This document shows positions 1 to 64,000 of a stretch of DNA of 64,000 nt, one piece after another. Source of the DNA: an uncultured Muribaculaceae bacterium (GTDB lineage: Bacteria > Bacillota_I > Bacilli_A > RF39 > UBA660). The stretch spans positions 50,363-114,362 of the forward strand of contig CAYJJI010000001.1 of assembly GCA_964370475.1 (NCBI GenBank), given 5' to 3'. The position numbers and the translations under genes are program-made. Positions within the stretch are counted from its first letter, which is position 1, and each line of letters opens with the position of its first letter. A model generated the notes under the pieces. That model did no database searches, was not told the origin of the DNA, and saw nothing but the letters and a program-made list of their open reading frames with translations.

Positions 1-1
1 T

Positions 2-445
2 ATTAAAGGCATAGACAGTTATTCTAAGTCCAAAAGTACTAGAATAACTACCTATGCTGCTAGATGCATAGAAAACGAAATATTAATGCATTTTCGTTCA
101 TCAAAAAAACACTTAAACAATATATCTTTAAACGACTATGTCGGTTACGACAAAGACGGAAATGAAGTAAGCCTAATTGATTTAGTTAAAGATGATGAAA
201 TAGACATAGCTACTAAAATCCATTTAGAAAATAACATTGATTTATTAACAAATTATTTAAAAGTATTAAATGAAAGAGAAAAAGAAATAATAACTAAAAG
301 ATATGGATTATTTAATACAGAATCAATGACACAAAAACAAATATCTAAAGAATTAAAAATAAGTAGAAGCTATGTATCAAGAATTGAAAAAAGAGCCTTA
401 ACAAGGCTCTTAAAAGAATTTATAAAAAGTAAAAACGAAATCTAA
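2..445 (+). CDS. Sporulation-type sigma factor (SigE/SigG/SigK family), 5'-truncated at the window edge
   Basis: Frame continues from position 2. TYAARCIENEILMHFR (region 2.4/3 hallmark of sporulation sigmas) and C-terminal ISRSYVSRIEKRALTRLLKEF (region 4.2 HTH). Confidence 0.7.
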   Translation: MKGIDSYSKSKSTRITTYAARCIENEILMHFRSSKKHLNNISLNDYVGYDKDGNEVSLIDLVKDDEIDIATKIHLENNIDLLTNYLKVLNEREKEIITKRYGLFNTESMTQKQISKELKISRSYVSRIEKRALTRLLKEFIKSKNEI

Positions 446-861
446 AGATTTACTTTATCAATATCATCAATTACAAGTAATTGATCTTCAATAACTCCTT
501 TAATTCTTCTTTTATATAATACAATTTTTCTTCTTAATTCTTCAGATTCCTCATTAACTCTACGAGCTCTAATTAAAGAATCATTAAGTATTCTTGAAGC
601 ATCATTCTTAGCTTTATCAATAATTAAAGAAGCCTCATTCTGAGCGTTTCTTTTTATTTGTTTACCCGCTTCTTCAGCAACATAAACAGCTTTTTCAAAT
701 GTTTCATTTATATTTACAGGATTACTCCTCAAAGATTTTAATTCTTCTTCTTGAACTTTCAACTTACTTAAAATGCTTTCATACTCTTTAGTAACACTAT
801 TTAGAAATTCAATAACTTCTAACTTATCATAACCATTAATACTAGTTTTAAAATTCTTCAT
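442..861 (-). CDS. divIVA: DivIVA-domain cell-division protein
   Basis: N-terminal GYDKLEVIEFL DivIVA motif, coiled-coil remainder. 6 nt downstream of sepF, as in the ylm-sepF-divIVA cluster. Confidence 0.6.
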   Translation of the reverse strand: MKNFKTSINGYDKLEVIEFLNSVTKEYESILSKLKVQEEELKSLRSNPVNINETFEKAVYVAEEAGKQIKRNAQNEASLIIDKAKNDASRILNDSLIRARRVNEESEELRRKIVLYKRRIKGVIEDQLLVIDDIDKVNL

Positions 862-867
862 GGTATA

Positions 868-1275
868 TTACCATTCTATTTCTTCGTCTATTTCTTCTTT
901 ACTACTAGCATCTTCAGTTATTTTACCTTGAACATTAACATTTTTAGGAGCACATAAATAAATACCAACTCCAATTTTTTGCATTGAACCACCTATAGAA
1001 TATATACATCCACTAAGAAAATCAATAATTCTCTTAGCTTGATCAGAAGTAACTCTCTTTAAATTAACTACAACACTATTTCTAGTCTTCAAGTGATCAG
1101 CTATTTGTTGACTTTCAGAAAATGCACGAGGTTCAAGTAAAATCATTTTATTACCAGTTCTCTCAGCTTCTTCTATAGCTTCTTCCTCAGATATAGTGTA
1201 AAATTCATCTTCAGAACCAGACATTTTTTCTTCTTCACCCATACCTAATAAATTCTTTAACTTCTTTAGTGCCAT
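868..1275 (-). CDS. sepF: Cell division protein SepF (DUF552)
   Basis: 135 aa, SepF-like core (VVVNLKRV...DFLSG.IYSIGG). AGGAGG ribosome-binding site upstream of the ATG. Confidence 0.7.
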   Translation of the reverse strand: MALKKLKNLLGMGEEEKMSGSEDEFYTISEEEAIEEAERTGNKMILLEPRAFSESQQIADHLKTRNSVVVNLKRVTSDQAKRIIDFLSGCIYSIGGSMQKIGVGIYLCAPKNVNVQGKITEDASSKEEIDEEIEW

Positions 1276-1298
1276 AACTAATCCTCCTTAGTATCTTA

Positions 1299-1327
1299 AT
1301 TATACTAAAATATAAATAATAATTCAA
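1299..1327 (-). promoter_or_regulatory. Sigma-A-type promoter candidate for sepF-divIVA (-35 TTGAAT, 17 bp spacer, -10 TATAAT on minus strand)
   Basis: Plus-strand attcaa at 1322-1327 and attata at 1299-1304, read as TTGAAT-N17-TATAAT on the minus strand, about 25 nt upstream of the sepF ribosome-binding site. Confidence 0.4.
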
Positions 1328-1593
1328 TATCAAATAGATAAAAAATTTATATTTTAAAATCTATCACTCCACATCCTTTAATTAAACTTTTCATAAGTGC
1401 CGAAATTTTTCTATCAGGGTTATAGTGTGCTTCGTGCCTATTTATTTCCACCCTAATTTCCAGTGCATTTGCAGAAAGTTTGAAATCAGGACAGCCTCTC
1501 TCATCAATTCAGCCACTTAAAGGAATATCACCTTTCATCCTCAAAGTAGAACATACTTAAAAGCATTATCTCTATAAATTCATCAAATTTTGC

Positions 1594-1765
1594 TACTGTA
1601 AAACGGAAACCACTGAGCGTGCCGAATGGACGACACCGCCAAAACCACCATTCCTGGCAAAGGTCCAAACACCAGTAACACTACCATTGTTAGAATGTCC
1701 GCCTCGCATGAACCAGGAATTGCTCGAGTTCACAAAGTTAGCGTCTTATAACAGCTGTCCACCAA
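1594..1765 (-). pseudogene. Decayed 3'-terminal fragment of an FGE-like paralog (last ~50 codons, no 5' part)
   Basis: Minus-strand translation ANFVNSSNSWFMRGGHSNNGSVTGVWTFARNGGFGGVVHSARSVVSVLQ* aligns with the C-terminus of the 2072..3850 gene (ANFVNSTYSWFNRGGSCYDDSGAGVWNF...SARSVLSFAQ*). DNA is about 70-75% identical. An in-frame TAA and a 2-nt indel lie immediately upstream. Confidence 0.55.
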
Positions 1766-2043
1766 TCATCAAACTATACACTATTTGACATATAATTTCA
1801 TTCTGAAAATTTCTACGCAGGGTTTCTTTTAATACATTTCAAAAAACCCTGCGCAGTACACCATGTTTGTACTGCACTTCGTGCTTGTTTATTCCCCTCC
1901 ATCAACTCTTGCTTCGCTAGAGTTGATGCTGTCCCGATTTTTGGAGCGTTCGCGCAAGGTGAAAAATCGGAACGGGTCATCGCCCGAAGTCTCTGCTGCT
2001 TTAGGGAGCTTTCACGTTACTTATTAAGTGAGGAACGCACTTT

Positions 2044-2070
2044 AAAAAAACGAACTACGTTCGTTTTTTT
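2044..2070. terminator. Bidirectional rho-independent terminator (A7-CGAAC-TAC-GTTCG-T7)
   Basis: aaaaaaacgaactacgttcgttttttt lies directly after the stop of the 2072..3850 gene. Confidence 0.6.
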
Positions 2071-2071
2071 G

Positions 2072-3850
2072 TTACTGCGCGAAGGAAAGCACCGAGCGTG
2101 CCGAAGAGAGGCCGTTAGGATATCCAGTGAGGCTGCTGAAATTCCAAACACCAGCACCACTGTCATCATAACAAGACCCACCTCGGTTGAACCAGGAATA
2201 AGTCGAGTTGACAAAGTTAGCTTTATCAGAGCTCCAGTTGGACATCGTAGTGCTATATGGATTTAACTCTACTGTTGCATCTCCATATATACCTCTTGTA
2301 TAATCACTAGAACTTGATCCATTAGCATATGAATCATAGTGCTTTGCATCTGGGGTAGTGGTGAAACCTGAAAGACTTGGATAGAAGTTTCCACTGCTAT
2401 CTTGCATATTCCCCATTACATATTCCCATCTTCCTCCTGCCATATCATATATACCTGTTATATTATGGGTTGTACTTGCTTTTATTCCATTTGCTGTTTC
2501 CCATCTATTACTTGCTGGACATATATTTATCCCTAATTCTGAGACATCTTGACTTGTATCAGATCCTCCACATCCAGTTACTATATCATATCCATTTGAA
2601 CTAGAATAATAATTATTGTTCTCTATTTTTACTGAACACGCTACATCATCTTCACATATTCCGTATTTAGATTGCGATAGATACGCTACCGCTCCCCACT
2701 CAGTATTTTTCATCATATGCATATCTGTGGTTGCATCCAATGAATATGCATTTTTAGTTCTTTGTATATTATAAAACATTGTACTTACATTTGCATTATG
2801 TGCTGAATTGACATTTGGTTTTATAATATAAGTAGTTTCCATGTCATTATTATTTTTTGGGTAATCTCCAGCATCTATAAAAATATTTTGCCATCCTAAC
2901 TCAAACTTCCCTACCCAAAGACCAGCTTGTTCTACACCACCAAAAGTAAATGCAGGATGAATTATTACATCATTATTTTCTATATCAGTATTAACTTTAC
3001 TAATTGGTACAAAGTTTATTTCTATTGATTCTTGTGCATTTACTATTGATGATTTTTTATATTCATATCTTGGAATCCATACATACATCTGCTCTATTGA
3101 TTCCATTGGTATTGTAGTTCCCGGATTTAGTGTTGTAAATGTTGGATCTACTATTACCGCATTCGCCCATTTTGATTCAGCATAACTATACCAAGCATCT
3201 TCATATATATCAGCAACAGTTACAACACCTGTATCTGCTATATTAACTGGTATCATTTTACTATCTAATACTGGATCACTTCCTGCTAAAACAGGATCAG
3301 TATAAGGAGGAAATGCTGCCTCAGCACTAACCGTAATCTTAGCTTGTATCTTTTTATTAGCAGCATTAGAAAGAGTTCCAGATCCATCTATCCACATTCT
3401 AAACATATGTTCATTAACTGCTCCTGGAGCTAAATTATAAGAAGATAAATTATAAGCAGTAGCTCCTTCAATAGTTGCTGTAGTAGTATTGCTTATAATA
3501 CTAGGAGTTAATCCATCAATAGAATATTTAATAAGATCATGACTTATATCAGTAATACTTAATACTTCTAAATTAACACTATATCTAGCATCAACAGTAC
3601 AAGTATTTTCTATTGAAAAGAAATAAGGAGCTTGAAACATTCCTTGATCATCAGTTAAAGGAAAAGAATTAGTTAAATTAATAGTACTACTACTATCCTC
3701 AGCAAAAACAATACTAAAACATCCCGAATCAACTAAATTTTCTCCAGATTGAGTTTCCCTTATCGACCATAATGCATACGAAAAACCAACAGCTATAGCT
3801 ACTGTTAATAATAAAGCAGTACCAATCAATATAATAAATTTAGGTTTCAT
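2072..3850 (-). CDS. Secreted modular protein, paralog 1: Sec signal peptide, unknown N-terminal module A, conserved linker B, C-terminal FGE/SUMF1-like domain
   Basis: Probable start at MKPKF (AGGAG 8 nt upstream; the ORF track has a longer alternative start). Hydrophobic segment ends ..SYA/LW. C-terminal motifs GIYDMAGGRWEYVMGN and WFNRGGSCYDDSGAGVW resemble FGE motifs GxYDMxGNVWEW and RVxRGGSW. Confidence 0.6.
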   Translation of the reverse strand: MKPKFIILIGTALLLTVAIAVGFSYALWSIRETQSGENLVDSGCFSIVFAEDSSSTINLTNSFPLTDDQGMFQAPYFFSIENTCTVDARYSVNLEVLSITDISHDLIKYSIDGLTPSIISNTTTATIEGATAYNLSSYNLAPGAVNEHMFRMWIDGSGTLSNAANKKIQAKITVSAEAAFPPYTDPVLAGSDPVLDSKMIPVNIADTGVVTVADIYEDAWYSYAESKWANAVIVDPTFTTLNPGTTIPMESIEQMYVWIPRYEYKKSSIVNAQESIEINFVPISKVNTDIENNDVIIHPAFTFGGVEQAGLWVGKFELGWQNIFIDAGDYPKNNNDMETTYIIKPNVNSAHNANVSTMFYNIQRTKNAYSLDATTDMHMMKNTEWGAVAYLSQSKYGICEDDVACSVKIENNNYYSSSNGYDIVTGCGGSDTSQDVSELGINICPASNRWETANGIKASTTHNITGIYDMAGGRWEYVMGNMQDSSGNFYPSLSGFTTTPDAKHYDSYANGSSSSDYTRGIYGDATVELNPYSTTMSNWSSDKANFVNSTYSWFNRGGSCYDDSGAGVWNFSSLTGYPNGLSSARSVLSFAQ

Positions 3851-3904
3851 TAAAACACTCCTATCATTAAAATAATTATATAACAAAATAAATATAAGTA
3901 CAAG

Positions 3905-3937
3905 TTAAAAGAATTACTAAAATAGTAATTCTTTTAA
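3905..3937. promoter_or_regulatory. Perfect 15-bp-arm palindrome (ttaaaagaattacta-aaa-tagtaattcttttaa) upstream of paralog 1
   Basis: Seen directly in the sequence. Sits about 55-90 nt upstream of the paralog 1 start codon. Could be an operator or a divergent terminator. Confidence 0.3.
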
Positions 3938-3977
3938 CTAAATATATAACTCTACATAAAATATATTAGGTGATTAT

Positions 3978-4160
3978 ATGAACAAACCTCCTAAACAAGT
4001 TACTCCTTTTAAAGTATTTATTATTACTACCCTTTTAGTACTAATATTTTATCAATCAATAATAACTTTAATAATACCATTTAGAATAAATGTATTTGTT
4101 TTATTTATTGAAGTCTGTTTACTTATTTTCTTTCTCTTTAGAGTAATATGGCCTTATTAA
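3978..4160 (+). CDS. Small hydrophobic ORF (60 aa, 2 predicted TM), uncertain
   Basis: AGGTGA 4 nt before the ATG. Composition is the F/I/L/Y codon set expected by chance in AT-rich DNA. Overlaps the 3' end of the ysxE-like gene. Confidence 0.2.
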   Translation: MNKPPKQVTPFKVFIITTLLVLIFYQSIITLIIPFRINVFVLFIEVCLLIFFLFRVIWPY

Positions 4161-5012
4161 TGCTTCACTCTTAAATATATAATCTAACTGCTTTCTAACT
4201 ACTTCTGTTTTATCATACTCACTACCACTAAATACTATCTCACCAGGCATTGCAATCAAAATATATAATAATTTCAATTCATCTTCATTTAAAGAAAACT
4301 CATCCAAATATATATTTAACAGCGTACTAAATTCCAAATCATAGTAATGTTTTTTATAAAACATTACTATATCCCACACTGGTGTATCAACCCGACTCTT
4401 TTCCCAACTAACTAAATAGTCTAAATCCCCTTTTAAATAATGATCAAGTTCCAAATTATTATGTAACAAACAAACTCTTTGTTTGTTTTTTTCTTTAACT
4501 AAATCATACCATTTATCCAACTCACTTTCACAAAATAATAAAGCATTATTAATAGAAGAATAATTCCTAACAAATAAATAACTAGAAGGACTCATAAACT
4601 CTTCAATTATTAATTCATCAAATAAAGAAATATAAAATGATTTAGAATACAATATATTATTTTTAATATTATCATAAATCTCTTTATATACATTATTTGT
4701 TACTTCCTTAAAATAAGCAGTCTTATTATGTAAAGAAGCTATCAATCTAATTAAATCTTCTGATTGTTGTTCTATAGGTTCGTTAATAGTATCAATATAT
4801 TCATACACTAAAACATCACTTCTAGAACCATCAATAAGTTTAGGAACATTATGAAAATTCCTACTCTTTAAATAATTAAATAACTCATTAATATCCTTTT
4901 CCTTTTTCTTTACTATAAACTTTCCATCCATAGTATCAAAAATTTTAACACTCTTATTTAAAGTAACCCTAAGAGGTTTATATATCTCTGTTAATAAATC
5001 AACACTATTCAT
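4119..5012 (-). CDS. ysxE: CotS/YsxE-family spore-coat kinase-like protein
   Basis: 297 aa with an APH/CotS-like fold (CLLHNNLELDHYL resembles the H.D....N catalytic loop). Overlaps the preceding spoVID-like gene by 8 nt, as in the spoVID-ysxE operon. Confidence 0.45.
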   Translation of the reverse strand: MNSVDLLTEIYKPLRVTLNKSVKIFDTMDGKFIVKKKEKDINELFNYLKSRNFHNVPKLIDGSRSDVLVYEYIDTINEPIEQQSEDLIRLIASLHNKTAYFKEVTNNVYKEIYDNIKNNILYSKSFYISLFDELIIEEFMSPSSYLFVRNYSSINNALLFCESELDKWYDLVKEKNKQRVCLLHNNLELDHYLKGDLDYLVSWEKSRVDTPVWDIVMFYKKHYYDLEFSTLLNIYLDEFSLNEDELKLLYILIAMPGEIVFSGSEYDKTEVVRKQLDYIFKSEALIRPYYSKEKENK

Positions 5013-5574
5013 TATTACTAGGTATAATTAACTTATCTCCAACTTTTATATTACTAATATCATTATACTCCTTAATATATTCAACACTAGTTTGATATTT
5101 AGAACATATTATTTCAATAGTTTCTTCTTCTTTAACTATATGAATATTATAAAGAATATAAGAATCATCACTATTAGTAATTAACTCTTCCTTAGGTTCT
5201 TCTATTTCATTAACTAATTCCTTATAATCAACTCTAACATCCTCTATAATTTCTTTCTCCATAGTATCAATCATAAACTCTATATTAACTCTTAATATAT
5301 TAGGACTTACAACATCATAAGTAAAATCAACAATCGAAAAGTCAACAAGCTCAGTAACATCATTAGTATAATTAATCGAAAAAGGAATTAAATGTCTAAA
5401 ACTATCTTTATTAACACTAATTTCATGAGCTTTATATTCTCCACTAACTATAAAATTCCCGCTAACTCCCTCAGTATCATCAACATAATCATGTTCCAAA
5501 GATATACTGCATATTTCAGCTATCTTAGTATCAAATTCAATATCATTAGATATTGGCACATTCTTCTTCATCAA
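5005..5574 (-). CDS. spoVID: SpoVID/SipL-like spore morphogenetic protein (short form) with C-terminal LysM domain
   Basis: N-terminus SISLEHDYV...VSGEY resembles SpoVID_N (SLDPDIRV...LTGEY). C-terminal LysM (CSKYQTSVEYIKEYNDISNIKVGDKLIIP). Confidence 0.5.
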   Translation of the reverse strand: MMKKNVPISNDIEFDTKIAEICSISLEHDYVDDTEGVSGNFIVSGEYKAHEISVNKDSFRHLIPFSINYTNDVTELVDFSIVDFTYDVVSPNILRVNIEFMIDTMEKEIIEDVRVDYKELVNEIEEPKEELITNSDDSYILYNIHIVKEEETIEIICSKYQTSVEYIKEYNDISNIKVGDKLIIPSNNE

Positions 5575-5614
5575 ATCATCTCCTAAAAAAGAATATGAAT
5601 ATAATAATTTTTTA

Positions 5615-5645
5615 TACCAAAAAAAGAAGATTACTCTTCTTTAAA
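5615..5645 (-). terminator. Rho-independent terminator of lon (hairpin including the stop codon, then T-run on minus strand)
   Basis: Minus strand reads aaagaag-agtaat-cttcttt followed by a T-run. Confidence 0.5.
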
Positions 5646-7949
5646 TAAATTATTAAATATTTCATCATATTTATTAACCCCAATAATCTCTAAATTATCA
5701 AGGACATATTTAGGAATAAACTCCAAATCAGTAACATTATCTTTAGGAATAAATATCTTTTTAATACCACTGTTATAAGCTCCAATAACTTTTTCTCTTA
5801 ATCCACCAATTTTTAATACATCACCTTGTAAATTAATTTCTCCAGTCATTGATATCTTATAATCAATTAATTTACTAGATAATAAACTAATCAAAGAAGT
5901 AACAATAGCACAACCAGCACTAGGTCCATCCTTTTTTATAGCTCCCTCTAAAAAGTGAATATGAATATCTTTCTTATCAAAAAAATAATCATTTACCATA
6001 AATTTATCTTTATTAGATCTTATATAACTGATAGCTACATCAACAGACTCATTCATCGTTTGACCAAGTAATCCCGTAATAATTCTCTTCCCACTACCAT
6101 CATACATCGAAGATTCTATTTGCATTATTAAACCACCAAAAGGAGTATAAGCCATTCCATTAACTACTCCAAAACTATCAAATAATATTTCATTATTAGA
6201 GTACTTACTATAACTTAAATATTTAACTAAATCCTTATCAGTTAATTTCTTAATAGATTTTTTATCTTTAATAATCCAATCAGTAACAATCTTTCTAACT
6301 ATTGTTTCCAAATTTCTTTGTAAATCTCTAACCCCAGATTCCTTCGTATAAGATTTAATAATTTTTAAAAGTAACTCATCATTAAAAACAATATCTTTCT
6401 TTAAAACTATATGATCTTTATATATATTAGGCAACAAATAGTTTTTAGCTATATCTACTTTTTGAAACTCAGTATAACTAGATAACTCAATTATCTCTAA
6501 TCTATCTAATAAAGCAGCTGGAATAGCTCCTATATCATTAGCAGTAAGAATAAACAATACCTTAGATAAATCAAAAGGTTCTTCTATATAATTATCAATA
6601 AACATCATATTTTGTTCAGTATCTAAAATATCTAATAAAACAGAAGCAGGATCCCCTTTAAAATCCTTAACCATCTTATCAATTTCATCAATTAAAATTA
6701 AAGGATTATTAACACCAGTCTTATTAATACCTTGAATAATCTTCCCTGCATTAGCTCCAAGATAAGTCTTACGATGTCCAATTAACTCATTAGAATCGTT
6801 CAACCCTCCAACACTAATCTTATAAAAACTTTTCTTTAAAGCTCCAGCAACTGCTTTAGCAAGCGTTGTCTTACCAACACCAGGAGGTCCTACAAAACAC
6901 AAAACAGGCGATTTAATATCCTTATTACGATTCTTTATAGCCACATATTCAATAATTCTCTCTTTAATATTTTCAAGACCATAATGACTCTTATCCAAAT
7001 ACTTTCTAATAACCTTCAAATCATCTTCATCTAAACTACTATTATTCCAAGGCAAATTAAGTACCAAATCTAAATAATTACGTATCACAGATGACTCAGG
7101 AGAAGATTCATTAGTATGTTCAAATTTCTTAATTTCTTTAGATATCTTAGCTTTAATAGAATCACTTATATCTAAATTATTTAATACATCAAAATAACTA
7201 CTAGTTAAATCATCTTTTTCTTCTTCATCACCAAGTTCCTTTTGAATTTCTTTTAACTTTTCTTTTAAAATAAACTCTCTTTGATTGTTTTCAAAAGACA
7301 TCTTCAAATTTTCTTCAATATGGTTATCTAACTCAAGAACTTGTAACTCTAACTTCAAATCAACTATCAAAGCATTAGCACGATGATAAGGATTTAATTC
7401 AACCATATAAGAAAGTTTTTTCTCCATACTAAAAGGAACATTATTAACAACTAAATCAACTAATAAATCTAAATCCTTTGAATTATTTAAAGTATTTATA
7501 AAACTATTAGAAACATATTTAGCAATCTTTAAAAAATCCTTAGTTAAATCAACTATTTTTCTTCTAACAGCTAATTCCTTAATTTCATTAAGTTTAGGAA
7601 AATCCAATAACATACAACGAGCTTCTAACACTTCATTATCTAAAATATAATTTGAATAAGACTTTATCTTAACTCTTCTCTTACCAGTAAGTACTATGCG
7701 GTAATTTCCATTAGGTAATTCTATTTTACTTTTAACAATAGCAATAACCCCTATAAAAGGCAAATCATTAATATCAGGACTCTCTTCAAATTGATTTCTA
7801 GGAGCTACAATTAATAACTCATTATTATGACTTCTAGTAGAAAGCTCAATAATGTTTTTAGATAAAATATTATTAAGTTCTAATTTAACTTCTTGATGAG
7901 GCAAAAGGACTAAATTTTTTAATAATAACACTGGTAAATTAATTGTCAT
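5631..7949 (-). CDS. lon: ATP-dependent Lon protease (LonA)
   Basis: 772 aa with an N-terminal LON domain, Walker A GPPGVGKTT and S16 active-site KDGPSAGCAIVTSLIS. AGGAGG ribosome-binding site. Confidence 0.9.
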   Translation of the reverse strand: MTINLPVLLLKNLVLLPHQEVKLELNNILSKNIIELSTRSHNNELLIVAPRNQFEESPDINDLPFIGVIAIVKSKIELPNGNYRIVLTGKRRVKIKSYSNYILDNEVLEARCMLLDFPKLNEIKELAVRRKIVDLTKDFLKIAKYVSNSFINTLNNSKDLDLLVDLVVNNVPFSMEKKLSYMVELNPYHRANALIVDLKLELQVLELDNHIEENLKMSFENNQREFILKEKLKEIQKELGDEEEKDDLTSSYFDVLNNLDISDSIKAKISKEIKKFEHTNESSPESSVIRNYLDLVLNLPWNNSSLDEDDLKVIRKYLDKSHYGLENIKERIIEYVAIKNRNKDIKSPVLCFVGPPGVGKTTLAKAVAGALKKSFYKISVGGLNDSNELIGHRKTYLGANAGKIIQGINKTGVNNPLILIDEIDKMVKDFKGDPASVLLDILDTEQNMMFIDNYIEEPFDLSKVLFILTANDIGAIPAALLDRLEIIELSSYTEFQKVDIAKNYLLPNIYKDHIVLKKDIVFNDELLLKIIKSYTKESGVRDLQRNLETIVRKIVTDWIIKDKKSIKKLTDKDLVKYLSYSKYSNNEILFDSFGVVNGMAYTPFGGLIMQIESSMYDGSGKRIITGLLGQTMNESVDVAISYIRSNKDKFMVNDYFFDKKDIHIHFLEGAIKKDGPSAGCAIVTSLISLLSSKLIDYKISMTGEINLQGDVLKIGGLREKVIGAYNSGIKKIFIPKDNVTDLEFIPKYVLDNLEIIGVNKYDEIFNNLFKEE

Positions 7950-8041
7950 AATCCGCCTCCTAAAATATATAAAGTATATTATATCTTATCAAAAAAAAAA
8001 GTAAACAACTTTTCACTTTTTTTACATCAACTTGGCAACAT

Positions 8042-9532
8042 TCAGTAAACAGCAGCTACAGATCTAGTAGCATACATTCCATAAGCTATCCCAAAATAAC
8101 TATTAAAAGCAAATACTCCCGCTTCAGTACCTAAATTAGCAGTAGAACCTCTATACATCCAATGATATTCGCCACCAACAAATCCAGCTGAATCACCATT
8201 CCAAGTTATTCTATTCGCTGGAGACATTTCAGTAGTAGCATCACCCGCAATACCTCTTGAATATTCATACATATTGGAAGAATAATTATAAGAATCATAA
8301 TACTTACTAGCAGGAACTGTAGGAAAAGCAGCATATGAATTAACAAAAGTTCCACTAGTACTCTTCATATTAGCCATTACTGCATCATATTTACCACCAG
8401 CCATATCATAAACTCCATAAACATTTCTAGTAGTAGAAGCCTTCGCCCCATTAGTAGTATTCCATCTATAAGTAGAAGGACAAATAGAAAGACCAGAAGC
8501 ATTAACTAAAACAGAAGTATCACTCCCTCCACATCCAGTAATAGTATCTAAATTAGTATTATGGTAACTATTATTCTCAACTTTTAAAGAACATGTCCCA
8601 TTGTCATTACAAACACCATACTTAGATTGAGATAAATACGCAATAGCACCCCATTCAATATTTTTAATCATATGAACATCTGTAGTTGAATCTAAACTAT
8701 AAAGTGTTTTAGCTTCTTGAACTTCCGTAAATAATCCATAATGATTTAAATTAACTACAGGAGCAACATTTGGAATATTCTTTGTATTTGCACCTTGTTC
8801 AAACTTACCTACCCAAAAACCAGATAACTTATCAGTTCCAAATGTAAAAGCAGAATGAGCAGTAGTATTTTTATCAACAAAATAAACATCAATAGCATTT
8901 GCAGAATTTACAATAGAACTAACATCATATCTAAATCTAGGAATCCATACATACATCTGTCCAACAGCACTCATAGGAATAACTGTTCCAGGAGGAGAAT
9001 TAAGATAAGATGTATTAGAAAGAACTATAGCATTCGCCCACTCACTATTCACATAATTGTACCATTCTTCTTCTAAATCAGCTACTTTGATCGTTCCATC
9101 ACTTTCTAAAACAATCGGTAACATTTTCGAATCTAAAAGTGGATCATTTCCATTCAATTCCGTTTCAATATATTTTTTAAAAAAATATATAGAACAATCA
9201 TCATTACCACTAAAAGACATATCTAAAGACCAATTTGATTGATTCCACACAGCTGTAGTAACTCCATCACAAACAAATCTATCAAAATGATAATTAGAAT
9301 TAGCAACAGGAAATTCAGTAGACTTAACACCACTAACATACACATTTAAATTAATAGGAGAATCAACTAACGAATTAATAATTACAGTATTATAATTAAC
9401 TTCAAAATACGCAAAAGAAATTCCCAAAATAGTAAATGCTATTAAAACAAGCAAAGAAAAAATTAAATGCTTTTTAGTATATTTCTTTTTATTATATTCC
9501 TTTGAAACATTAAATTGTTTCATATGAATCAC
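8042..9532 (-). CDS. Secreted modular protein, paralog 2: different N-terminal module, shared linker B, C-terminal FGE/SUMF1-like domain
   Basis: DPLLDSKMLPIV...WYNYVNSEWANAIV linker, then MYVWIPRFRYD..AFTFG..GFWVGKFE..EWGAIAYLSQSKYGVC..ITGCGGSDTS..GVYDMAGGKYDAVMANM..YRGS. Only 6 nt separate it from the pdp stop. Confidence 0.6.
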   Translation of the reverse strand: MIHMKQFNVSKEYNKKKYTKKHLIFSLLVLIAFTILGISFAYFEVNYNTVIINSLVDSPINLNVYVSGVKSTEFPVANSNYHFDRFVCDGVTTAVWNQSNWSLDMSFSGNDDCSIYFFKKYIETELNGNDPLLDSKMLPIVLESDGTIKVADLEEEWYNYVNSEWANAIVLSNTSYLNSPPGTVIPMSAVGQMYVWIPRFRYDVSSIVNSANAIDVYFVDKNTTAHSAFTFGTDKLSGFWVGKFEQGANTKNIPNVAPVVNLNHYGLFTEVQEAKTLYSLDSTTDVHMIKNIEWGAIAYLSQSKYGVCNDNGTCSLKVENNSYHNTNLDTITGCGGSDTSVLVNASGLSICPSTYRWNTTNGAKASTTRNVYGVYDMAGGKYDAVMANMKSTSGTFVNSYAAFPTVPASKYYDSYNYSSNMYEYSRGIAGDATTEMSPANRITWNGDSAGFVGGEYHWMYRGSTANLGTEAGVFAFNSYFGIAYGMYATRSVAAVY

Positions 9533-9538
9533 CTTTCA

Positions 9539-10780
9539 CTATTCTACAACATCATGAATTAAAGTAAAATCTGATTTTTCACCTATTTTATAAGGTACTC
9601 CTTTAGCTTCAATTGGACTATCACTAAACATAGTAAATAATACATCTCCAATTTTAACTTCATCATTAATATGTTTATTTATAACAATACCAGCATTAAA
9701 GTCTATTTTATCTTCCAAAGTTTTACGACCAGCACCTAATTCTAAAGATAACTTACCCATTTGCAAAGCATCAATAGAAGTAACATAACCACTAAATTTA
9801 CTTCTTACATCTACTCTATACTTAGCTACTTCATCAACTAAATGAATATTACCACCTTGATAACTAATAAATTCTCTTAACTTATTTAAGCCATCACCTT
9901 CAAGTATTTGTAAAACAATTTCTTCACTTTTATCTAAAGACATATTATGTCTTAAAGAAATAATCTGACTAGCTATAGTAATACATAAATCACGTAACTC
10001 CTCATTACCCTTACCACTTAAAACCTCAACAGCTTCTCTAACTTCTAATCTATTACCAATAGTAGATCCTAAAGGAATATCCATATTAGATAAAATAGCT
10101 CTAGTTTTAATTCCACACTCAGAACCAATCTTAACCATTAATTTAGCCAATTTTTTAGCATCTTTAATATTCTTCATGAATGCTCCACTACCTACTTTAA
10201 CATCTAATAATAACGTTTTAGCTCCACTAGCAATCTTTTTACTCATAATACTAGCAGCAATTAATGGAATGCTCTCAACAGTACCAGTAACATCTCTTAA
10301 ATGATATAACTTCTTATCAGCAGGAGCAATATTCTTAGTTTGACCCATAATAGCTATATTAATTTTTTTAGCTTGATCTATAAATTCTTCTTCAGTTAAA
10401 GAAGTATTAACTCCAACTGACTCTAACTTATCAATAGTACCACCAGTATATCCAAGACCTCTACCACTCATCTTTGCCAATCTACAATGAGCACAAGCAA
10501 CAATAGGACCGACAATCAAACTAACCTTATCACCAATACCTCCAGTAGAATGCTTATCAACCGTTTGAAAAGGCAAAGTAACACAATCTCCAGAATCAGT
10601 CATCTCTTTAGTTAAGCAAATCGTCTCCGCCTCACTCATTCCATTAATAACAATAGCCATTAATAAAGCAGATATTTGATAATCTTTAAAACTATCTAAA
10701 TTAGTAATAAAAAAACTAATATCTTCATTAGATAACTCTAATTTATTCTTCTTCTTTTCAATAATATCTAATATAGTCAT
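9539..10780 (-). CDS. pdp: Pyrimidine-nucleoside (thymidine) phosphorylase
   Basis: DKHSTGGIGDK, SGRGLGYTGGTIDKLE motifs. 413 aa. Confidence 0.85.
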   Translation of the reverse strand: MTILDIIEKKKNKLELSNEDISFFITNLDSFKDYQISALLMAIVINGMSEAETICLTKEMTDSGDCVTLPFQTVDKHSTGGIGDKVSLIVGPIVACAHCRLAKMSGRGLGYTGGTIDKLESVGVNTSLTEEEFIDQAKKINIAIMGQTKNIAPADKKLYHLRDVTGTVESIPLIAASIMSKKIASGAKTLLLDVKVGSGAFMKNIKDAKKLAKLMVKIGSECGIKTRAILSNMDIPLGSTIGNRLEVREAVEVLSGKGNEELRDLCITIASQIISLRHNMSLDKSEEIVLQILEGDGLNKLREFISYQGGNIHLVDEVAKYRVDVRSKFSGYVTSIDALQMGKLSLELGAGRKTLEDKIDFNAGIVINKHINDEVKIGDVLFTMFSDSPIEAKGVPYKIGEKSDFTLIHDVVE

Positions 10781-11163
10781 TTAACTTCTCCCTTAAAAGC
10801 ATAAGGTAATATACTATCAAGAGTATACTCCAATATCTCATCATTATTCTTTACATATATCTTAAAATCACTATTACAAAATTCACTCATCACTTGACGA
10901 CACACTCCACAAGGATAAGCAGGTTTATTTATATCATTACCAACAATAGCAATAGCAACAAACTCAAGTTCACCTTCACTAACTGCTTTAAAAAAAGCAG
11001 TTCGCTCAGCACAGTTACTAGGAGAATAAGCCTCATTTTCAACATTACAACCAGTATATATCTTACCACTTTTAGTTAATAAAGCTGCCCCTACCTTAAA
11101 ATTAGAATAAGGACTATAAGAAAATTCACGCGCTTCTATTGCACTATTAATTAATACATTCAT
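10777..11163 (-). CDS. cdd: Cytidine deaminase
   Basis: CAERTAFFKA and PCGVCRQV zinc-binding motifs. 128 aa. Confidence 0.85.
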   Translation of the reverse strand: MNVLINSAIEAREFSYSPYSNFKVGAALLTKSGKIYTGCNVENEAYSPSNCAERTAFFKAVSEGELEFVAIAIVGNDINKPAYPCGVCRQVMSEFCNSDFKIYVKNNDEILEYTLDSILPYAFKGEVK

Positions 11164-11192
11164 AATACACTCTCCATCTTAAAAATTATAAC

Positions 11193-11222
11193 ATAAAAAA
11201 AAGACTTATAAAAGTCTATTTT
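11193..11222. terminator. Hairpin terminator (aagactt-ataa-aagtctt with A/T flanks), copy 1 of an identical 27-bp repeat
   Basis: ataaaaaaaagacttataaaagtctatttt. Identical core at 13539-13568. Confidence 0.55.
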
Positions 11223-11937
11223 AATGATAATATACTCTATTTATAAAAGTTTTAACTTCATCATAAACCATATACTCTAAATCATTTACATTGTCACTAA
11301 AAGGATAAATATAATCTACAACACTTAACTCTTCTAAAGACCTTAAATCATTCAAATTAATATTAGTAATATAAACTAATTCACTTTTATTAAAAAACAA
11401 ATTATATCCACTTACATCAATCATAGTATCAGATTCATTTCCAACAGTAGTAGAAATTTCATAAGCATTAAAATCTTCTATCTTAGAAACATCAACACTA
11501 ACTGAATAATCATCTTTTCTAATAGATTCAAAATATTCAGTAATAATCGGTTCAACTACAACTTTCCCAGCATAACTATCTATTAAGATAGGTATATTAG
11601 AAAAAGCAATACTCTCTTCTCCAGCTAATATATTCCCACCATATACCGTCTCTGACTTTATCAAGTTTTCTTCATAATCATAATACTTAACATTAAAATC
11701 AATTGATTGATTTTTATTAGTATTATTTTCATAAATAAATACTAGTAGATCTTGTTTACTTATCAAATGATAAGTAAACAATACATCACTCTCTATAACC
11801 TCAATGTCCTCAGATTTATAATTATTAGAAACTAATACCTCCAAAGATTCATCAACACCTTTATTTATAAATAAATAAATTGATAAACTAATAAATATTA
11901 TCGACACAAAACTTAAAATCCATATAGCTATTTTCAT
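11221..11937 (-). CDS. Hypothetical membrane-anchored protein (N-terminal TM), encoded directly downstream of the large pilin
   Basis: 238 aa with an N-terminal hydrophobic segment (MKIAIWILSFVSIIFISLSIYLF), then a polar extracellular region. 18 nt from the pilin gene. Confidence 0.4.
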   Translation of the reverse strand: MKIAIWILSFVSIIFISLSIYLFINKGVDESLEVLVSNNYKSEDIEVIESDVLFTYHLISKQDLLVFIYENNTNKNQSIDFNVKYYDYEENLIKSETVYGGNILAGEESIAFSNIPILIDSYAGKVVVEPIITEYFESIRKDDYSVSVDVSKIEDFNAYEISTTVGNESDTMIDVSGYNLFFNKSELVYITNINLNDLRSLEELSVVDYIYPFSDNVNDLEYMVYDEVKTFINRVYYH

Positions 11938-11955
11938 TTTCTAACCTCCAAAAAA

Positions 11956-13491
11956 TCACTCAACTTCATAACACATACCCTCTGGACTATTTCCAAGACA
12001 TCTTTTAATTTCACATGTATGTTCACCAGTACAAACATCAAATCCCCAATCAGACCAAGGACCATTTTCTCTATAACCACTTCTTTCACAACTAAAAATA
12101 GGTTGATCTGCATTATTAATACAATAAGGATGACTTAAAACATAAAAGCTACCATTATACTGACATCTATTTCCATTATCACATACATATCCTGGTATAG
12201 GAGCTTTCGGATATACATGATGACCACTAATAAAAACAGAAGACCTAGTCCTATACTTAGTTACTATTGATAATTTAAAATAAACTTCAACAACAGTATT
12301 CTCTCTTGGCATAATAAAATTATCACTATTTAATAAAACTCCATTAACATACATTTTATCCACTTCATAATTTACATTCGGAACAAATGATAATGAAATA
12401 TTATTTCCAAATAAAGAAGAATCCTTACTTGAATATGCAACTCCACCATCACCATTAACAACACTAATGGTATATAAAGTTTTATCAACCTTACTTACAT
12501 TAAAAGGCATCTTAGCTTCATTACCTGCATTATCATAAACATATAAAACATAATCCCCATTATCTCTAGTAACAGTAATCAAACCATTATTAGAAAGAAA
12601 AACATTAATATCATTAATTCTTAATGAATTAATACCAGAGCCAACAACGCCATCATTATATTCGATATTTACTTCTCTATCCTTATTTATATACTCACTA
12701 TTATCAACATCTACTTCAATTACTGGAGGAATCTTATCAATCTTAAGTGTTCTAACTTTAGTTTTAAATCCTTCATTAGTTAAAATAGAACCATATATTG
12801 AAATAATAGAATTATCGGCACTAACTAATAACATATTAGAACAATCATCAACATTATTAATATCTACATTAGAAACATCACAAAAATTACTATCACTATA
12901 CTTTGAAGACTTATTTACTCCACCTCCAGTAAATACAATATCAGATCCTTCCTTAACGCTAAATCCATCATCAACATCTAAAACTAATAAAACGTCAGTA
13001 TTAATCCAAACAAATTCAGATAAACCACTAATTAATTCTAATTTATCACCAATAACCCCGTTAACTACCTTATAACCATCAAATTTCAACCCATCTTCAT
13101 CTTCAAGTTCATATTTAACACTACAATCATCAATTACTTCATCAGAAAAAGTAGCAACAATTTGATTCTTAGAAAAAGATATATTTATTGCATTACAACT
13201 CATATCACTACTATCAACAGGATTAATAACTTTATCACTATTAACATCATCAGAACTAATATATCCATCATATACAAGCTGTAAAACAGGTATCGTTATC
13301 GGAGCAGACAAGTTAAGTTCATCTCCCCATTTTTCAGAAGCTATTTCCAAACTTTGTATTTTATTATCTAAAGCCTTTTGCTTTCCTGAATTAGTAATAT
13401 TTATATAACTTGGAATAGCTATCAATAACAAAATACCAAGTATTACTATAGCTACTAATATTTCAACAATTGTAAATCCCTTATATTTCAT
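11956..13491 (-). CDS. Large type IV pilin-like protein (prepilin-type N-terminal cleavage/methylation domain plus ~470-aa C-terminal region with a Cys-rich end)
   Basis: MKYKG/FTIVEILVAIVILGILLLIAIPS is a classic class III signal (G at -1, E at +5). 511 aa. The last ~90 residues contain 10 Cys. Confidence 0.7.
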   Translation of the reverse strand: MKYKGFTIVEILVAIVILGILLLIAIPSYINITNSGKQKALDNKIQSLEIASEKWGDELNLSAPITIPVLQLVYDGYISSDDVNSDKVINPVDSSDMSCNAINISFSKNQIVATFSDEVIDDCSVKYELEDEDGLKFDGYKVVNGVIGDKLELISGLSEFVWINTDVLLVLDVDDGFSVKEGSDIVFTGGGVNKSSKYSDSNFCDVSNVDINNVDDCSNMLLVSADNSIISIYGSILTNEGFKTKVRTLKIDKIPPVIEVDVDNSEYINKDREVNIEYNDGVVGSGINSLRINDINVFLSNNGLITVTRDNGDYVLYVYDNAGNEAKMPFNVSKVDKTLYTISVVNGDGGVAYSSKDSSLFGNNISLSFVPNVNYEVDKMYVNGVLLNSDNFIMPRENTVVEVYFKLSIVTKYRTRSSVFISGHHVYPKAPIPGYVCDNGNRCQYNGSFYVLSHPYCINNADQPIFSCERSGYRENGPWSDWGFDVCTGEHTCEIKRCLGNSPEGMCYEVE

Positions 13492-13538
13492 AACTACCTC
13501 TACTATAACAAGTATAACCTAAAACAAAATAAAAACCA

Positions 13539-13568
13539 ATAAAAAAAGACTTATAAAAGTCTATTTTT
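13539..13568. terminator. Hairpin terminator, copy 2 of the identical 27-bp repeat (terminates tig)
   Basis: ataaaaaaagacttataaaagtctatttttt, same core as 11193-11222. Confidence 0.55.
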
Positions 13569-14802
13569 TAATTACTTCCATAGCAGCACGCATTTTCAAA
13601 TCATACTTAACTATATCTAATCCACCAAATGAATCTAAGAAATCAGCTTCCTTCATTCCATATCCTTCAGCCATATTCTTAGCTTCAGCTTTAGCATCTT
13701 TATCAGATATTTCAATCTTTTCAGCATCAGCAATACCTTCAAGTAAATATCTATAAGTCACTCTCTTAGTAGCTTCTGGATTCATTTGTTCATGAATCTT
13801 TTCATGAGTCATACCAGTAAATTGGAAATATTGATCAATATTTAATCCTTGCATTTTCAATTGTTCTTCAAATTGATGAATCATTCTATGAACTTCATCA
13901 CTAATTATTTCAGGATTAATTTCAACTTTCATTTCTTTAGCAGCAGTTTCTAAACATTCATTAATAAACTTATCTTCTACTTCAGCTTCCTTTTTAGTTT
14001 TGATTTTATTTTCAATTTCAGTTCTAAATTCAGCTTCAGTTTCAACTTTATCAAAACCTAAATCTAAATAGAATTCTTTAGTTAATTCAGGTAATTTTCT
14101 TTCTTTAATTTCATTAACTTTAACTTTAAATAAAACTTCTTTATTTTTTAATTCTTCAGTATAGTTTTCAGGAAACTTAAGATTTAACTCTTTAGAATCT
14201 CCAACACTCATCCCAATTAAACCTTCTTCAAAACCAGGAATAAAAGTATGTGAACCAATTTCTAATGGATAATTAGCTCCAGTTCCACCTTCTAATACTT
14301 TACCATCTACAAAACCTTCGAAATCTATAACAGCAGTATTACCATCTTCAACACTACCACTTTCTTTAACAGCTACTTCAGCATACTTACTAGATAAAGA
14401 TTTAATTTCCTCATCAATTTCTTTCTTAGTAACTTTTACAGCATCTTTTTTAACACCTAATTTAGTGTATTTACCTAATTTAACTTCAGGTTTAGTAATT
14501 ATTGTAAATTCAAACTCAACATGTTTATCATCAATTCCAATGATATTCATTTTAGGTTCAACAACTGGTATTAATTTATTATCTTTTAATACTTTAGTAT
14601 ATGCACTATTAAGTGCAATATCAGTAGCATCCATATATAAAGATTCTACACCAACTTTTTTGATATATAAATCTTTAGTAACAGAACCTTTTCTAAACCC
14701 ATCAATTTTAATATCTTTCTTTTTCTTATTAAATGCTTCATCAATAGCAGAAGTCCATTCTTTTCCTTTAACTTCTACTTTGATTGTATGTATATTTTTC
14801 AT
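13561..14802 (-). CDS. tig: Trigger factor
   Basis: GFRKGSV motif near the N-terminus. 413 aa with PPIase-type domain order. Confidence 0.85.
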   Translation of the reverse strand: MKNIHTIKVEVKGKEWTSAIDEAFNKKKKDIKIDGFRKGSVTKDLYIKKVGVESLYMDATDIALNSAYTKVLKDNKLIPVVEPKMNIIGIDDKHVEFEFTIITKPEVKLGKYTKLGVKKDAVKVTKKEIDEEIKSLSSKYAEVAVKESGSVEDGNTAVIDFEGFVDGKVLEGGTGANYPLEIGSHTFIPGFEEGLIGMSVGDSKELNLKFPENYTEELKNKEVLFKVKVNEIKERKLPELTKEFYLDLGFDKVETEAEFRTEIENKIKTKKEAEVEDKFINECLETAAKEMKVEINPEIISDEVHRMIHQFEEQLKMQGLNIDQYFQFTGMTHEKIHEQMNPEATKRVTYRYLLEGIADAEKIEISDKDAKAEAKNMAEGYGMKEADFLDSFGGLDIVKYDLKMRAAMEVIKK

Positions 14803-14861
14803 ATTATCTTCCTCTCGCTAAACATTATACTACAAATAACTAAATATATAAAGTATTTAGT

Positions 14862-14890
14862 AAAAAAATAGCATTTTTATGCTATTTTTA
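14862..14890. terminator. Bidirectional hairpin terminator between greA and tig (aaaatagca-ttttta-tgctatttt)
   Basis: 9-bp perfect stem with A/T-rich flanks. The greA stop lies within the loop. Confidence 0.5.
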
Positions 14891-15353
14891 TAATCTTAAT
14901 ATCATAAGTTCCATTAGGACTTGCAACACTTATTACATCTCCTACTTTACGACCCATAACAGCTTCACCAATAGGTGATTCATTACTAATTTTATTGTTA
15001 AACGGATCAGCTTCCAAAGAACCTACTATTTGGTATTCTTCTTCATCATCATCTTCGTCAATATAACTTATAGTAATTGTATTTCCTACACCAACTTCGT
15101 CTTTAGATCCAACTTCAACAATTTTAGCATTTTGTAATTTATATTCAAGTTCAGTAATTCTCGCTTCTAGTTGAGCTTGCTCTTCACGAGCAGCATCATA
15201 TTCAGAATTTTCTGATAAATCTCCATGGCTTCTAGCTTCTTTAATAGCAGCTACCACTTCAACTCTTTTATTTAATTTTAAATCATTTAATTCTTCTTCT
15301 AATTCTAAATACCCTTTAGATGTCAGCAAAATAGCTTGTTTTTTCATATTCAT
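14877..15353 (-). CDS. greA: Transcription elongation factor GreA
   Basis: 158 aa with an N-terminal coiled coil and C-terminal FKBP-like domain (MGRKVGDVISV). Confidence 0.85.
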   Translation of the reverse strand: MNMKKQAILLTSKGYLELEEELNDLKLNKRVEVVAAIKEARSHGDLSENSEYDAAREEQAQLEARITELEYKLQNAKIVEVGSKDEVGVGNTITISYIDEDDDEEEYQIVGSLEADPFNNKISNESPIGEAVMGRKVGDVISVASPNGTYDIKIIKIA

Positions 15354-15385
15354 CTCTCCTTCAAAAAAGTATCCTAATAAGAATA

Positions 15386-16573
15386 CTACAAATAGTCATT
15401 AATGTCAATCGTTTTCAAACGCATCATATCTCCAGGTAAAACCTTAAGATCACCTTTGAATTTTATTATCATTCTTGGATGTCTCGCAACATCTAAAACA
15501 TTTAAATCTTCATCATAAAATTCATTAATAACATAAGTAAAAACAGAAGTATCAGGTCCAAAAAACTCAACTACATCAGAAGTTTTAAAATAATTTCTTT
15601 GTTCTATAGTAACAATACCATTTTCATTAGATTTAACTATTCCTAAAAAATCTTGATTACTCTCTTCCTTACGACCTAAAAAATACTGTTCTTCCACTCC
15701 AGCAATCTTATCAAAAAATTGCGGTGTACTATCTCTATTAGCACATCTATTTAATATCGCTAAGTAGTACTTAATATATGCATCATTTAATTCATTATTC
15801 ATTATTTTATCAATAATTACTCGATAACTATTAATTACTGTAGCAATATAATAAATACTTCTCATTCTGCCTTCTACTTTAAAAGAGTTAACCCCAATCT
15901 TTATCATTTCTTTAATATTACTAACCATATTTAAATCTTTAGGAGTCATACTATAAGTTAAATTATCATTATCACTTAAAAAAGTAAATCTACATACTTG
16001 AGCACAACCACCTCTGTTACTATCTCTATTAGTAACATAATTACTAAGAACACATTTACCTGAATAAGAAGTACACATTGCTCCATGAATAAAACACTCA
16101 AGTTCTAAATTAGTTTCTTCTTTGATATTTTTAATATCTTCTTTACTACATTCACGAGCTAGTACAACTCTAGTAGCACCCAAACCTTTATAAAACTTAG
16201 CCGTCTCACTATTAGTAATACTTGCTTGAGTAGAAATGTGTAATTCATATTTACAGTTCAACTCACGCCATAATTTCATAACTACTATATCACTACAAAT
16301 AATGGCATCAATCCCAATTTCATCCAAAGAAAGTAAGTATTCCCTCAAACCATCAAGATCATTCTCATGCAACACTATATTAACTGTTACATATATTTTC
16401 TTTTTTAAACTATGAGTATATAATACAGCCTCTTTTAAATCATCTAACGAAAAATTTCTTGCATTTGCTCTCAAACTAAAATTAGTTCCACCAACATATA
16501 CAGCATCAGCTCCATACAACAAAGCAAACTTAAGACGTTCAAAATCACCAGCTGGCGCTAATAACTCAACCAT
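15386..16573 (-). CDS. Peptidase U32 family protein (YrrO-like)
   Basis: N-terminus ELLAPAGDFERLKFALLYGADAVYVGG and the U32 signature ECFIHGAMCTSYSGKCVLSNY. Confidence 0.75.
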   Translation of the reverse strand: MVELLAPAGDFERLKFALLYGADAVYVGGTNFSLRANARNFSLDDLKEAVLYTHSLKKKIYVTVNIVLHENDLDGLREYLLSLDEIGIDAIICSDIVVMKLWRELNCKYELHISTQASITNSETAKFYKGLGATRVVLARECSKEDIKNIKEETNLELECFIHGAMCTSYSGKCVLSNYVTNRDSNRGGCAQVCRFTFLSDNDNLTYSMTPKDLNMVSNIKEMIKIGVNSFKVEGRMRSIYYIATVINSYRVIIDKIMNNELNDAYIKYYLAILNRCANRDSTPQFFDKIAGVEEQYFLGRKEESNQDFLGIVKSNENGIVTIEQRNYFKTSDVVEFFGPDTSVFTYVINEFYDEDLNVLDVARHPRMIIKFKGDLKVLPGDMMRLKTIDINDYL

Positions 16574-17363
16574 TTCGTCTCACCTCTTCAATCTTAAAAA
16601 CCGTTCTCTTATCTAAAAAACCACTAAATAAACCATCCTTACTTAAAATATCAATAACCTTCTCCTTTTCAATATAAGAAGTATTTATATAAAAATAAAG
16701 CACATCAAGTTCTAATAATCTTTTATCAAAAAATATATGATTATCATAAATAACAGTTCCCAAATCACTCTCGGTCATTAAAAATTCATAACCACCTACA
16801 GTTTCCTTAAGCAAAGTCTTACTTTTACTAGGTAACTTATAATTATCAGTATAATTACTTATTAAACTTCTTCTACTATACATAGCTTGATTATAACCAA
16901 ATAAATGAACTACAACTTTCTTTTTAACTTCAGAAACTATATTTTCAAGTTCAGATATAGTTAACTCATTACTTACAACAACACTATCATTAAATTCTAA
17001 TAAATAATTAATAGATTCACTATTAGTAGCAAAATGATTTTGAAACAAAATCAATTCTAAATCAAGATTTAACTCTTTAACTAAATTATATACAGCTAAA
17101 TCTTCATATACAATTCCTTTTATTTTTAATAAAGGCAATATTTTTTTTAGATCCTTAACCATCGATGTATTCAATAAACAATTAATTAAAACATAAGAAT
17201 CAGTAAAATTATTAACATCTTCGACTTTAAAACTTTTTTCATACCCAATAGAAAATCCTTCTAAAGCAAAAAGAAAGGTTGTAAAACCTTTTTCCTTATA
17301 AAATTCTATATCAGCTAAATTATTAATATTTAATAAACAATTAGTTAGCATTTTTTTTAACAC
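16566..17363 (-). CDS. YrrN-like protein (U32-related, degenerate), by synteny
   Basis: Sits at the yrrN position between the O-methyltransferase and the U32 peptidase. No clear U32 signature. Confidence 0.3.
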   Translation of the reverse strand: MLKKMLTNCLLNINNLADIEFYKEKGFTTFLFALEGFSIGYEKSFKVEDVNNFTDSYVLINCLLNTSMVKDLKKILPLLKIKGIVYEDLAVYNLVKELNLDLELILFQNHFATNSESINYLLEFNDSVVVSNELTISELENIVSEVKKKVVVHLFGYNQAMYSRRSLISNYTDNYKLPSKSKTLLKETVGGYEFLMTESDLGTVIYDNHIFFDKRLLELDVLYFYINTSYIEKEKVIDILSKDGLFSGFLDKRTVFKIEEVRRNG

Positions 17364-17940
17364 TCACAGAAATTCCATCACCAACATCAATGAAATCAGT
17401 ATCAAATTCATCATGATGTTTCAAGAAATCAATATAATTCTCTATTTTATTAACTAAGCCTTTTAGATTACGACTTTCAATATTCTTTTTATTAGCAACA
17501 TGTCCATGAAATTTTAAATTATCACTAATAATAATACCACCATCATTTAAAAAATGTTTGAATTTATCAAAATAATTAATATATTGACCCTTAGCAGCAT
17601 CAATAAATATTAAATCATATTTAACTCCAACTAAGTTAACTTCTAAAGCATCTTGAAATACTACGTTAATATTTTTATCTAAAGAACACTTCTTAACATT
17701 CTTTAAACATTCCATATATCTATTATTATCTTTCTCTATAGTAGTAACTTTAACATCATCATTAGCACTAGCCATTAAAATAGCAGAATAACCAATAGCA
17801 CTACCTATCTCTAAGATAGACTTAACATTATGTTTTTTAATATATTTCATAATAAATACTATTGAATCTTTCTCAATAATTGGAACATTATGCTCCTTCG
17901 CATACTCTTCCATTTCTAAAATTATTTCTTTCATTATCAT
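17341..17940 (-). CDS. SAM-dependent O-methyltransferase (YrrM-like, class I)
   Basis: Methyltransferase motif I ILEIGSAIGYSA. DLIFIDAAKGQY. Confidence 0.6.
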   Translation of the reverse strand: MIMKEIILEMEEYAKEHNVPIIEKDSIVFIMKYIKKHNVKSILEIGSAIGYSAILMASANDDVKVTTIEKDNNRYMECLKNVKKCSLDKNINVVFQDALEVNLVGVKYDLIFIDAAKGQYINYFDKFKHFLNDGGIIISDNLKFHGHVANKKNIESRNLKGLVNKIENYIDFLKHHDEFDTDFIDVGDGISVSVKKNAN

Positions 17941-17946
17941 TCACCT

Positions 17947-19008
17947 TTATTCACAAAACATTCCACTTGCTTTAATTTCTGAAGTCTTAGCTATATGTTC
18001 AGCTTCAGTATTTGTATAATATGTTTTACCATTACAATCAGCAACGAAATACATGTATCCTTCATCAGTTGGGTTCAATGCTGCATCAATACTTTTAATT
18101 CCTGGATTACTAATAGGTCCTACACTAAGACCAAAATAAGTTGCACATCTAGTATTATAACTATTCAAACAACTTGAATAACCATATTCTAAATTACTAG
18201 CAGACTCTTTTTGTTCTCCATATAAAGTAGTAACATCACTACCTAAACTCCAACCAGCATCAATTCTATTTAAGAAAACTTCAGAAACCATAGGACGATC
18301 AACATCATATTTAGTTTCCCTTTCAATAATACTAGCTAAAGTTAAAACTTCATGAACAGACATCGAACTACTTAAAATTTCATCCTTATACGCTTCCAGT
18401 TTAGCTAAAGTATTGTTAAGCATAATAACAACAACTTCTTCAACACTTGCATTATAATATATATCATAAGTATCAGGAAATAAATATCCCTCAAGTGCGT
18501 AATAAATATTACCATTTAATACGTCATTAGTCAAGAACCAGTACTTTTCACTATCAATTAATCTTTGAATCATTTCTGGATCATTAATATCTTCAAGAAC
18601 TCTCTCTTCATCCATTTTAATATGATTAGCAATAATTTTGACATGATCAGTTAACTTATCCCCCTCATAAAAAACAACAAAAGAAGAATCACTAACATTT
18701 CCTAAATTCAATGCATCAAATATATGTCTCATAGACATATTTTTATTAAGTTCATATTCACCAGCTTGTAATACAACATCACTTATAAAAGCATAGCCCA
18801 TAGCAATTAATTCACTTCTAATTAAACCAGCATCAGCTAAATTATTAATTATATCAGTAGTAGATTCGCCCTCTCTAATCATAAAATTAACTTTAGTAGA
18901 TGAATTACTCATCGGTTCCATCATAAATAAAACAACAATCACAACTGCAACAATAAATATAATTATACCTATAATTATATTTATTATATTTTTCTTTATA
19001 AATTTCAC
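17947..19008 (-). CDS. mltG: Endolytic murein transglycosylase MltG (YceG-like)
   Basis: N-terminal TM anchor, YceG-like domain, and conserved position after ruvX-yrzB. Confidence 0.6.
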   Translation of the reverse strand: MKFIKKNIINIIIGIIIFIVAVVIVVLFMMEPMSNSSTKVNFMIREGESTTDIINNLADAGLIRSELIAMGYAFISDVVLQAGEYELNKNMSMRHIFDALNLGNVSDSSFVVFYEGDKLTDHVKIIANHIKMDEERVLEDINDPEMIQRLIDSEKYWFLTNDVLNGNIYYALEGYLFPDTYDIYYNASVEEVVVIMLNNTLAKLEAYKDEILSSSMSVHEVLTLASIIERETKYDVDRPMVSEVFLNRIDAGWSLGSDVTTLYGEQKESASNLEYGYSSCLNSYNTRCATYFGLSVGPISNPGIKSIDAALNPTDEGYMYFVADCNGKTYYTNTEAEHIAKTSEIKASGMFCE

Positions 19009-19277
19009 TCTTTATCTCCCTTTTTTTCAATTAAAGAAGATAAAATAGATTCTACTATCTTAAATTCTTCATTAGATTTAATATCTTTAAGCTTCAATTC
19101 CCCATTTTTATATTCACTAATAGAAGCATATATTATTTTATTCTTATCATCATCATAAGTATTATCAGTATATACTATATAATCATGACCAGTCTCCTCA
19201 CTATTAAAAGTAAACAAAACATCACATATCACTTCTTCATTACTTTTATTTATAAAAGTAATAACATTATCTTTCAT
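19005..19277 (-). CDS. DUF1292/UPF0473 protein (YrzB-like)
   Basis: 90 aa. Conserved position between ruvX and mltG. Confidence 0.45.
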   Translation of the reverse strand: MKDNVITFINKSNEEVICDVLFTFNSEETGHDYIVYTDNTYDDDKNKIIYASISEYKNGELKLKDIKSNEEFKIVESILSSLIEKKGDKE

Positions 19278-19686
19278 TTTTTAACCCTTTCAAGTAAGAT
19301 TCTAAAATGATACAAGCTGCATAACTATCTATAACTTGCTTACGTTTATTTCTTCTCATATCAACATCTAATAAATATCTCTCAGCTTCCATAGTAGATA
19401 ATCTCTCATCAATAAGTATTACTTCTATCGGAAACTTATCTAGAAGCCATTCTTTAAAATTTAAAGATCTCTCTGAAGCAAAACCCAAAGAATTATCCAT
19501 ATTTTTAGGTAACCCTAATACAAATGTACCAATATCATTTTCCCTAACAATTTTTTCTAATTCAGGAATTAAATCTTCATAAACTTTAAACTTTAATACA
19601 TCAAACTTAGTAGCAATGGTATTACTTCTATCAGTAATAGCCAACCCAATCTTTTTAGTTCCCAAATCCATTCCTAATACTCTCAT
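19267..19686 (-). CDS. ruvX: Putative pre-16S rRNA nuclease / Holliday junction resolvase-like YqgF
   Basis: MRVLGMDLGTKKIGLAITD N-terminus, 139 aa. Confidence 0.8.
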   Translation of the reverse strand: MRVLGMDLGTKKIGLAITDRSNTIATKFDVLKFKVYEDLIPELEKIVRENDIGTFVLGLPKNMDNSLGFASERSLNFKEWLLDKFPIEVILIDERLSTMEAERYLLDVDMRRNKRKQVIDSYAACIILESYLKGLKNER

Positions 19687-19931
19687 TTATTATTCAAATA
19701 CTCCTTTAAAATAGTAGCTATTAATTCTGACCTATCAATACTAGTTATATTTTTTCTAGCACTCTTAAAACTAGAAATAAATCCAGGATCACCACTCATC
19801 ATATAACCAACAATTTGATTAATAGAGTCGTAACCTTTCTCTTCCAGTGCTAAAATAACATCATCTATTATTTTTTCAACATTCTTAGATTTTAACGCAT
19901 CAACATCAAAAAGTATTGTTTCATCATTCAT
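19683..19931 (-). CDS. UPF0297 protein (YrzL/IreB-like)
   Basis: 82 aa containing ALEEKGYDSINQIVGYMMSGDPGFISS. Canonical position upstream of ruvX. Confidence 0.55.
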   Translation of the reverse strand: MNDETILFDVDALKSKNVEKIIDDVILALEEKGYDSINQIVGYMMSGDPGFISSFKSARKNITSIDRSELIATILKEYLNNK

Positions 19932-19967
19932 ATAATACCTCCAAATTTACTATATTTTACCATTTTA

Positions 19968-20723
19968 TCAATAAATAAACAAGTTATTTAAAACTTCCAT
20001 TATTTGATTTCCAAACATAAATGTAATATAAACAGCAGTAATTAAAAACGGTCCAAAAGGTACTTCAGACTCTAACTTAGTATGAATGAAATAAATAGCA
20101 AACGGTAAAGTCAATAAAGAACCAATTATAAGTGCCACAAAAGATAACTGAAATCCTAGTACAACCCCAAATAAGAAAGCTAACTTAACATCTCCAAAAC
20201 CTAAACTCTCTCTTTTAAATACTCTATCGCCAACAAACTTAATTAAATACATAACAAGAAATAATACCACTCCAACTAAAATACTAAATAAAAATTCTTC
20301 AACACCACTAAGGACTAACTTAGTAATTAAAATAGTAACAATCCCTAAAACTAAAGGAATATCCAATATATACAAATATTTGAAATCACTTACATAAGTA
20401 ATTACTAGTATAGAACTGATAACTAAATATATAATCAACCCTTCTAAGGAATTACTCATATAATAAGATAAACCAAATAAAAATCCAGTTAATAATTCAA
20501 TTAAAACATAACTAATAGACAATTTATACCCACACTTACTACATTTTCCTCTTAAAAAAACATAAGAAAAAACTGGTATTAGTTCATACCATGAAAGAGG
20601 CTTATCACACCCCTCACAATGACTACCAGGTTTAACAATTGATTCTCCTCTAGATAATCTATCACCAACTACGTGAAAGAAAGATCCAAAAAACAACCCA
20701 AAAATTCCAAATAAATAAACCAT
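19968..20723 (-). CDS. pilD: Prepilin peptidase (A24 family)
   Basis: 251 aa polytopic membrane protein. N-terminal Cys tetrad (CEGCDKPL...CSKCGYKL) and C-terminal peptidase domain. 9 nt downstream of the pilC-like gene. Confidence 0.7.
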   Translation of the reverse strand: MVYLFGIFGLFFGSFFHVVGDRLSRGESIVKPGSHCEGCDKPLSWYELIPVFSYVFLRGKCSKCGYKLSISYVLIELLTGFLFGLSYYMSNSLEGLIIYLVISSILVITYVSDFKYLYILDIPLVLGIVTILITKLVLSGVEEFLFSILVGVVLFLVMYLIKFVGDRVFKRESLGFGDVKLAFLFGVVLGFQLSFVALIIGSLLTLPFAIYFIHTKLESEVPFGPFLITAVYITFMFGNQIMEVLNNLFIY

Positions 20724-20732
20724 ATTATCCCC

Positions 20733-22262
20733 CTACATATTAATTGTACCATACATTCCATACATTGGCATTACAACCGCCATCAAAATAGCTCCAACAA
20801 CTACTGCCAAACCAGCAATCATAACCGGTTCTATAATAGCTTTAAAACTAGTAACTATCGACTTATGTTGTATTTGAAAATGCTCACTAACTTTTTCCAT
20901 CATTGAAGCAAGTTCTCCAGTCGATTCCCCAGTAACAATCATGAAATAAGCTGCACTAGGAATAGCCCAGTGATCTTTAAAAGTTTCAGATATCTTACCA
21001 CCAGTAGATATATTATTAATAGTTTCAAACATAATTTCTTTATAAACTTCATTAGAAGTTATCCTACTTAAAATATCCATACTATCAGTAATATAAACAC
21101 TATTCTTTAACAATGACGAAAACGTCTTAGTAAAAATAGTTATCTCATTAAATATTATTAAATCCTTAATTACAGGAATCTTCATTACCATTATTTGCAT
21201 TGCTTTTCTAAAAGCTTTAACTTTCTTATAAGAAAACACAAATACTAAAACAACTAAAATAGTAACAGCTATATATATTAAGTAATTAGCTTGCAAATTT
21301 TCCGATAAATTTAATACTAACAATGTAATCCCAGTAACAGGAGCACCCATTGATTCATAAATACCTTCAAACTCTGGCATTATAAATAACATTATAAATA
21401 TAACAATACCTACAGCAAATACACTTATTATCGCCGGATAAGTCATAGCACTAATCATATCTTTTTTAGTTTTATCAATCTCAGAATAATAATTAGCCAT
21501 ATCATCTAAAGTAGATTGTAAATCTCCAGTAGCTTCAGCTGCTTTTAACATATTAATTAATAAACTAGGAAACATTCCACCTTGCTTAGTTAAAGCATTA
21601 GAAAAACTCTCTCCCATAGTAAGTTCATAAACGATAGCATTAAAAATACTTTTTCTCGCAGTATCTTTACCAGTTTGTTGAGCTAAAATTCTCATAGAGT
21701 CAGTTAATGGTATACCACTTCTTACATAAGTAGATAATTGTGTTAACCAAAAAATTAAATCTTTACTTTTCATCTTACGAGGAAATAAACCACTTTCGCC
21801 ATAAACAAAATTAATCCAATCACTAGTTTCAATACTAAAAACTTCATAACCTTCATTAACTAAAAAAGTATTAACATCTAACTTAGACATCCCAGTAAAA
21901 TTATCAGTAACAAGTTTACCTTTATAATCAAGTGCAGTATATCTAAATATTGTTGGTTTAGTTAATCTCTTAGCATCTTCACCAGTTAACTCAGCATTAA
22001 GCTTAGCTTTCTTCTCTTCTAACTTAGCAAGTACTCTAGGACTAATTTTAGTCTTACGATCTACCACAGCTTCTTTTTTTTCAGTTTTTATTATGTTCTT
22101 AGTACCTTTATAAGTTTTATCAACTGCACTAGAAGAAACATAATATAATTTAGCTAAAGGAGAAAATAAAACTTTTAATCCTAGAAAAGCATATCTAAAT
22201 ATATCAAAAAAACTTAATATAAAATTAATTGGCATAAACAATACATTACTCTTCTTAGCCAT
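20733..22262 (-). CDS. pilC: Type IV pilus / type II secretion platform protein (GspF/PilC family) with ~120-aa N-terminal extension
   Basis: Two T2SSF-like repeats. Characteristic YTALDYKGKLVTDNFTGMSKLDVNTFLVNEGYEVFSIE N-domain. 509 aa. Confidence 0.7.
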   Translation of the reverse strand: MAKKSNVLFMPINFILSFFDIFRYAFLGLKVLFSPLAKLYYVSSSAVDKTYKGTKNIIKTEKKEAVVDRKTKISPRVLAKLEEKKAKLNAELTGEDAKRLTKPTIFRYTALDYKGKLVTDNFTGMSKLDVNTFLVNEGYEVFSIETSDWINFVYGESGLFPRKMKSKDLIFWLTQLSTYVRSGIPLTDSMRILAQQTGKDTARKSIFNAIVYELTMGESFSNALTKQGGMFPSLLINMLKAAEATGDLQSTLDDMANYYSEIDKTKKDMISAMTYPAIISVFAVGIVIFIMLFIMPEFEGIYESMGAPVTGITLLVLNLSENLQANYLIYIAVTILVVLVFVFSYKKVKAFRKAMQIMVMKIPVIKDLIIFNEITIFTKTFSSLLKNSVYITDSMDILSRITSNEVYKEIMFETINNISTGGKISETFKDHWAIPSAAYFMIVTGESTGELASMMEKVSEHFQIQHKSIVTSFKAIIEPVMIAGLAVVVGAILMAVVMPMYGMYGTINM

Positions 22263-22349
22263 AACAACACCTCACTATTTTAATTAATTATAACACAATA
22301 AAAAAACAATGTACATATCAGAAAAAATAAAAAGAAGATAAAATCTTCT

Positions 22350-24041
22350 TTATAAAATAATACTCATAACAGATCTAGTAGAAGTATATAAAGCAGCAGC
22401 TCCATCACCTACATAAAATGCCCAAATACCAGCATAAATATCATTACCAGCTCTTCCTCCTCTTACAAACCAAGGAGCCATTTTATATATAAAATAAGCA
22501 TAATCAGTATTCCAATTTGACATATTTACTGAAGTTGCATCAAGTTCTTTTATCCCATCTCCACTAATTGCCCTATGATAGTCAAGTTCATAAGTACCAT
22601 AAGTATATGAATCATAATACTTAGAAGCAGGAGCTACAGAAAAACCAGAACTCCAAGTATTGAAGTTTCCAAACTCATTTACCATATTAGCCATTACATA
22701 TTCCCATTTACCACCGGCCATATCATAAACACCAGTAACATTAGCTGTAGTACTAGCTTTAACTCCATTTGCTGTTGACCATCTATTTTCTAACGGACAT
22801 ATTTCTATACCACTTAAAGCAACACCAGTAGAAGTATCAACACCACCACAACCAGTAACAGATGCATACGACGTAGAATTGAAATAACTATTATTTTCTA
22901 CCTTTCCACCACAAGTTCCATCAGCACTACAAATACCATATTTTGATTGTGATAAATATGCTACTGCTCCCCATTCCATATTTTTTATAATGTGAACATC
23001 TGATTCTTCATCCAAACCATAAGTATCCATAGTATTATTAACATTATCATATAATACAGAAATAGATGCATTACTAAAAGAATTAATATTAGGTACTATT
23101 TTATTACCAACACCTTGTTCAAACTTACCTATCCAAAAACCAGGTAACTCCTCTTCTCCAAACGTAAAAGCAGGATGAGCAGAAGCAGAAATATCAACAA
23201 AAGTTAAATCAACAGCAGTATCAGCATCAAATACAGACTCCTCAACGTAAGAATATCTAGGAATCCATACATACATTTGTTCTATTTTATCAAGAGGTAT
23301 TTCCACTCCAATATATAAATTAGTATATGTCGGATCAACTATAACAGCATTCGCCCATTCACTATTTTCATAAGAATACCATTTTTTTTCTACATCAGCA
23401 ACAATAACACTACCATCATCATTAATAATTACAGGTAACATCTTAGAATCTAATATCGGATCAGCACCAGCTAAAATTTCATCATCATAAGGTAAAAATG
23501 TCGAATTAGCAACTACTGAAATTTTAGCATCAACAACCTTGTTAGCAGAATTACTCATAGTTGCAGAAGAATCAATCCACATTCTAAATTCATGCGTAAC
23601 TGACTCATTAGGTTCCAAAATATAATCATCAAAGCTATAAGCTTTAGCAGAAGAATTTATGGCATCCACTTCCTCATTACTACTAACTATAACCGGATCA
23701 TCATAATCCAGTGCTCCTTTAATTAAACTATGACTTAAAGTAGTTGTATTTAAAACTTCTAAATTAACTAAATAAGATGTGTTATTAGAACAAGTATTAG
23801 TAACAGTAAACACATAAGGAGTAGATCTCATTCCATCAATATCACTAATAGGATAAGCATTACTCAAATTTATCAGAGATTCAGAATCTTCTGAATAATT
23901 AATCGACAAACAACCGCTATTAACAATACCATCACCAGATTGTTGATTATCACTTACCCACAAAGCAAATGAAAAACTTATAGTCAAGACGCATACTAAC
24001 AGTACACCAATTACAAACAAAAATATCATTTTAACATTCAT
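22350..24041 (-). CDS. Secreted modular protein, paralog 3: signal peptide, module A, linker B, FGE/SUMF1-like domain
   Basis: Module A (SGCLSINYSEDSESLINLSNAYPISD...TNTCSNNTSYLVNLEVL...EFRMWIDSSATMSNSANK), linker (DPILDSKMLPVI..WYSYENSEWANAVIVD), FGE-like motifs (GVYDMAGGKWEYVMANM, PWFVRGG). AGGAT ribosome-binding site 8 nt upstream of the ATG. Confidence 0.6.
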   Translation of the reverse strand: MNVKMIFLFVIGVLLVCVLTISFSFALWVSDNQQSGDGIVNSGCLSINYSEDSESLINLSNAYPISDIDGMRSTPYVFTVTNTCSNNTSYLVNLEVLNTTTLSHSLIKGALDYDDPVIVSSNEEVDAINSSAKAYSFDDYILEPNESVTHEFRMWIDSSATMSNSANKVVDAKISVVANSTFLPYDDEILAGADPILDSKMLPVIINDDGSVIVADVEKKWYSYENSEWANAVIVDPTYTNLYIGVEIPLDKIEQMYVWIPRYSYVEESVFDADTAVDLTFVDISASAHPAFTFGEEELPGFWIGKFEQGVGNKIVPNINSFSNASISVLYDNVNNTMDTYGLDEESDVHIIKNMEWGAVAYLSQSKYGICSADGTCGGKVENNSYFNSTSYASVTGCGGVDTSTGVALSGIEICPLENRWSTANGVKASTTANVTGVYDMAGGKWEYVMANMVNEFGNFNTWSSGFSVAPASKYYDSYTYGTYELDYHRAISGDGIKELDATSVNMSNWNTDYAYFIYKMAPWFVRGGRAGNDIYAGIWAFYVGDGAAALYTSTRSVMSIIL

Positions 24042-24121
24042 TTTATCAATCCTATCTTATAAAAGAATACCATTTATTTTTATTTTTTTCAACAAAAACA
24101 TATAATATAATGAGGTGATTT

Positions 24122-24352
24122 ATGTTTCCATATCAAATTGCAAAAAGTGGTTTAACTTTATCAAAAGTTATTACTGGTATCTCCAAAAGCTTATCAATAG
24201 CTAATCAAGTAATACCTATTTACCAACAAAGCAAACCAGTAATTGACAAAGCAAAAGAAATGTTAAGTGGAATATCTAAAAAAGAACCACAAAAAAAAGA
24301 AATAATCAAAAATGATATTCCTTCTTCCAATAACAATCCAACATTTTTCTAA
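24122..24352 (+). CDS. Small ORF (76 aa), divergently oriented from paralog 3; uncertain
   Basis: GAGGTGA 4 nt before the ATG and a TATAAT-like box upstream. Its 3' end overlaps the convergent trmK stop by 4 nt. Confidence 0.3.
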   Translation: MFPYQIAKSGLTLSKVITGISKSLSIANQVIPIYQQSKPVIDKAKEMLSGISKKEPQKKEIIKNDIPSSNNNPTFF

Positions 24353-24978
24353 AATAAACTAGTAAAATAGTTTATTTTATTTTGAATTTCTACTATCTTA
24401 GAATCTCCATCAGGTAATTGAGTTAATATAAATTTATATTTACTAATTAAAAATTTATAATATTCGCTATAGTCATTATGAAAAACACCATATTCTAATT
24501 CATCATTAGTATTAACTTTAGAAGACTTAGTAAATAACATAACCTCATAATACTTGTCGTTTTCACAAACAACTTTAACCTCTTCTAAATAATATCCTAA
24601 CTTAGATATTCCTTTACGTAAAACAGATAATTCATTATTAGATTGTATAATCAATTTTTGAATATCTTTTAAATCTACATTTAAAATATTCAAAATAGTA
24701 CTAGTACCCATACCAGCTATAATAACTGTATTAAACAAATCCAATTCAATATTATTTAATCCGTCAGTTACTAATGTATCAATATCTAACCCTTTTGATG
24801 CAATATTATTAATTGCATAAGATAAAGCATTACTAGATATATCAGTAGCTAATACTTTGATTGATGGATACATCTCTTTAAGATAAATACTTAAATAACC
24901 ATGATCACTACCAACATCAATAACTTTATCTAATTCATTAACAAAACTAGCAATAGTTTTTAATCTTCTATGTCTCAT
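24349..24978 (-). CDS. trmK: tRNA (adenine22-N1)-methyltransferase TrmK (YqfN-like)
   Basis: [14 protein letters not shown] motif. Conserved position downstream of sigA. Confidence 0.6.
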
Positions 24979-26060
24979 CCTTCAGATAAAAAGTCCTTTA
25001 ATTTTTTAGCACGAGATGGATGTCTTAACTTTCTTAAAGCCTTAGCTTCTATTTGTCTAATTCTTTCTCTTGTAACATTAAATCTCTTACCAACTTCTTC
25101 TAAAGTATGACTCTTACCATCTATAAGACCAAATCTTAATTCTAAAACTTCTTGTTCTCTTTCTTGTAACGTCATTAATACAGATTTAATTTCTTCCTTT
25201 AATATCTCATTAGTAGCATACTCTTCTGGAGACATACTTCTCTCATCTTTAATAAAATCTCCTAAATGAGAATCATCTTCTTCACCTATTGGAGTTTCTA
25301 AAGAAACTGGATCTTGACTAATTTTAATTACCTCACGTACTTTTTCAGGAGCAATACCCATACGTTCAGCTATTTCTTCCTCTGATGGTTCCCTATTAAG
25401 TTCTAGAGTCATTTGTCTTTGAATTCTAGCCATTTTATTAATAGTTTCTACCATATGAACTGGCACACGAATAGTTCTAGCTTGATCAGCTAACGCTCTA
25501 GTAATAGCTTGTCTTATCCACCAAGTAGCATAAGTAGAAAACTTATACCCTTTATCATAATCAAACTTTTCAACAGCTTTCATTAACCCTATATTACCTT
25601 CTTGAATTAAATCAAGAAATAATAATCCACGCCCAACATAACGTTTAGCAATAGATACAACAAGACGTAAGTTAGATTCAGCTAAAATATTTTTAGCCAT
25701 TTCATCACCTTCAGCAACTCTTATTGATAATTCACTTTCTTCATCAGGAGACAACAAACTAACTTGCCCAATTTCCTTTAAATACATTCTAACAGGATCA
25801 TCAATATTAACATCTTTAGTTAAAGTTACTTCATCTAAAATAACAGGAGCAGCACCAGCAGCATCCTCTTCATCTTTATTAGATGCAACTACTTCGATAC
25901 CTTTATCAATAAAGAAATTATACAATCCATCTAAAGAATCACTATCTACATCCAAACCTTTTAAAGCATCTGCCAATTGTTCAAAGGTAATGAAACCTTG
26001 CTCTAAGCCTAACTTTTCTAATTCATTCTTTCTATCTTCTAAACTTTTAATTAATTTCAT
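24975..26060 (-). CDS. sigA: RNA polymerase primary sigma factor
   Basis: Regions 1.2-4.2. Rpo box [15 protein letters not shown]-terminal [29 protein letters not shown]. Confidence 0.9.
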
Positions 26061-26061
26061 C

Positions 26062-27777
26062 TTAATTCACACTTCCTTTTTTTAATTCAGCAATTCTTTT
26101 TGCCATTTCCATCTTTTTATTAACATCTAACTCAGATGTCATTTTTTCTCTTAAGTTCCTAATCTGTTCCTTGAAACTTCTTTTTAAATAAGTATCTAAA
26201 TATTGATTCATATTATAAAAAGATAAATCACTTTCAATTAACATACCCATTATTTCACTAATTATATCTCCCTTACCTTGATTACTCATATAAGTCATAA
26301 AATCTGCCATATTAATATCTCCATAAGTATCAACATAATATAATATTTCATTAACAATACTTCTAAGTTCAGGATTATCTAAAAATCCCAACTTCGTTTT
26401 AAACAATTCTATATATTTAACATCATTCATTAAATAATAAATTATTCTCCTACCAATATCATCCAAATTACTAGTTTTAATTACTTTTTTAACTACTTTC
26501 TTAGGTACAACTTTAGGTTCAACTACAACTCTACTTTTCAAGAGTTCCAAATTAATATCATAATCTTTAGCTAAATTATTAATCGTTAGTTCTCTCAAAA
26601 TAGGATCTTTAATATCTTTAGTAAGATCTATCACTTCATTAATATACTTAGCCAATTCTTTAGGATTATTCATATCATAGCTATCTTTTAAATAATTCAA
26701 TCTAAAATTATAAAAATTCACTGGCTCTTTAACTAAAGTTTTAAAACTTTCACTACCATTTTTAATAATATACTCATCAGCATCTTTAGTTCCACTCATT
26801 TTAATAACAGATACTTCTATCCCATTAGATTCAAGCAACTTACCATTATTTATTGTCGCTTGCAATCCAGCATTATCATTATCCATACAAAGGAGTACTT
26901 TAACCCTTAACTTTTTAATTAATTCAACATGTTCACTGGTCATCGCAGTACCCATTAATGCAACAACATTTAGTAAACCTATAGAATCAATTCTAATAGC
27001 ATCCATAAAACCTTCAACTATTATTAATTCATGAACTCTTTTAGAAGGAATAACAGCATGATGATAATTATATAATAAACTACTTTTATGAAATAATTTA
27101 TTTTCTTTACTATTTACATATTTAGCATTATCACTATCATCATATATTCTTCCACTAAATCCAACTACATTACCTTCACTATCCCATAAAGGAAACATAA
27201 TTCGATTTTGAAAAATATTGTATTCATAATTATTAATTAAACCTAGTTCTACTAAATCTTCATTTTTAAAACCTTTTTTTCCTAACAATTCTTTTAAAGA
27301 ACCACCAGAAGTTAATCCAATTTCAAACTTATTAATTATTTCATCACTAATTCCTCGATTTAATAAATACTTCTTCGCCAAAACTCCTTCAATAGATTTT
27401 AAATTATTATGATATAACTTATTAGTTATATCCATAATATCATACAAAACCTTGTTAACTTTTTCTCTAACCACAGTAGGAGCTATTGTAATATTGATTC
27501 CAGCATTTTGAGCAACCATCGAAACCGCTTCAGGCCACGAAACATTTTCAAAATTCTGAACGAAAGTAAAAACATTCCCTGAAGCTCCACAAGAAAAACA
27601 TTTGTAAATTTGCTTATCAACCGATACACTCATACTAGGAGCATGATCTTCATGAAACGGACAAACGCCAAAATAATTTTTTCCCTTAGGAGTTAACGGA
27701 ACATATTTACTAACAACATCAACAATACTAACTTTAGATCTAATTAAATTTAATTGTTCATCACTAATCAATGCCAT
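26062..27777 (-). CDS. dnaG: DNA primase
   Basis: Zinc ribbon [13 protein letters not shown]...[14 protein letters not shown] (EGFMD). Start refined to MALISDEQ (GAGGG 5 nt upstream); the ORF track start lies further upstream. Confidence 0.9.
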
Positions 27778-27854
27778 AAAATACCCTCTAACTATATATA
27801 TTATAGACAAAAGTCCAATTTCCTTTTTTTTCACGCAAAAAAATGCAAAAAAGT

Positions 27855-29174
27855 CTAAATTTTCTGCTTTTTTATCATTTTTCGCCCTAAAATAACTCCG
27901 AAAATCAAAAATAAATATAAAATTGTATAATCTTGACTCTTATAAGTATCAGGAATAACAACCAATTTCTCACTAATCAGCTTCTTTGATTTAACTAAGC
28001 CATCAGTTCTAACTTTAACTAAGTAATCATCAACTAAAGAAAAACCTTCATTACTAACATGTCTAATAATGTAATCACCATAACCAAGAATACAAACATC
28101 ACTTTCACTAAGTTCCATTCTACTTAATTCATTAAATTCATCATCAAGAATAGAAAAAATACTAACCGTATCAACTACATCATCATTATATTTATTTAAT
28201 GCAATTTCATTAGTAATAAATTTAATATCTAATTCAATTTCAGTATCAAGTCCATCAACAATCTCAAATTCCACAACTTCATCATTTCTTAAAAAACCTA
28301 TATCTCTTGATTTCTCTTTTATTATATAATCCCCTGGACTTAATAATATTTCAAAAACTTCATTACTATTAAAGTCCATAATCTTATTATTATTCTTATA
28401 TAAACTATAATCAATTCCATCACTACACTCTAAACAAATAACTTCATCTTTAACATAATTAATATTTAACTTCCCTACTAATAATGAAAAATTATATACA
28501 ATTTCTCTTTCATCTAATTTACCAGGAACATATATGTAATTATCTCCATTACTAAACATATTAGCTTCTTCAACATAATTGTTATAATTACTCTTTAATA
28601 TAATATCTTCTATATTAGTTTCTATTATTAGTTCATTATCATCAATAATCCCATTACTTGCATTAAAATTATTCAATACATTATTAGTATCAATTAAAAT
28701 ATTCTTTTCATTATATTCTAAAACATCACTATCAAATATAGGATTTAAAGAATCATTTAAAACTAGTTCTAACAATTCATTAATTTCATCTTCATACTTA
28801 ATAACAATATCACCACTACTATCAATGAAATTAACATCATAAAAATAATCCCATATCAAATACTGAGTAATAAAATACCACTTTTGAGCAGTATGATTTT
28901 CATAATTATATCCATAATACATTAACTTATTAATATATTCTACATCATCATAATCTTTAACATAATTATTAAAATACATATAATCATAATTACTACTATA
29001 TACAACTTGATCATCAATATATATAAACTTAACTTTTAAATCAATTCCCTCAACTCTTACATAAGACCCTCTTATCTCACTACCTATATCAACTTCTAAA
29101 GCACCACTTATAATTGAAAAACTAAAAAACATCATTAAAGTAAATAAACATTTAATCATTAAACCTCCTTTCAC
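27855..29174 (-). CDS. Hypothetical secreted protein with signal peptide and C-terminal TM anchor plus basic tail
   Basis: 439 aa, Y/N/D-rich, ending IPDTYKSQDYTILYLFLIFGVILGRKMIKKQKI. Confidence 0.4.
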   Translation of the reverse strand: MKGGLMIKCLFTLMMFFSFSIISGALEVDIGSEIRGSYVRVEGIDLKVKFIYIDDQVVYSSNYDYMYFNNYVKDYDDVEYINKLMYYGYNYENHTAQKWYFITQYLIWDYFYDVNFIDSSGDIVIKYEDEINELLELVLNDSLNPIFDSDVLEYNEKNILIDTNNVLNNFNASNGIIDDNELIIETNIEDIILKSNYNNYVEEANMFSNGDNYIYVPGKLDEREIVYNFSLLVGKLNINYVKDEVICLECSDGIDYSLYKNNNKIMDFNSNEVFEILLSPGDYIIKEKSRDIGFLRNDEVVEFEIVDGLDTEIELDIKFITNEIALNKYNDDVVDTVSIFSILDDEFNELSRMELSESDVCILGYGDYIIRHVSNEGFSLVDDYLVKVRTDGLVKSKKLISEKLVVIPDTYKSQDYTILYLFLIFGVILGRKMIKKQKI

Positions 29175-29211
29175 CTATATATATTAATTATTAATTAAAA
29201 ATTTCCTCCAA

Positions 29212-29238
29212 TAAAAAACTTGTTCTAAAGAACAAGTT
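29212..29238 (-). terminator. Rho-independent terminator of paralog 4 (acttgttct-aa-agaacaagt, T-run on minus strand)
   Basis: 9-bp perfect stem. The A6 on the plus side is the T-run for the minus-strand transcript. Confidence 0.55.
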
Positions 29239-29346
29239 AATCATTATATCTTAGATATTTATAACTCCAAAAAAGCATATTTATCTATAAAACTATAAGC
29301 CATACTTTTTATAACAAACACTATTTATCATTAATAAAGCATATAA

Positions 29347-30738
29347 TTATCCACCAATATTCCCAAAAGCCCATTCATCTAAAAATAAATCATCAAACTC
29401 TAAAGCATATATAGCAAAATAATCATCTACTGAAACAATTTTATAACTTACTCCTTTTATAACTATACTATTATAACCACTATTACTTTCAAATGCCCTA
29501 CTTCCAATATAAGCAACACTATCTGGAATAACCAATTCAGTTAATTCATTATGTCCAAAAGCCAACTCACCTATAGTTTTTAAATTCGCACCTAAAGTTA
29601 ATTGAGTTAAAGAATTAGACTCAAAAGCACCATAACCAATCTCTATAACCCTATCAGGAATAACTAGTTCTGTTAAGTGATTATAAGCAAAAGCACTATT
29701 ACCAATCTCTATAACCCTATCAGGAATAACTAATTCAGTTAATTGATTATAAGCAAAAGCATAATCTCCTATAGTAGTTACATTCTCCCCTAAAGTTAAT
29801 TGAGTTATAAGATTAGCACCAAAAGCCGCATCATTTATTTCTACAACACTATTAGGTATAACCACTTCTGTTAATTTATTCCCAAGAAATGCACCAAAAA
29901 CAGCTCCACTATCCACATCATAATAACCGTCAATTACTTGCAATGTTTCAGGTAATATAGCACTAGTAATATCAAATCCAATCATATTAGTTGTATCTTT
30001 AACAAAAGCTTCTGGTCCTAAAACAGTTACTGGTTTACCATTTATTTCACAAGGAATAACTACATCTTTAGGTCCAGCATCAGTATATCCATCTATAGTT
30101 ACAGAATTACTAGTTTCAGTATAAGTAAAATAACTATCGTCCGTCGGCGTTAAACCTCTAGCTTCATAATCACTTAAACAAATTTCTAAATCACTAAGAA
30201 CTGGAACAGCTACAATCACTATCTTAGAATTAACAATCTTATTTTGAGAATTCTCTAAAGTAGCAGAATAATCTACCCACATTCTAAAATCATGACTTCT
30301 ACTCTCACCAGCATTTAATTTAAATGTATCTAAAAGATACGAAGTAGAATTTGCAATAGTAGATTCAACTACTGATTTATTATTTAAAGTCTCTGGATTA
30401 TTAGTATCTAATACACCACTAATTAATGAATGTCCTAAAGTAGTACTATCCAAAACTTCAATATTCACCTGGTAACTAGCAGCTAAATCACAAGTATTAG
30501 ATATAGTAAAAGAAAACGGATCAGTTAAAATCCCCTCACTATCAGGTATTGGAAAAGTATTTGTAATATTTATATGTTCAGTATCTTCAGTAAAAGTAAT
30601 ATCAAAACACCCTGTACTAACAAGGTTGTTATCAGTTTGTGTTGCTGTAAGCATCCAAACTGCAAAAGTAACACCACTAATTATTAAAGCTACTAACGTA
30701 ATACCCATACCAATCATTAATAATAATCTCTTATTCAT
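29347..30738 (-). CDS. Secreted modular protein, paralog 4: signal peptide, module A, then BspA-type leucine-rich repeats (no FGE domain)
   Basis: Module A (STGCFDITFTEDTEHINITNTFPIPD...SNTCDLAASYQVNIEVL...DFRMWVDYSATLENSQNK). C-terminal repeats of the form ELVIPDRVIEIGNSAFAYNHLT. GAGGG ribosome-binding site. Confidence 0.55.
   Translation of the reverse strand: MNKRLLLMIGMGITLVALIISGVTFAVWMLTATQTDNNLVSTGCFDITFTEDTEHINITNTFPIPDSEGILTDPFSFTISNTCDLAASYQVNIEVLDSTTLGHSLISGVLDTNNPETLNNKSVVESTIANSTSYLLDTFKLNAGESRSHDFRMWVDYSATLENSQNKIVNSKIVIVAVPVLSDLEICLSDYEARGLTPTDDSYFTYTETSNSVTIDGYTDAGPKDVVIPCEINGKPVTVLGPEAFVKDTTNMIGFDITSAILPETLQVIDGYYDVDSGAVFGAFLGNKLTEVVIPNSVVEINDAAFGANLITQLTLGENVTTIGDYAFAYNQLTELVIPDRVIEIGNSAFAYNHLTELVIPDRVIEIGYGAFESNSLTQLTLGANLKTIGELAFGHNELTELVIPDSVAYIGSRAFESNSGYNSIVIKGVSYKIVSVDDYFAIYALEFDDLFLDEWAFGNIGG
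29636..29767. repeat. Two tandem 66-bp direct repeats (~88% identical) encoding consecutive 22-aa LRR units; further partial copies nearby (29591-29632, 29789-29830)
   Basis: ccaatctctataaccctatcaggaataact(a/g)(a/g)ttc(a/t)gtta(a/g)(t/g)tgattataagcaaaagc occurs twice in tandem. Confidence 0.7.
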
Positions 30739-30789
30739 AATCTATTCCCTCTATCATTAAAATGATACCATTAATAGGAGAAAAAAACA

Positions 30790-30817
30790 AGAAAAAAGAA
30801 TAGACATAATCTATTCT
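30790..30817 (-). terminator. Rho-independent terminator of alaS (agaataga-cataa-tctattct, overlapping the stop codon)
   Basis: 8-bp stem followed by a T-run on the minus strand. Confidence 0.45.
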
Positions 30818-32556
30818 AATACAGCTTTAATTCTTCTAACACCAGCTGAAGATGCTTCTTCTTTTTTTATTTTAAAAATACCCAAATCACCAATAGACTC
30901 AACATGAGGTCCACCGCATAATTCCTTAGATATATCACCTATATAATAAACATTTACTACATCTGGATATCTATCTATAAACATACATTCAGCTCCAGTA
31001 GATAAAGCTTCTTCTTTAGACATTTCTTTTTTAGTAACTTTCAATCCTTCACTAATCCATTTATTAACTAATTCTTCTACTTTAGATTTTTCTTCATCAG
31101 TTAACTTATGATCACATGCAAAGTCAAAACGAAGTCTCTCACTAGTGATATTACTTCCCTTTTGATGTACACTAGGATCTACTACTACCTTTAAAGCAGC
31201 ATTAAGTAAGTGAGTAGCAGTATGATATTTAACTTCCATATCACCATTACCTGCTAAACCACCCTTAAACTTCTCCTTAGCTCCAGCTCTTGATAATTCT
31301 TGATGAGCTCTAAACTTATCATTAAATCCCTTAATATCTACAGATAAATTATATTCACTAGCTACTTCTTCAGTTAACTCTATCGGAAAACCATAAGTAT
31401 CATATAACTTAAAAGCTAAAGTAGCATCTATTTCATTAATATTATTAATATTTTTAGATAACTCTCTAAGTCCCTTTTCTAAAGTTCTATTAAATTTAAC
31501 TTTTTCATTAGACAAAACTTCATACACAACGTTTTCATTAATATCTAATTGAACATAATACTTCTTATAATTATTAACTATAATCTTAGCTAATCTAATA
31601 TCAAAATCACTATTAATATCAATATTTAACTTCTTAGCATGTCTAATCATTCTTCTAATTAATCTTCTTAGTATATATCCTTGATCAGTATTAGAAGGTT
31701 TAATCATAGCACTATCACTACTAATAAATACAGCAGTTCTTATATGATCAGCAATAATTCTCATACTACTTTCATTACCTTCATAACTAAATCCAGAAAT
31801 ATTTTCTATTTCATTAATAACATCACTCCATATAGAAGTTTTATAATTATCATTAACACCTTCTATAAAAGAAACAATTCTCTCATAACCCATCCCAGTA
31901 TCTACATTTTTACTAGGTAATTCAGTTATCGATCCATCAGGATGTTTAAAATATTCCATAAACACATTATTCCATACTTCAACCCAATTAGAATCCTCTG
32001 GATCAAAAACAGTCGGAACATCATCGCCACGATATACAAATATCTCAGTATCCGATCCACAAGGACCAGACTCTCCAGCTATCCAAAAATTATCTTCAAC
32101 TCCTAAAAAAACTATTCTATCATCACTAATACCTAAAGACTTCCATACATTAGCAGAAACTAAATCACGAGGTATATCTTCATTACCTTCAAAACAACTT
32201 ACAGCTATTTTAGAAACAGGAATATTTAAGACATCGGTTAAAAACTCAAAACTATATTTAATAGATTCTTCTTTAAAATAATCCCCTAAACTCCAATTAC
32301 CTAACATCTCAAAAAACGTATGATGCGTAGCATCACCAATAACATCTAAATCATTAGTTCTAATACACATTTGATAATCTACAAGCCTTTTACCATAAGG
32401 ATGTTCCTCACCCATTAAAAATGGTATTAAAGGCTGCATACCAGCTGTATTAAATAATACAGATGGATCATTCAAAGGTACAACAGGTGCACTAGGTATT
32501 TGCTTATGTCCTTTACTAACAAAAAAATCAATATACATATCTTTTATATTTTTCAT
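30811..32556 (-). CDS. alaS: Alanyl-tRNA synthetase, unusually short (catalytic plus editing domains, no C-Ala domain)
   Basis: FNTAGMQPL, KRLVDYQMCIRTNDLDVIGDATHHTFFEMLGNWSLGDYFK, editing-domain HTATHLL...CGGPHV. True start MKNIKD with GGAGG 5 nt upstream; the ORF track uses an upstream TTG. Confidence 0.8.
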   Translation of the reverse strand: MKNIKDMYIDFFVSKGHKQIPSAPVVPLNDPSVLFNTAGMQPLIPFLMGEEHPYGKRLVDYQMCIRTNDLDVIGDATHHTFFEMLGNWSLGDYFKEESIKYSFEFLTDVLNIPVSKIAVSCFEGNEDIPRDLVSANVWKSLGISDDRIVFLGVEDNFWIAGESGPCGSDTEIFVYRGDDVPTVFDPEDSNWVEVWNNVFMEYFKHPDGSITELPSKNVDTGMGYERIVSFIEGVNDNYKTSIWSDVINEIENISGFSYEGNESSMRIIADHIRTAVFISSDSAMIKPSNTDQGYILRRLIRRMIRHAKKLNIDINSDFDIRLAKIIVNNYKKYYVQLDINENVVYEVLSNEKVKFNRTLEKGLRELSKNINNINEIDATLAFKLYDTYGFPIELTEEVASEYNLSVDIKGFNDKFRAHQELSRAGAKEKFKGGLAGNGDMEVKYHTATHLLNAALKVVVDPSVHQKGSNITSERLRFDFACDHKLTDEEKSKVEELVNKWISEGLKVTKKEMSKEEALSTGAECMFIDRYPDVVNVYYIGDISKELCGGPHVESIGDLGIFKIKKEEASSAGVRRIKAVLE

Positions 32557-32790
32557 AATTTCCTCCAACAAAAAAAGAATAACACCAAGGAGTCTTACGA
32601 CGGTACCATCCTTTACTTAACTTAATTTAATATAACGGTTTAAACCGACTAATCTCCAAAGATAGCTATTTCTTTATTTAAATTATTTCTTCTCACCTAA
32701 CAGAAACTCTCTTGAAATTCAAATAAATACTTGGTCTTTTTCAACAATTAATAAACAAATTATATCATAAACATAACAATTAATCAAATA
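32557..32790 (-). promoter_or_regulatory. Candidate T-box leader upstream of alaS
   Basis: Minus strand contains AAAGGATGGTACCGTCG (T-box consensus AANNNGGGTGGNACCGCG) about 40 nt upstream of the ribosome-binding site. AGAGAG (GA motif) and GCT-containing loop candidates lie further upstream. No convincing terminator helix was found. Confidence 0.45.
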
Positions 32791-32792
32791 AA

Positions 32793-33407
32793 CTATTTAT
32801 TTAATACCTTGTTAAATACTGGAATAATAATAGCTCCAACAGCATTACCTAAAAGTGCAACTAATATAAAGATAAAAGCTTCCACACTCCATAAACTAGA
32901 TGCAAATGTTAAATAAGATATATTAGCAATACTATGTTCAAAACCAGCCATTACAAATACCATAATACATAAAGAAAATAATAAATACTTACCTACTTCA
33001 TGCCTACATTTCTTAAAACCATCTACTCCAACAAACATTAAAAATCCGCAGAATATTGCTAATATAAATATACTAAGTAATGAATCACTTAACTTAATAT
33101 CAGATAACTCTACAGCTTTTTCAATAACTTTATCAGCATATCTAGTATACATAAACATATAACTAGTAAAAACTACCCCTACAAAATTACCAAGCACTAT
33201 AATCAACAAACGTTTAACATAATCAAATCCATTTTCAACTATATACCCAATCTTTCCAGTATATAAGTTTAACTCATAAATTAATATAGTAGCTAATGCT
33301 ATATTAAACAAAAATGCTCCCACTATTTTATCACTTACGCTAAAATAACAAATTACTGCTATAGTAACAACTAGGCCTGATAAAAAAGCCTTTAAAAAAT
33401 CCTTCAT
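32793..33407 (-). CDS. Polytopic membrane protein (possibly FNT-like channel), function unknown
   Basis: 204 aa with about 6 hydrophobic helices. Confidence 0.35.
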   Translation of the reverse strand: MKDFLKAFLSGLVVTIAVICYFSVSDKIVGAFLFNIALATILIYELNLYTGKIGYIVENGFDYVKRLLIIVLGNFVGVVFTSYMFMYTRYADKVIEKAVELSDIKLSDSLLSIFILAIFCGFLMFVGVDGFKKCRHEVGKYLLFSLCIMVFVMAGFEHSIANISYLTFASSLWSVEAFIFILVALLGNAVGAIIIPVFNKVLNK

Positions 33408-33451
33408 AAAAAATCACCAAGAAGCATTATATCATAAAAAGTAAAAAAGTC

Positions 33452-33476
33452 AAAAAAAAATAGTCCTAAGACTATT
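33452..33476 (-). terminator. Rho-independent terminator (aatagtc-ctaa-gactatt plus T-run on minus strand)
   Basis: Overlaps the stop of the AI-2E transporter gene. Confidence 0.45.
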
Positions 33477-34632
33477 CTTCAAATAAATTATACTTTAAAG
33501 TAAAGAATCTAATTAATACTTTAATCAAAGCCATACATGGAGTAGCAAGTATCATTCCTACTATTCCAAAGAAATAACCAAATATCAATAATCCAATAAT
33601 AATAGTAACTGGATGTAACTTCATAGTTTTACTCATAACCATTGGTTGTAAGATAGTACTCTCAAGTAATTGAACTATTAAAGCAATAACAATAATAGCG
33701 ATTCCTAAAGCAACTGATTGCGTAAATCCAACAATAGCAGCAGCACCACCACCAATATAAGGTCCAATATATGGTATTAAATTAGTAATACCACAAAATA
33801 ACCCAAATAATAAAGGAGCTTCCAAACCTACAATTGTAAATCCAATTGAAGTAATTACAAATACTATAGTAGATACTAATAACGTACCATTAACAGTTCT
33901 TCTAATTTCAAAACCAATATTATCTATTAATGATGTATATTCAAAACGATATTTCTTAGGTAATAACTTAATTAAATGTTCCCTAGTATGATCAAAATCA
34001 ATTAAGATATATAAAGCAACAACCAAACTAATAACAACAGTTCCTATTCCAGAAAATAAACCAGTAATAAAATTAATCAATGTACTAGGTAAACTATTAG
34101 TAATAGCACTAAAAATATCACTTACATTAGTATAAAAAATATCTTGCACATCTTCAACATTAAGACCATCAATATTACTAAATGATTCTATAACACTATC
34201 AGCAAATACCTGTAAATCATCAGCAATTGCTGGTATTGTTCCAATTAACGAATTTAACTGTTGAAATACAACCGGGAATAAAAACGCAAAGAACGACACA
34301 ACACATGCTACAAATATCAAAAAAACTATCAAACACGAAGCTGTTCTATTAAGTCCTTTATTAGTTAATTTATTAACTAAAGGACTTAATAACCAAGCTA
34401 CTATAAAACCTATAAATAATGGTGTTACAATCGATAAAATCTTAAGTAAAAAATCAAATATATGAGTTTCTCTTACTAAGAAAAATATCAATAACACTAT
34501 TCCAACTATCAAAGCAATATAAAGCAAATTAAGAATCTTTTCAGATAAACTTAAAACTCTATTAACACCCTCTACATTAACTTCATCTTTCTTTTTCATA
34601 ACTCCACCTCTTATAATTATATTACCATACAT
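33472..34632 (-). CDS. AI-2E family transporter (UPF0118/PerM-like)
   Basis: 386 aa, 8 TM, with the typical family layout. Confidence 0.6.
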   Translation of the reverse strand: MYGNIIIRGGVMKKKDEVNVEGVNRVLSLSEKILNLLYIALIVGIVLLIFFLVRETHIFDFLLKILSIVTPLFIGFIVAWLLSPLVNKLTNKGLNRTASCLIVFLIFVACVVSFFAFLFPVVFQQLNSLIGTIPAIADDLQVFADSVIESFSNIDGLNVEDVQDIFYTNVSDIFSAITNSLPSTLINFITGLFSGIGTVVISLVVALYILIDFDHTREHLIKLLPKKYRFEYTSLIDNIGFEIRRTVNGTLLVSTIVFVITSIGFTIVGLEAPLLFGLFCGITNLIPYIGPYIGGGAAAIVGFTQSVALGIAIIVIALIVQLLESTILQPMVMSKTMKLHPVTIIIGLLIFGYFFGIVGMILATPCMALIKVLIRFFTLKYNLFEE

Positions 34633-34660
34633 TCAAAATATAAAAAAGACCTTTTAGGTC

Positions 34661-34807
34661 TTACTTAGTCATATCATGAACTTCATGCTTAACTTCACAT
34701 AACATATCAGCAACAGATTTACTTTTAGCCATTTCTAAAGCATATAATGCTCCCATACCTAAAACAGCTCCACCAAGTACTAATCCTACACTGCTTAACA
34801 TTTTCAT
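34661..34807 (-). CDS. Unannotated small membrane protein ORF (48 aa, one TM) followed by a terminator hairpin
   Basis: MKMLSSVGLVLGGAVLGMGALYALEMAKSKSVADMLCEVKHEVHDMTK. AAAGGATG ribosome-binding site. Hairpin aagacc-tttt-ggtctt plus T-run at 34642-34662. Below the size cutoff of the ORF track. Confidence 0.35.
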   Translation of the reverse strand: MKMLSSVGLVLGGAVLGMGALYALEMAKSKSVADMLCEVKHEVHDMTK

Positions 34808-34843
34808 ATTAATCATCCTTTCATAATTAATATGCCTATTTTT

Positions 34844-37027
34844 TTATAATTTATTCAATAATTTATTAGTTAAAGAAGTTTTTCTATTTTGAGAATAACT
34901 ATTATTAACACCCTTAATAAAAGCACTTTCTTCACCTATAATAACCAAACTCTTCTTAGCTCTACTAACCCCAGTATATAATAGTTTATTATATAACATT
35001 ATCCCATAACTACTTATTACTGGCATTAAAACATTTAAAAATTCACTTCCTTGAGCTTTATGAATAGTAATAGCATAAGCATGCTTAATATTAGCAAGCT
35101 CATCCCTACTAGCTTCTACCAAAGAACCTTCAAAATCAATAATAATCTTAGGAACTTTATCATTATTCTTAATACTCTTAATAAATCCAATATCTCCATT
35201 AAATACATTAATATCAGGATCATTTACTAATTGAATAATCTTATCTCCTTCACGAAATATAACTCCATAATGGCTAATTTCATTTTTCTTAGAACTCTTA
35301 GGATTATATATATCTCTAACAACAACATTTAAATTATCAATCCCATTAACCCCTCTATATATTGGAGCTAATATCTGGAAATCTCTCTCAGTTATTCCTT
35401 TATCAAGACTCTTTTTAACTATTTGAGCAATAACATCAACTACATTAAAAGAACCAACATTTAAAAAATTATAATCATCATGCATTATAGTAAAATCACT
35501 TAAATTCTTATTTCTAACTTCATTAGCAAGTACTGGTATATAAGAATTATCTGTTTGTCTATATATATGTTTCAGTGATATAAATGGTATCATATCACTA
35601 CTTATCAAGTCATCTAACACATTACCAGCTCCAACCGAAGGCAACTGATTAACATCACCTACTAATATAAGCGTAATTCTAGAATTAATCCCACTAAGTA
35701 ACGCTTTAAATAAAAACATATCAATCATACTAACTTCATCAACAATTATTAATTTATGTTGATTCTTATTAGTTTCATTCACTTGAAATTCATTCTTATC
35801 CTTATTCCATTTTAAATAACGATGAATAGTCATAGCTCCAAGACCAGTAACATCACTTAACTTCCTACTAGCTCTACCAGTAGGAGCCAATAAAGCTATT
35901 TCATTGCCTATATCTCCTGGACCAAGATCATTAATTCTTGTATAAATTTTAACTATAGCATTAATAATAGTCGTCTTCCCAGTACCAGGTCCTCCAGTAA
36001 CAATACTAATTCTATTTTTAAGAGCACTTTCAATAGCTAAATGTTGCTCCTCATTATAAGATACATCATACTCATCTTCCATAGCTAATATCTCTTCTTT
36101 AACACCTAACACCTTTTTATTAGCACAATTTAATATTGAATATATATCATCACTAATATCTGATTCATCATTATAATATTCTTCCAAACAATAAAGATCA
36201 TCTTCAAATACAATAAATGTTTTATCAACCAAATTAGTTAAAAAATCCAAAAAATCTTCATAAGAAATATCTTTTAGATATTTTTTTAAATTATAAGAAT
36301 ACAACTCCTCAGCACTAAAAAAAACACTACCATCCTGAAAACTTAATAATTCAAAAGATTTAAGTATACACGCATTTACTCTAATCTCACTATTTACACC
36401 ACCAAAGTGGTCTAAAAATACATGATCTAACTTTTCAAAATCAATAATAGTCTTTAAATTATAAACATTATCTTTAATTCTTTCTAAAGCATCATGTCCA
36501 TATTGTTCAATAATTAATAAAGATTCCTTAATAGTAAATCCTAAGTTTTTAAGTTCTATTATTAAATCATCAGTATTATCATAACTCATAACTGATTCAT
36601 AAATTTTAAGAGCCAAAGCTTTAGTAATCCCTTTTATAGAAATCAAACTATTAGGATTCTCTTTAATCTTAGATAATGCATCATCTCCCAAAGCATCAAC
36701 TATTTTTATAGCTGTCTTCTCACCACAACCTTTTATTAAACTACTAGTTAAAAAATCTATAACTGCATCTCTACCAGCAACTTCTTGTTTTTCATAGCTA
36801 CTAACTTTAAACTCATAACCATACTTATCTTTATAAATATAATCTCCTTCAAATATATAAGTAGAATCATATCTTAATTCAGCAAATAATCCAGTAAAAG
36901 TAATAGTTTGATTAACTTTAGATTTTAACTCATCTAAATCAGTTTCTTTTATTCTAATAATCCCAATCTTATAACCACCACTACCCTCAAAAAAAACTTG
37001 ACGAATAGTTCCTTTAACGTAACTCAC
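34844..37027 (-). CDS. recD2: ATP-dependent RecD-like DNA helicase (RecD2/YrrC)
   Basis: Walker A VTGGPGTGKTT. Helicase motifs LILVGDVNQLPSVGAGNVL and AITIHKAQGSEF. Confidence 0.7.
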   Translation of the reverse strand: MSYVKGTIRQVFFEGSGGYKIGIIRIKETDLDELKSKVNQTITFTGLFAELRYDSTYIFEGDYIYKDKYGYEFKVSSYEKQEVAGRDAVIDFLTSSLIKGCGEKTAIKIVDALGDDALSKIKENPNSLISIKGITKALALKIYESVMSYDNTDDLIIELKNLGFTIKESLLIIEQYGHDALERIKDNVYNLKTIIDFEKLDHVFLDHFGGVNSEIRVNACILKSFELLSFQDGSVFFSAEELYSYNLKKYLKDISYEDFLDFLTNLVDKTFIVFEDDLYCLEEYYNDESDISDDIYSILNCANKKVLGVKEEILAMEDEYDVSYNEEQHLAIESALKNRISIVTGGPGTGKTTIINAIVKIYTRINDLGPGDIGNEIALLAPTGRASRKLSDVTGLGAMTIHRYLKWNKDKNEFQVNETNKNQHKLIIVDEVSMIDMFLFKALLSGINSRITLILVGDVNQLPSVGAGNVLDDLISSDMIPFISLKHIYRQTDNSYIPVLANEVRNKNLSDFTIMHDDYNFLNVGSFNVVDVIAQIVKKSLDKGITERDFQILAPIYRGVNGIDNLNVVVRDIYNPKSSKKNEISHYGVIFREGDKIIQLVNDPDINVFNGDIGFIKSIKNNDKVPKIIIDFEGSLVEASRDELANIKHAYAITIHKAQGSEFLNVLMPVISSYGIMLYNKLLYTGVSRAKKSLVIIGEESAFIKGVNNSYSQNRKTSLTNKLLNKL

Positions 37028-38309
37028 TTACATCACCTCTAATTACTTCTCCAAGTAAATGGTAATTATCCATTCTTAAAATCTTAACTTTATACATCTT
37101 ATTAACTTTTAACTTTTCATTAATTTTAACATATAAATAACTACTAGAATGTCCATAACTAACCCCATCTTTTACTCGTTCTATTAAAACATCTACTACC
37201 TTATTTATATTACTAATATTATATAAATCCTCTAAATTATTACTAACTTTCATTAAGTTTTTAACTCTTTCTTTTTTAACTTCAGGTTCTATATGACCTT
37301 CCATAGTTGCACTTAAAGTCCCATCTCTCTTAGAATAAGGAAAAACATGAATCTTAGAAAAACCTACTAACTTACAAAATTCACAAGTATTACTAAATTC
37401 TTCCTTAGTTTCCGAAGGAAAACCAACAATAACATCAGTAGTAATATTTATATCAGGTCTAACCTCTCTTATTTTATTAATAATTTCTAAATATTTCTTA
37501 GTATCATATTTTCTATTCATTAATTTTAAAATACGATCATCTCCAGATTGTAACGGAATATGTAAATGATCACATAGTTTATAATTCTCTTTTAACTCAT
37601 TTAAAAACTTATCACTTATTTCAGTAACTTCTATAGAAGATATTCTAATATTTTTAAGACCATTAACATATCTTAAACGATTAACTAAGTCCGTTAAATC
37701 ATGATCAGTTCCAATCCCATAACTTCCCGTATGAATTCCAGTTAAAACAATCTCCTTATGATGATTCTTAACTAAAGTTTTAACTTCTTCAATAGTTTTA
37801 TCAAAATCCTTATTCCTTAAATTACCCCTTACATAAGGAATAATACAATAAGAACAATAATTGTTACATCCATCTTGAATCTTAACAAAAGCTCTAACTA
37901 AAGAACTAAACTCATTAACTTGCATATCTTCAAAATCTTGATTAAATCTATCATAAAAATTAACAATTTTATCATCACCTTTTTTAAAAGATTTAATCAT
38001 ATCTACAATCTTAGATTTGTCTTGATTACCTATTAAAATATCAATCCCTAATTCATTTAAATCTTCTTGATGATTCTCAGCCATACATCCACAAACAACT
38101 AAAATACAACCAGGGTTTTCTCTTCTAGTACTCCTAATTAATTTCATACTTTTACTATCAGCACTATTAGTAACAGTACAAGTGTTAACAATTGCAACAT
38201 CAGCATAAAAATCAGTTAATTCATAACCTGCATTCAACATCTTCTCTTTTATAACTTCACTCTCATATGTATTAACCTTACACCCTAATGTAACAATCTT
38301 AAACTTCAT
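37014..38309 (-). CDS. mtaB: tRNA methylthiotransferase (MtaB/MiaB-like radical SAM)
   Basis: N-terminal MTTase Cys triad, radical-SAM CNNYCSYCIIPYVRG, C-terminal TRAM. Confidence 0.6.
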   Translation of the reverse strand: MKFKIVTLGCKVNTYESEVIKEKMLNAGYELTDFYADVAIVNTCTVTNSADSKSMKLIRSTRRENPGCILVVCGCMAENHQEDLNELGIDILIGNQDKSKIVDMIKSFKKGDDKIVNFYDRFNQDFEDMQVNEFSSLVRAFVKIQDGCNNYCSYCIIPYVRGNLRNKDFDKTIEEVKTLVKNHHKEIVLTGIHTGSYGIGTDHDLTDLVNRLRYVNGLKNIRISSIEVTEISDKFLNELKENYKLCDHLHIPLQSGDDRILKLMNRKYDTKKYLEIINKIREVRPDINITTDVIVGFPSETKEEFSNTCEFCKLVGFSKIHVFPYSKRDGTLSATMEGHIEPEVKKERVKNLMKVSNNLEDLYNISNINKVVDVLIERVKDGVSYGHSSSYLYVKINEKLKVNKMYKVKILRMDNYHLLGEVIRGDVSELR

Positions 38310-38359
38310 AAAAATACCTCCACATATAAACTATTTTACCATAAAAAAATTAATAAAAA

Positions 38360-39355
38360 CTAATTTTTACTAATTTTTAAATGTTCATAAGCTTTATCAG
38401 TAGCAATTCTCCCTCTTGGAGTTCTCTTAACAAAAGCTTCCTGTAATAAAAACGGCTCTACTACATCTTCAATAGTAGTAACCTCTTCTCCTATTGAAGT
38501 AGCAATCGTAGAAGCACCAACAGGACCACCATTAAATTTTAAAATCAAAGCTTCCAAATACTCTATATCAATAGCATCTAACCCAAACTCATCAACATTC
38601 AATCTTTTCAAACTAGTTCTAGTAATTTCGTCATCTATAACACTCGATTCCATAACTAAAGCAAAATCTCTAACTCTTTTAAACAACCTATTAGCAATTC
38701 TTGGAGTCTTACGACTTCTTTTAGCTAACTCCATCGCCGCACTATCCAAAATATCTATTTCAAGTACTCTACTAGTACGTTTAACAATTGATAACAATTC
38801 TTCTTCATTATAATAATTCAACTTACACACTATTCCAAAACGATCTCTAAGAGGTGAGGAAATGTCTCCAGCTCTTGTAGTTGCACCAACTAAAGTAAAT
38901 GGTGGTAAATCTATTTTCAAATTCCTAGATGATCCATCACCACCAGTAACAACGATATCTAAAACAAAATCTTCCATCGCTGGATACAGTATTTCTTCAA
39001 TATATCTTGGCATTCTATGAATTTCATCTACAAACAAAACATCTCCTTCTTCCAAAGTCGAAAGTATCGCAGCCAAATCTCCAGGCTTTTCTATAGAAGG
39101 ACCACTAGCAGTCTTAATCCCAGTACCCATCTCATTAGCAATAATGTGTGCTAAAGTAGTTTTACCTAGTCCCGGAGGGCCATATAATAATACATGATCT
39201 AACACTTCATCCCTAATCTTACTAGCTTTAATAAACACTCTTAAATTATCTTTAATCTCACTTTGTCCAACATACTCATCTAACGATGCTGGTCTAATAT
39301 TCAAATCTACATCATCTATTAATTGATTCTTATCCATAATACTCAATCTAATCAC
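38360..39355 (-). CDS. ruvB: Holliday junction DNA helicase RuvB
   Basis: [20 protein letters not shown], typical 331 aa. Confidence 0.9.
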
Positions 39356-39906
39356 CTACTCATCAATAATTTTAAAGCTTCTTTAACTTGTGACTCTACA
39401 GGATTACTTTGATTAATCTTAGGTAATATCTTTTTAATATCAGCACTCTTATAACCAAGACTTTCAAGCACATTAGTTAATTCTTCATTAGTATTAGCAA
39501 CAGTAAACAAATTATTAACCAATTTACCTTTAAGATCCAAAATAATTTGTCTAGCAACTTTATCTCCAATCTTAGGAAACTTTGTTAAATATAAAATATT
39601 CTCTCTATCAATAGCATCTATAACACCATTAATATTACCTGTAGCTAAAAATGGTAACGCCACTTTAGGACCAACACCCTTTACATTAATTAATTTTAAA
39701 AATAAAGTTTTCTCTTCACTACTCTTAAACCCATACAAAGAATATTCATCTTCTCTTATATGACTATAAATAAAAACTTTATACTCATCTCCTACTTGAT
39801 AAATAAATGGATTTGCAACAAATACCGCATATCCAATCCCATTATTATCTATTACAATATAATTACTTGCTACCTCAGCAACATTTCCTTTAATATAGTT
39901 ATACAT
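39352..39906 (-). CDS. ruvA: Holliday junction DNA helicase RuvA
   Basis: Start refined to MYNYIKG (GGAGG ribosome-binding site); the ORF track start is a longer upstream extension. HhH motifs [12 protein letters not shown]. Confidence 0.85.
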
Positions 39907-39988
39907 TCTAACCTCCATACCAAGTATACCAAACAATCGTTTGGTAATCAACCAAAAATTAAATTCAATCAAACAAAAAGAATATATC

Positions 39989-41023
39989 TTACATATTCTT
40001 AAGTTTTCTAAATCTTTTACTTGGTAAAGTGTAACAGACATCATAATCCATATAATAATCCTTAACACTATCATTATAATAATCTAAAACTTCACAAGTA
40101 TCAGTAGATATTTTATAATTCGCTATTGAAGCTAAAGCATAAGATAAACAAAAAGCCATTCCAACATAAGCAATCGCTAACATAGATTGTGTAAATGCAT
40201 CATGATCAGCTACCAATTCATTTAAAGACTCATCATAATCATAAAATCTATGATTAAATATTACTTCTTCATCCATATTATCAGGCACTTCATCACTATA
40301 TTCCGTAAACTTTTCTACAGAATCAAGATCCACAAATTCTTCGATAAAAGAAAAATCATCAGTAGCAGTAAAATCAACCAACATATCTACATTATCTAAT
40401 ATTTTACTATTTAAAACTCTATAATTAATTACATCTCTTTGATACTTACCATCTACATTTATCCAAGCAGAAAAATAACTAATATCACTTACAGCTGTTT
40501 TAGAAGAAGAACCATTTTCATTATATATTCTACCTTCTTTCATATAAAAATCATCTGAACTATCAGTTACTAAACTAATATCACCATCACTATAAGTATT
40601 AGTAATATAACTAACATCATCGTTATAGTCAACATTTCTACTAATTTTAAACGAAGATTCACTAAAACCAGCTAAGTAAACAGTAAACGATGCAACAATT
40701 GCAACAATTACACCTGCATTTACCAAAGGTAAAGTTCTTTTTTTAATAATAGTACTTCTATTTGCCAAATAATGTTCATCTATTTCATGAGACTCAGTTA
40801 TCATATCAATTTCATTTTGAATACGTTCATACTCACTTATTAATTCACTTTTTTCATTAGTAAGTTTATATTCAACAGATGATTGATATTCCCCACAAAT
40901 ACAATTAGACAATTCATTTTCCAATTCATCCAAACGCTTCTCAATAATATCTCGTTCTTTAAGTAAAATAACTATTTTATTTTTTTCATACTCCACTAAT
41001 TTTTTATAATCTTTTTTATTCAT
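39989..41023 (-). CDS. Membrane protein, paralog B: cytoplasmic coiled-coil N-terminus, TM, ~170-aa extracytoplasmic region, second TM, Tyr-rich cytoplasmic tail
   Basis: 344 aa. Paralogous to the adjacent 325-aa protein (shared segments around the first TM ..YLAGFSESS.. vs ..YLLGFSDSF.. and tail ..LPSKRFRKL vs ..PSSKRLERF). Confidence 0.35.
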   Translation of the reverse strand: MNKKDYKKLVEYEKNKIVILLKERDIIEKRLDELENELSNCICGEYQSSVEYKLTNEKSELISEYERIQNEIDMITESHEIDEHYLANRSTIIKKRTLPLVNAGVIVAIVASFTVYLAGFSESSFKISRNVDYNDDVSYITNTYSDGDISLVTDSSDDFYMKEGRIYNENGSSSKTAVSDISYFSAWINVDGKYQRDVINYRVLNSKILDNVDMLVDFTATDDFSFIEEFVDLDSVEKFTEYSDEVPDNMDEEVIFNHRFYDYDESLNELVADHDAFTQSMLAIAYVGMAFCLSYALASIANYKISTDTCEVLDYYNDSVKDYYMDYDVCYTLPSKRFRKLKNM

Positions 41024-42001
41024 TTATTTTATTCCTCCAAATCTTTCCAACCTTTTAGAACTAGGTTTATATTCTTCATTATAATTCTCCTTATAACAAT
41101 TCTTATATTTATCAATATCATATTTCATATAAAGCAATTCAAGATAAGAACTTTTATGCATAAGTTTTACTATATTAATTAAATTAGAATAAAGACAACT
41201 ATTTAAAACAGTAAACGAAAATATTAAAAATATATTCAATAAAGTAGTTTTTTCTAAAACTAGCGAAGTATTAGATTCATCCATCTCAAAATCAGTTTGA
41301 TTATAGACTATATGTTGAGACATATTATCAGGAACATCTTCTTGAAATATATAAGAATTATTTAAAATTTTAATACTTTCTATCAATTGTATTATCTTTT
41401 CTATATCATCACTAATAGTAGCTTCTATCAACATATCAATATCAATTCCAGTAACATCATATTCAGTATATTCCCTTTGATATCCGTTATCAACTTGTTC
41501 CCATTTACCATAATGTTTAAGAACATCTTTTGAAACGTATTGATTACCACTACTATCGTATATAAGCTCATCTACATAAGAATATTGACTTGGATAAGTA
41601 ACAACATTAGAAACCTTCCCATCCACATATTCATACACTTTTTTATCAACACTATCATTTTTCGATATTTTTCTATTAATATTTAAAAACGAATCACTAA
41701 ATCCCAATAAATAAGTACTAATTGCCAGTGCACAAGTAGTAATAAAAGCAGCAATATATATAGGAGTTTTTTTTCTAATTACAACCCTCCTATTATAATT
41801 AGATATAGCATTATCTATTTGGTGTAAATCATCTATTTTTTTAATACTATCATCTAAATTTTTAATTGTTTCGTACATATCATTATTAGAATCATTAAAC
41901 CCATTATCAAGTTCATTCATTAATCCTTCTCTAATAATTAACATTGATTCCTTATTTTTATTCTCTTGTTTAATAACTTTCTTGTACATACAAGCCTCCA
42001 T
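41024..42001 (-). CDS. Membrane protein, paralog A of the same two-TM family
   Basis: 325 aa with the same architecture. Tail YKNCYKENYNEEYKPSSKRLERF. Confidence 0.35.
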   Translation of the reverse strand: MEACMYKKVIKQENKNKESMLIIREGLMNELDNGFNDSNNDMYETIKNLDDSIKKIDDLHQIDNAISNYNRRVVIRKKTPIYIAAFITTCALAISTYLLGFSDSFLNINRKISKNDSVDKKVYEYVDGKVSNVVTYPSQYSYVDELIYDSSGNQYVSKDVLKHYGKWEQVDNGYQREYTEYDVTGIDIDMLIEATISDDIEKIIQLIESIKILNNSYIFQEDVPDNMSQHIVYNQTDFEMDESNTSLVLEKTTLLNIFLIFSFTVLNSCLYSNLINIVKLMHKSSYLELLYMKYDIDKYKNCYKENYNEEYKPSSKRLERFGGIK

Positions 42002-42075
42002 TAAAATACTATACTACTATAGACTTAAAAAAACAATAGCTAAATAAAACATAAAAAAAACAAGTAATAACTTGT

Positions 42076-42417
42076 TTATCTAGATAAACCTTTACTATCA
42101 TTACCACTAATTTTAGCTATAACATTAGTAAAAAATTGTATCAATGGAATTTTATGTTTGACTTCAATTGTAGATCTTTTAGATTCAACATCTTCAGCAA
42201 CTTTACGAGCTAATATCCCTTCAATCATAAATTTCTCAGATAATAACAACTCTTGTTTTTCATCAAAAAAATTCCTAGCAGTATCTGAAAACTCAAATCC
42301 ACCTTCTCTACATTGTATCTTAAAGCCTTTAATACTAGAATCTAACTTTTTCATTTCATTATCAATAGAATCTAATTTCACTAAAAGTTCCTCAACCTCT
42401 AATTCTTCATATTTCAT
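42076..42417 (-). CDS. Hypothetical soluble protein (113 aa)
   Basis: No TM segment. Precedes the paralog pair. Confidence 0.3.
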   Translation of the reverse strand: MKYEELEVEELLVKLDSIDNEMKKLDSSIKGFKIQCREGGFEFSDTARNFFDEKQELLLSEKFMIEGILARKVAEDVESKRSTIEVKHKIPLIQFFTNVIAKISGNDSKGLSR

Positions 42418-42489
42418 TTATAAACCCCTTAACTAATATCATTATAGCACAAAATTAAGAAAAAAGCAAACAAACGTACTCCAACGAAC

Positions 42490-42517
42490 AAAAAAACAAT
42501 AGTATCAACTATTGTTA
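42490..42517 (-). terminator. Rho-independent terminator after tadC-like gene (aacaatagt-atca-actattgtt plus T-run on minus strand)
   Basis: 9-bp perfect stem overlapping the stop codon. Confidence 0.5.
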
Positions 42518-43204
42518 ATTTAAAAATTCTATAATTCTTGGAGCTAATATAATTAACATAACAACTGGTAGAAATAATAATAAACTAGCAATAAATACAT
42601 ATACAGGAACTCTATTAATCTTCTCTTTTAATAGAATAAAATTAAACTGTCTCATATCATCTACTTGATAATCCAAAGAAGTTATTATCTCACTCCCCAA
42701 TTTATTAGCTTGAATAAATAACTGAATAATACTTCTTATTTTAATAGAAGGTATTCTCTCAGCTAAAGAATTTAAAGACTCCTTTAAATTCTTACCACTC
42801 TTCATATCTTCTAAAGCCTTAAAAAATTCATCACTAAGTTCACCATCGATATTCTCACAACTAACTAACAAACTCTCACTAATCGACTTACCACTCTTTA
42901 AAGCTAAAGAAACCCCTTCAAAATAATATATAGCATTCTCTTCCAAAGTAACTATTCTAGATTTAATCTTATTATCAAATAAAATAACTCCCATACTTAT
43001 ATATATTACTACTACTATTATCGGAGCAAATATATATCCATAATCTCCTAAAAAACTAGCACCAATTAATATAATCATACATAGTATTAGTCTATTAAAC
43101 AAAAACTTATATACATTAGTATCATTACCACTTAATAAAGCCCTATTATTATAATAATCTATCGTCTTCTTAGAATATATTAACTTAACTAAACCTCTAA
43201 TCAT
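42515..43204 (-). CDS. Tad/Flp-type pilus assembly membrane protein (TadC-like, T2SSF domain)
   Basis: 229 aa. TM, then cytoplasmic helical T2SSF-like domain, then C-terminal TMs. Paired with the TadB-like gene. Confidence 0.5.
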   Translation of the reverse strand: MIRGLVKLIYSKKTIDYYNNRALLSGNDTNVYKFLFNRLILCMIILIGASFLGDYGYIFAPIIVVVIYISMGVILFDNKIKSRIVTLEENAIYYFEGVSLALKSGKSISESLLVSCENIDGELSDEFFKALEDMKSGKNLKESLNSLAERIPSIKIRSIIQLFIQANKLGSEIITSLDYQVDDMRQFNFILLKEKINRVPVYVFIASLLLFLPVVMLIILAPRIIEFLN

Positions 43205-44195
43205 TAAAAACCCTCCTTATTATCTTATCAATAACAAAGATATACGAAAAATAAAGAATTAATCCTATTACTACAATAATAATTCCAAGAACACTATATA
43301 TAGGATCAAAATAAGTACTATCAATATAATATATTCCTAAACATAGTACTGGAGGAATAAATAAAAGAATTTGATAAATCAACAAAGAAGTACTACTCAT
43401 TAACTTAAGTTCATTTCTTAATTTTCTCTTAGTATTAAAATTATTCATTAATCCATCAAACATATCAGAAATATTTCCTCCAGTTTTATGAACTAAAACC
43501 AAAGTCATTGCTATATGTTTAACTTCCTCAAGTCTAACCCTATCATAAAATCTATCAAACGCAACATCAATCTCTAATCCCTTATTTAAATCACTATTAA
43601 CTTTAGCAAATTCACCCTTTAAAGGACCATTTAACTCCTTAGAAACTAACTCTATAGCTTTATATATATTTAAATTAGCTTTAAAAGCATTATTCATAAC
43701 TACCAAAGCATTAAATAAATCATTATTTAACTCTTCCTTACGCTTTCTATATACACTAACAGTAACATAATCAGGACTAATATAACCTAGTACTAATATA
43801 ATAATAAAAGCCAAATAACTAAAATCATAATATCCATTTACAGCATATAAAGTATATAAACCATTTAATACTACAACTACTAAAAACTTAACTAAAACAA
43901 ATTTTACTAAATCATCATCACTTTCAATATACAACTTATATCTAGAAGCTATTCCATTAATAATAAAACTCTTCTTAAATAACTTAACAAAAAAATCACT
44001 AATTTTATTTAAAAATCTAACTATCCTATCCTGCAAAGAATTTGCTCCTACATAACTATTTCTAACAGAATACTTAGAAACCCTTTTAGCAACCTTTAAA
44101 TTCTTAAAAGATACAATAATCCATACTAAAAAAATAATTCCCAGAATCATTAAACCAATTTTTCCAAAACTTATTATTTCAGCAAATTCCACCAT
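43197..44195 (-). CDS. Tad/Flp-type pilus assembly membrane protein (TadB-like, T2SSF domain)
   Basis: 332 aa. Same architecture. 8-nt overlap with the ATPase gene. Confidence 0.5.
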   Translation of the reverse strand: MVEFAEIISFGKIGLMILGIIFLVWIIVSFKNLKVAKRVSKYSVRNSYVGANSLQDRIVRFLNKISDFFVKLFKKSFIINGIASRYKLYIESDDDLVKFVLVKFLVVVVLNGLYTLYAVNGYYDFSYLAFIIILVLGYISPDYVTVSVYRKRKEELNNDLFNALVVMNNAFKANLNIYKAIELVSKELNGPLKGEFAKVNSDLNKGLEIDVAFDRFYDRVRLEEVKHIAMTLVLVHKTGGNISDMFDGLMNNFNTKRKLRNELKLMSSTSLLIYQILLFIPPVLCLGIYYIDSTYFDPIYSVLGIIIVVIGLILYFSYIFVIDKIIRRVFND

Positions 44196-44203
44196 AAACC
44201 TCC

Positions 44204-45520
44204 TTAAGAATTAAAAATATCATCTATACTACTAATCCCTTTATTCTTTATCTTTTTATAAGATAAAGAATTAACATTATTAAGATTATAACTTCCATTA
44301 ACTAATCCACCACTAGTTAAACCATCTTGTACAAAAGAAAATACTTCATTTAATACAATATTACCTTCTCTAAGACCTATCACTTCACTAATACTAGTTA
44401 TTTTTCTTCTGCCATCACTTAGTCTTCCAAGTTGAATAACTATATCTATAGCTCCAGTAATATATTCTCTAACACTATTAATAGGTATATCTAAATTACT
44501 CATTAAAACCATTGTTTCTAGTCTATTTAAAGCCTCTACAGGAGAATTAGCATGTAACGTAGACATAGATCCCTCATGGCCTGTATTCATTGCTTGAAGC
44601 ATATCAAATGCTTCTCCACCACGAACTTCACCAACTATTATTCTATCAGGTCTCATTCTAAGAGCATTTAAAACTAAATCTCTAATCGAAACATCTCCCT
44701 TAGCACCATAATTAACCTTTCTAGTTTCTAAAGTAATTACATGTTCTTGTTTCAATTTTAATTCAGCAGCATCCTCTATAGTAACAATTCTTTCATTTTC
44801 ATTAATAAAAGAACTTAATACATTTAATAATGATGTTTTACCACTACTAGATCCTCCACTTACAACAATATTTAACTTAGCTATAACACAAGCTTCCAAA
44901 AATCTAGCCATATAAGGAGTTATACTTCCAGTACGAATCATATCATCAATATTATCCATCTCACCACTAAACTTACGTATCGTAATTATCGGACTTTTAG
45001 ATAAAGGAGGAATAATAGCGTTAAACCTAGACCCATCACTAAGCCTAGCATCAACCATTGGATTACTTGCATCTATAACCCTACCAACACTTCCAATTAA
45101 TCTTTCAATAGTACTCATTATATGATCATCATTAATAAAAGAAACAGAATTATCCTTAATTAATTGACCTTCAATTTCTATATAAATATCACTAGGTCCA
45201 TTAACCATTATTTCCGTGACATCTTTATCTTTTAATAAAGATGTCAAAGGACCATATCCATTTAATTCATCTTCAATTAAATTATATAAATGATTTCTTT
45301 GTAATACTGATAAATCAATACCATCAACAAATCTATCAATCTCTTCATTAATAAAAGAACTAAGTGATTGATCACTTCTTTTTTCCTTATCAATTAAAGA
45401 ACTAATAATCTTTTCTCTAAGTGAATCCAATAACTTCTTATCTTTAAAAGCTTCGTAATCTTTAACATCATCAATTAAAGATTTACTCTTAAATTCAAAA
45501 GCATCTAATAACTTAGTCAT
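44204..45520 (-). CDS. CpaF/TadA-family type II/IV secretion ATPase
   Basis: Walker A VSGGSSSGKTSLLN, Asp box, Walker B IIVGEVRGGEA, His box MNTGHEGSMSTLHAN. Confidence 0.8.
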   Translation of the reverse strand: MTKLLDAFEFKSKSLIDDVKDYEAFKDKKLLDSLREKIISSLIDKEKRSDQSLSSFINEEIDRFVDGIDLSVLQRNHLYNLIEDELNGYGPLTSLLKDKDVTEIMVNGPSDIYIEIEGQLIKDNSVSFINDDHIMSTIERLIGSVGRVIDASNPMVDARLSDGSRFNAIIPPLSKSPIITIRKFSGEMDNIDDMIRTGSITPYMARFLEACVIAKLNIVVSGGSSSGKTSLLNVLSSFINENERIVTIEDAAELKLKQEHVITLETRKVNYGAKGDVSIRDLVLNALRMRPDRIIVGEVRGGEAFDMLQAMNTGHEGSMSTLHANSPVEALNRLETMVLMSNLDIPINSVREYITGAIDIVIQLGRLSDGRRKITSISEVIGLREGNIVLNEVFSFVQDGLTSGGLVNGSYNLNNVNSLSYKKIKNKGISSIDDIFNS

Positions 45521-46310
45521 GATTAATCACCTCACCTTTAAATAAATCAGCAATAATCATCATCATCGTTGAATAATCCTTAGTAAATAATTTTGAATAT
45601 TTCTTCTCTAGCGTTGGAATCTTACCATTCATCAAATAGTTATCTATATTCTTTAAAAAAGCTTCTTTAGATAAAGTATAATCAATATTACTCTTAATTA
45701 TCGATTTAATATTGAACACTGAAAAATACTCTTTAAAAGGGTCTCTACTATTATTAAGTAATACCTTGTATTTAGTAAATTCGGCATTATTAAAAACATT
45801 AACTAAAGATCTCATATTCTTTAAATCAATCAAATCATTAGTAACTAAAAACAACACCATATCAGCCAACGACATAATCAACAAATTATGTTCATTAATA
45901 ATATGATTAGTATCTATAATAACAAAATCATAATAATTTGTTGATTTTTCAATTACTTGTTCTACAAATTTAGAATCAATCTTATTAGCTTGTCTAGGAT
46001 CTTTAGGACAAGCCAATATATCAATATTTTTACTATATTTCACAGTATAATCATCCAATTTTTTATAAGCACCACTATTGATATCAGTATATAAAGTAAA
46101 TAAATTAGTTTGATAATTAACATTTAAAGAAGCAGCTACTCCACCACTATATAAATCAAAATCAACTAATAATACTTTTTTGTCAAGTGCCTCAGCACAA
46201 CCAGCTATATTAAGAGCAGTAATCGTCTTACCAACTCCACCTTTAGCACTGCTAATACACAAAGATTTACCCTTCTTTAACGTCATAAAACCATTCCCGT
46301 CTTCATCCAA
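45513..46310 (-). CDS. ParA/MinD-family ATPase (CpaE/TadZ-like, no receiver domain)
   Basis: Deviant Walker A SAKGGVGKT. 265 aa. Overlaps the tadA start. Confidence 0.55.
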   Translation of the reverse strand: MDEDGNGFMTLKKGKSLCISSAKGGVGKTITALNIAGCAEALDKKVLLVDFDLYSGGVAASLNVNYQTNLFTLYTDINSGAYKKLDDYTVKYSKNIDILACPKDPRQANKIDSKFVEQVIEKSTNYYDFVIIDTNHIINEHNLLIMSLADMVLFLVTNDLIDLKNMRSLVNVFNNAEFTKYKVLLNNSRDPFKEYFSVFNIKSIIKSNIDYTLSKEAFLKNIDNYLMNGKIPTLEKKYSKLFTKDYSTMMMIIADLFKGEVINHD

Positions 46311-46373
46311 AAACCCCTACTATACAATAATAAAATTATAACATAAACTTACATAAAAAAAAAGAAGTAATTA

Positions 46374-47648
46374 CTACTCCTTAAAAATAAACATATAATC
46401 TAAAATTTGAACTTCGTCTCCAGCTTGCGCTCCAACTCTTTCTAGCTCAGTTTCTACACCCATACCTCTTAACTTACGAGCAAATCTCATAACAGAAGCA
46501 TCTTCAGTAAATTTAGTCATTCTAAATAACTTCTCAATTTCCTTACCTTCAATAACCCAAACACCATTATCATTTTTAATAGTATAAGGTTTTTCATTTT
46601 TAAATTTAAATATAACATGAGATTCAAACGAAGACTCATCATATACATCTTCTAAAATAGTTTTATCAAGTAAATCAGCTAAAGAAGTTAAACAATCATG
46701 GAATCCTTCATCAGTCAAAGCTGATATAGGAAACACCGCCAAATCAGGATAAGCTAATTTAAATTTTTCTAAATTATCATAAGCTCCCTCAATATCCATT
46801 TTATTTGCAATAACAATAGCAGGCTTTCTACTAAGTTTATCATCGTATTTATCTATTTCTTCTTTAATAACCTTATAATCTTCAATAGGATCTCTACCTT
46901 CAAAAGCTCCCATATCAATAACATGAGCAAGAATTCTAGTACGCATTGCATGTTTTAAAAATTTATGACCAAGACCTATACCTTCTGATGCTCCCTCAAT
47001 TAAACCAGGCAAATCAGCCATTACAAACGATCTTTGATCACCAAGTGTAACCAAACCTAAATTAGGATTTAACGTAGTAAAATGATAAGCTCCTATTTTA
47101 GGTTTAGAAGAACTAATAGCACCTAAAATAGTACTTTTACCAACACTTGGCATTCCTACTAAACCTACATCAGCAAGTAACATTAATTCACAACGAATCA
47201 TTCTCTCTTCTCCAGGTTCACCATATTCACTTAACTTAGGAGCTGGATCAGAATTAGTAGCAAAAGCTCTATTTCCTCTACCTCCACGTCCTCCATTAGC
47301 AACAATAACTTCATTATTCTCACCAACTAAATCTGCAATAACTAAACCAGTATCCTCATCAATAACAGTAGTTCCTTCAGGAACTTTGATAACAACAGCA
47401 TCAGCACTTTCACCAGTTCTGTTACTCCCTTTACCATTAACTCCCTTAGGACCTTTTATAGTTTTCATATATCTAAGATCAATTAATGTTTTAAGACCTT
47501 TATCCACACGAAAAATAATGTCTGAACCCTTTCCACCAGATCCTCCATCAGGACCTCCCATAGGTACACACAATTCTCTTCTAAAAGATGTACAACCATC
47601 TCCACCTTTACCAGCAGTAACGCTGATAACAACTTCATCTATAAACAT
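46374..47648 (-). CDS. obg: GTPase Obg
   Basis: Gly-rich Obg fold, G1 GMPSVGKST, G3 DLPGLIEGA, C-terminal TGS-like domain. 424 aa. Confidence 0.9.
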   Translation of the reverse strand: MFIDEVVISVTAGKGGDGCTSFRRELCVPMGGPDGGSGGKGSDIIFRVDKGLKTLIDLRYMKTIKGPKGVNGKGSNRTGESADAVVIKVPEGTTVIDEDTGLVIADLVGENNEVIVANGGRGGRGNRAFATNSDPAPKLSEYGEPGEERMIRCELMLLADVGLVGMPSVGKSTILGAISSSKPKIGAYHFTTLNPNLGLVTLGDQRSFVMADLPGLIEGASEGIGLGHKFLKHAMRTRILAHVIDMGAFEGRDPIEDYKVIKEEIDKYDDKLSRKPAIVIANKMDIEGAYDNLEKFKLAYPDLAVFPISALTDEGFHDCLTSLADLLDKTILEDVYDESSFESHVIFKFKNEKPYTIKNDNGVWVIEGKEIEKLFRMTKFTEDASVMRFARKLRGMGVETELERVGAQAGDEVQILDYMFIFKE

Positions 47649-47695
47649 AATTCATCACCAAAAACATTATAACATAAAAAAATAATTCTTTCGAA

Positions 47696-48364
47696 TTATT
47701 TTTCACATTTTAGTTCATCATACCCATCTTCGTAATAATCTTCAACATCTCTTACATCATCAAAATCCATATCATCCATATATTCTTCTAATGCTTCACC
47801 TTTTAAAGTCATTGTTGAAATAACATTATCTCCACTTTTTTTGATAGTAATATTAAATCCATCAACATCAGCATCATCAATTTCATCTTCAGCATCGTCT
47901 TTTAAATCTTCAATATATTCATCAATATCATCATAATCAAGATAATCTAACATATCTTCAAAATCTTTATCAGTATGATCCATAATAGTTTTAACTTCTA
48001 AATAAGTAACTTCATCATCTCCATTATATTTAGCTTCAACAATAGTTTCAGAGTAATCATCTTTACCTTCACAAACCATTTTATTACCACCAAATACAAC
48101 AAGTAATACAATTATTAATAATAACGCACCACCAGCACCTAAAACTAATGTAGTATTCTTTTTATAGAAATCTTTAGCGAATTCTAAACCTTTCTTGCCT
48201 TTATTAGCAACATCGTTAACAACTTTGTTAACATCAATTTCAGGAGCTGTACCAACTTCTTCAGTTGAAGCTTCTTTAACTGAAGCACCTTTCATTTCAG
48301 CTCCACAATCAGCACAGAACTTTGCACTTACATTGTTTTTTTTGCCACATTTTTCACAAAACAT
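47696..48364 (-). CDS. Zinc-ribbon plus single-TM protein with highly acidic C-terminal region
   Basis: MFCEKCGKKNNVSAKFCADCG zinc ribbon, then a TM helix. Occupies the slot between rpmA and obg where Bacilli carry spo0B. Confidence 0.4.
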   Translation of the reverse strand: MFCEKCGKKNNVSAKFCADCGAEMKGASVKEASTEEVGTAPEIDVNKVVNDVANKGKKGLEFAKDFYKKNTTLVLGAGGALLLIIVLLVVFGGNKMVCEGKDDYSETIVEAKYNGDDEVTYLEVKTIMDHTDKDFEDMLDYLDYDDIDEYIEDLKDDAEDEIDDADVDGFNITIKKSGDNVISTMTLKGEALEEYMDDMDFDDVRDVEDYYEDGYDELKCEK

Positions 48365-48445
48365 AACACATACCTCTCTTCTATATCAATAATATATCAA
48401 AAAACTAAAAATATGTCTATAAATTAAAGCCATAAAAAAAAGTAT

Positions 48446-48733
48446 TTACGCTACTTCGTAAACACTTACTTTTTTCTTATCGCGACCAAGGCGTTCATAT
48501 CTAACAACACCTTCTACTTTAGCGAATAAAGTATGATCTTTTCCTATTCCAACATTTGCACCAGGATTAATCTTAGTTCCTCTTTGACGATAAATAATTG
48601 CACCAGCAGTTATTTTTTGTCCATCAGCAACTTTAGCTCCTAAACGACGTCCTCTAGAGTCACGTCCGTTTTGAGTTGAAGATTGTCCTTTTTTATGAGC
48701 AAATAATTGGATATTTAATTTAATAAACATCAT
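48446..48733 (-). CDS. rpmA: 50S ribosomal protein L27 with cleavable N-terminal extension
   Basis: [26 protein letters not shown]. The extension matches the Prp cleavage motif. Confidence 0.9.
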
Positions 48734-49041
48734 TATTCCTCTTCTCTAATTTTAATATTTTTAGGATAATCTTTTGACAACTCAGTTAATACATTAACTA
48801 AGTTCATCAATATTTTATCATTTAAGTCATCATGCTTTAAAACTTTAATTAAAACATAACCTTCATTTTCCTGATAATTAACTAATTCATTTAAAGATAA
48901 TATAAGATTAACACTAGTAAGTACAGCACTAGATACGGCAGCACAAACTATATCTTTTCCATGCTCATTAAAATTAGCATGTCCTTTAATTTCGATAGAA
49001 TTAATATAATCATTCTTAGAAGTAATTAATACTTTAATCAT
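48733..49041 (-). CDS. prp: Ribosomal-processing cysteine protease Prp (DUF464)
   Basis: 102 aa containing [21 protein letters not shown], located between rplU and rpmA. Confidence 0.7.
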
Positions 49042-49042
49042 A

Positions 49043-49345
49043 TTATTTTACTTCTATAGCTTTAACGATTAATTTAGTATATGGTTGACGATGACCTTGA
49101 GTTTTACGATATTTCTTTTTAGGTTTGTATTTAAAAACAATTATTTTCTTTTGTTTTCCGTGTTTTTCAACATCACAAACAACTTTTGCTCCTTTAACAA
49201 ATGGAGTTCCAGTTTTACCATCAACATATAACACTTCGTTAAATACGATTTCACTTCCAGCTTCGTTATCTAATTTTTCAACATAAATAACATCACCATT
49301 AGTAACATAATATTGTTTACCGCCTGTTACGAATATAGCTTTCAT
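49043..49345 (-). CDS. rplU: 50S ribosomal protein L21
   Basis: [15 protein letters not shown]-terminus, 100 aa. Confidence 0.9.
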
Positions 49346-49448
49346 TTTATACCTCCTTTATAATTTTTTGAAGACTCGCCTTAAAGGTGACTTACGTACT
49401 TAAACCTTTTTAGTGCGGTTTTAAAGAAAAGCCCTTAAAACATTAAAA

Positions 49449-49477
49449 ATAATACCATATTTAATAGAACATGTCAA
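49449..49477 (-). promoter_or_regulatory. Strong sigma-A-type promoter of rplU-prp-rpmA (-35 TTGACA, 17 bp spacer, -10 TATTAT) with ~95-nt structured leader
   Basis: Minus strand reads ttgaca-tgttctattaaatatgg-tattat. The leader contains a hairpin (aaaggt...accttt) and is a candidate L21 leader. Confidence 0.5.
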
Positions 49478-49556
49478 ATATAACCATAAAAAAAGATGAT
49501 AAATCAACTTAATAACTCTAGTTTAAGAAGCAATACTATCAAGATAACTAAAATAT

Positions 49557-50303
49557 TCACTTATCAAACATATCTTTCAACACCTTCTTCTCACTTAAAC
49601 ATTTATTATTATTTTTAAAATAATAATATTTATCTTTAGATAATAAGTTTATATTTCTACCACTTAAATAAACAATTTTATTGTATTCTAAGTCATAAAT
49701 ATATCTTTCTAATAAAAATTTGTTATAAGTATACGGAAACGATTTAACGATTTCATATAACTTAAAAATTAAAAATAATACGATTATTAAATTATTAATT
49801 AATATTTTATTAAATACAGCAATAAATAAACCCAAACTAATAAGAGAAAAAATAACACTAATTTTAAAAGATAATTTATAACTAAATATCCTCTCCATTA
49901 AAAGCCTAAAAATGATACTACCATCTAAAGGCATAATTGGTAACAAATTAAACCCAATAATTACTTTATTATAAAACGTAACTACATCTTTTAAATCACT
50001 AAAAAATAAAGGAATAAAAAAAGAAAAAACAAGCTGAAATATTACACCACCCATCGCAATAATTAATTCCTTGTTGATTGAATAATTGATTAATTTAGAG
50101 ACTTTAGTTATCCCACCAAATGGATACAACTCCACATTTACAACTTCAACACCAAACAATTTACAAAAAAAGACATGACCTGCCTCATGAATAATCACAA
50201 TCATTAATATGATTAATGATTGGTAAAAAAAACCAGCTAAAAGAGAGAACAATAATAAAAAATAAACACTCGAATTTATCTTAAAGATTTTGATAATATT
50301 CAA
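49557..50303 (-). CDS. spoIVFB: Site-2 (M50) metalloprotease, SpoIVFB-like
   Basis: HEAGH zinc motif within a TM helix. Polytopic, 248 aa. Located immediately upstream of rplU as in Bacillus. Confidence 0.55.
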   Translation of the reverse strand: MNIIKIFKINSSVYFLLLFSLLAGFFYQSLIILMIVIIHEAGHVFFCKLFGVEVVNVELYPFGGITKVSKLINYSINKELIIAMGGVIFQLVFSFFIPLFFSDLKDVVTFYNKVIIGFNLLPIMPLDGSIIFRLLMERIFSYKLSFKISVIFSLISLGLFIAVFNKILINNLIIVLFLIFKLYEIVKSFPYTYNKFLLERYIYDLEYNKIVYLSGRNINLLSKDKYYYFKNNNKCLSEKKVLKDMFDK

Positions 50304-50745
50304 GGAAATCTAAAAACTTTCCGTCTTTAATTAAAACTACTATTAAATTTTCATTTATTGTCTCTCCTATTAAAGAATCACTTTCAACATAATCATACAT
50401 AGTAATACCTGATACATTAATTCCACAATACCAAATATCCACTCCATCTACACCTTGAATAATCAAAGTATTCCCATAATTCTCTTTTTCACCATTATAA
50501 ACAACTATTCCACTATTCAAAGAAGATACTAAATAATTAGCACCTACTTCTAAAGAATACCCATCAACATATGATTCAATATTCTTATATACTAGACTTT
50601 CATTAAATACTGGTTCAGTGTTAGGAGTAGGAACATTTAAATCACCAAAATACTTAGTATATAAACTATTTAACTTCCCAAAAGCCAAACTATCACTAAG
50701 TACATACTTATTATATAAAATTTCATTACTATCACTAAAATTCAC
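50281..50745 (-). CDS. Degenerate M23/LytM-domain protein, SpoIVFA-like by position
   Basis: GIVVYNGEKENYGNTLIIQGVDGVDIWYCGI resembles the LytM fold. GTG start. Precedes and overlaps spoIVFB. Confidence 0.35.
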   Translation of the reverse strand: MNFSDSNEILYNKYVLSDSLAFGKLNSLYTKYFGDLNVPTPNTEPVFNESLVYKNIESYVDGYSLEVGANYLVSSLNSGIVVYNGEKENYGNTLIIQGVDGVDIWYCGINVSGITMYDYVESDSLIGETINENLIVVLIKDGKFLDFLEYYQNL

Positions 50746-50852
50746 AAATATTAAACTCCCTAATACAAATATAACACTAATAAGTATTCTCTTAATAAGT
50801 CCATTTAAATACTTATATTCCTTTACTACATTTTTATTTTTAATTCTATTAA

Positions 50853-51242
50853 TTATTTCTTCACGTTTAATATTTCATCACCCGTTAAAATATATGTATC
50901 AAATATATATTTATAACCAAATAATAAAAAACAATTAACTAATAACGTATATCCATAATAAATTAAATCCCTACTAGTAAATAAATATACAATCCCAAAA
51001 TAAAAACTAATAATAAAAAAATTATAAAGATAATAATTATTTAATTTAATTACTTTGCTAATAAAATATATAAAACTAAATATAATAACATTAATAAATA
51101 AAGTCCCAAGTAATAAGTCAATACAAAAACTAATAATTAATACATATCTAAAATCATTATTTTTAAAATTAACTAATATTAATGAAGAAGGAATCAAAAA
51201 CCCTAAATTTAATATTAAATCAAAAATAAATAAGAAAATCAT
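50853..51242 (-). CDS. mreD: Rod shape-determining protein MreD-like (polytopic, hydrophobic)
   Basis: 129 aa, very hydrophobic, 4-nt overlap with mreC. Composition alone could be chance in AT-rich DNA, but the position after mreC supports the call. Confidence 0.35.
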   Translation of the reverse strand: MIFLFIFDLILNLGFLIPSSLILVNFKNNDFRYVLIISFCIDLLLGTLFINVIIFSFIYFISKVIKLNNYYLYNFFIISFYFGIVYLFTSRDLIYYGYTLLVNCFLLFGYKYIFDTYILTGDEILNVKK

Positions 51243-51853
51243 TTTATAACTCCAACATAATTTACATTATATAAACTAACTAAATCAATAGAACAATATC
51301 CTTCTTCTACTAAAACTACATTTCCTACCAAAATTCCTTCTAAAACATCAGTTAAACCTGAAGTATACACTTTATCACCTGCTTGTATCTCAAAATCACT
51401 AACAAAATTAGATACTCCTTCATTATTAAATTCTCCATAATTATTATTAATACTAACAGACAACTTTAAATCCTTATGACTAATTAATTTAACTATACTA
51501 CTATTCTGACTAACCTCATCTACAATTCCAAACATTCCATAAGCACTAACTACTTCATCACCAACCTCAATCGAATCATTACTACCTATATTTATCTTAA
51601 CATATTCATTAAAATTATATATTTCTCTCAAAACCACTTTACCTAATATAACATTTTTATTAACTTCACTTATTTTACTATACTCACCATATTCATTAAT
51701 AACATTTAAATATTCTTTATTTTTAAGTTCCATTATATTATTACTTAATTTATCCTTATCATGTACAAATAAAAAATGAAAAAAATAATTAACTACTAAT
51801 ATCAATAATAAACATCCAATTACATAAATAAACAACTGATATTTTTTAGTCAT
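51239..51853 (-). CDS. mreC: Rod shape-determining protein MreC
   Basis: N-terminal TM, coiled coil, C-terminal beta-domain (GDKVYTSGLTDV..GILVGNV). Start taken at MTKKYQ. Confidence 0.6.
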   Translation of the reverse strand: MTKKYQLFIYVIGCLLLILVVNYFFHFLFVHDKDKLSNNIMELKNKEYLNVINEYGEYSKISEVNKNVILGKVVLREIYNFNEYVKINIGSNDSIEVGDEVVSAYGMFGIVDEVSQNSSIVKLISHKDLKLSVSINNNYGEFNNEGVSNFVSDFEIQAGDKVYTSGLTDVLEGILVGNVVLVEEGYCSIDLVSLYNVNYVGVIK

Positions 51854-51857
51854 TAAA

Positions 51858-52517
51858 TCACCACCCATTATCATAAAAACTATAATAAGTAGTATAACCA
51901 ATTATAATATGATCTATAACCTCCAAACCTAAACTATGAGCTAAAGATCTCATTGACACAGTCACTTCCTTATCTGCTAGAGATGGTTCAACTACCCCAC
52001 TTGGATGATTATGAACTAATATAATATATAAAGCATTCTCCTTAATTGCTTCCCTTAATATATCCCTCGGATATATTAAAGAAGAGTTGATTGTTCCTTT
52101 AAAAATCATTTGCGTATTAATAATTTCTTTTCTATTATTTAAATAAATAGCATGTAATTCTTCTTGAGGTTTAAAAGCAATCTTATCAAAAAAAAGATCA
52201 TACACATCATTAGCTGATTTAATAACCAAACTCTTTTTACGTATTGATCTTCTCCCAAGTTCAAAACAAGCTACTAACTCAATAGCTTTAACTACACCTA
52301 TTCCCCTATTATTAACAAGTTCACTTATAGAAACTTTACTAAGATCAAATAAATCTCCGTATTTATTTAATAATTGATAAGTTAACTCAGATACTCCAAC
52401 ACCTTTAGTACCATTCTTTAAAATAAGAGCTAATAATTCAGAATCACTAAGAGTACTTACTCCTTTATTTAATACTTTCTCACGAGGTCTCTCATTACTT
52501 GGAATATCTCTAATCAA
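51858..52517 (-). CDS. radC: RadC-like JAB-domain protein
   Basis: HhH N-terminus and JAMM motif HNHPSG...D. Confidence 0.75.
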   Translation of the reverse strand: MIRDIPSNERPREKVLNKGVSTLSDSELLALILKNGTKGVGVSELTYQLLNKYGDLFDLSKVSISELVNNRGIGVVKAIELVACFELGRRSIRKKSLVIKSANDVYDLFFDKIAFKPQEELHAIYLNNRKEIINTQMIFKGTINSSLIYPRDILREAIKENALYIILVHNHPSGVVEPSLADKEVTVSMRSLAHSLGLEVIDHIIIGYTTYYSFYDNGW

Positions 52518-52981
52518 ATAACTACATCCTTATATTCACTAAGTATATATCCATTAACTTCAAAAAAATTGATATCTTCACTTATTAATAAATCCTCTTC
52601 ATATGAAGTTAATACATTTAAAAACATATCATCAACTTTTATTTTTTTAACATAAAAAGAAATACCATTATCAGCACAAAAAGCTCGATACTCATCAACT
52701 AACTCTTCATTATTAAATATAGCTATATAAACTCTATACATCTCATCAAATACTACAATACTACCTTCATAAGATCTACTCAAATCAACAGCATTATTAT
52801 AATCATTAAACACGCCTATTTGAAAAGCATTAACAATATTATTATTACTTACAAGTCCATAAGCTTCATTCTTATTACGAAAAAATATAACTACCGAAAA
52901 AATTCCTCCAACAACTATTGCTAAAAAAACTATCATTAAATTCTTTTTCATATTATCACCAATTCCATCATAAACTATCAA
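52514..52981 (-). CDS. Membrane-anchored SPOR-domain-like protein
   Basis: N-terminal TM. C-terminal FQIGVFNDYNNAVDL...YRVYIAIF resembles SPOR repeats. Confidence 0.3.
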   Translation of the reverse strand: MIVYDGIGDNMKKNLMIVFLAIVVGGIFSVVIFFRNKNEAYGLVSNNNIVNAFQIGVFNDYNNAVDLSRSYEGSIVVFDEMYRVYIAIFNNEELVDEYRAFCADNGISFYVKKIKVDDMFLNVLTSYEEDLLISEDINFFEVNGYILSEYKDVVI

Positions 52982-53083
52982 ACATAAAATAAATGTCGAT
53001 AATTATATATTAATTAAATAAATATAAATTCCTTTAAATTTAAAACATATTATAAACAAACAACCAAGAAAAAGCAAATAACA

Positions 53084-53111
53084 TAAAAAAAGACGAATAA
53101 TCGTCTTTTAT
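53084..53111. terminator. Bidirectional hairpin terminator (aagacga-ataa-tcgtctt with A7/T4 flanks)
   Basis: Lies directly downstream of the 53114..55768 gene. Confidence 0.5.
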
Positions 53112-53113
53112 AA

Positions 53114-55768
53114 TTAAGAAATTACTCCCTCTATAAATATCGGTGATGAAGTAACATCTAACCTAACAGTTCCATTATCAACAGAAACAGATTTAGAATT
53201 AGAATATATATCAGTAACTGTTACAGATGTACTACTATAATTTAATGATATTGTAGTATTTGTAAACGTTGACCAAGCAACGATTACACTTTCATTACTA
53301 TTCTTCTTTCTAAATTTTACACCTATTAAATTAGGATAAGTACTAGTATTAGGTTCATATAAAAATTCAACAAACTCTAAATCAGATAATTGATTAGATA
53401 CTGTATTATAAGATAAGAATGGTAACTTAGCAGCAAGAGGAGTTAAATAATCATCCCAACTTCTAAGTAATCCAAAATTATGTTCTTCATAAGAACTATT
53501 ACTTCCATCATTAATTAAATCATACCAAAATATCTTATCTACTCCAGCAGCAGTACCTAAAACATAAGTTCTAGCCAAATATTCAGCAGACTGCCTTTCA
53601 GTAGCACTATACTGCTTATCAGTAACTGGCCATCCTATTTCAGTAACCCATATTGGTAAGACAGCTCCATAATCACTCATAATATTTCTTAACTCATTAA
53701 TTGATTTATAAAAAGTTCCATACTCCGGTACTGTAGAATAAGGATGGTATGATACCGCATCCATATAATTAAGAGCACCAGCTTCTAAAACATCCCTAAA
53801 CCATGTCTCAGGAACCTCACCGTTCTCCAGTGCCATAGCTCCACCAATAACAGTAGCGTCAGGAATAATGCTCTTAATAGTAGTATAAGCTACTTCTAAA
53901 AGCTCTACATAATCCTCAGGAGGTCTATTAGTAGTATTAAACCAAGATAAGTTATATTCATTCCAAATTTCAAAATGACTAACTCTACCTTTAAAATGAG
54001 TAACAACTTCAGTTATATAAGCTTCAAAAGCAGCTAAACCTTCAACAGAATAAGGAGGTCCCCCATCATCATAAAAAGAATTACCAAAAGCTAATATTAA
54101 TAATGGCTCAATTCCATCATTAACAGCCGCATTAATATATTCATCAGTAATAGCAGGAATTTCAAGAACTCCTTTTACTTTTTCTACTTCACTCCATCTA
54201 ACTTCATCTCTTATCCAACCAGTATTTGATACATCTTGAAGATAAGACTTATCATCTACACTTTGATAAAACCACGGAAGTCCATAATGAGTACAAACTC
54301 CAAAAATACTATCTTCATTATGAGTATCATCATAAAAAGGCATTACACTAAATAAAGAAGAATCTAACTCTCCATCACTACCCTTAATATCAAACTTAAT
54401 TTCATAAGAGCTATTTTTATCAATTTCAGTAGAAATTGTAAAGTTCTGCGTAGCACTAGTTTTCATATCAATTTCTTCACTACTAGTATATATAATTTCA
54501 TCAGTAGATAAATCCACTATCGAATAATTTAATTTACCATCAGTAGGAACAATTTCCATTTTTTTAACACTTTGAACAGAAACATTTCTAACACTTAAAG
54601 TTTGCGGAAAAGCATATTCTCTACCAGTAACAGTATTATTAATAGCAAAATCATATCCATATAAAGCATTAGTAAAAGCAGTATTTTCCAAAATAAATGT
54701 AATAGACTTCCACTCCATAGTATTTTGTAAAACAATCGCCTCACTCGCTCTATTATTATCTTGATTAACCTCTAAATCTAAACTAACAACACCATTAGTT
54801 AAAGAATTAGCATCAATTATATTACCAACACCACTAGTAGTAGCACTAGCTTTATAAAGTAAAGAATTATAAAGAATATTAAAACTTCCCGTACCAGAAT
54901 CTAAATATTCAACAGTTACCTCTACCTCAGAATGATCTTCTAAAACATAATCAGAAGATACATCAAATAACATATAATGTATTCCAGTAGCAGGATTCAT
55001 TACCCAAGGATCACTATCATTTTTAGATATAGGAACAACAGTATAATCCAGCATCGCATAATTAACTTTATCCATTCCAACAAACGTTGTTTGATCACCA
55101 TCTACAGATGAATTAGCAACACTTCCAACTATGTCAATCTGATTATAACTACTGCCTTGTAATAAAAATTTAGCATTCAATGATTTTGAAGCATTAGCAA
55201 CTTGATCACCTTCTACATCCAAATAAACTAGTTCAGCAATCCAATTATGAGTAGTATTATTTTTACCACTAATTACATAATCACTTGCTACTTCAACAAG
55301 CCCAGAAAAAGTAGTTATATCATAACCAACACTCTCTCCATAACTAACTTGAGTAAGTCCTTCTAAAATAACCCTACTTCCATTATTATCATAAATATTT
55401 AAAACCACTTCAGCTGCCTTAGAAGCAGTAGTATATGTAAATTGATTCTCCATCACATAAAAATAAACATTATACTCCTCAGTCGCACTAGCAACCTCAG
55501 AACCAAGAGCCAACGAAACACTAGCACTAATATTATCTTTAATACTATATCCATTATCACCTTGATTATCTTGATCAACTTTAAAATTAATTTCTTCTCT
55601 ATTACTAAAAATCAAATTAACACCTTGAGTACTACTAATTAAAGTATTACTAAGTATAGAAATAGAATAAGAAATATTAAAATAAACACAAGGTATAGCA
55701 ATTAATATTGTCAACAATATACATGCTATACCTGCAAATCTTTTCTCATTATATTTATTGAAGTTCAT
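53114..55768 (-). CDS. Large secreted glycoside hydrolase (clan GH-A TIM-barrel, GH5/GH39-like) with N-terminal beta-sandwich modules
   Basis: Signal anchor. FEIWNEYN (acid/base NEP-type) and WVTEIGW (nucleophile TE.G) motifs. 884 aa. Confidence 0.45.
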   Translation of the reverse strand: MNFNKYNEKRFAGIACILLTILIAIPCVYFNISYSISILSNTLISSTQGVNLIFSNREEINFKVDQDNQGDNGYSIKDNISASVSLALGSEVASATEEYNVYFYVMENQFTYTTASKAAEVVLNIYDNNGSRVILEGLTQVSYGESVGYDITTFSGLVEVASDYVISGKNNTTHNWIAELVYLDVEGDQVANASKSLNAKFLLQGSSYNQIDIVGSVANSSVDGDQTTFVGMDKVNYAMLDYTVVPISKNDSDPWVMNPATGIHYMLFDVSSDYVLEDHSEVEVTVEYLDSGTGSFNILYNSLLYKASATTSGVGNIIDANSLTNGVVSLDLEVNQDNNRASEAIVLQNTMEWKSITFILENTAFTNALYGYDFAINNTVTGREYAFPQTLSVRNVSVQSVKKMEIVPTDGKLNYSIVDLSTDEIIYTSSEEIDMKTSATQNFTISTEIDKNSSYEIKFDIKGSDGELDSSLFSVMPFYDDTHNEDSIFGVCTHYGLPWFYQSVDDKSYLQDVSNTGWIRDEVRWSEVEKVKGVLEIPAITDEYINAAVNDGIEPLLILAFGNSFYDDGGPPYSVEGLAAFEAYITEVVTHFKGRVSHFEIWNEYNLSWFNTTNRPPEDYVELLEVAYTTIKSIIPDATVIGGAMALENGEVPETWFRDVLEAGALNYMDAVSYHPYSTVPEYGTFYKSINELRNIMSDYGAVLPIWVTEIGWPVTDKQYSATERQSAEYLARTYVLGTAAGVDKIFWYDLINDGSNSSYEEHNFGLLRSWDDYLTPLAAKLPFLSYNTVSNQLSDLEFVEFLYEPNTSTYPNLIGVKFRKKNSNESVIVAWSTFTNTTISLNYSSTSVTVTDIYSNSKSVSVDNGTVRLDVTSSPIFIEGVIS

Positions 55769-55822
55769 ATCATCACCTACTATAAAACTTTACCACATAT
55801 TAGCTCATATTTCAACCAACCA

Positions 55823-55851
55823 CAAAAAAAAGAAATGATTTATCATTTCTA
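55823..55851 (-). terminator. Rho-independent terminator (agaaatgat-tt-atcatttct plus T-run on minus strand)
   Basis: Downstream of the thioredoxin-like gene. Confidence 0.45.
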
Positions 55852-55853
55852 AA

Positions 55854-56366
55854 TTACTCTACGCTTAAAAACCAATCTTTTAAGGTCTCTTCAGTTTCAA
55901 CACCAATTAAACCACTATCAACAGTTTCACCATCAATTTTCAATAACGTCGGAACCGTTTCAATAGAAAATCTATTACCTAACGCTTCTTTATGAATATC
56001 ATCAAGTAAATTACTTTCAATATAATATATTTCTCTATCTAACTCAGTTAACACTATATCTAATGACATCTTAAGCTGCGCACAATAAAAACAAGTAGTA
56101 CTACTAATTAAGACATAAACACTATCATCACTAGGTAACATAGCATCTAATTCCTTATAGTCTATTCTATTTAAAGTATCATAATTCTCAGACTCATACT
56201 CCAATTCATCTATATCTTCTCCAGTTATTATTGAACCACTTTCACTTTCATAACCATCATATTTACTAGCATATTTATTATATTCTACTATTCCATAAGT
56301 AATACTACTAATTAATAAAACTAAACCTATTACATATAAAATAATACTAAATTTACTTTTTTTCAT
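55854..56366 (-). CDS. Membrane-anchored thioredoxin-family thiol-disulfide oxidoreductase
   Basis: N-terminal TM, CFYC active site (TTCFYCAQL). 170 aa. Confidence 0.5.
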   Translation of the reverse strand: MKKSKFSIILYVIGLVLLISSITYGIVEYNKYASKYDGYESESGSIITGEDIDELEYESENYDTLNRIDYKELDAMLPSDDSVYVLISSTTCFYCAQLKMSLDIVLTELDREIYYIESNLLDDIHKEALGNRFSIETVPTLLKIDGETVDSGLIGVETEETLKDWFLSVE

Positions 56367-56368
56367 CT

Positions 56369-58060
56369 TTACTCCTCATTCATTTGATAATACGAAATTA
56401 ATGTATCTCCCATATTATAAGCTATTTTCTTTTTATTTTCCACAACCCATAATGCATCTTCATAATAATCATGAAAAGCAATTTCAATCAATATTCCAAA
56501 CTTAATATTAGCCTTATTTACTTCTCCTAAAGACCCTTCTGCATACTTAACACCCCTATCAGTATAAACACTTTGATAAGGATATATATCATACAAATTA
56601 TCATACATTAATCTAGCAATACTAAGTGCAGGTGATAATTCCTCATGGACAAATATTTCCATTCCCTGAACATCATGATTAGTACTTCCATTAGTATGAA
56701 TAGCTAAATGTAAATCACTTCCAACATTTCTACTTTCATTCAACCATACACTCATATCAGCATTAGGATTATTTCTATATACTATAAATCCATTATCAAT
56801 CAAATAATCTTCCAAATAATCCGTTATTTCATGAGTAATTAACATTTCATTATAATATCCAACTTCCTTAACGCCAAGGTTTCCATATTGATTACTAGGA
56901 CTTAAATATATAACAGGTTTATCACTACCAACAGAAATATCATAAGTACTAATAACACTATTAATATAATTTTTCTTATAAGCAACAGTTTTCAAAACCA
57001 TTCCATCATTTACTAATATAGGACTTTCATATATTTTACCATCAATTGGATTAGTTCCATCAACACTATAATAAATAGTTGCATCTTCAGTATGCGTATC
57101 TAAACTAATTAAAGTTCCATCATCAATATTGGTATAATCATAATTAATAGTAACTGGTAAGACTTCTAGTTTCTCTCCTATATTAAGCGAAATACGATCA
57201 GTCTTAGAAAGTTCTGCCATATCCATATATTGAGCTACTAACTCTAATTCATAACTAGTATTAGGATTAAAATAACTACTAGGAATTAAAACTTTACCAT
57301 TAACTCCCTCAACACTACCAACTAATTTATTACTCTCATAAATATATACTTTATAACTAGTAGCATTCTCACCACCATAATATTTCACTAAGATATCATC
57401 ATAATAAAAAGTATCATTATCTCCAGGACTCAATATTACAACGTCATCAACTAATAAAGGATCAATATATAAGTTATGAGAATCAACGACAACATTCTTC
57501 GAATTTTCTATCATCGCAATAACTCTACCCTTATAACCATCAACCACACTATAGTCAATACTTATAGTATCATCATCAATATTCTCTTTAAAAATAGTAA
57601 TATTATTGTGCATTAAATGCAAATGATATTCATCATTATTACCAAGAAAATCAAGTTCTATTTCATGGTTCTCTAAAATAACATTTTCACTTGATTCATC
57701 AAAAGAAATTCTATCATTAACATAACTAAATATTTCACTACTTAGCTCAATATCTTCGTTATAACCAACTACTTTTATATAAATTTCTTGCTCATAATCA
57801 AGCATTAATTTACTAATGTCTATTCTATTAGTATCACTAATATTTTCATATAACAAATTATTATATTCATCATGTATAAATACCTGATAGTTACTAATTT
57901 TATCATTAAGATTAGTAACTACAGTCAACTTACCATCTAACTCCTCAACAAACAAAATTTCTACATTAGAAACTTTAGAACTATAAGATATTCCTCTTAC
58001 AATCAAAAAAGAAGATAATAAAACTATCATTACTAAACAATATATAATCTTCTTTTTCAT
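56369..58060 (-). CDS. Secreted cell-wall hydrolase candidate: CHB_HEX_C-like domain plus C-terminal Amidase_3-like (N-acetylmuramoyl-L-alanine amidase) domain
   Basis: IYYSVDGTNPIDGKIYESPIL (chitobiase/hexosaminidase C-like). C-terminal DLHLAIHTNGSTNHDVQGMEIFV resembles the Amidase_3 core. Confidence 0.4.
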   Translation of the reverse strand: MKKKIIYCLVMIVLLSSFLIVRGISYSSKVSNVEILFVEELDGKLTVVTNLNDKISNYQVFIHDEYNNLLYENISDTNRIDISKLMLDYEQEIYIKVVGYNEDIELSSEIFSYVNDRISFDESSENVILENHEIELDFLGNNDEYHLHLMHNNITIFKENIDDDTISIDYSVVDGYKGRVIAMIENSKNVVVDSHNLYIDPLLVDDVVILSPGDNDTFYYDDILVKYYGGENATSYKVYIYESNKLVGSVEGVNGKVLIPSSYFNPNTSYELELVAQYMDMAELSKTDRISLNIGEKLEVLPVTINYDYTNIDDGTLISLDTHTEDATIYYSVDGTNPIDGKIYESPILVNDGMVLKTVAYKKNYINSVISTYDISVGSDKPVIYLSPSNQYGNLGVKEVGYYNEMLITHEITDYLEDYLIDNGFIVYRNNPNADMSVWLNESRNVGSDLHLAIHTNGSTNHDVQGMEIFVHEELSPALSIARLMYDNLYDIYPYQSVYTDRGVKYAEGSLGEVNKANIKFGILIEIAFHDYYEDALWVVENKKKIAYNMGDTLISYYQMNEE

Positions 58061-58072
58061 TTACTTCACTTC

Positions 58073-59389
58073 CTAATCTTTTTGCTTTATTGATTTAAAA
58101 ATTTTCTTCCATAAATCCTTAGAACTATAATTTAATATTCCTACTTTATACACTCTAATTCCATATTTAAATAATAAATAACAAGTTCCTATTAACAATA
58201 AATTAGATATTATTAAATCTATAATCGTAGTTTGATCTAATAAATATATAATAGGTGCTACTAAAGCAGATATAAATGGTATATAAGATATTACCTTAAT
58301 AAAGATTGCCCCATCAAATACCGAAGCCATAATTCCTATATAATATCCTGCTAACAAGATAAACATTAAAGGAGCTTGTAATTGTTGGTAATCTTCAATA
58401 CTAGTAGTCATCGATGCTAAAATACCCGCCAAAAGCGCATAAGCAAAAAAACTAATTACTAATAATATAACTATAAAAGGTAATGCTACTAATAAAGAAT
58501 CTAATACTCCACTAGAACTTAAACTATCAAACATTGAAGATGTATCAATTCCTATACTAGATCCATCACTTATAAACCCTCTAGATATATAACCAAGACC
58601 ACTATATATAAATAACAATCCCGATTGAATAATAACAAACCCCGTAGATGAAACTATCTTAGTTAAAAAATGTATTTTAGGAGGAACATTAGATATAATA
58701 ATTTCCATCCCTCTAGTAGTTTTCTCATCATTAATTTCTGCACCAATCATTTGCACTAATAAAACTACTAACACAAAGAAAGGAATCAAAAATACAATTA
58801 ATAATCCACTAGATAATATATCTTTAGCCTCAGCAAACTCATCCAATTCTGGATTAACAAACTCTTCATTAACAACAATTGGATTTAAAACACTAGCTAA
58901 CTCATCTGGTGATATAGTACTATTTAAAAGTGCATATTCACTCTTAACATTATTAAGAGCAGCATTATATAATTGCATAGTAACTACATCAAGTGGATCA
59001 TAACTAGTTATATCAGCTTCCACAAAATTATCTTCACTTAAATTAATTTCAATAATTGTAAAATCAGTTTCCTCTTCCAAATCTTTTTTTAAAGATTCAA
59101 TACTATCTTCACTATTAATTATTTTATAATCTTTTAAATCTAAAGCAGTTTCATTTACTAATTTCAAATTACTTTCAAAACTATCATAAACTCCAACATT
59201 ATCAACTACATAAACAACAGTTTCTTCAGTAAAATCTCCACCAAATGATTTAATAATAGTATCAATATTAAAAGCCGCAACAACTAAAACTAATAACAAA
59301 ATATTAACAGCCTTAAACCATTTAGTTCCAATCTTTTTATTTAAACTTTGTTTAATTAAAAACTTTATTTTATTTTTCATAAGATTCAC
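58073..59389 (-). CDS. ABC-2 type transporter permease with large extracytoplasmic loop
   Basis: N-terminal TM, ~170-aa loop, then 5 C-terminal TMs. 20-nt overlap with the ATPase gene. Confidence 0.5.
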   Translation of the reverse strand: MNLMKNKIKFLIKQSLNKKIGTKWFKAVNILLLVLVVAAFNIDTIIKSFGGDFTEETVVYVVDNVGVYDSFESNLKLVNETALDLKDYKIINSEDSIESLKKDLEEETDFTIIEINLSEDNFVEADITSYDPLDVVTMQLYNAALNNVKSEYALLNSTISPDELASVLNPIVVNEEFVNPELDEFAEAKDILSSGLLIVFLIPFFVLVVLLVQMIGAEINDEKTTRGMEIIISNVPPKIHFLTKIVSSTGFVIIQSGLLFIYSGLGYISRGFISDGSSIGIDTSSMFDSLSSSGVLDSLLVALPFIVILLVISFFAYALLAGILASMTTSIEDYQQLQAPLMFILLAGYYIGIMASVFDGAIFIKVISYIPFISALVAPIIYLLDQTTIIDLIISNLLLIGTCYLLFKYGIRVYKVGILNYSSKDLWKKIFKSIKQKD

Positions 59390-60269
59390 CTACTTTACTA
59401 ACAAATATCTCATTTAAGGAAGGTTCTTCTACCATGAATTTTGTAATATTATCAAACTTTTTAATAACATTAAAGATACTAGATACAAAACTATCATCTT
59501 CTATTTTAATAACATAGTCATCTCCAACTTTTAAAACACTTAAAACGCCTTTTAAACTCTCAAGTTTTAAAACATCTATATCACCATTAACAACAATATT
59601 CTTTTTACGATATTGTTTTTTAATATCTTTAATACTTCCACTAAGAACACTCTTACCCTTTAATAAAACAACTAACTTCTCACAAAAAAGTTCAACATGT
59701 TCCATTCTATGAGAAGAAAATATTATCATGCTTCCCTTATTCTTATACTCGTTAATAATATCCATAAACAAATCCACATTTATTGGATCCAATCCACTAA
59801 AAGGTTCATCTAAAATCAATAACTTTGGTTCATTTATAATCGCAGTTATAAACTGAATTTTCTGTTGATTTCCCTTACTTAATTCTTTTATTTTTCTATC
59901 TTTATATTCAGGTATTTTAAATTTAACTAACAAATCATCTAGTTTCTCTAAAATCTCTTTTTCACTTAATCCTTTTAAAACTCCATAATATATCACTTGT
60001 TCCTTAACCGTTAACTTAGTTAATAAACTTCTCTCCTCAGTCAAAAAACCAATTTGATCTGTAACAGAATAATCTATATCTTTCCCATTTAAAGTAATAG
60101 TACCACTACTCTTATCTAAAAGTCCCATAATCATTCTAAACGTTGTAGTTTTACCTGCACCATTAACACCCAGCAAACCAAATATTTCACCAGGAGAAAC
60201 TTTAAAAGATAAATCATCAACAGCTAAAAAATCACCATAGTACTTACTAACATTTTCAATCTTTAACAT
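59370..60269 (-). CDS. ABC transporter ATP-binding protein
   Basis: Walker A GVNGAGKTT, signature LSKGNQQK, Walker B LLILDEPFSGLD. Confidence 0.8.
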   Translation of the reverse strand: MLKIENVSKYYGDFLAVDDLSFKVSPGEIFGLLGVNGAGKTTTFRMIMGLLDKSSGTITLNGKDIDYSVTDQIGFLTEERSLLTKLTVKEQVIYYGVLKGLSEKEILEKLDDLLVKFKIPEYKDRKIKELSKGNQQKIQFITAIINEPKLLILDEPFSGLDPINVDLFMDIINEYKNKGSMIIFSSHRMEHVELFCEKLVVLLKGKSVLSGSIKDIKKQYRKKNIVVNGDIDVLKLESLKGVLSVLKVGDDYVIKIEDDSFVSSIFNVIKKFDNITKFMVEEPSLNEIFVSKVGESYEK

Positions 60270-60334
60270 CTAATCCTCCTAATAATAATTATAACACGAT
60301 TATTTTATTAAATAAACACATTATCTTAAGCAAA

Positions 60335-60360
60335 GAAAAAATACAATTTAAATTGTATTT
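60335..60360 (-). terminator. Rho-independent terminator of the cyclophilin gene (aaatacaatt-ta-aattgtattt)
   Basis: 10-bp palindromic stem overlapping the stop codon, then a T-run on the minus strand. Confidence 0.45.
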
Positions 60361-60952
60361 ATTTAATATTCACAAAATATACTTCCTTAATAACTGGTGC
60401 TTCAACAGGAGTTTCACTACCTTCTACTACATCTAAACTTGCTATATCATCTACTACATCTATACCAGCAATAACTTCTCCAAAAGCTGCATATAAATCA
60501 TCAAGATTAGTAGCATTTTCTAAACAAATAAAGAATTGTGATGAAGCAGAATTCATATCAGCACTTCTTGCCATAGATAAAATACCTTTAGTATGACTAA
60601 TTTCTCTCTCTATTCCATCATTACGATAAAATTCTCCAACAATAGTATTTTCACTACCACCAGAACCATCTCCATTAGGATCTCCACCTTGAATTACAAA
60701 TTCCTCAACAACTCTATGAATAGTTAATCCATCATAAAAATCTAAATCAACTAACTTTTGAAAATTTTCAACAGTTAACGGAGCTATTTCAGGATAAAGT
60801 TCAATTATAATAGACCCATAGTCCTCAAATTCCATCTTCACAAAATTAGTTATTTCACTAGTTTCTTCATAAGTAATATCATCAACTTTATTTTGTGAAA
60901 CACATCCACTCAAAGTTAACATACCTAAAACTAATAATATTATTTTTTTCAT
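60359..60952 (-). CDS. Cyclophilin-type peptidyl-prolyl cis-trans isomerase lipoprotein
   Basis: Lipobox LTLSGC. Cyclophilin core (HRVVEEFVIQGGDP, FFI). Confidence 0.8.
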   Translation of the reverse strand: MKKIILLVLGMLTLSGCVSQNKVDDITYEETSEITNFVKMEFEDYGSIIIELYPEIAPLTVENFQKLVDLDFYDGLTIHRVVEEFVIQGGDPNGDGSGGSENTIVGEFYRNDGIEREISHTKGILSMARSADMNSASSQFFICLENATNLDDLYAAFGEVIAGIDVVDDIASLDVVEGSETPVEAPVIKEVYFVNIK

Positions 60953-61053
60953 ATATACTCTCTTCCCTATGTGATTAATTCTACCACTTAAGTAATTGTA
61001 CCAAATATTTAAAAAAAATCAAAGAAATATTTAAATTTGTCAAAATTTACCTA

Positions 61054-61101
61054 TTACAAATAACAATTTATTTGCTATAATTGTATTGAACAAACGTTTG
61101 G
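61054..61101 (+). promoter_or_regulatory. Promoter (-35 TTACAA, 16 bp spacer, -10 TATAAT) with a Gram-positive LexA (Cheo) box GAACAAACGTTT immediately downstream
   Basis: TGAACAAACGTTTG (61087-61100) compared with consensus CGAACRNRYGTTCG. The box sits between the -10 and the GGAGG ribosome-binding site of dinB. Confidence 0.5.
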
Positions 61102-61108
61102 AGGTATT

Positions 61109-62353
61109 ATGAGAAATATATTATGTATTGATTTAAAAAGCTTCTTCGCATCATGCGAATGCTTAGATAAATTTCTAGACCCATTTACAACTCCATTAGT
61201 AGTAGCAAACGAAAAACAAGGTAATGGAGCTATAACTCTAGCTATAACTCCTTATTTAAAAAATCAAGGAATAAAATCAAGATCAAGACTATATGAAATA
61301 CCAAAACACATTAAATATATTATAGCTCCTCCAAGAATGAGCTTATATGCAAAAAAAAGCTCAGAAGTAATTGGTGTATATTTAGATTTTATAGCTAAAG
61401 AAGACATTCATGTTTACTCCATCGATGAAGCCTTCCTAGATGTAACAGAATACTTAAAAATGTATAAAATGACAGATTACCAATTAGCAGAAACAATATT
61501 AAAAACAATCACAAAAAAGACCGGATTAACTGCCACTTGCGGAATAGGACCAAACTTAGTACTAGCAAAAATAGCTCTAGATACAGACGCTAAAAAATAC
61601 AAAAACGGAATCACTAAATGGGAACAAAAAGATATAAAAGAAAAATTATGGCCAATAACCCCTTTATCTAAAATATGGGGTATAGGACCAAAAACAGAAA
61701 AAAAACTAAACCAAATAGGAATTTATAAAGTAAAAGACCTTGCATTATACGATAAAAATAAACTAAAACAAAAATTTGGTGTTATAGGAATTCAATTATG
61801 GGAACATGCCAACGGTATAGATGAATCACGAATCAAAGACATGAAAACAATCCCAAAAGAACAATCAATAAGTCATAGCCAAGTATTACTAACAGATTAC
61901 AATATAAATAATGCCAGATTAATAGTTGAAGAAATGTGCGATGTTCTAGTAGCTCGTTTAAGAACCTCAAAACAACTAGGTTGTTTAATTGGTTTTGGCC
62001 TATCATATTCAATGAATATCGGCGGTGGTTTTAATCATCACATAAAACTAGATAATCCAACTGATGATTTAGAAACATTCAAAAATTTAGCTCTAAACTT
62101 ATATGATCAATATACAAAAGACTTACCAATTAGAAAAATAAATCTAAGTATCGGAAGATTATCAAAAAAGGATTCACTACAACTAAATATTTTTGAACCA
62201 TCAAAAAAAGTAGAAGAAAAAGAAAAATTATTAAAAACCGTTGATGACATAAAAATAAAATACGGAAAAAATAGTATCTTAAATGCAACTGCACTACTAA
62301 AAGATTCTACAATTAAAGAAAGAAACAAAAAAATAGGAGGACATAATTCATGA
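61109..62353 (+). CDS. dinB: Y-family DNA polymerase (Pol IV / UvrX-like)
   Basis: ILCIDLKSFFASCE N-terminus (ImpB/MucB/SamB family), SIDEAFLDVT. 414 aa. Confidence 0.8.
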   Translation: MRNILCIDLKSFFASCECLDKFLDPFTTPLVVANEKQGNGAITLAITPYLKNQGIKSRSRLYEIPKHIKYIIAPPRMSLYAKKSSEVIGVYLDFIAKEDIHVYSIDEAFLDVTEYLKMYKMTDYQLAETILKTITKKTGLTATCGIGPNLVLAKIALDTDAKKYKNGITKWEQKDIKEKLWPITPLSKIWGIGPKTEKKLNQIGIYKVKDLALYDKNKLKQKFGVIGIQLWEHANGIDESRIKDMKTIPKEQSISHSQVLLTDYNINNARLIVEEMCDVLVARLRTSKQLGCLIGFGLSYSMNIGGGFNHHIKLDNPTDDLETFKNLALNLYDQYTKDLPIRKINLSIGRLSKKDSLQLNIFEPSKKVEEKEKLLKTVDDIKIKYGKNSILNATALLKDSTIKERNKKIGGHNS

Positions 62354-62643
62354 AATGGAGATCATTCGACGCCGTAATTCCTAGTGAAGAAACACTCATC
62401 AACGAAGCAATAAAAAAGACAAGAAAAAAAATGCCCAACTTAAGTGAAGAACAAATACAAACAATCGAAAACAATATAACAAACGCTCTAGCAACATCTA
62501 CACCCATAAATATAATATATTATTATAATCAAGAATACTTTAAAATAAAATGTAAAATCAAAAAAATAGATTCTATCACAAAAAAAATAACTCTACACAA
62601 TGATACAGTTATTTACTTTAAACAAATTATCGAGGTAAACTAA
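62350..62643 (+). CDS. YolD-like protein (accessory partner of Gram-positive Y-family polymerases)
   Basis: MKWRSFDAVIPSEE N-terminus resembles the YolD family. The ATG overlaps the dinB TGA (ATGA), suggesting translational coupling. Confidence 0.5.
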   Translation: MKWRSFDAVIPSEETLINEAIKKTRKKMPNLSEEQIQTIENNITNALATSTPINIIYYYNQEYFKIKCKIKKIDSITKKITLHNDTVIYFKQIIEVN

Positions 62644-63367
62644 ATAAACCTCTTTTTTTTATCTCATATTTTATCGGAACCACTTCTTCATTATTTAATA
62701 TCTTAGAAGGATTCAAAACCGTTAAAACGTTAATAGCCTCAGAAGACAAAACATTTTTAAGATCATTATAATATTTATAAGTATTATGAGTTCTCCTATG
62801 ACAATCACTACCTAATAGTTGAATATAACACCCATCAATAAGCTTATACATAGTCTTCTTAACATTATTACCATAATACCCAAATAAACTTCCAACATTT
62901 CCTTGAAATATAACACCCATTTCAATCAAAGGATCAAGATAATGAATATCACTTTGAACGTATTCGTATCTCTCTGGATGAGCAATAACTACTTTAATAC
63001 CTTTAACATTTAAATTAAAGATAATCTCTGTTAAATTATTAATCTTATTTCTAACAGGTAATTCCATTAATAAATACTTAGTACTTAAAAAACTAAGTTC
63101 CTCATAGTCCAAACCTTCATCTAAATATACTTCATTAGCTAAATGTAAATTAATATTTAAATCACTTACATAAGCTTTCAATTGATTAAACTTAATAGTT
63201 CTTTCAGTTAATTTCACATCATAAATACTATCTTTTATAAAATGAGGAGTAACAAAGATATCAGTAATACCAGCATTTATAGCATTAATTACAATATCTC
63301 TACTCTCTTCAATAGAAGTTGAACCATCATCAATATTATGAAGTACATGAGAATGTAAATCAATCAT
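62627..63367 (-). CDS. cpsB: PHP-family protein-tyrosine phosphatase (CpsB/YwqE-like)
   Basis: MIDLHSHVLHNIDDGS metal-binding N-terminus. 246 aa. Confidence 0.75.
   Translation of the reverse strand: MIDLHSHVLHNIDDGSTSIEESRDIVINAINAGITDIFVTPHFIKDSIYDVKLTERTIKFNQLKAYVSDLNINLHLANEVYLDEGLDYEELSFLSTKYLLMELPVRNKINNLTEIIFNLNVKGIKVVIAHPERYEYVQSDIHYLDPLIEMGVIFQGNVGSLFGYYGNNVKKTMYKLIDGCYIQLLGSDCHRRTHNTYKYYNDLKNVLSSEAINVLTVLNPSKILNNEEVVPIKYEIKKRGLFSLPR
62633..62660 (+). terminator. Rho-independent terminator of dinB-yolD (gaggt-aaactaaataa-acctc plus T8)
   Basis: Includes the yolD stop codon. Lies over the convergent 3' end of cpsB. Confidence 0.5.
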
Positions 63368-64000
63368 TTATATAATAGTTGTTATAATACTTACTTTTTA
63401 AAGAAGGTACTTTATTAACAACCACTCCTACTATTTTATCATTATAACTTTCAAGTGATTTTTTTGTTTTAATTAATAAATCACTTGGTGTTTGTTTCAA
63501 AGCACAAACAATAACTATCTTATCTACTTTATCAGCAAGTATTAAAGAATCACTAAGTCCATTAATAGGAACACCATCAAGAATTATTAAGTCAAATTCC
63601 TTTTTAAAAATATTAAGTAAATCAGAAAATCTCTGAGTAGATAACATTTCACTAGGATTTGGAGGAACCAAACCTGAAGTTAATAAATATAAATTATTTA
63701 CTTTAGTTTTATGAATAAAATATCTCTCATAATTCATTCCTAATCTAAAACTCTCAATAGCTTGATCTCTATTAACAATTAAATTAGATAAACCAATATC
63801 TTTCTTAACTCCAAAAATTAAATCTTGACGTCCTCTTCTTAAATCACAATCAACCAACAAAACTTTCTTGCCTACACTAGCAAAAGTAGCAGATAAGTTA
63901 GCAGAAATAAAACTCTTCCCCTCGCCACTTATAGAACTAGTAATTAAAATAGTTTTAATTTCCTTATCAACTTCACTAAATTGAATATTAGTTCTTAAAG
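63360..64000 (-). CDS. cpsD: BY-kinase cytoplasmic ATPase (CpsD/YwqD-like), 5'-truncated at the window edge
   Basis: The frame continues upstream of the ORF-track start with Walker A ILITSSISGEGKSFISANLS (rc of 63900-63960), followed by VLLVDCDLRRG. Confidence 0.7.
   Translation of the reverse strand, partial: LRTNIQFSEVDKEIKTILITSSISGEGKSFISANLSATFASVGKKVLLVDCDLRRGRQDLIFGVKKDIGLSNLIVNRDQAIESFRLGMNYERYFIHKTKVNNLYLLTSGLVPPNPSEMLSTQRFSDLLNIFKKEFDLIILDGVPINGLSDSLILADKVDKIVIVCALKQTPSDLLIKTKKSLESYNDKIVGVVVNKVPSLKSKYYNNYYIND

Follow-up and report, generated by a model that had tools for sequence, protein, structure and literature searches.

We found that a minus-strand gene-tail fragment at positions 1593–1745 of the window (the whole 64-kb stretch of DNA analyzed here) occupies, as judged from alignments, the position of the template repeat (TR) in related loci with a diversity-generating retroelement (DGR) and has TR-like boundaries. 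The fragment consists of 50 codons and a TAG stop homologous to the variable region (VR) of the neighboring gene, paralog 1 (P1), and the gene body is absent. We consider it about an even chance that this untranslated copy of the P1 VR cassette is a donor-like DGR repeat that has been orphaned by uncoupling from P1 and is vestigial today. A competing explanation to be taken seriously is a paralog tail left by displacement or deletion, and antigenic variation of the RecA type is unlikely. The initial annotation overlooked that the P1 family consists of DGR targets; the similar orphan copies in its relatives are DGR template repeats.

The gene tail proposed in that annotation is real, with bounds at 1593–1745 rather than 1594–1765. 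Positions 1588–1742 on the minus strand align without gaps to 2067–2221 of the P1 tail, which are offset by exactly 479 nt. Local alignment gives a score of 69, compared with 16.5 ± 2.2 for 500 dinucleotide shuffles (z = 23.7), none of which reaches it, and the similarity is not a low-complexity effect; neither of these two anticipated objections applies. The DNA identity had been put at about 70–75%; it is 106/155 (68%) over the whole alignment and 77% across the best 79 nt. At the protein level, 25 of 49–50 residues are identical (tblastn, E = 1.4e-7). The stop codon of the fragment is TAG at 1593–1595. At the other end, the homology to P1 ends at an Asp codon (1743–1745), and the in-frame stop expected at this 5′ edge is present directly upstream as TAA at 1746–1748. 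A frameshift claimed for the same edge was not found: a comparison of 1743–1790 with 2222–2300 of P1 gives z = −0.5, and the homology just stops at 1743–1745. Among the paralogs in the window, DNA similarity to the fragment is limited to P1. P2, P3 and P4 have no DNA match, and the tails of P2 and P3 give a weak protein match with 16–17 identical residues. The suggested search for other 3′ fragments of the family was run on the 64-kb window and returned none besides this single orphan.

The description of the fragment as decayed is contradicted by its sequence. The reading frame has no indels and no internal stops, and all 20 of the 20 scaffold residues are kept, with 6–7 synonymous and no non-synonymous differences. 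The adenine content is 18% and the GC content 50%. Third codon positions are A in 10% and C in 30% of cases (p = 8e-6), compared with 38% and 4% in the body of P1, and this codon usage is foreign to the AT-rich host genome. The synonymous divergence between the fragment and P1 is substantial, with a dS of 0.62 (about 0.5–0.6). If the fragment were the decaying TR of P1 itself, about 8 scaffold replacements would be predicted at this dS, and none was observed; therefore, the present tail of P1 cannot be its simply drifted partner. Because selection on the encoded sequence would have acted during most of its history, the fragment was probably orphaned fairly recently.

The 49 mismatches to P1 are distributed evenly across codon positions and fall at A (11), G (16), T (12) and C (10) of the fragment. 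With 68% identity and 11 of 49 mismatches at fragment adenines, the two sequences do not form an adenine-restricted TR/VR pair, and this spectrum rules out the fragment as the active TR of P1. A recombinant with a TR-derived 5′ half partnering P1 and a VR-derived 3′ half was likewise rejected, as the mismatches in the 5′ half are mostly non-adenine. A mutable adenine occurs in approximately 13 of the 21 variable codons. The six Asn codons are concentrated in the 5′ half, where they occupy 5/8 variable positions by our own count, against 1/13 in the 3′ half. Its adenine content and number of Asn codons place the fragment nearer to VRs than to active TRs.

P1 (2072–3850, minus strand) encodes a surface protein that is anchored in the membrane and has, at its C-terminus, an FGE/C-type-lectin-like domain of the kind found in DGR variable proteins. 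Its longest ORF extends to 3886, and the likely ATG start is at 3850. A database protein of 592 amino acids is 100% identical to it, and P1 is present there as a single copy. The AlphaFold model (pLDDT 87) has TaqVP, a DGR variable protein, as its top PDB match (5VF4, E = 2.8e-9), and PF03781 (FGE-sulfatase) is matched by 6 of the 29 P1 homologues. Judged from this predicted fold, P1 is a DGR-type variable protein whose lectin/FGE-like C-terminal domain carries the VR. The VR-like tail (2075–2224, minus strand) is hypervariable, adenine-poor and GC-rich, with 18% A and 51% GC compared with 38% and 36% directly upstream. No other part of the gene is as variable; the identity between paralogs is 53–78% in the tail and 72–87% in the 440 nt upstream. 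Adenine is avoided outside the mutable codons. Third positions in the tail are A in 8% and C in 34% of cases, and the corresponding values for the body of P1 are 38% and 4% (p = 1.4e-6). This adenine-poor, C-rich synonymous codon usage is common to the P1 tail and the fragment only, and not to P2, P3 or the body of P1. The composition of both is the same as that of the VRs and TRs of two related loci, L028 and L029.

These loci belong to a comparison set of 56 related loci. In this set plus the window, tail copies without a gene body are confined to L028 (six copies), L029 (one copy) and the window. The copies in L028 and L029 are bona fide TRs with genes for MutS_I, bAvd and RVT_1 right downstream. 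As a positive control, 18 of the 20 TR/VR mismatches in L029 are at TR adenines, and the VR of L028 is a mosaic of TR2 and TR3 with nine adenine mismatches and one non-adenine mismatch. Both loci are from gut Bacilli, and their orphan copies lie on the same strand as the target gene, 0.2–0.45 kb past its stop codon. The fragment has the same orientation, and the distance from the VR start to the repeat start is 479 nt here, 599 nt in L029 and approximately 380 nt to the first TR in L028. Its 5′ start is the same conserved Asp codon at which the TR/VR homology starts in both loci.

The sequences after the stop codons were also compared. An inverted repeat follows the stop of P1 (2044–2070; −10.3 kcal/mol as DNA, z = −3.35), and equivalent hairpins follow L005, L046 and the VRs of L029 and L018; the L064 hairpin is weak (−4.5 kcal/mol, z = −1.85). 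Such a hairpin is present after all VR ends and absent after the L029 TR and after the fragment (−2.6 kcal/mol, z = −0.9). In DGRs, a hairpin or cruciform directly after the VR, and not after the TR, serves target recognition (PMC3240598). As the P1 hairpin also has the form of a plain terminator-like stem, it could be a terminator or the positional equivalent of the DGR target hairpin. A promoter-like site (ATGAAA-17-TATAGT, 1773–1801, minus strand) with 9 of 12 consensus matches lies approximately 25 nt upstream of the fragment, but such sites are no more numerous in this region than in shuffles, so it is weak evidence.

In intact DGRs such as L028 and L029, and according to the DGR literature, the orphan copy is transcribed from its own promoter, and a complex of the reverse transcriptase (RT) and bAvd reverse-transcribes this template and misreads adenines. 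The resulting cDNA overwrites the VR in which the target gene ends; the 3′ end of this VR and the hairpin just downstream guide the process. In the window, the RT/Avd machinery was presumably lost or is encoded elsewhere. What would be left is P1 with its VR-type tail, a structured element, one donor-like repeat and a degraded second element.

The structured element 1 (1768–2074, minus strand) is a GC-elevated sequence of approximately 270 nt downstream of P1-type tails, with hairpins at 1900–1928, 1851–1877 and 1813–1856. It is conserved after five paralogs (L005, L006, L046, L064 and L065) of the related MAG GCA_964368665.1. Its predicted fold has −91 kcal/mol (z = −5.8), equally good on both strands, and some compensatory changes are found. 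No Rfam 15 family matched the element at the gathering score, and only chance-level matches appeared at E ≤ 5. Element 2 (1415–1562, minus strand) is a diverged and truncated copy, which covers positions 29–178 of a 272-position profile that combines P1 with four paralogs from the related MAG and leaves out region 1415–1562. An nhmmer search with this profile found 1562→1415 at E = 1.2e-8, and comparison with the L005 element gives z = 8.0. At columns invariant in the other copies, element 2 agrees at 64–70% and the other copies at 76–96%. A resemblance of 1426–1456 to 1878–1908 had been taken as a sign of tandem duplication. This segment pair is weak when considered alone (z = 2.6, 10/500 in the window), but it is part of the collinear copy. 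The alignments and the element profile bear out a tandem arrangement of two copies of the gene tail plus downstream region, of which the distal one has no gene body. Among the fetched loci, nhmmer detected the element only in the window and in GCA_964368665.1. A pattern scan of metagenomes gave seven matches, all by chance in high-GC soil contigs; a scan of viral sequences and a blastn search of phage genomes gave none. The element has no detectable homology to the VR–TR or TR-downstream spacers of L028 and L029.

These downstream sequences bear on the main rival reading, in which the fragment and element 2 are the old 3′ end (VR, stop and 3′ element) of a tandem paralog that lost its body by deletion, or the earlier tail of P1 displaced by a tail-plus-element module inserted upstream. 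The fragment would then be a scar without present function. We regard this as doubtful, but to be taken seriously. The homology runs past the stop (CAG TAG CAAAA) into approximately 150 nt of the element, and this junction is of the VR or gene-end type seen in L046, L064 and L065, unlike the TR-type junction (GACTAT...) of L028 and L029. The element is otherwise found only after gene tails (six genes) and after no TR. A remnant would also agree with the VR-like adenine and Asn content, with the failure to find an RT or a cognate VR, and with the frequency of tandem paralogs in the family (L004, L009, L017, L024, L034 and L039), and a recent loss of coding status accounts for the intact frame and the signature of purifying selection. 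However, the 5′ end of the fragment coincides, to within approximately 3 nt, with the TR/VR boundary in two independent DGRs, and a random deletion in a 1.8-kb gene would produce such an end with a probability of roughly 1%. The better-conserved gene body (72–87% between paralogs) left no trace upstream, and the hairpin found after every VR-type stop is missing. Moreover, where sequence is available, no similar remnant follows any of the five paralogs in the related MAG that bear the element.

The machinery of a DGR was sought throughout the window. With the RT, bAvd and MutS_I proteins of L028 and L029 as tblastn queries, there were no matches in the 64 kb, and a scan for ORFs bearing YxDD found no RT-like candidate; the window thus encodes neither a DGR-clade RT nor bAvd or an equivalent accessory protein. 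The genes neighboring the fragment are sepF and divIVA. The former (868–1275, minus strand; Pfam SepF, E = 6e-27) is the next gene downstream, with a promoter-like site at 1327→1299, and no RT or Avd gene lies between it and the fragment. Promoter-like sites 474 nt apart hinted at a tandem duplication extending into the sepF promoter and ribosome binding site, which was rejected (z = −0.5 and −1.2).

A fragment that still serves as a live donor in a split or multi-template DGR is improbable in our view. The RT and Avd, and perhaps more templates, would lie outside the window; the fragment would be an alternative template, and the VR of P1 would have been last written from another, as with the two-of-six mosaic in L028. 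In that case, the P1 tail would be rewritten through adenine mutagenesis as well as through selection or mosaic combination of different stored templates, and the ~270-nt element would be part of the recognition or priming apparatus. The active DGR of L028 provides a precedent, as it contains templates that share only 73% identity with the current VR and differ from it at many non-adenine positions. The conserved scaffold residues and the DGR-type codon usage, kept in both the P1 tail and the fragment despite a dS of ~0.5–0.6 in a strongly AT-biased genome, also suit a live donor. So do remote targets in the family, such as L030, which has no RT or TR nearby. On the other hand, 62 kb on one side of the fragment contain no RT, and none of the 120 best RT homologues lies on a contig of the same length as that of the window, which is weak evidence. 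The TR adjoins the RT in L028 and L029, and to our knowledge this holds generally for the surveyed DGRs. In a database of 5.8 billion sequences, no protein has as many as three 5-mers in common with the fragment peptide; a matching VR is thus absent there. The limited number of variable codons with a mutable adenine and the VR-type 3′ flank also disagree with a live donor.

A silent cassette of the pilS/vls type is highly improbable. In this reading, either RecA-type recombination would transfer a central segment of the fragment to P1, or homologous deletion of 479 nt across the direct repeats would join the fragment in frame to the body of P1. The repeats are in register, homologous deletion would yield an in-frame alternative tail, and the encoded sequence is conserved. 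However, the longest identical run is 12 nt, and the flank identities of 28/32 and 19/22 are far under the needs of efficient homologous recombination; a deletion switch would also be irreversible. There is one cassette and no array, and the other three paralogs have no DNA similarity to it. Gene conversion among the four paralogs, as proposed initially, is thus not upheld.

For the reading as an orphaned DGR repeat, the following observations were counted in favor: the DGR type of P1, the finding of other orphan copies only in the DGR loci L028 and L029, the start at the Asp codon, the strand and spacing, the codon usage, the 20/20 scaffold, the absent hairpin, the promoter-like site, and targets without a nearby RT or TR (L030), together with the DGR-less remnants reported in Treponema (PMC4891356). 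Counted against it were the absence of RT, Avd and MutS_I from the 64 kb, mismatches that are not adenine-specific, the missing cognate VR, the VR-type 3′ junction and flank, the VR-like adenine and Asn content, a promoter match no better than shuffles, and the lack of the scaffold replacements predicted for a decaying TR of P1.

With this reading, an apparent gene scar becomes a marker of DGR biology in little-studied low-GC gut Bacilli, with P1 and its relatives as adhesin-like surface proteins of the DGR type. The locus would show what is left over once the template and RT side is lost or separated, namely a target, a recognition-side flank and a donor-like repeat with adenine-avoiding codons. 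If the repeat were still used with an RT acting in trans, it would illustrate how a template can be stored at a distance from the RT. In both cases, VR-like orphan repeats that show the codon usage of DGRs can be used as a signature when searching for degenerate or split DGRs, which escape RT-centered pipelines.

The prototype of DGRs is that of the Bordetella phage BPP-1. Like the TRs of BPP-1, L028 and L029, the fragment is a non-coding repeat of the final ~150 nt in a gene for a variable protein with a C-type-lectin/FGE fold. It lies on the same strand a few hundred nucleotides past the gene, starts at the same codon as in L028 and L029, is adenine-poor, and has a promoter-like site upstream and no hairpin after it. 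It differs in that the window lacks RT, bAvd and MutS_I, that its differences from the VR go beyond adenines, that its 3′ junction and downstream sequence resemble those of a target rather than a TR spacer, and that Asn (AAY) codons are few in its 3′ half. In CDI (cdiA-CT) and Rhs loci, displaced orphan C-terminal modules lie downstream of the full-length gene. The fragment similarly begins at a variable C-terminal border downstream of a full gene and has its own downstream partner sequence. However, its locus has no toxin/immunity pair or long conserved recombination motif, and the protein carries a ligand-binding lectin-fold domain. Neisseria pilS and Borrelia vls are silent cassettes for antigenic variation by gene conversion. 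The fragment resembles them as an untranslated partial copy of the variable region of a surface protein near the expressed gene, but it is a single copy, the flanking identity is too short for efficient recombination, and no evidence of exchange is found. Targets and remnants in Treponema denticola isolates that lack the core RT and TR (PMC4891356), and remote targets such as L030, share with P1 a VR-like tail, a conserved downstream hairpin or element, and the absence of an adjacent RT; the window differs from them in keeping an extra gene-less repeat beside the target.

The source genome of the window is Bacilli-like with a low GC content (about 25-30%), and nearly all genes in the window lie on the minus strand. 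The gene for paralog 1 (P1; minus strand, 2072-3850, or to 3886 for the longest ORF) is followed by an 800-nt gene-free gap and then by sepF (868-1275). In this gap, positions 1588-1742 of the minus strand align with the P1 tail (2067-2221) without gaps at an offset of 479 nt. The DNA identity is 68%, reaching 77% over the best 79 nt. The initial annotation had noted this similarity, and it lies far above chance, with a local score of 69 compared with 16.5 ± 2.2 for 500 dinucleotide shuffles; the match was also found by tblastn (E=1.4e-7). The fragment retains 50 codons in an intact frame, and its terminal stop is aligned with that of P1. The in-frame stop reported at its 5′ edge is a TAA at 1746-1748, directly upstream. 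No P1 homology was detectable beyond this TAA (z=-0.5), a telling absence, since in these genes the tail is less well conserved than the gene body directly before it; therefore, the frameshift also reported at this edge is unsupported. A second, 30-nt resemblance is the most recognizable part of a more extensive copy; a profile of P1-type downstream sequence matched behind the fragment from 1562 to 1415 (element 2, E=1.2e-8). This match makes the locus, judged by sequence, two tandem modules, each consisting of a tail and a downstream element, in agreement with the tandem duplication originally proposed. The fragment is a genuine in-frame copy of a variable region of the diversity-generating retroelement (DGR) type. 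It lacks a gene body, and the downstream element is duplicated alongside it.

P1, P2 (8042-9532), and P3 (22350-24041) are paralogs, with which P4 has only its N-terminal part in common. Pfam gave no match for P1 itself, and 6 of 29 P1 homologues matched FGE-sulfatase. The top PDB match of an AlphaFold model of P1 (pLDDT 87) is TaqVP, a DGR variable protein of Thermus aquaticus (E=2.8e-9). Across the P1-type genes found in the window and in the closest MAG (GCA_964368665.1), identity falls from 72-87% in the 440 nt before the tail to just 53-78% in the last 160 nt; therefore, the tail is a hypervariable region. The N-terminal ~200 residues of P4 (minus strand, 29347-30738) match P1 at 38% identity, with no match beyond, and in P4 the place of the lectin-fold domain is taken by BspA-type leucine-rich repeats (LRR_5, E=6e-43). 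Therefore, the anchor or stalk is modular and the heads are exchangeable. Genes for a protein with a prepilin-type N-terminal methylation motif and for a T2SS-F platform (minus strand, 11956-13491 and 20733-22262) are sited among the paralogs, and several P1 homologues, for example the target of locus L029, have pilin-like N-termini. These are hints that P1-type variable proteins are pilus-associated.

Among 55 fetched loci encoding P1 relatives and the window, gene-less tail-like sequences occur in two gut-Bacilli loci, L028 (six) and L029 (one), in the window (one), and nowhere else. L029 holds a textbook DGR; its variable region (VR, 8664-8815) and orphan copy (9263-9417) are 87% identical, 18 of the 20 mismatches fall at adenines of the orphan, and a MutS_I-domain ORF, bAvd, and an RVT_1 reverse transcriptase (RT) are encoded downstream. 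L028 (CAKPMN010000013.1, a gut Bacilli MAG) contains a complete DGR with the same gene set (11006-15255). Its six template units are arranged in tandem (11383-13219, period about 340 nt), and every unit has its own TGTTAAAAT promoter, in-frame stop, conserved spacer, and terminator. On sequence comparison, the best explanation for the VR of this DGR (11006-11148) is a mosaic, with template 2 supplying the 5′ side (to about 11081) and template 3 the 3′ side, which leaves 9 adenine mismatches and 1 non-adenine mismatch, compared with at least 8 non-adenine mismatches to any single template. In templates 1 and 4, adenine and Asn are scarce, and the template-type flanks therefore enclose VR-like content. 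In both loci, homology between the template repeat (TR) and VR begins at a conserved Asp codon, which corresponds to the first codon of the fragment. In these relatives, gene-less tail copies of this kind serve as the DGR template.

Several further features were observed in the relatives. A small ORF with MutS domain I (PF01624) lies between template and bAvd in L029 (9683-9934, E=1e-8) and L028 (13444-13857, E=1.6e-10), and it may encode an accessory protein of this DGR clade. Locus L030 has an L029-type VR with mostly adenine mismatches to the L029 TR (17 of 23), and no TR or RT was found within 5.5 kb downstream. L030:9995-11533 and L029:7565-9108 share the target gene and a 290-nt downstream flank (87% identical) in different genomic contexts. 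MAG BRZ_AH__bin14 (L013, L018, L019, L025, L045) has at least five paralogs; their identity is 93-95% before the tail, 78-89% without gaps within the 160-nt tail, and 82-97% over 150-185 nt downstream, including a strong hairpin overlapping the stop codon. They look like targets of a multi-target DGR whose RT and template would lie outside the fetched flanks. L039:9128-13865 is a syntenic counterpart of the P1-sepF-divIVA order in the window. It encodes a 712-aa homologue with a very adenine-poor tail (A 11%) ending in TAG ACTAT like the L028 template units and an AAA_21 ATPase between this homologue and sepF. A 51-nt segment (11639-11689) matches the promoter region that precedes the L029 accessory genes at 82% identity.

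The P1 tail and the fragment (A 18%, GC 50-51%) resemble the L028 and L029 repeats in composition, and the tails of P2 and P3, as well as all gene bodies, are like the rest of the genome. At third codon positions, A and C amount to 8% and 34% in the P1 tail and 10% and 30% in the fragment, compared with 38% and 4% in the P1 body (p about 1e-6 and 8e-6, respectively). Such a composition cannot last long unless maintained, because the genome is strongly AT-biased. Four functional P1-type tails share an invariant amino acid at 20 codons; at these codons the fragment differs by 6-7 synonymous and no non-synonymous changes, where neutral decay predicts many replacements. It matches 90% of the nucleotide columns invariant in functional copies, compared with only 68% for element 2. 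The fragment carries DGR codon usage and a signature of purifying selection. With a dS of about 0.62 between the fragment and P1 and no scaffold residue replaced in the fragment, it cannot be a former template of P1 that has drifted ever since the RT was lost long ago.

No homologues of RT, bAvd, or MutS_I were found within the 64-kb window, and mismatches between the fragment and P1 occur at each of the four bases and at every codon position. The window lacks the enzymatic module, and the fragment does not form a TR/VR pair with P1. No protein sharing three 5-mers with the fragment peptide was found in a 5.8-billion-sequence database that includes P1, P2, and P3 themselves; therefore, no cognate VR is known for it. 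It is improbable that the fragment is a template still in use by a split or multi-template DGR, and very improbable that it is a RecA-type silent cassette; a silent cassette had been considered in the initial annotation. The 3′ junction of the fragment (CAG TAG CAAAA) and the next ~150 nt are of the gene-end type, as in P1, L005, L046, L064, and L065, and differ from the GACTAT... type after the TRs of L028 and L029. This VR-type flank would be accounted for if the fragment were left over from a target-type module, whether a tandem paralog that was deleted or an earlier tail that was displaced, but its 5′ boundary would then be a coincidence of about 1%. We consider this origin less likely, though a strong competitor. 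We tentatively prefer to regard the fragment as an orphaned donor-like DGR repeat, probably vestigial.

Element 1 (1768-2074), downstream of P1, is kept behind five paralogs of GCA_964368665.1 (L005:3196-3468, L006:6617-6873, L046:427-575, L064:2596-2679, and L065:2256-2392). The element (~270 nt) is GC-elevated and hairpin-rich and is present behind P1-type tails in just two genomes; it was found in none of the other lineages, phage genomes, or metagenome contigs searched, and it matches no Rfam family. Its conservation (72-87%, about 90% over the first 55 nt) is roughly on par with the gene bodies. Its folding into several stable hairpins (z=-5.8) is as good on one strand as on the other, and a few compensatory changes are present. 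Two other lineages of the family also have conserved 150-290-nt flanks downstream of VRs. Element 1 may belong to the target-recognition side of a DGR, or it may be a 3′-UTR or terminator module. The contigs of GCA_964368665.1 (L002-L007, L046, L064-L066) have low GC and Bacilli-type genes, and many stop ~70-130 nt past a P1-type gene or its element, which suggests assembly breaks at repeated or variable sequence. The sole Rfam match in the window is a ribosomal protein L21 leader (RF00559, minus strand, 49362-49430, 45.7 bits), which fits a Bacillota origin.

A strong hairpin immediately follows the stop codon in P1, L005, L046, and the VRs of L029 and L018, and L064 has a weak one (-4.5 kcal/mol, z=-1.85); none was found after the stop of the L029 TR or the fragment. 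In the BPP-1 DGR, recognition of the target involves a hairpin just 3′ of the VR, and what lies upstream of the VR is dispensable (PMC3240598).

Follow-up and report, generated by a model that had tools for sequence, protein, structure and literature searches.

The window, by which we mean the whole 64-kb stretch of DNA analyzed, carries on its minus strand four open reading frames (p1 to p4), which a preliminary description of this DNA had presented as modular paralogs.

2072..3850, minus strand: p1, 592 aa; helix ending GFSYALW, followed by module A (beta-sandwich), linker B and module C
8042..9532, minus strand: p2, 496 aa; basic N-terminus, helix ending GISFAYF and its own two-Cys domain, followed by linker B and module C
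22350..24041, minus strand: p3, 563 aa; built as p1, the protein chosen for the structure model
23487..23945, minus strand: module A of p3, residues ∼33–185; predicted eight-stranded beta-sandwich with a conserved Cys pair (GC...NTC)
22353..23486, minus strand: linker B and module C of p3, residues 186–563; head with a predicted CLec/FGE fold
29347..30738, minus strand: p4, 463 aa; leader and module A as in p1 and p3 (30169–30738), then BspA-type LRRs (∼29479–30090)

By BLASTP and tblastn, p1 and p3 are 49% identical over their full length (E 0), p2 is 43–49% identical to both across linker B and module C (E 1e-118 to 1e-122), and p4 is 38–40% identical to p1 and p3 over residues 1–190 only (E 1e-40 to 1e-44). 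The four proteins are true paralogs assembled from common modules. Pairwise alignment thus upheld the paralogy that had been claimed, for p4 by its N-terminal part only, and showed the motifs quoted in its favor (SGCF/L, NTC, FRMW(I/V)D, DP(V/I)LDSKM, MYVWIPR(Y/F), EWGA(V/I)AYLSQSKYG, TGCGG, G(I/V)YDMAGG and RGG). The N-terminal module of p2 is distinct, as had been noted, and is common to five homologs (P0009, P0011, P0016, P0020 and P0023). The BspA-type LRRs described in place of module C in p4 were recovered by the LRR_5 model (PF13306; E 6.4e-43, 146 bits vs. a cut-off of 27.7; residues 283–396 and more); p4 also matched the NCBIfam HupY/LrrG-like model (E 9e-29), with a score far under the model cut-off. 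The database protein P0007 is identical to p1. Apart from p1–p4 and a truncated copy next to p1, tblastn found no further family copies in the other 33 kb of the window.

Modules A, B and C of p1–p3 gave no match in direct Pfam and NCBIfam scans. In the structure model of p3, 239 residues superpose on TaqVP (PDB 5VF4) with 22% identity. The family profile matched the TaqVP sequence (E 0.0019) through the motif HPAF..G..W.G.F...H..N.EW.AVA, and a PDB sequence search with p3 alone gave a marginal TaqVP match (E 0.045). By the model of p3, module C of p1–p3 has a C-type-lectin (CLec) fold of the formylglycine-generating enzyme (FGE) subtype, and its closest relatives are variable proteins of diversity-generating retroelements (DGRs). 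TaqVP of Thermus aquaticus is such a DGR variable protein and lies inside a DGR cassette, whereas the window offers p1–p3 neither a template repeat (TR) nor genes for Avd or a reverse transcriptase (RT). Linker B, module A (in p2 its own domain) and the export leader are parts of p1–p3 that TaqVP lacks, and the sequence identity is low. TvpA of Treponema denticola (2Y3C), a lipoprotein, and Mtd of Bordetella phage BPP-1 (1YU0), which forms the trimeric tip of a phage tail fibre, stand much further from the p1–p3 heads than TaqVP does.

Module C had been described as FGE-like, without the catalytic Cys pair. The FGE-subtype fold and the absent Cys pair stand, but the proposed search with the FGE-sulfatase model (PF03781), the family of FGE/SUMF1 and pFGE/SUMF2, was negative, with no match to p1, p2 or p3 at E ≤ 0.1. 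Weak matches were obtained in 22 of 73 homologs (best E 2e-4), and the gathering score was passed by P0027 only (39.3 bits). No CxxxxC follows RGG/RGS in p1 (SCYDDSGAG), p3 (RAGNDIYAG) or p2 (TANLGTEAG), the Cys pair being presumed, from human FGE, to lie after RGGS. The FGE active-site position corresponds to the hypervariable C-terminal segment of the p1–p3 family. Because their heads are of the type hypermutated by DGRs in related gut bacteria, p1–p3 probably serve as variable binders of ligands, not as formylglycine-generating enzymes. The analogy with GldJ/GldK/PorK, by which module C would be an FGE/SUMF1-like enzyme or structural protein working with the type IV pilus machinery, is a fold-level likeness only. 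PorK, GldK and GldJ (Bacteroidota T9SS/gliding) are lipoproteins forming a ring in the diderm envelope, whereas the leaders of p1–p3 have no Cys and no T9SS-type genes are present among the window open reading frames; they show no specific sequence similarity to p1–p3, and their fold match is far weaker than that of the DGR variable proteins. We consider such a role very unlikely.

At E ≤ 1e-3, the family profile matched 3299 representatives (50% identity). Most of them come from gut Bacilli that are uncultured and low in GC, and genomes have several copies each. Module C forms the C-terminus and the N-terminus varies (type IV prepilin leaders, module A and others); the prepilin leader (N_methyl) is present in many homologs (P0102, P0106, P0017, P0096 and at least 21 open reading frames in the related loci). 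Within module C, Cys398 and Cys415 (p3 numbering) are almost invariant, and certain His, Lys and Asp residues fully so; in view of the latter, a conserved function that is not tied to variation retains some plausibility. Searching with a module A profile recovered 12 short proteins that stand alone, and no fusion that was informative. Most family members have no Pfam domain. On our reading, a large set of proteins that would have passed as FGE-like and of unknown function joins the ligand binders of the DGR variable-protein class.

A complete DGR targets the homolog in 6 of 80 related loci (L016, L046, L027, L055, L063 and L017). In these six loci the 3′ end of the homolog is repeated 280–850 nt downstream, 90–100% of the TR/VR mismatches fall at adenines of the downstream copy (the template), and MutS_I, bAvd and RVT_1 genes come after the repeats. 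The homology of the six true TR/VR pairs stops at the stop codon. Active VRs have 52–62% GC and 11–19% A in loci of 23–30% GC, and the A fraction of the TRs is 0.24–0.30. The DGR target of L017 has the module A, B and C build of p1 and p3. Relatives of module C fused to type IV prepilin leaders are DGR-targeted as well; we found no description of DGR-targeted type IV pilins in the literature.

The window was searched for the same elements. With the RT, bAvd and MutS_I proteins of L016, L017 and L046 as queries, tblastn gave nothing under E 0.006 in the 64 kb, and no TR was found there. A search for a cognate TR by the conserved 3′ block TTCGGCACGCTCNGTGNTTTCC gave six chance matches, on metagenome contigs of high GC that lack a homolog; viral contigs gave none. 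Nor did p1 or the truncated copy find a TR-like partner when every 3′ end was compared with every locus. Since the window has no TR, Avd or RT and the TR scan gave chance matches only, DGR involvement of p1–p3 themselves is indirect. A possible composition footprint of adenine mutagenesis (A-poor and GC-rich relative to the gene), by a criterion that is our own and not an established one, lies at the end of p1:

2075..2224, minus strand: VR-equivalent of p1 (last 50 codons); composition of a DGR VR, aligning to the VR/TR pairs of the six DGR loci

The last 150 nt of p1 have 50.7% GC, compared with 32.5% in the rest of the gene and 27.5% in the window, and their A fraction of 0.18 is VR-like and not TR-like. 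The footprint is weak in p2 (38% GC in the last 150 nt) and absent from p3 (32.7%). The GC excess of p1 is 0.18; a value of ≥0.17 is reached by 29 of 85 family genes, p1 and all six proven DGR targets included. None of the 17 columns in which TRs encode Asn (TR-Asn columns) is identical among p1, p2 and p3, as against 12 of 31 other columns (Fisher p 0.004). Alternatively, variation at the TR-Asn columns could reflect a fast-evolving binding surface, and the raised GC at the p1 end could stem from recent lateral acquisition or gene conversion.

A fifth, truncated copy that is absent from the earlier list of paralogs is found 3′ of p1:

1593..1742, minus strand: truncated fifth paralog; last ∼49 codons and stop of a module-C gene, with VR-like composition
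1415..1449, minus strand: conserved block 3′ of the fragment; direct repeat D3 (74% identity), counterpart at 1862–1896 downstream of p1

The fragment is 51% identical to p1 residues 544–592 (tblastn), has 49.3% GC and an A fraction of 0.18, and is linked to the p1 end by the direct repeats D1 and D2 at a spacing of 479 nt. We considered the fragment as a template repeat and rejected it: at 69% DNA identity to the p1 end, its mismatches involve every base (A 11, C 11, G 17, T 13), its A content is VR-like, and the homology extends ∼220 nt beyond the stop (unit alignment A4). Because these three features contradict a TR, we prefer to see in the fragment what is left, at the 3′ end, of a tandem paralog that was deleted. 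The duplication took in the gene end and its flank, since the D3 block is conserved downstream of both p1 and the fragment.

We therefore favor, with a probability of roughly 0.7, the reading that p1–p3 are exported, stalked proteins with DGR-class CLec binding heads, present in several fixed versions in a genome whose window holds no DGR. This reading would imply that (i) p1–p3 are exported, their N-terminal hydrophobic helix being a membrane anchor or cleaved; (ii) a stalk follows the helix, formed in p1 and p3 by the beta-sandwich of module A and in p2 by a smaller domain; (iii) the C-terminal CLec (FGE-subtype) head binds a ligand, with the last ∼45 residues as its variable surface; (iv) in related gut Bacilli an adjacent DGR (template repeat, MutS_I, bAvd and reverse transcriptase) hypermutates the same head; (v) the genome of the window holds several fixed head versions that differ exactly at the DGR-mutable positions; and (vi) p4 bears a different binding head, the BspA-type LRR, on the same stalk. 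The N-terminal hydrophobic helix and motif resemblance suggest export and surface display of p1–p3, and their ligand-binding or adhesin function is putative. p1 and the neighboring truncated copy keep the base composition of a freshly diversified VR; therefore, p1 may have been diversified recently or may still be targeted remotely by a DGR that lies beyond the window. Taken as a class, p1–p3 are probably new members of a known one, the DGR variable-protein (CLec) ligand binders.

The genes for p1–p3 might instead derive from phage receptor-binding (tail fibre) proteins and be prophage remnants. Their best viral structural matches, at E 1e-8 to 1e-5, are tail fibre proteins, tail collar fibre proteins and a SUMF-like protein of a phage, DGRs and CLec targets are common in gut phages (PMC8144416), and cellular Bacillota variable proteins resemble phage RBPs (bioRxiv 10.1101/2024.11.15.621889). 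However, all neighbors are same-strand housekeeping genes (sepF, lon, pdp, cdd, tig, greA, sigA, dnaG and alaS), and a non-exhaustive phage search saw no phage structural, integrase or lysis genes among the window open reading frames. p1–p3 also have N-terminal export leaders, which tail fibres do not, and we regard a phage derivation as barely credible.

Genes of the type IV pilus lie among the paralogs:

20733–22262, minus strand: pilC; T2SSF (Pfam, E 1e-50), downstream neighbor of p3
19968–20723, minus strand: pilD; A24_N_bact and Peptidase_A24 (Pfam), downstream neighbor of p3
11956–13491: prepilin, 511 aa, with N_methyl
22315..22349 (approximate limits), minus strand: terminator-like hairpin and T-run in the p3/pilC interval; from the MFE fold of 70 nt past the p3 stop

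The interleaving with pilus genes noted earlier holds within the window, where a prepilin, pilC and pilD neighbor the paralogs, but the neighborhood is not conserved: of 80 loci, only 3 have pilus gene homologs ≤10 kb from a member of the family. Likewise, of the suggestion that these proteins are a surface-appendage adhesin or enzyme tip, a variable ligand binder is probable, but the FGE enzyme signature and a conserved pilus neighborhood are absent. We take pilC and pilD near p3 as context only, which does not imply membership in the system of the p1–p4 family. A prepilin leader was not detected in p1–p4 (no PF07963/TIGR02532 match and no G[FM]T.IE motif).

Compatible with the explanation by DGR-class lectin heads is the idea that p1–p4 are filament subunits or tip adhesins, which would display the CLec or LRR head on a type IV pilus or on a module A-polymerised, SipW-dependent fibre of the TasA/camelysin type. 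The leaders of p1–p4 end in an aromatic motif similar to that of TasA/camelysin (Peptidase_M73), the module A beta-sandwich matches the TasA fibre weakly, and one homolog only, P0119, has a Peptidase_M73 match (residues 4–84, 25.3 bits vs. a cut-off of 22.5). The fold match of module A to TasA, however, is no better than that to the generic Ig-like domains of RbmA and MSP. p1–p4 have neither the G|F..E prepilin cleavage motif nor a TasA or camelysin HMM match, and an NCBIfam scan gave no match of the SipW-type signal model in their leaders. A motif scan of the window revealed no sipW-like gene, the signal-peptidase catalytic-box motif S[GPTNSA]SM.P being absent in every frame. A filament role is thus unlikely, though less so than the enzyme or phage readings.

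Returning to the DGR-class lectin heads, we put forward tentatively, as a conjecture, that a DGR encoded beyond the window still acts on p1 from a distance. On a wider scale, gut Bacilli with reduced walls might combine a single lectin head, open to diversification by DGRs, with exchangeable carriers (type IV pilins, stalks of module A that may be TasA-like, and others), their genomes keeping hypermutable as well as frozen copies. If true, this would be a Gram-positive counterpart of the type V pili of Bacteroides, on which DGR-diversified adhesive subunits are known (bioRxiv 10.1101/2024.11.15.621889). The module C family resembles those adhesins in concept, as a variable head on a pilus-type protein of a gut bacterium, but the pilus class (type V vs. 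type IV) and the phylum differ, and p1–p4 have no pilin leader. A lectin head joined to type IV pilin leaders or export modules offers a handle on how uncultivated small-genome gut Bacilli may attach to hosts, food particles or cells, and the family is a test case for how DGR targets outlast the retroelement as sets of fixed paralogs. As regards the window, the outcome is mostly clarification: p1–p3 are ordinary members, and p1 is worth checking for ongoing hypervariation.

The GC-rich spacer 3′ of p1 (1250–2110) gave nothing credible in an Rfam scan. It contains a hairpin:

2044..2070, minus strand: hairpin 3′ of p1; inverted repeat I6 with a 12-bp stem and a 3-nt loop, from 4 nt past the p1 stop

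Set against the stop-codon hairpins of L016, L055, L046, L027, L017 and L040, this element may be a terminator, an equivalent of the hairpin with which active DGR targets end, or both.

The paralogous family in the window was confirmed by its ORFs and by pairwise alignment, whereas the interpretation first given to it was partly supported. The window has 27.5% GC, and nearly all genes lie on the minus strand. A fifth, truncated copy had been overlooked in the preliminary description.

Family members in the window
2072-3850, minus strand, p1: leader, module A, linker B, module C
8042-9532, minus strand, p2: own N-terminal part, linker B, module C
22350-24041, minus strand, p3: leader, module A, linker B, module C
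29347-30738, minus strand, p4: leader, module A, leucine-rich repeats
1593-1742, minus strand, fragment: module-C protein, last ~49 residues only, 51% identity to the p1 C-terminus

p1 and p3 aligned over their whole length (49% identity). p2 was alignable to them over linker B and module C only (43-49% identity, E ~1e-118 to 1e-122), and its N-terminal part is distinct from module A, as had been proposed. p4 shared the leader and module A (38-40% identity over residues 1-190) and then passed into BspA-type leucine-rich repeats (Pfam LRR_5, E 6e-43), in agreement with the reported replacement of module C. The gene adjoining p4 downstream (27855-29174, minus strand, 439 aa) encodes a protein led by a signal peptide, with a thioester domain (TED, E 6e-5), a weakly matching SpaA-like prealbumin-fold domain and a C-terminal TM segment. 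Its product is probably another adhesin, and the two genes may form a small adhesin pair.

In sequence, module C is not FGE-like: Pfam and NCBIfam scans of p1-p3 returned nothing at E≤0.1. Weak matches to the FGE profile PF03781 were seen in 22 of 73 aligned family members, with the gathering score reached by a single homolog (P0027). p3 was modelled with AlphaFold2 on this 73-member alignment (mean pLDDT 92), and its C-terminal 380 residues, the head, showed a C-type-lectin (CLec) fold of the FGE subtype. The predicted structure thus settles that module C is FGE-like at the level of fold, with a faint sequence signal at the level of the family. The closest solved structure, ahead of FGE, was TaqVP, a variable protein of a Thermus aquaticus diversity-generating retroelement (DGR).

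Fold comparison of the p3 head
TaqVP (5VF4): 22.3 (239 residues, 22% identity)
TvpA: 13.2
PvdO: 13.2
Mtd: 11.7
PorK: 11.5
SUMF2: 11.3
EgtB: 10.7

TaqVP was also the top Foldseek match of the p3 model (E 2.4e-9), and the family profile found it by sequence (E 0.0019) through a common HPAF..G..W.G.F ... H..N.EW.AVA core. Among viral models, the best matches were phage tail fibres and one phage SUMF-like protein. FGE/SUMF1 has an active-site Cys pair, whereas p1-p3 lack it, as noted earlier, and the corresponding segment is the least conserved part of the family. Of the first interpretation, the FGE-like fold stood, but FGE membership and the suggested analogy to GldJ/PorK did not; p1-p3 have no PF03781 match, and PorK scored 11.5 vs. 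22.3 for TaqVP.

With module C alone as query, 3299 representatives (50% identity) were retrieved at E≤1e-3 and 2181 at E≤1e-10, and at least 566 relatives are encoded in species-representative genomes. The best 80 of these made up the locus set; with few exceptions they come from low-GC MAGs of uncultured gut 'Bacilli' or 'Tenericutes'. DGRs were detected by self-comparison of each locus. In 6 of the 80 loci (L016, L046, L027, L055, L063 and L017), a repeat of the final ~140 nt of the homolog lies 280-850 nt downstream, and 90-100% of the mismatches in these pairs sit where the copy downstream has an adenine. Genes for a small MutS_I protein, for bAvd and for a reverse transcriptase (RT), each confirmed by Pfam, follow or flank the repeat. 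These six loci are complete DGRs. The targets in L016 and L046 are prepilin-led, and that in L017 has a leader, module A, linker B and module C, the same build as p1 and p3. P0107-P0114, near-identical module-C proteins of 445-449 aa from different assemblies, differ in almost nothing but their last ~45 residues; their heads are hypervariable between strains, as expected of DGR diversification. The earlier idea of a variable adhesin holds, as a proposed function.

The MutS domain I protein has 123-136 aa and lies with bAvd and RT at 2754-4469 (L016), 7487-9229 (L046) and 6157-8307 (L017), in L017 between variable region and template repeat. In active targets (L016, L055, L046, L027 and L017), a short hairpin (4-nt loop) contains the stop codon or lies directly next to it, e.g., TAGCAAAC-nnnn-GTTTGCTA. 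The same arrangement in an orphan module-C gene (L040), with no DGR in the stretch examined, suggests remote targets. A module-C 3' end from a DGR-less locus (L037, 11107-11278) was 77% identical to the template repeat of L055 (9263-9417) from a different MAG, with 21 of 30 mismatches at template adenines. Variable-region-like composition with no adjacent DGR was seen in ~23 family genes.

No relative of RT, Avd or MutS_I was detected in the 64-kb window, and no cognate template for p1 was found in accessible metagenome and viral contigs or by comparing 3' ends with all loci. p1, p2 and p3 were identical at 0 of 17 alignment columns with Asn in the templates of relatives vs. 12 of the remaining 31 (Fisher p 0.004). 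Active variable regions stand out strikingly from these AT-rich genomes, with 52-62% GC and an adenine fraction of 0.11-0.19 in loci of 23-30% GC.

Composition of 3' ends in the window
p1, last 150 nt: GC 50.7%, A 0.18
Fragment 1593-1742: GC 49.3%, A 0.18
p2, last 150 nt: GC 38%
p3, last 150 nt: GC 32.7%

A 3'-end GC excess of ≥0.17 was measured in 29 of 85 family genes at the loci, including all six proven targets, and p1 (0.18) falls in this group. A 12-bp hairpin lies 4 nt past the p1 stop codon, and in active targets a hairpin lies at or over the stop; as a DGR-target feature the p1 hairpin is ambiguous, because a plain terminator would look alike. These data suggest that (i) p1-p3 are DGR-type CLec variable proteins, here without their retroelement; (ii) variation at template-Asn columns and GC-rich, A-poor ends remain as probable footprints of a DGR history; and (iii) diversification of p1 seems to be recent or still under way, and p2 and p3 seem to have been fixed for long. 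The most interesting point is that p1 may still be hypermutated from elsewhere in the genome.

The fragment was rejected as a template repeat: mismatches with the p1 end fall at all four bases, its adenine fraction is at variable-region rather than template level, and similarity to the p1 locus runs ~220 nt beyond the stop codon. We take it to be the remaining 3' end of a tandem paralog that was lost. It sits in the spacer between p1 and sepF (1276-2071, minus strand), which is unusually GC-rich for the genome (41% in 1743-2071), contains hairpins at 1813-1856, 1900-1928 and 1931-1973 and a repeated 35-nt block (1415-1449 and 1862-1896), and looks like the remnant of a tandem target-gene pair. 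Rfam gave no match in this spacer; the window's only Rfam match at gathering score was the L21 ribosomal protein leader (RF00559, 49362-49430, minus strand, 45.7 bits).

Several genomes have multiple copies, some in tandem arrays (four in L028). Module C is nearly always C-terminal, and the N-terminal part is interchangeable: a type IV prepilin leader of GFTLIELL type (at least 21 ORFs, with further near-matches), module A (27 ORFs), the p2-type domain, a leader followed by GYSALN, and other types. An insertion in p1 module C is common to P0020 and P0023, two homologs with a p2-type N-terminus, which is direct evidence of inter-module recombination. Module A also occurs in stand-alone metagenome proteins (P0143-P0154, 144-286 aa), and is thus an independent unit rather than just the N-terminus of such paralogs. 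In the p3 model, residues 2-32 form a single long helix, module A an eight-stranded beta-sandwich with a conserved Cys pair, and linker B a short beta linker packed against the head. Fold comparison of module A gave generic matches only (RbmA 7.7, MSP 7.7, TasA fibre 6.9), and a TasA-like Pyrobaculum bundling pilin was among the Foldseek matches. The leaders end in SYALW, SFALW, TFAVW and SFAYF, and the motif G-x-[ST]-[YF]-A-x-[WF], which recurs strongly across the family, resembles the SipW-dependent TasA/camelysin signal. The N-terminus of one homolog passed the Peptidase_M73 threshold; p1-p4 had no such match in Pfam and NCBIfam scans, and a motif scan of the window found no sipW-like motif.

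We propose that p1-p3 are exported, either membrane-anchored or released, and that each would consist of a stalk and a head of lectin fold, the C-terminal ~45 residues of the head making up a putative ligand-binding surface. Variable residues of Mtd, TvpA and TaqVP lie on an exposed face, and by homology those of p1-p3 would too. p4 would present an LRR head on the same kind of stalk as p1 and p3. Diversity would come from a DGR in some genomes and here from a small paralog repertoire instead, and the proteins might serve attachment to host, particle or cell surfaces.

The preliminary description had the paralogs interleaved with pilus genes. PilC (T2SSF) and PilD (Peptidase_A24) do come after p3, and a 511-aa prepilin is encoded at 11956-13491, but synteny is not conserved: only 3 of the 80 loci have PilC/PilD ≤10 kb from a family member. 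Because of this low co-occurrence, a terminator-like hairpin and T-run after p3, and no prepilin cleavage motif in p1-p4, a functional link to the pilus is weakened. The genuine pilus connection lies in the relatives, many of which are prepilin-led proteins with a module-C head. DGR targets of the CLec/FGE type are well documented (PMC11661182; PMC8144416), and a GspG-type pilin domain figures only among the rare carriers of variable regions (PMC11661182). DGR-diversified type V pilus adhesins have been described in Bacteroides, and in the same work variable proteins of cellular Bacillota are described as little understood and as similar to phage receptor-binding modules (bioRxiv 10.1101/2024.11.15.621889). 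In the literature searched, no paper brings together 'diversity-generating retroelement' and 'type IV pilin'.

Positions 42515-46310 encode a second set of filament or secretion genes, of Tad type.

Tad-type set and neighbours
39989-42417: three paralogous coiled-coil/TM proteins without Pfam matches, just downstream of the set
42515-43204 and 43197-44195: two T2SSF proteins
44204-45520: T2SSE ATPase
45513-46310: ParA/CpaE-like ATPase

Two large exported proteins are encoded further on. That at 53114-55768 (884 aa) has a glycosyl-hydrolase catalytic core (Glyco_hydro_cc), and the NISYSISILSN after its leader recalls the GYSALN leaders on some module-C proteins; that at 56369-58060 (563 aa) has Fn3_assoc/CHB_HEX_C and Amidase_3 domains.

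What the first reader, a model, noticed from the sequence alone, without database searches (positions are those of the whole stretch)
11193..13568. 511-aa prepilin-type protein with Cys-rich C-terminus plus a membrane-anchored partner, flanked by identical 27-bp hairpin repeats
The protein at 11956-13491 has a textbook class III signal (MKYKG/FTIVEILVAIVILGILLL, E at +5). It is roughly three to four times the length of typical 100-170-aa type IV pilins. Its final ~90 residues contain 10 cysteines (..HPYCINNADQPIFSCERSGYRENGPWSDWGFDVCTGEHTCEIKRCLGNSPEGMCYEVE). This is a giant minor-pilin or tip-adhesin architecture. The two-gene unit (pilin plus 238-aa anchored protein) sits between tig and cdd. 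It is bracketed by identical copies of aaaaaaagacttataaaagtctatttt at 11193-11222 and 13539-13568. Each copy is also a terminator hairpin. Identical flanking repeats 2.3 kb apart are compatible with insertion by duplication of the tig terminator. They also form a substrate for excision by recombination.
Basis: seen in the sequence. Interest (0 to 1): 0.6.

Follow-up and report, generated by a model that had tools for sequence, protein, structure and literature searches.

The report
Giant modular pilin in a variable slot
An uncultured, AT-rich gut Bacilli bacterium encodes a 511-residue type IV pilin that carries extra domains and a lineage-restricted eight-cysteine tip, next to a membrane-anchored partner gene, in a gene slot after tig bounded by two identical hairpins; it is a new member of the known class of modular pilins, not a new kind of system.

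Summary
The ORF at 11956-13491 (-) is a true type IV pilin (PF07963 and TIGR02532 above cut-off; G-1/F+1/E+5). The tail has 8 cysteines, not 10. The exact 27-mer lies at 11196-11222 and 13541-13567, and nowhere else in the window.

AlphaFold gives a confident pilin module plus two Ig-like domains (aa 1-338). The InlB-B-repeat-like segment and the 8-Cys module (aa 405-511) stay unmodelled. That module has no relative among 1.84 billion proteins except in one related MAG. In that MAG the pilin and the 238-aa partner (37% identical) are again adjacent, but at another locus.

In that MAG the tig|cdd slot is bounded by the same hairpin family (22-25/27) but holds a different gene. No relative has tig directly followed by cdd. 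The tig 3' flank is variable across the clade.

PilD and PilC genes lie 6.5 kb away. Composition is host-like, and plasmids and phages give no hit.

Best reading: a modular minor pilin, probably tip-displayed and adhesive, with a cognate bitopic accessory protein, in a recombination-prone slot. It is a new member of a known kind, of moderate interest.

The parts
13541..13567 (-). Hairpin repeat T1. On the minus strand it reads AAAATAGACTTTTATAAGTCTTTTTTT. It overlaps the tig stop codon TAG (13561-13563) and is terminator-like.
   Evidence: Exact 27-mer, 2 copies only. Fold energy -8.2 kcal/mol. The orthologous hairpin after tig in L010 matches 25/27.
13497..13510 (-). Possible extended -10 element (TGTTATAGT, 13502-13510) and ribosome-binding site (GAGG, 13497-13500) for the pilin gene.
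   Evidence: Read from the sequence. The promoter scan did not call it. This is inference only.
13318..13491 (-). Pilin aa 1-58: class III signal (leader MKYKG, cleavage before F6, E at +5) and the long alpha-1 helix.
   Evidence: PF07963 and TIGR02532 above cut-off. AF2 helix 8-58. PDB pilins match aa 3-55, and S. sanguinis PilE1 matches aa 6-111.
13102..13317 (-). Pilin aa 59-130: globular pilin head, with the Cys99/Cys123 pair conserved in the homologs.
   Evidence: AF2 pLDDT about 73-89 in most blocks, falling to about 53 at aa 121-130; strands at 100-107 and 110-119. Conserved Cys columns in alignment A1.
12478..13101 (-). Pilin aa 131-338: two Ig-like beta-sandwich domains (about 135-250, with Cys204/Cys217, and about 255-335, with the SGI...DxAGN...VDKT motifs).
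   Evidence: AF2 pLDDT 80-93. Foldseek finds tandem Ig-domain proteins in the PDB. This is the most conserved part of the family.
12274..12477 (-). Pilin aa 339-406: divergent InlB B-repeat-like segment.
   Evidence: Pfam Flg_new_2 E=3.4e-4, 21.0 bits, below the cut-off of 23.6. The paralog in L001 scores 24.6, above the cut-off. The AF2 model is not confident here.
11959..12273 (-). Pilin aa 407-511: orphan module with 8 invariant Cys, VxKYRT and GxWxxW motifs. It is the presumed exposed tip.
   Evidence: Invariant columns in 3 sequences. The only other hit among 1.84e9 representative proteins is P0004. No PDB sequence relative. AF2 pLDDT about 30.
11221..11937 (-). p238: a 238-aa acidic, cysteine-free protein with an N-terminal membrane anchor, probably co-transcribed with the pilin (18-nt gap, GGAGG ribosome-binding site).
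   Evidence: It is 37% identical to the 238-aa gene that follows the homologous pilin in L001. No Pfam or NCBIfam family. No other homolog found.
11196..11222 (-). Hairpin repeat T2, identical to T1. It starts inside the p238 stop codon (11221-11223).
   Evidence: The orthologous hairpin before cdd in L010 matches 22/27.
11185..11212 (-). Promoter-like site for cdd (TTTATA, 16-nt spacer, TATAAT, with TG). The element TGTTATAAT is conserved upstream of cdd in L010.
19968..20723 (-). Prepilin peptidase (PilD type), the candidate processing enzyme.
   Evidence: A24_N_bact E=5e-31 and Peptidase_A24 E=5e-11.
20733..22262 (-). PilC/GspF-type platform protein (two T2SSF domains).
   Evidence: TIGR02120 E=5e-74, below the equivalog cut-off.
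13561..14802 (-). tig (trigger factor), the conserved upstream border of the slot.
10777..11163 (-). cdd (cytidine deaminase), the downstream border of the slot.

Best explanation
The 511-aa protein is a modular type IV pilin of an uncultured, AT-rich (27.5% GC) gut Bacilli lineage.

Inferred mechanism. The PilD-type peptidase encoded 6.5 kb away (19968-20723) cleaves it after Gly5 and methylates Phe6. The hydrophobic alpha-1 helix holds it in the membrane. A T4P machine, using the PilC platform at 20733-22262 and an ATPase that is not in this window, incorporates it through its small pilin module. The protein carries about 380 extra residues: two Ig-like domains, an InlB-B-repeat-like segment and an 8-Cys module. 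Because of this bulk it most likely sits at the pilus tip as a low-abundance minor pilin. The Ig domains would act as a stalk and the disulfide-knotted C-terminal module as the ligand-binding end.

The partner. The downstream 238-aa protein is anchored in the membrane with its body outside the cell. It is a cognate accessory factor, since it travels with this tip type in the one relative that has it. I infer that it handles or partners the bulky ectodomain at the membrane before or during assembly. Its function is not shown.

The location. The pair occupies a variable slot directly 3' of tig. In this lineage the slot is bounded by two copies of one terminator-like hairpin. T1 contains the tig stop codon. 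T2 sits just before the cdd promoter. The cargo between the hairpins differs between the two closest genomes, so the slot has been refilled by recombination. The perfect 27/27 identity here reflects either a recent duplication of the tig terminator during that event or later gene conversion.
For: Pilin identity:
- (PDB pilins MshA, PilA5 and S. sanguinis PilE1 match the N-terminus).
- AF2 gives helix 8-58, a head and two beta-sandwiches, with mean pLDDT above 70 in nearly all 10-residue blocks of aa 11-330 (only aa 121-130 about 53).
- tandem Ig hits.

[quoted passage not shown] Interchangeable tips are described (PMC12075869).

Family chassis with swapped tips: P0006 has vWA, P0003 has fn3, P0002, P0004 and P0005 have different Cys-rich ends, and the L007 pilin has Flg_new plus DUF4214.

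Machinery: PilD and PilC are in the window. In L162, related giant pilins lie next to a PilB/GspE-type ATPase.

Partner: the gap is 18 nt with a GGAGG site. The same pilin + 238-aa pair, 37% identical, occurs at a different locus in L001. Small bitopic genes also follow the giant pilins in L162 and L163.

Slot: the tig 3' flank is variable across the clade. In L010 the order is tig-T1-637aa-T2-cdd-pdp-lon, with hairpins of the same family. Identities are 27/27 within the window, against 25/27 and 22/27 to the orthologs and 22/27 within L010.

The pair has host-like GC, GC3 and codon usage and no plasmid or phage homolog.
Against: - No PilB-type assembly ATPase and no major pilin is visible in the 64 kb. 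The only T2SSE ATPase is TadA/CpaF-like, in a separate Tad-like cluster.
- Tip location, adhesion and processing are all inferred. No ligand-binding fold could be assigned, because aa 339-511 have pLDDT about 30.
- The partner's role is unknown. Its AF2 model is unusable (pLDDT 40).
- Partners at other loci are not detectably homologous to p238 or to each other. Two giant pilins, the one in L007 and the first in L001, have no partner.
- The hairpin has only 2 G-C pairs, and the terminator scan did not flag it.
- The slot history rests on only two genomes.
Confidence: 0.6

Rival explanations
1. The class III signal serves only as a membrane or pseudopilus anchor. The protein would be a cell-surface adhesin displayed close to the membrane, like bindosome-type substrates or short pseudopili, and not part of an extended pilus. 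p238 would be its membrane-side docking partner.
For: No major pilin and no PilB-type ATPase is found in the window. The pilin gene is an orphan, separated from PilC-PilD by housekeeping genes. It sits next to a membrane-anchored protein. The window encodes many other surface adhesins (BspA-LRR, thioester-domain), so a general surface-display context exists.
Against: The pilin module is complete, with a 50-residue alpha-1 helix, a head and a conserved Cys pair. It is most similar to polymerising pilins. Related giant pilins lie beside a PilB-type ATPase in L162. Orphan minor-pilin genes away from the machinery are common (general knowledge).
Confidence: 0.15
2. The pilin tip and its downstream bitopic gene form a polymorphic recognition or antagonism pair. 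A variable Cys-rich effector or recognition module would be displayed on a pilus, with a cognate membrane-anchored protector or partner. This would be organised like polymorphic toxin systems or the archaeal VARTIG modules.
For: The family has a conserved N-terminal chassis with unrelated C-terminal ends. Tandem paralog arrays occur (L001 with 2, L162 with 3). In L162 the three pilins differ completely in the last 30-40 Cys-rich residues after a PPPP/GGGD linker. Each is followed by an unrelated small bitopic gene. The organisation parallels VARTIG, which has a large Ig protein with a hypervariable C-terminus plus small membrane proteins (PMC8416519).
Against: No toxin domain was detected in any member. 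One member's tip is a vWA adhesion domain, yet it still has a downstream bitopic gene. The window's tip and partner are conserved at 31-39% identity with the relative's, so they are not hypervariable. I found no literature precedent for pilin-borne toxins.
Confidence: 0.08
3. The identical hairpins say nothing about insertion. They would be two pre-existing terminators of one family, kept identical by gene conversion or by selection on a shared terminator or operator function. The pair would then be an old resident of the slot.
For: Both hairpins exist in L010 around a different gene. The composition of the pair is indistinguishable from the host's. A giant pilin also follows tig directly in L007, where tig is 60% identical.
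Against: In the closest relative the pilin pair is at another locus and the slot holds another gene. So at least one replacement occurred after the split. The L007 pilin is not flanked by repeated hairpins and shares only the N-terminus.
Confidence: 0.3

Closest known systems
Modular type IV pilins, e.g. Streptococcus sanguinis PilB (pilin + vWA) and PilC (pilin + lectin) (Raynaud et al. 2021, PMC8179133; Shahin et al. 2023, PMC9934059)
   Same: It comes from a monoderm host. It has a canonical class III signal and a small pilin module, with functional modules grafted C-terminally. Presentation by the pilus, likely at the tip, is predicted. One family member (P0006) even carries a vWA module like PilB.
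   Different: It is longer and has several modules: two Ig-like stalk domains, an InlB-B-repeat-like segment and an orphan 8-Cys module with no database signature. The gene is not in a pil operon. It is paired with a bitopic protein that has no counterpart in S. sanguinis. Nothing has been tested experimentally.
Large tip minor pilins with beta-rich extra domains: ETEC CofB, V. cholerae TcpB, Tad TadG, Myxococcus KilN 'Tips'
   Same: These are large pilins whose extra C-terminal domains are exposed at the filament end. Some dock a partner protein, such as CofJ or TcpF. Tips can be interchanged on one machine.
   Different: Those are diderm T4b or Tad systems encoded within their pilus operons. 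Their partners are secreted proteins, not membrane-anchored ones. No sequence or fold relationship to them was shown here.
VARTIG modules of Thermococcales and polymorphic toxin systems (Makarova et al. 2021, PMC8416519)
   Same: The gene organisation is alike: a large secreted Ig-domain protein with a variable C-terminal end, followed by small predicted membrane proteins, in shuffled and variable loci.
   Different: This is analogy only. The domain of life differs, there is no homology, and here the carrier is a type IV pilin. No toxin domain is present.
Intrinsic (Rho-independent) terminators reused as short recombination substrates or duplicated at insertion sites
   Same: The element has a hairpin plus a U-tract directly after the stop codon of each transcription unit. 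It is present as direct repeats flanking accessory DNA.
   Different: The stem is very weak (2 G-C pairs). No recombinase, integrase or transposase lies nearby. It is not a dispersed repeat (2 copies in 64 kb). It does not have an attC-like or REP-like architecture.

Membership tests
Type IV pilins (class III signal peptide; PF07963 / TIGR02532 / IPR012902) | A short, charged leader ending in Gly, followed by about 20 hydrophobic residues with Glu at +5. | tested here: met
   MKYKG|FTIVEILVAIVILGILLLIAIP has G-1, F+1 and E+5.
Type IV pilins (class III signal peptide; PF07963 / TIGR02532 / IPR012902) | A profile match above the curated cut-off. | tested here: met
   PF07963 scores 28.9 bits against 21.2. 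TIGR02532 scores 24.0 against 16.3.
Type IV pilins (class III signal peptide; PF07963 / TIGR02532 / IPR012902) | The lollipop fold: an alpha-1 helix of about 50 residues packed on a beta-sheet head. | tested here: met
   The AF2 model has helix 8-58 and head strands up to about aa 125, with pLDDT about 71-93 in most blocks (59 at aa 1-10, 53 at aa 121-130). This is a prediction, not a solved structure.
Type IV pilins (class III signal peptide; PF07963 / TIGR02532 / IPR012902) | A cognate prepilin peptidase and platform protein in the genome. | tested here: met
   PilD-type peptidase at 19968-20723 and PilC/GspF-type protein at 20733-22262.
Type IV pilins (class III signal peptide; PF07963 / TIGR02532 / IPR012902) | A PilB-type assembly ATPase and a major pilin in the genome. 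| tested here: inconclusive
   None in the 64-kb window. The only ATPase there is TadA-like. The rest of the genome is not available.
Type IV pilins (class III signal peptide; PF07963 / TIGR02532 / IPR012902) | Cleavage and N-methylation by PilD, and polymerisation into filaments. | not testable with these tools
   Needs biochemistry and microscopy.
Modular pilins (sensu Raynaud et al. 2021) | [quoted passage not shown] | tested here: met
   Two Ig-like domains, weak Flg_new_2 and the 8-Cys module.
Competence pseudopilins (ComGC/GE/GF) or T2SS pseudopilins (GspG-K) | An equivalog HMM score above the cut-off. | tested here: not met
   ComGC scores 27.4 against 75, GspG 32.5 against 88.9 and ComGE 25.3 against 49. 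Only the N-terminal 50-80 residues match.
Intrinsic terminator | A G+C-rich stem-loop followed by a U-tract directly after a stop codon. | tested here: inconclusive
   A U7-8 tract and a 6-bp stem are present, with energy -7.2 and -8.2 kcal/mol. Only 2 G-C pairs, and the scan did not call it. Position and conservation after tig in L010 favour a terminator role.
Mobile element or integron-type cassette | A recombinase, integrase or transposase nearby; structured att/attC sites; foreign composition; homologs on plasmids or phages. | tested here: not met
   No such gene appears among the ORFs examined around the slot. Composition is host-like. No plasmid or phage hit. The repeat is a simple 27-nt hairpin.
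Thrombospondin type 1-like (WSxW / RxR layered) repeat, considered for the 8-Cys module | A Pfam TSP_1 match, or W-layer, R-layer and Cys spacing in the canonical order. | tested here: not met
   No Pfam hit at E<=0.1. The KYRT motif precedes GxWxxW by about 60 residues, which is the reverse of the TSR order. This was a resemblance from memory only.

The most novel reading that the evidence does not exclude
Giant pilins of this uncultured gut Bacilli clade would be carriers for interchangeable, disulfide-knotted C-terminal 'warheads', each with a cognate fast-evolving bitopic membrane partner. Such a pilus-borne polymorphic recognition or antagonism system would be organised like polymorphic toxin or VARTIG modules. 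In this reading the hairpin-bounded slot after tig would act as a cassette-exchange site, using the duplicated terminator as the crossover point.
Probability: 0.08. Interest if true: 0.7.

Novelty: new member of a known kind. Interest (0 to 1): 0.36.

Why it matters
Modular pilins explain how simple type IV filaments gain many functions. Nearly all studied examples come from cultured pathogens. This locus adds a rare family from uncultured, genome-reduced gut Bacilli, with only 5 relatives among 5.8 billion proteins. One pilin-plus-Ig chassis carries unrelated tips: vWA, fn3 and several kinds of Cys-rich knot. The chassis is often followed by a small membrane-anchored gene.

The 8-Cys module has no detectable relative outside one MAG, so it is a candidate new adhesin fold. 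If the partner proves to be required, it would define an accessory factor class for bulky pilins in monoderms.

The hairpin-bounded slot after tig shows on a small scale how accessory surface genes are swapped in these genomes. None of this overturns current understanding.

Tried and rejected
- Fold of the C-terminal half. AF2 with the 6-sequence alignment left aa 339-511 at pLDDT about 30. The word-index search with the 3-sequence module alignment returned nothing. The exhaustive HMMER search returned only the two query sources. PDB sequence search gave only chance hits to antibody chains.
- p238. The homolog search found only the protein itself. It has no Pfam or NCBIfam family. The single-sequence AF2 model was unusable (pLDDT 40), so no fold search was run on it. 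hhalign found no internal repeat, so my impression of two DUF4352-like sandwiches is dropped.
- Homology between p238 and the positional partners in L162 and L163 is not significant beyond the transmembrane segment. The L162 partners also do not match each other.
- Search for strains of the same species or an empty site. The metagenome scan with cdd returned nothing closer than 67% identity and no locus with tig nearby. The window's own genome is not among the GTDB representatives; the best tig match is 78%.
- The context of P0002 and P0003, the closest pilins, could not be retrieved. Cluster look-up gave no accession.
- Mobile-element origin. There are no plasmid or phage hits and no compositional deviation.
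- Repeated hairpins as a general feature of pilin insertions are rejected. The L007 pilin has different hairpins on its two sides. The hairpin pattern is absent from all other fetched loci.
- Rfam finds nothing in the region.
- A TSR-like reading of the WSxW motif is not supported (see the membership test).
- NCBIfam did not confirm the SipW-cognate signal suggested for neighbouring proteins. Only a weak Peptidase_M73 hit was found in L001.
Full report
**1. What is in the sequence**

All genes around the finding are on the minus strand. The order is greA (14877-15353), tig (13561-14802), a 511-aa ORF (11956-13491), a 238-aa ORF (11221-11937), cdd (10777-11163), pdp (9539-10780), a 496-aa ORF (8042-9532) and lon (5631-7949). 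The window has 27.5% G+C.

The 511-aa protein begins MKYKG|FTIVEILVAIVILGILLL, with Gly at -1, Phe at +1 and Glu at +5. It passes the curated cut-offs of PF07963 (28.9 bits against 21.2) and TIGR02532 (24.0 against 16.3). It is the only class III signal found in six-frame translation of the window.

It has 12 cysteines. Two pairs lie in the N-terminal half (99/123 and 204/217). Eight lie in the last 75 residues (437-507).

The 27-mer AAAAAAAGACTTATAAAAGTCTATTTT occurs exactly twice, at 11196-11222 and 13541-13567. Even with three mismatches allowed there is no further copy, and shuffles gave none. Outside the 27-mer the two copies differ by one A in the A-run and then diverge.

On the coding strand each copy reads AAAATAGACTT-TTAT-AAGTCTTTTTTT. 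This is a 6-bp stem with 2 G-C pairs, a 4-nt loop and a U7-8 tract. Free energies are -8.2 and -7.2 kcal/mol, z about -2.4. T1 contains the tig stop codon TAG. T2 begins inside the stop codon of the 238-aa gene and is followed at once by an extended -10 promoter-like site for cdd. The strict terminator scan did not call either copy, so 'terminator' remains a reasonable inference.

**2. What the protein is**

AlphaFold2, with the six-sequence family alignment, gives a confident model for residues 1-338. It shows:
- an alpha-1 helix at 8-58;
- a small beta head up to about residue 125;
- two beta-sandwich domains at about 135-250 and 255-335.

Foldseek against the PDB returns tandem Ig-domain proteins. 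HMMER against PDB sequences returns polymerising pilins for the N-terminus: MshA, PilA5 and S. sanguinis PilE1, the last over residues 6-111.

Residues 339-406 resemble a divergent InlB B-repeat. Flg_new_2 gives E=3.4e-4, just below the cut-off, and is above the cut-off in a paralog from the relative.

Residues 405-511 form a module with eight invariant cysteines plus VxKYRT and GxWxxW motifs. AF2 could not model this half (pLDDT about 30).

**3. How rare it is**

Only five other proteins among 5.8 billion are related to the whole protein. They share the pilin module and the Ig-like chassis but end differently:
- vWA (P0006);
- fn3 (P0003);
- three other kinds of Cys-rich sequence (P0002, P0005/L162, and the 1090-aa L007 pilin, which also has Flg_new and DUF4214).

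An exhaustive profile search with the 8-Cys module against 1.84 billion representatives found only the window protein and P0004. There is no PDB sequence relative and no hit on plasmids or phages.

[quoted passage not shown] The idea of interchangeable pilus tips is also published (PMC12075869). So this is a new member of a known kind, with an orphan tip module.

**4. The partner**

The 238-aa ORF starts 18 nt after the pilin stop codon, behind a GGAGG site. It has an N-terminal hydrophobic helix, no cysteine and a pI of 4.1. It matches no family.

In the related MAG GCA_964368665.1 (locus L001), two tandem giant pilins with the same 8-Cys module are followed by a 238-aa protein that is 37% identical over its full length. 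The pair is therefore a conserved unit, although it lies at a different locus there.

Elsewhere, giant pilins of the family are also followed by small N-terminally anchored proteins:
- L162 has three tandem pilins, each followed by proteins of 107-146 aa, next to a PilB/GspE-type ATPase.
- L163 has the vWA pilin followed by a 262-aa protein.

These are positional analogues only. No similarity beyond the transmembrane segment could be shown. Two giant pilins, the one in L007 and the first in L001, lack a partner. The partner's role is unknown. I infer a membrane-side accessory or docking role for the bulky ectodomain.

**5. Machinery**

A PilD-type prepilin peptidase (19968-20723) and a PilC/GspF-type platform protein (20733-22262) lie 6.5 kb upstream, separated from the pilin by housekeeping genes. 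A separate Tad-like cluster lies at 42515-46310, with a ParA/MinD-like ATPase, a TadA-type ATPase and two T2SSF proteins. No PilB-type ATPase or major pilin is in the window.

**6. The slot and the repeats**

I fetched 80 tig loci from GTDB representative genomes and mapped the window's genes onto the closest ones.

- In distant relatives, tig is followed directly by lon.
- In closer ones, 1-3.5 kb of unrelated accessory genes lie between them: a membrane protein, an ATP-grasp-like protein, a small two-gene pair, a lipoprotein, and in L007 a 1090-aa giant pilin.
- In the closest relative (L010, tig 78% identical, cdd 88%) the order is tig, T1, a 637-aa surface protein, T2, cdd, pdp, lon.

Homology between the two genomes stops right after the U-tract of T1 and resumes at the first base of the T2 hairpin. 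In both genomes, then, the variable cargo lies exactly between two hairpins of one family. The C-terminal 360 residues of the 637-aa cargo are homologous to the window's 496-aa gene, which here sits after pdp.

Hairpin identities are as follows:

| Comparison | Identity |
|---|---|
| T1 vs T2 within the window | 27/27 |
| Window vs L010 T1 | 25/27 |
| Window vs L010 T2 | 22/27 |
| T1 vs T2 within L010 | 22/27 |

The two-hairpin slot therefore predates the split of the two genomes or arose twice, and the cargo was exchanged at least once. The perfect identity in this window points to a recent duplication, for example a single crossover at the hairpin by a pilin-p238-T segment. Gene conversion would give the same result, and these data cannot separate the two.

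Several further points bear on this:
- The pair has host-like GC, GC3 and codon usage.
- No recombinase gene was seen next to it.
- Repeated hairpins do not flank the L007 pilin.
- No relative with tig directly followed by cdd was found, in the tig loci or in 80 metagenomic cdd loci.

**7. Verdict**

The pilin interpretation is supported. The insertion interpretation is plausible but only partly supported.

The most likely mechanism is a PilD-processed modular minor pilin, displayed at the tip of a type IV pilus. The Ig-like domains would form a stalk and the disulfide-knotted orphan module the binding end. A cognate bitopic accessory protein would assist. The unit sits in a recombination-prone slot 3' of tig.

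Two rivals remain: a non-filament surface anchor, and a polymorphic recognition or antagonism pair analogous to VARTIG or polymorphic toxin systems. Neither is excluded, but both have less support.

Interest is moderate. The class is known. The tip module and the recurring partner are new details, and the hairpin-bounded slot is a curiosity based on two genomes.

Noticed in passing
window 19968-22262 (-): A PilD-type prepilin peptidase and a 509-aa PilC/GspF-type platform protein sit together, next to a 563-aa surface protein. No PilB-type ATPase or pilin gene is beside them.
   Followed up: partly
window 42515-46310 (-): A Tad-like cluster: a ParA/MinD-like ATPase (45513-46310), a TadA/CpaF-type ATPase (44204-45520) and two single-domain T2SSF proteins (43197-44195, 42515-43204). 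My motif scan found no Flp-type pilin nearby.
   Followed up: partly
window 8042-9532, 2072-3886, 22350-24041, 29347-30738 (all -); L001 5795-8325; L010 2540-4453: Several large surface proteins start with a hydrophobic segment ending in FAYF(E/S) or (F/Y)A(L/V)W. This is reminiscent of TasA/camelysin (SipW-dependent) signals. In L001 two such small proteins and a signal-peptidase-like gene follow the pilin pair. NCBIfam gave no hit, and Pfam gave only a weak Peptidase_M73 match (E=0.006).
   Followed up: partly
window 8042-9532 vs L010 2540-4453: The window's 496-aa gene after pdp is homologous (43% identity over about 360 aa) to the C-terminal part of the 637-aa gene that fills the tig|cdd slot in the closest relative. 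The same surface-protein gene therefore occupies different positions in the two genomes.
   Followed up: partly
L002-L020, region 3' of tig: The tig 3' flank is a hotspot for unrelated accessory genes across this clade: a membrane protein, an ATP-grasp-like protein, a small two-gene pair, a lipoprotein, a giant pilin. More distant relatives have tig directly followed by lon.
   Followed up: yes
L162 10001-19691: Three tandem giant pilins of 716-726 aa are nearly identical. They differ only in the last 30-40 residues, which are unrelated Cys-rich tails after a PPPP/GGGD linker. Each pilin is followed by unrelated small bitopic proteins. A PilB/GspE-type ATPase is adjacent.
   Followed up: partly
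L007 11318-14590: A 1090-aa pilin lies directly after tig in a relative with 60% tig identity. It has repeated Ig-like units, Flg_new/InlB B-repeats, a CxxC-rich stretch and a C-terminal DUF4214. It has no partner gene and no repeated hairpins.
   Followed up: partly
window 27855-29174 (-) and 29347-30738 (-): A thioester-domain (TED) plus SpaA-fold protein and a BspA-type LRR protein. The window is rich in predicted adhesins.
   Followed up: no
L001 and L010 (assembly GCA_964368665.1): The record is titled 'uncultured Muribaculaceae bacterium'. Its tig, cdd, pdp and lon genes are closest to this window and to MAGs labelled Bacilli, Tenericutes or Firmicutes CAG:582. The label or the binning is probably wrong. 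The contigs also contain N-runs inside genes.
   Followed up: no
window 49362-49430 (-): Ribosomal protein L21 leader (RF00559, 45.7 bits) upstream of rplU. This was the only Rfam hit in the window.
   Followed up: no

Follow-up and report, generated by a model that had tools for sequence, protein, structure and literature searches.

A pilC-pilD pair in an uncultured Bacilli lineage probably serves a dispersed type IV filament system with its motor encoded elsewhere

The pilC and pilD genes described here, which occur in a stretch of 64 kb of DNA (“the window”) from an uncultured, low-GC gut or rumen lineage of the Bacilli, are probably an intact module of the chromosomal backbone and part of a type IV filament system whose genes are dispersed over the genome and whose PilB-type motor lies outside the window. 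Every type IV filament system contains four core proteins, namely the pilin, the peptidase, the ATPase and the platform (PMC10191384), and the platform seems to lack a motor only because the view is limited to 64 kb of a system with scattered genes, which is a type IV pilus system of the ordinary dispersed kind rather than a new machine that operates without an ATPase. The genes at the centre of the locus are as follows.

22350-24041, minus strand: paralog 3, an open reading frame of 563 aa
20733-22262, minus strand: pilC, an open reading frame of 509 aa encoding a type IV filament platform protein
19968-20723, minus strand: pilD, an open reading frame of 251 aa encoding a bifunctional-type prepilin peptidase/methylase
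19683-19931, minus strand: ireB (yrzL), 82 aa, PF06135, which starts the ireB-ruvX-DUF1292-mltG block
24122..24352, plus strand: a small conserved gene of 76 aa, with the C-terminus NPxFF and weakly YqfQ-like

The spacers reported in an earlier note on this DNA (87 nt between paralog 3 and pilC, 9 nt between pilC and pilD, and 36 nt between pilD and yrzL) are exact, and the Pfam matches of the other genes at the locus are to IreB, RuvX, DUF1292, YceG/MltG and TrmK.

PilC carries two T2SSF domains in one polypeptide (PF00482, E 1.4e-50) and aligns from about residue 105 to positions 1-397 of the GspF model, with the HofC and PilC models also giving full-length alignments. The protein is full length, retains all of the invariant residues of its family, and has 4739 homologues at E<=1e-20; three strong transmembrane segments, which would separate two cytoplasmic domains, are marked by Kyte-Doolittle peaks at 268-303, 322-351 and 468-507, and the AF2 model contains long helices. 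The N-terminal extension that had been pointed out earlier does exist, but it measures ~104 aa and not ~120 aa, since position 1 of the GspF model corresponds to residue 106.

21951..22262, minus strand: the lineage-specific N-terminal extension of PilC, residues 1-104, delimited by alignments and AF2

In the AF2 model the extension has two helices, of which the first (7-61) is long and moderately hydrophobic and the second spans 75-93, with a variable K/E-rich linker between them. Its hydropathy is borderline, and it may be described as conserved and amphipathic; it is kept in the lineage alignments A1 and A3 and does not occur in proteobacterial PilC. Purifying selection acts on both pilC and pilD: in comparison with L017, one of the loci of relatives (labelled L with a number), dN/dS is 0.21 for pilC, 0.25 for pilD and 0.27 for ruvX, and within pilC it is 0.16 for the core and 0.46 for the less constrained extension, all of these values being approximate in view of the high dS (0.6-1.5) in this comparison. 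Values of this size for pilC and pilD speak against the suggestion that the pair might be a decaying copy.

PilD has both of the domains of its class, A24_N_bact (PF06750, E 5e-31) and Peptidase_A24 (PF01478, E 5e-11). Its N-terminal region contains a CxxC...CxxC arrangement (CEGC at 36 and CSKC at 61, giving C36, C39, C61 and C64), and it is followed by Asp113 in SDF, with Asp121 nearby, and by GFGDVKL at 175; we take Asp113 to be the candidate first catalytic Asp, and the second is presumably that of the GxGDxKL motif (GFGDVKL). The pilD gene of the relatives always lies 2-13 nt after pilC or, in L015, overlaps it by 16 nt. One protein of the window is a predicted substrate.

11956-13491, minus strand: a modular type IV pilin of 511 aa, with leader MKYKG and mature N-terminus FTIVE (PF07963, TIGR02532)

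This protein, which PilD would cleave and methylate, is the sole classical prepilin found in the window by six-frame motif scans (MKYKG followed by FTIVEILVAIV), and it conforms to the class III signal peptide pattern (G-1, hydrophobic +1, E+5). The scans found no Flp-type prepilin in the window, nor is there a major pilin in it, since the 511-aa prepilin resembles a minor or tip pilin more closely; in the relative loci scanned (L001-L017) no pilin occurs within 10 kb of pilCD or pilB.

The earlier note had also reported that a PilB/GspE-type ATPase, PilM/N/O and a major pilin are absent here, and that a CpaF/TadA-type enzyme is the only secretion ATPase present, and both statements hold for the full 64 kb on the basis of domain calls, tblastn and prepilin scans. 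Two proteobacterial and two lineage PilB queries give either a weak tblastn match to the CpaF gene of the window or nothing, and the only T2SSE protein is the TadA/CpaF-type enzyme at 44204-45520. Relatives do carry a PilB/GspE-type ATPase, which is short (423-446 aa) and has no N1 domain. It is convergent with pilD in L018, 8 nt away; in L012 it lies 2.7 kb from pilD; and in L013/L014 it is solitary, beside a 149-aa open reading frame, radC and mreC. The L012 ATPase scores 488 bits against the NCBIfam model of GspE (from model position 105), 473 bits against PilB (from 176) and 270 against ComGA. Among the matches listed, members of the PilB family from across the lineage share 65-88% identity, and the longest contig is of equal size for PilB and PilC matches in six cases (12294, 14822, 32089, 7872, 110119 and 56198).

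52982..53113, no strand: the synteny break at the L013/L014 pilB site, with no pilB or remnant of it in the window

Gene order in the window follows that of L013 from obg as far as 52514-52981 and then departs from it, and the L013-type pilB site is occupied in the window by other genes, including an 884-aa glycosidase-like gene. Given the purifying selection on pilC and pilD, the PilB of this genome most likely lies outside the window. This placement, which had been one of the options considered previously, is also the most plausible one in view of the relatives, with their conserved solitary PilB-type ATPase at other loci; the partner motor of PilC would then be the short, N1-less PilB/GspE-type ATPase that in relatives adjoins pilD or is solitary.

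The CpaF/TadA-type enzyme belongs to a separate locus.

42515..46310, minus strand: a Tad-type (T4c) core consisting of TadZ/CpaE-like (45513-46310), CpaF/TadA (44204-45520), TadB (43197-44195) and TadC (42515-43204)

When compared with the full Tad definition, this locus has the ATPase, TadB, TadC and TadZ, while the Flp/TadE pilins and TadV are absent from the window, where the Flp and TadE queries from L018 and L013 match nothing. The L018 orthologues of TadZ, CpaF, TadB and TadC are 53%, 64%, 34% and 37% identical, respectively. The Tad core of L012 and L018 (TadZ-CpaF-TadB-TadC) is immediately upstream of pilC-pilD, the compact order in L018 being Flp-TadE-TadZ-CpaF-TadB-TadC-(small gene)-PilC-PilD-><-PilB, and the relatives that have Tad beside pilCD still have the PilB-type ATPase. 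None of the Tad loci seen has an A24 peptidase of its own, and the analogy of the TadV-less relatives in which Tad abuts pilC-pilD suggests that PilD probably also processes Flp/TadE-type pilins.

The regulatory signals upstream of pilC bear on how much of the array is transcribed together.

22322..22351, minus strand: an intrinsic-terminator-like hairpin with U-tract, with a 9-bp A/U-rich stem and a UUU loop, directly after the paralog 3 stop
22287..22315, minus strand: the pilC promoter, with -35 TGTACA (22315-22310) and extended -10 TGTGTTATAAT (22297-22287)

The hairpin at 22351-22322 (AAAGAAGAU-UUU-AUCUUCUUU plus UUAUUUUUU) has an MFE structure which is more stable than that of shuffled sequences (z -2.8), and it was overlooked by a consensus terminator scanner because it has fewer than 3 G-C pairs. 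The promoter is the top promoter match of the region (10/12, with TG), an extended -10 occurs at the equivalent position upstream of pilC in all nine of the relatives compared (L017, L007, L009, L011, L012, L015, L002, L003 and L005), and the RBS of pilC, GTGAGGTG at 22275-22268, is rated strong. The earlier observation that no terminator-like hairpin separates these genes therefore stands for the pilC/pilD and pilD/yrzL junctions, at which folding gives no significant hairpin, but not for the paralog 3/pilC junction. Because a terminator and a conserved pilC promoter lie between them, paralog 3 is not co-transcribed with pilC but is a transcription unit of its own, and the idea of a single transcript that includes both genes is abandoned. 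The pair pilC-pilD would thus form a two-gene module with its own promoter, encoding the platform and a prepilin peptidase/N-methylase and transcribed from the conserved extended -10. Because there is no terminator after pilD, read-through from this promoter into ireB-ruvX is possible; the pilD-ireB junction is alike in L017 and L019.

The pair had been described as inserted into the trmK/yrzL backbone, but it belongs to that backbone lineage-wide. The order trmK-(small antisense gene)-pilC-pilD recurs in L007, L009/L010, L011, L015/L016 and L019, the order pilD-ireB-ruvX is found in L017 and L019, and L019 is collinear with the window from recD2 to tig, over about 20 kb, without paralog 3. 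The small gene at 24122..24352, which has a strong RBS (GAGGTGATTT-ATG), aligns with antisense open reading frames of 80-99 aa upstream of pilC in L007, L009, L011, L012, L015, L002 and L018, of which the L009 homologue has a weak match to PF14181; in relatives it directly precedes pilC. The backbone reads dnaG-sigA-trmK, the small antisense gene, pilC-pilD, and ireB-ruvX-DUF1292-mltG. On the evidence of gene order, pilC-pilD is ancestral at the trmK/ireB site, and paralog 3 is the only insertion at the locus, one which is specific to this lineage.

Paralog 3 itself has no Pfam or NCBIfam match. A hydrophobic helix at its N-terminus, with FALW as its last residues, is followed by a TasA/camelysin-like beta-sandwich (about 42-180) and a domain with the C-type-lectin/FGE-sulfatase fold (about 190-563). 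A Foldseek search with its AF2 model (pLDDT 89.5) places TaqVP, a DGR variable protein (5vf4, E 6e-10), first, and gives for the N-domain a weak match to an archaeal bundling pilin (7ueg, probability 0.87). Paralogs occur at 2072-3886 and 8042-9532, and the N-domain is shared with 29347-30738; SipW-type signal-end motifs of the TasA/camelysin (Peptidase_M73) pattern [FY]A[YLV][FW] are readable in the family (FALW, YALW, FAVW and FAYF), and no SipW was found in the window. The homologues carry PF03781 (one homologue), PF12389 (as in the full-length homologue P0359) or a pilin N-terminus, the C-terminal module being fused in relatives to true pilin N-termini. An HMM of the N-domain matches an M73-positive L005 protein (1e-4), and in L012 a protein with this type of N-domain directly follows pilD. 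Paralog 3 is read as a predicted adhesin-like surface protein whose N-domain is TasA-like and whose C-domain has the lectin/FGE fold. A prepilin role was considered and rejected, since motif scans found no G-1/E+5 prepilin signal; PilD would have no recognisable site to cleave in this separately transcribed protein. Despite the structural likeness of the C-domain to DGR variable proteins and to ligand binders of the FGE-sulfatase/C-type-lectin fold, a DGR target was likewise rejected: the differences between the TR-like fragment at 1590-1745 and the 3' end of paralog 1 fall on all four bases (17 at G, 11 at C, 13 at T and 13 at A) and are not adenine-specific, and no reverse transcriptase occurs among the window open reading frames scanned.

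Three other readings of the locus must be weighed against that of an intact module with a distant motor. PilB may have been lost from this genome, in which case PilD would be kept only to process prepilins of the Tad or another type, and pilC would be a relic that has no function or has taken on a new one. The lack of PilB in 64 kb and the glycosidase-like gene at the L013-type site would fit such a loss, and, as the Tad locus of the window has also lost its Flp/TadE genes, an erosion of filament systems is conceivable; but pilC has kept its length and its invariant residues, its core is constrained at least as strongly as ruvX, its promoter and RBS are conserved, and the identity within the PilB family, among the matches listed, argues for general retention, so that loss is unlikely. 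It is less likely still that the four genes from paralog 3 to yrzL make up a single operon which recently entered the housekeeping backbone, and in which paralog 3 has a functional link to the pilus genes. All four run in one direction with short gaps between them, and both the L012 protein behind pilD and the pilin fusions of the C-terminal module could be taken to favour such a link, yet the terminator and promoter split paralog 3 from pilC, L019 has pilCD at the same site without it, it has no prepilin signal, and with four members of its family in 64 kb a chance adjacency is likely.

We also consider it very improbable that the ATPase partner of PilC is the CpaF/TadA-type enzyme 20 kb away, so that the products of the Tad and pilCD genes would make up one hybrid machine with a single peptidase. 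Such a machine might be read from the contiguity of Tad and pilC-pilD in L012 and L018, and from the Tad loci that lack a peptidase; but CpaF has its own split TadB/TadC platform at every locus, the compact L012 and L018 loci also hold a PilB-type ATPase near pilD, and each of the known platforms goes with an ATPase of its own class (PMC10191384), which leaves only the sharing of PilD as plausible.

The dispersed system that is preferred here resembles the type IVa pili of monoderms such as Streptococcus sanguinis and Clostridium in its two-domain PilC, its bifunctional-type PilD, the PilB/GspE-class ATPase of the relatives and its modular pilins with grafted adhesive domains (PMC10191384, PMC9934059). 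It differs from them in that the genes are not gathered in a single pil cluster, PilM/N/O has not been seen beside any of the components (there is none in the window), PilC bears its extension, and PilB lacks N1. The short ATPase recalls the Com pilus of Bacillota (ComGA-ComGG and ComC), as does the possibility of a minimal machine of four core proteins, but identity with the Com pilus was rejected: PilC scores 149 bits against the ComGB model NF041012, below both the cutoff of 240 and its GspF score of 250, the ATPase of the relatives favours GspE over ComGA, there is no comG-type operon or comG-like neighbour, and the pilin of the window is a large modular protein. Tad or type IVc pili are represented in the window and, with Flp and TadE, beside pilC-pilD in relatives; in contrast to their proteins, PilC has two T2SSF domains per chain and PilD has a methylase-type N-domain, which TadV lacks (PMC10191384). 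The scattering of assembly genes is shared with Gram-negative T4aP, whose genes are often spread over the chromosome (PMC10191384), but there pilB, pilC and pilD are usually together, whereas in several of the present lineages pilB lies apart from pilC-pilD.

A more far-reaching proposal, which we regard as speculative and rather doubtful, is that the Tad machine and a minimal PilB-PilC machine derive from one L018-like supercluster and share PilD, that the PilC extension and the N1-less PilB replace a PilM/N/O-type scaffold, and that the lectin-fold module is an adhesin carried on type IV pilins or TasA-like proteins.

The by-products of the analysis are modest. They consist of a map of the arrangement of type IV filament genes in a large uncultured, host-associated clade of Bacilli, whose homologues number in the thousands in gut and rumen metagenomes. 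The map is marked by the conserved PilC extension, the N1-less PilB, one PilD that is probably common to two filament systems, and one lectin-fold adhesin module exchanged between pilins and TasA-like proteins, and it could be of use in studies of how these organisms adhere or take up DNA.

The minus strand holds nearly all of the genes in this AT-rich window (GC ~27%), and three of them were described in the earlier note as a tight array, paralog 3-pilC-pilD, running into yrzL and inserted into a conserved trmK/yrzL-ruvX-yrzB-mltG backbone.

Genes of the locus, with the sole Rfam match in the window
22350-24041, minus strand: paralog 3, surface-protein gene, ORF of 563 aa
20733-22262, minus strand: pilC, 509 aa, two-domain T2SSF platform (Pfam)
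19968-20723, minus strand: pilD, 251 aa, A24_N_bact and Peptidase_A24 (Pfam)
19683-19931, minus strand: ireB (yrzL), 82 aa, IreB (Pfam)
49362-49430, minus strand: ribosomal protein L21 leader (RF00559), 5' of rplU

By Pfam, the genes after pilD encode IreB, RuvX, DUF1292 and YceG/MltG, and the TrmK gene lies upstream; the intergenic gaps of 87, 9 and 36 nt reported previously match the ORF coordinates exactly. ARAGORN detected no tRNA or tmRNA in the window. The PilC platform aligns end to end with the NCBIfam GspF, HofC and PilC models, and because these alignments begin at residue ~105, the N-terminal extension, formerly put at ~120 aa, is ~104 aa long. PilC alignments A1 and A3 show this extension to be a conserved feature of the family; AF2 models it with modest confidence as two helices joined by a linker, a long one at 7-61 and another at 75-93, and its hydropathy is borderline for a TM segment. 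PilD carries CEGC at 36, CSKC at 61 and GFGDVKL at 175, with D113 as the candidate first catalytic Asp and D121 nearby.

What has been inserted at this site was read from synteny in relatives with 52-77% identical PilC, drawn from species-representative genomes and metagenome assemblies, all of which, among those recovered, keep the pilC-pilD pairing. The order dnaG-sigA-trmK-(80-99-aa antisense gene)-pilC-pilD occurs in the relatives' loci L007, L009/L010, L011, L015/L016 and L019; the closest relative, L017 (76%), has pilC-pilD-ireB-ruvX-DUF1292-mltG; and L019 is collinear with the window through recD2, dnaG-sigA-trmK, pilC-pilD and ireB...greA-tig, with paralog 3 missing. This recurrent synteny and the collinearity of L019 place pilC-pilD, at this phylogenetic depth, within the backbone and leave paralog 3 as the sole insertion. 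In Bacillus subtilis, trmK (yqfN) and yrzL are not known to be adjacent, so two synteny blocks meet at this site, which is not a single conserved block. The relatives' 80-99-aa ORFs identify the small antisense gene upstream of pilC as a real conserved gene. The small gene at 24122-24352 (plus strand) encodes 76 aa, weakly YqfQ-like, with a C-terminal NPxFF[Q], and a gene of this type stays divergent and directly 5' of pilC even in L012 and L018, two loci in which a Tad locus stands in place of trmK.

The transcriptional layout was evaluated at each junction. A consensus terminator scanner, which demands at least three G-C pairs, returned zero terminators in the intergenic gaps. A hairpin, AAAGAAGAU-UUU-AUCUUCUUU followed by UUAUUUUUU, lies at 22351-22322, immediately past the paralog 3 stop, and the 98-nt gap region after paralog 3 has a more stable fold than shuffles (z -2.8). 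The earlier statement that no hairpin lies between the genes thus fails at paralog 3/pilC and holds at pilC/pilD and pilD/ireB, two junctions at which folding gave no significant structure. The region's top promoter match (TGTACA-17-TATAAT with TG, 22315-22287) lies past the hairpin, and pilC has a strong RBS (GTGAGGTG, 22275-22268). An extended -10 (TGnTATAAT or TATACT) is present 5' of the pilC start in 9/9 relatives examined, mostly ~25-40 nt from the start and farther in L002 and L003, for which the distances were measured from longest-ORF starts. The predicted terminator after paralog 3 and the pilC promoter conserved in relatives thus argue that pilC heads its own unit and that paralog 3 is terminated separately, which breaks up the proposed single paralog 3-pilC-pilD-yrzL operon. 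On sequence grounds, it is plausible that pilC and pilD are co-transcribed, with read-through to ireB-ruvX.

The possibility that the pair is a decaying copy is contradicted by low dN/dS values relative to L017, which are approximate because dS is high: 0.21 for pilC (core 0.16, extension 0.46) and 0.25 for pilD, with 0.27 for ruvX and 0.10 for ireB as comparison genes.

The earlier note had found no PilB/GspE-type ATPase in the window, and this is borne out: the sole T2SSE protein (44204-45520) is of the TadA/CpaF type and is grouped with TadZ, TadB and TadC, and tblastn of the window with two proteobacterial PilB and two lineage PilB revealed no further gene or remnant. The alternative that the ATPase is encoded outside the window is supported by the separate PilB-type gene of relatives. 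In L012, a 446-aa T2SSE gene lies on the opposite strand 2.7 kb past pilD, and its product, which matches the NCBIfam GspE model (488 bits from model position 105) and the PilB model (473 bits from position 176), is classed by these alignments as a PilB/GspE-class ATPase that lacks the N1 domain. Identity within the PilB family is 65-88% among the best 120 of at least 8000 matches, and 6 of these best 120 have a longest contig equal in size to that of the PilC matches. The relatives show both compact and dispersed layouts. L018 has Flp-TadE-x-TadZ-CpaF-TadB-TadC-x-(small antisense gene)-pilC-pilD, followed after 8 nt by pilB in convergent orientation; the L013/L014 metagenome has a solitary pilB adjoining a 149-aa ORF, radC and mreC, and pilC-pilD after trmK on another contig. 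These layouts indicate that a split system is the normal state in the lineage. The window follows the gene order of L013 from obg as far as 52514-52981 and departs from it exactly at the position of L013's pilB; at this L013-type site the window's genome has no pilB, which would lie elsewhere.

Six-frame motif scans of the window detected one classical prepilin, the 511-aa modular pilin at 11956-13491 (MKYKG/FTIVE, PF07963), and no Flp-type prepilins; neither motifs nor tblastn detected Flp/TadE pilins in the window. Directly downstream of the modular pilin, 11221-11937 encodes a 238-aa bitopic membrane protein without a family match. The Tad-type locus (39989-46310; TadZ, CpaF, TadB, TadC) comes directly after obg, lacks the Flp/TadE genes carried by L013 and L018, and is followed by three unknown proteins of 113, 325 and 344 aa, the latter two being paralogous coiled-coil/TM proteins. 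In relatives, Tad, PilC-PilD and PilB form a compact supercluster (L018:9485-19972, L012:5324-15877) in which a single A24 peptidase accompanies two ATPases and platforms of two types. TadV is absent from every Tad locus seen, and for this reason PilD probably processes Flp/TadE pilins in relatives.

Paralog 3 has paralogs at 2072-3886 and 8042-9532 and shares its N-domain with an LRR protein (29347-30738). Because four family members occur in 64 kb, its adjacency to pilC is likely due to chance; in L012, a protein with a paralog 3-type N-domain lies between pilD and pilB. The AF2 model (pLDDT 89.5) starts with a helix, continues into a beta-sandwich (42-180) and ends in a large C-domain, for which Foldseek ranks the DGR variable protein TaqVP first (C-type-lectin/FGE fold, E 6e-10); a TasA-like archaeal bundling pilin is a weak match for the N-domain, and a PDB profile search with the family gave nothing significant. 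Homologues bear PF03781 or PF12389, and in several the paralog 3-type C-module is joined to a classical pilin N-terminus (MKKGFTLxELLAV...). No prepilin signal is present in paralog 3 itself, whose helix terminates in FALW, like a SipW/TasA-type signal, and no SipW-type peptidase to pair with TasA-like signals was found in the window.

The four genes at 2072-3886, 8042-9532, 22350-24041 and 29347-30738 form an expanded surface family with a TasA/camelysin-like N-domain and lectin/FGE-fold or BspA-type LRR C-domains, scattered among housekeeping operons; in relatives, genuine type IV pilins (proteins P0342, P0345, P0346 and P0360) carry the lectin-fold module too. Between paralog 1 (2072-3886) and sepF, 1276-2071 (minus strand) is an 800-nt non-coding stretch with several GC-rich hairpins (GC ~36% vs 27%), within which a 46-codon fragment (1590-1745) resembles the paralogs' last 40 residues; its DNA matches the 3' end of 2072-3886 at 77% identity across 79 nt, and its appearance is that of either a gene remnant or a DGR template repeat. 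An active DGR for the paralogs, suggested by the DGR-type fold and this TR-like fragment, was rejected: the substitutions are not adenine-specific, and the ORF scans of the window showed no RT. Another insertion, between alaS and dnaG, is a putative adhesin (27855-29174, 439 aa) with a thioester domain (TED) match, adjoining the LRR paralog. The alanyl-tRNA synthetase ORF (30811-32571, TTG start) is just 586 aa, with catalytic and SAD domains and apparently without the C-terminal C-Ala/DHHA1 part typical of bacterial AlaRS.

Each type IV filament requires a pilin, a peptidase, an ATPase and a platform (PMC10191384). In the four-step picture that the sequences make most likely, pilC-pilD would be transcribed from the conserved promoter; the substrates of PilD would be the modular pilin, further pilins with genes elsewhere and, in relatives, probably Flp/TadE pilins; PilC would be powered by a PilB that lacks N1 and has its gene outside the window; and adhesive modules would be displayed by modular pilins. 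The literature on RF39 with pilC/pilD yielded nothing specific to this lineage. The locus most probably belongs to an ordinary type IV filament system with dispersed genes, in a clade that has been little studied.
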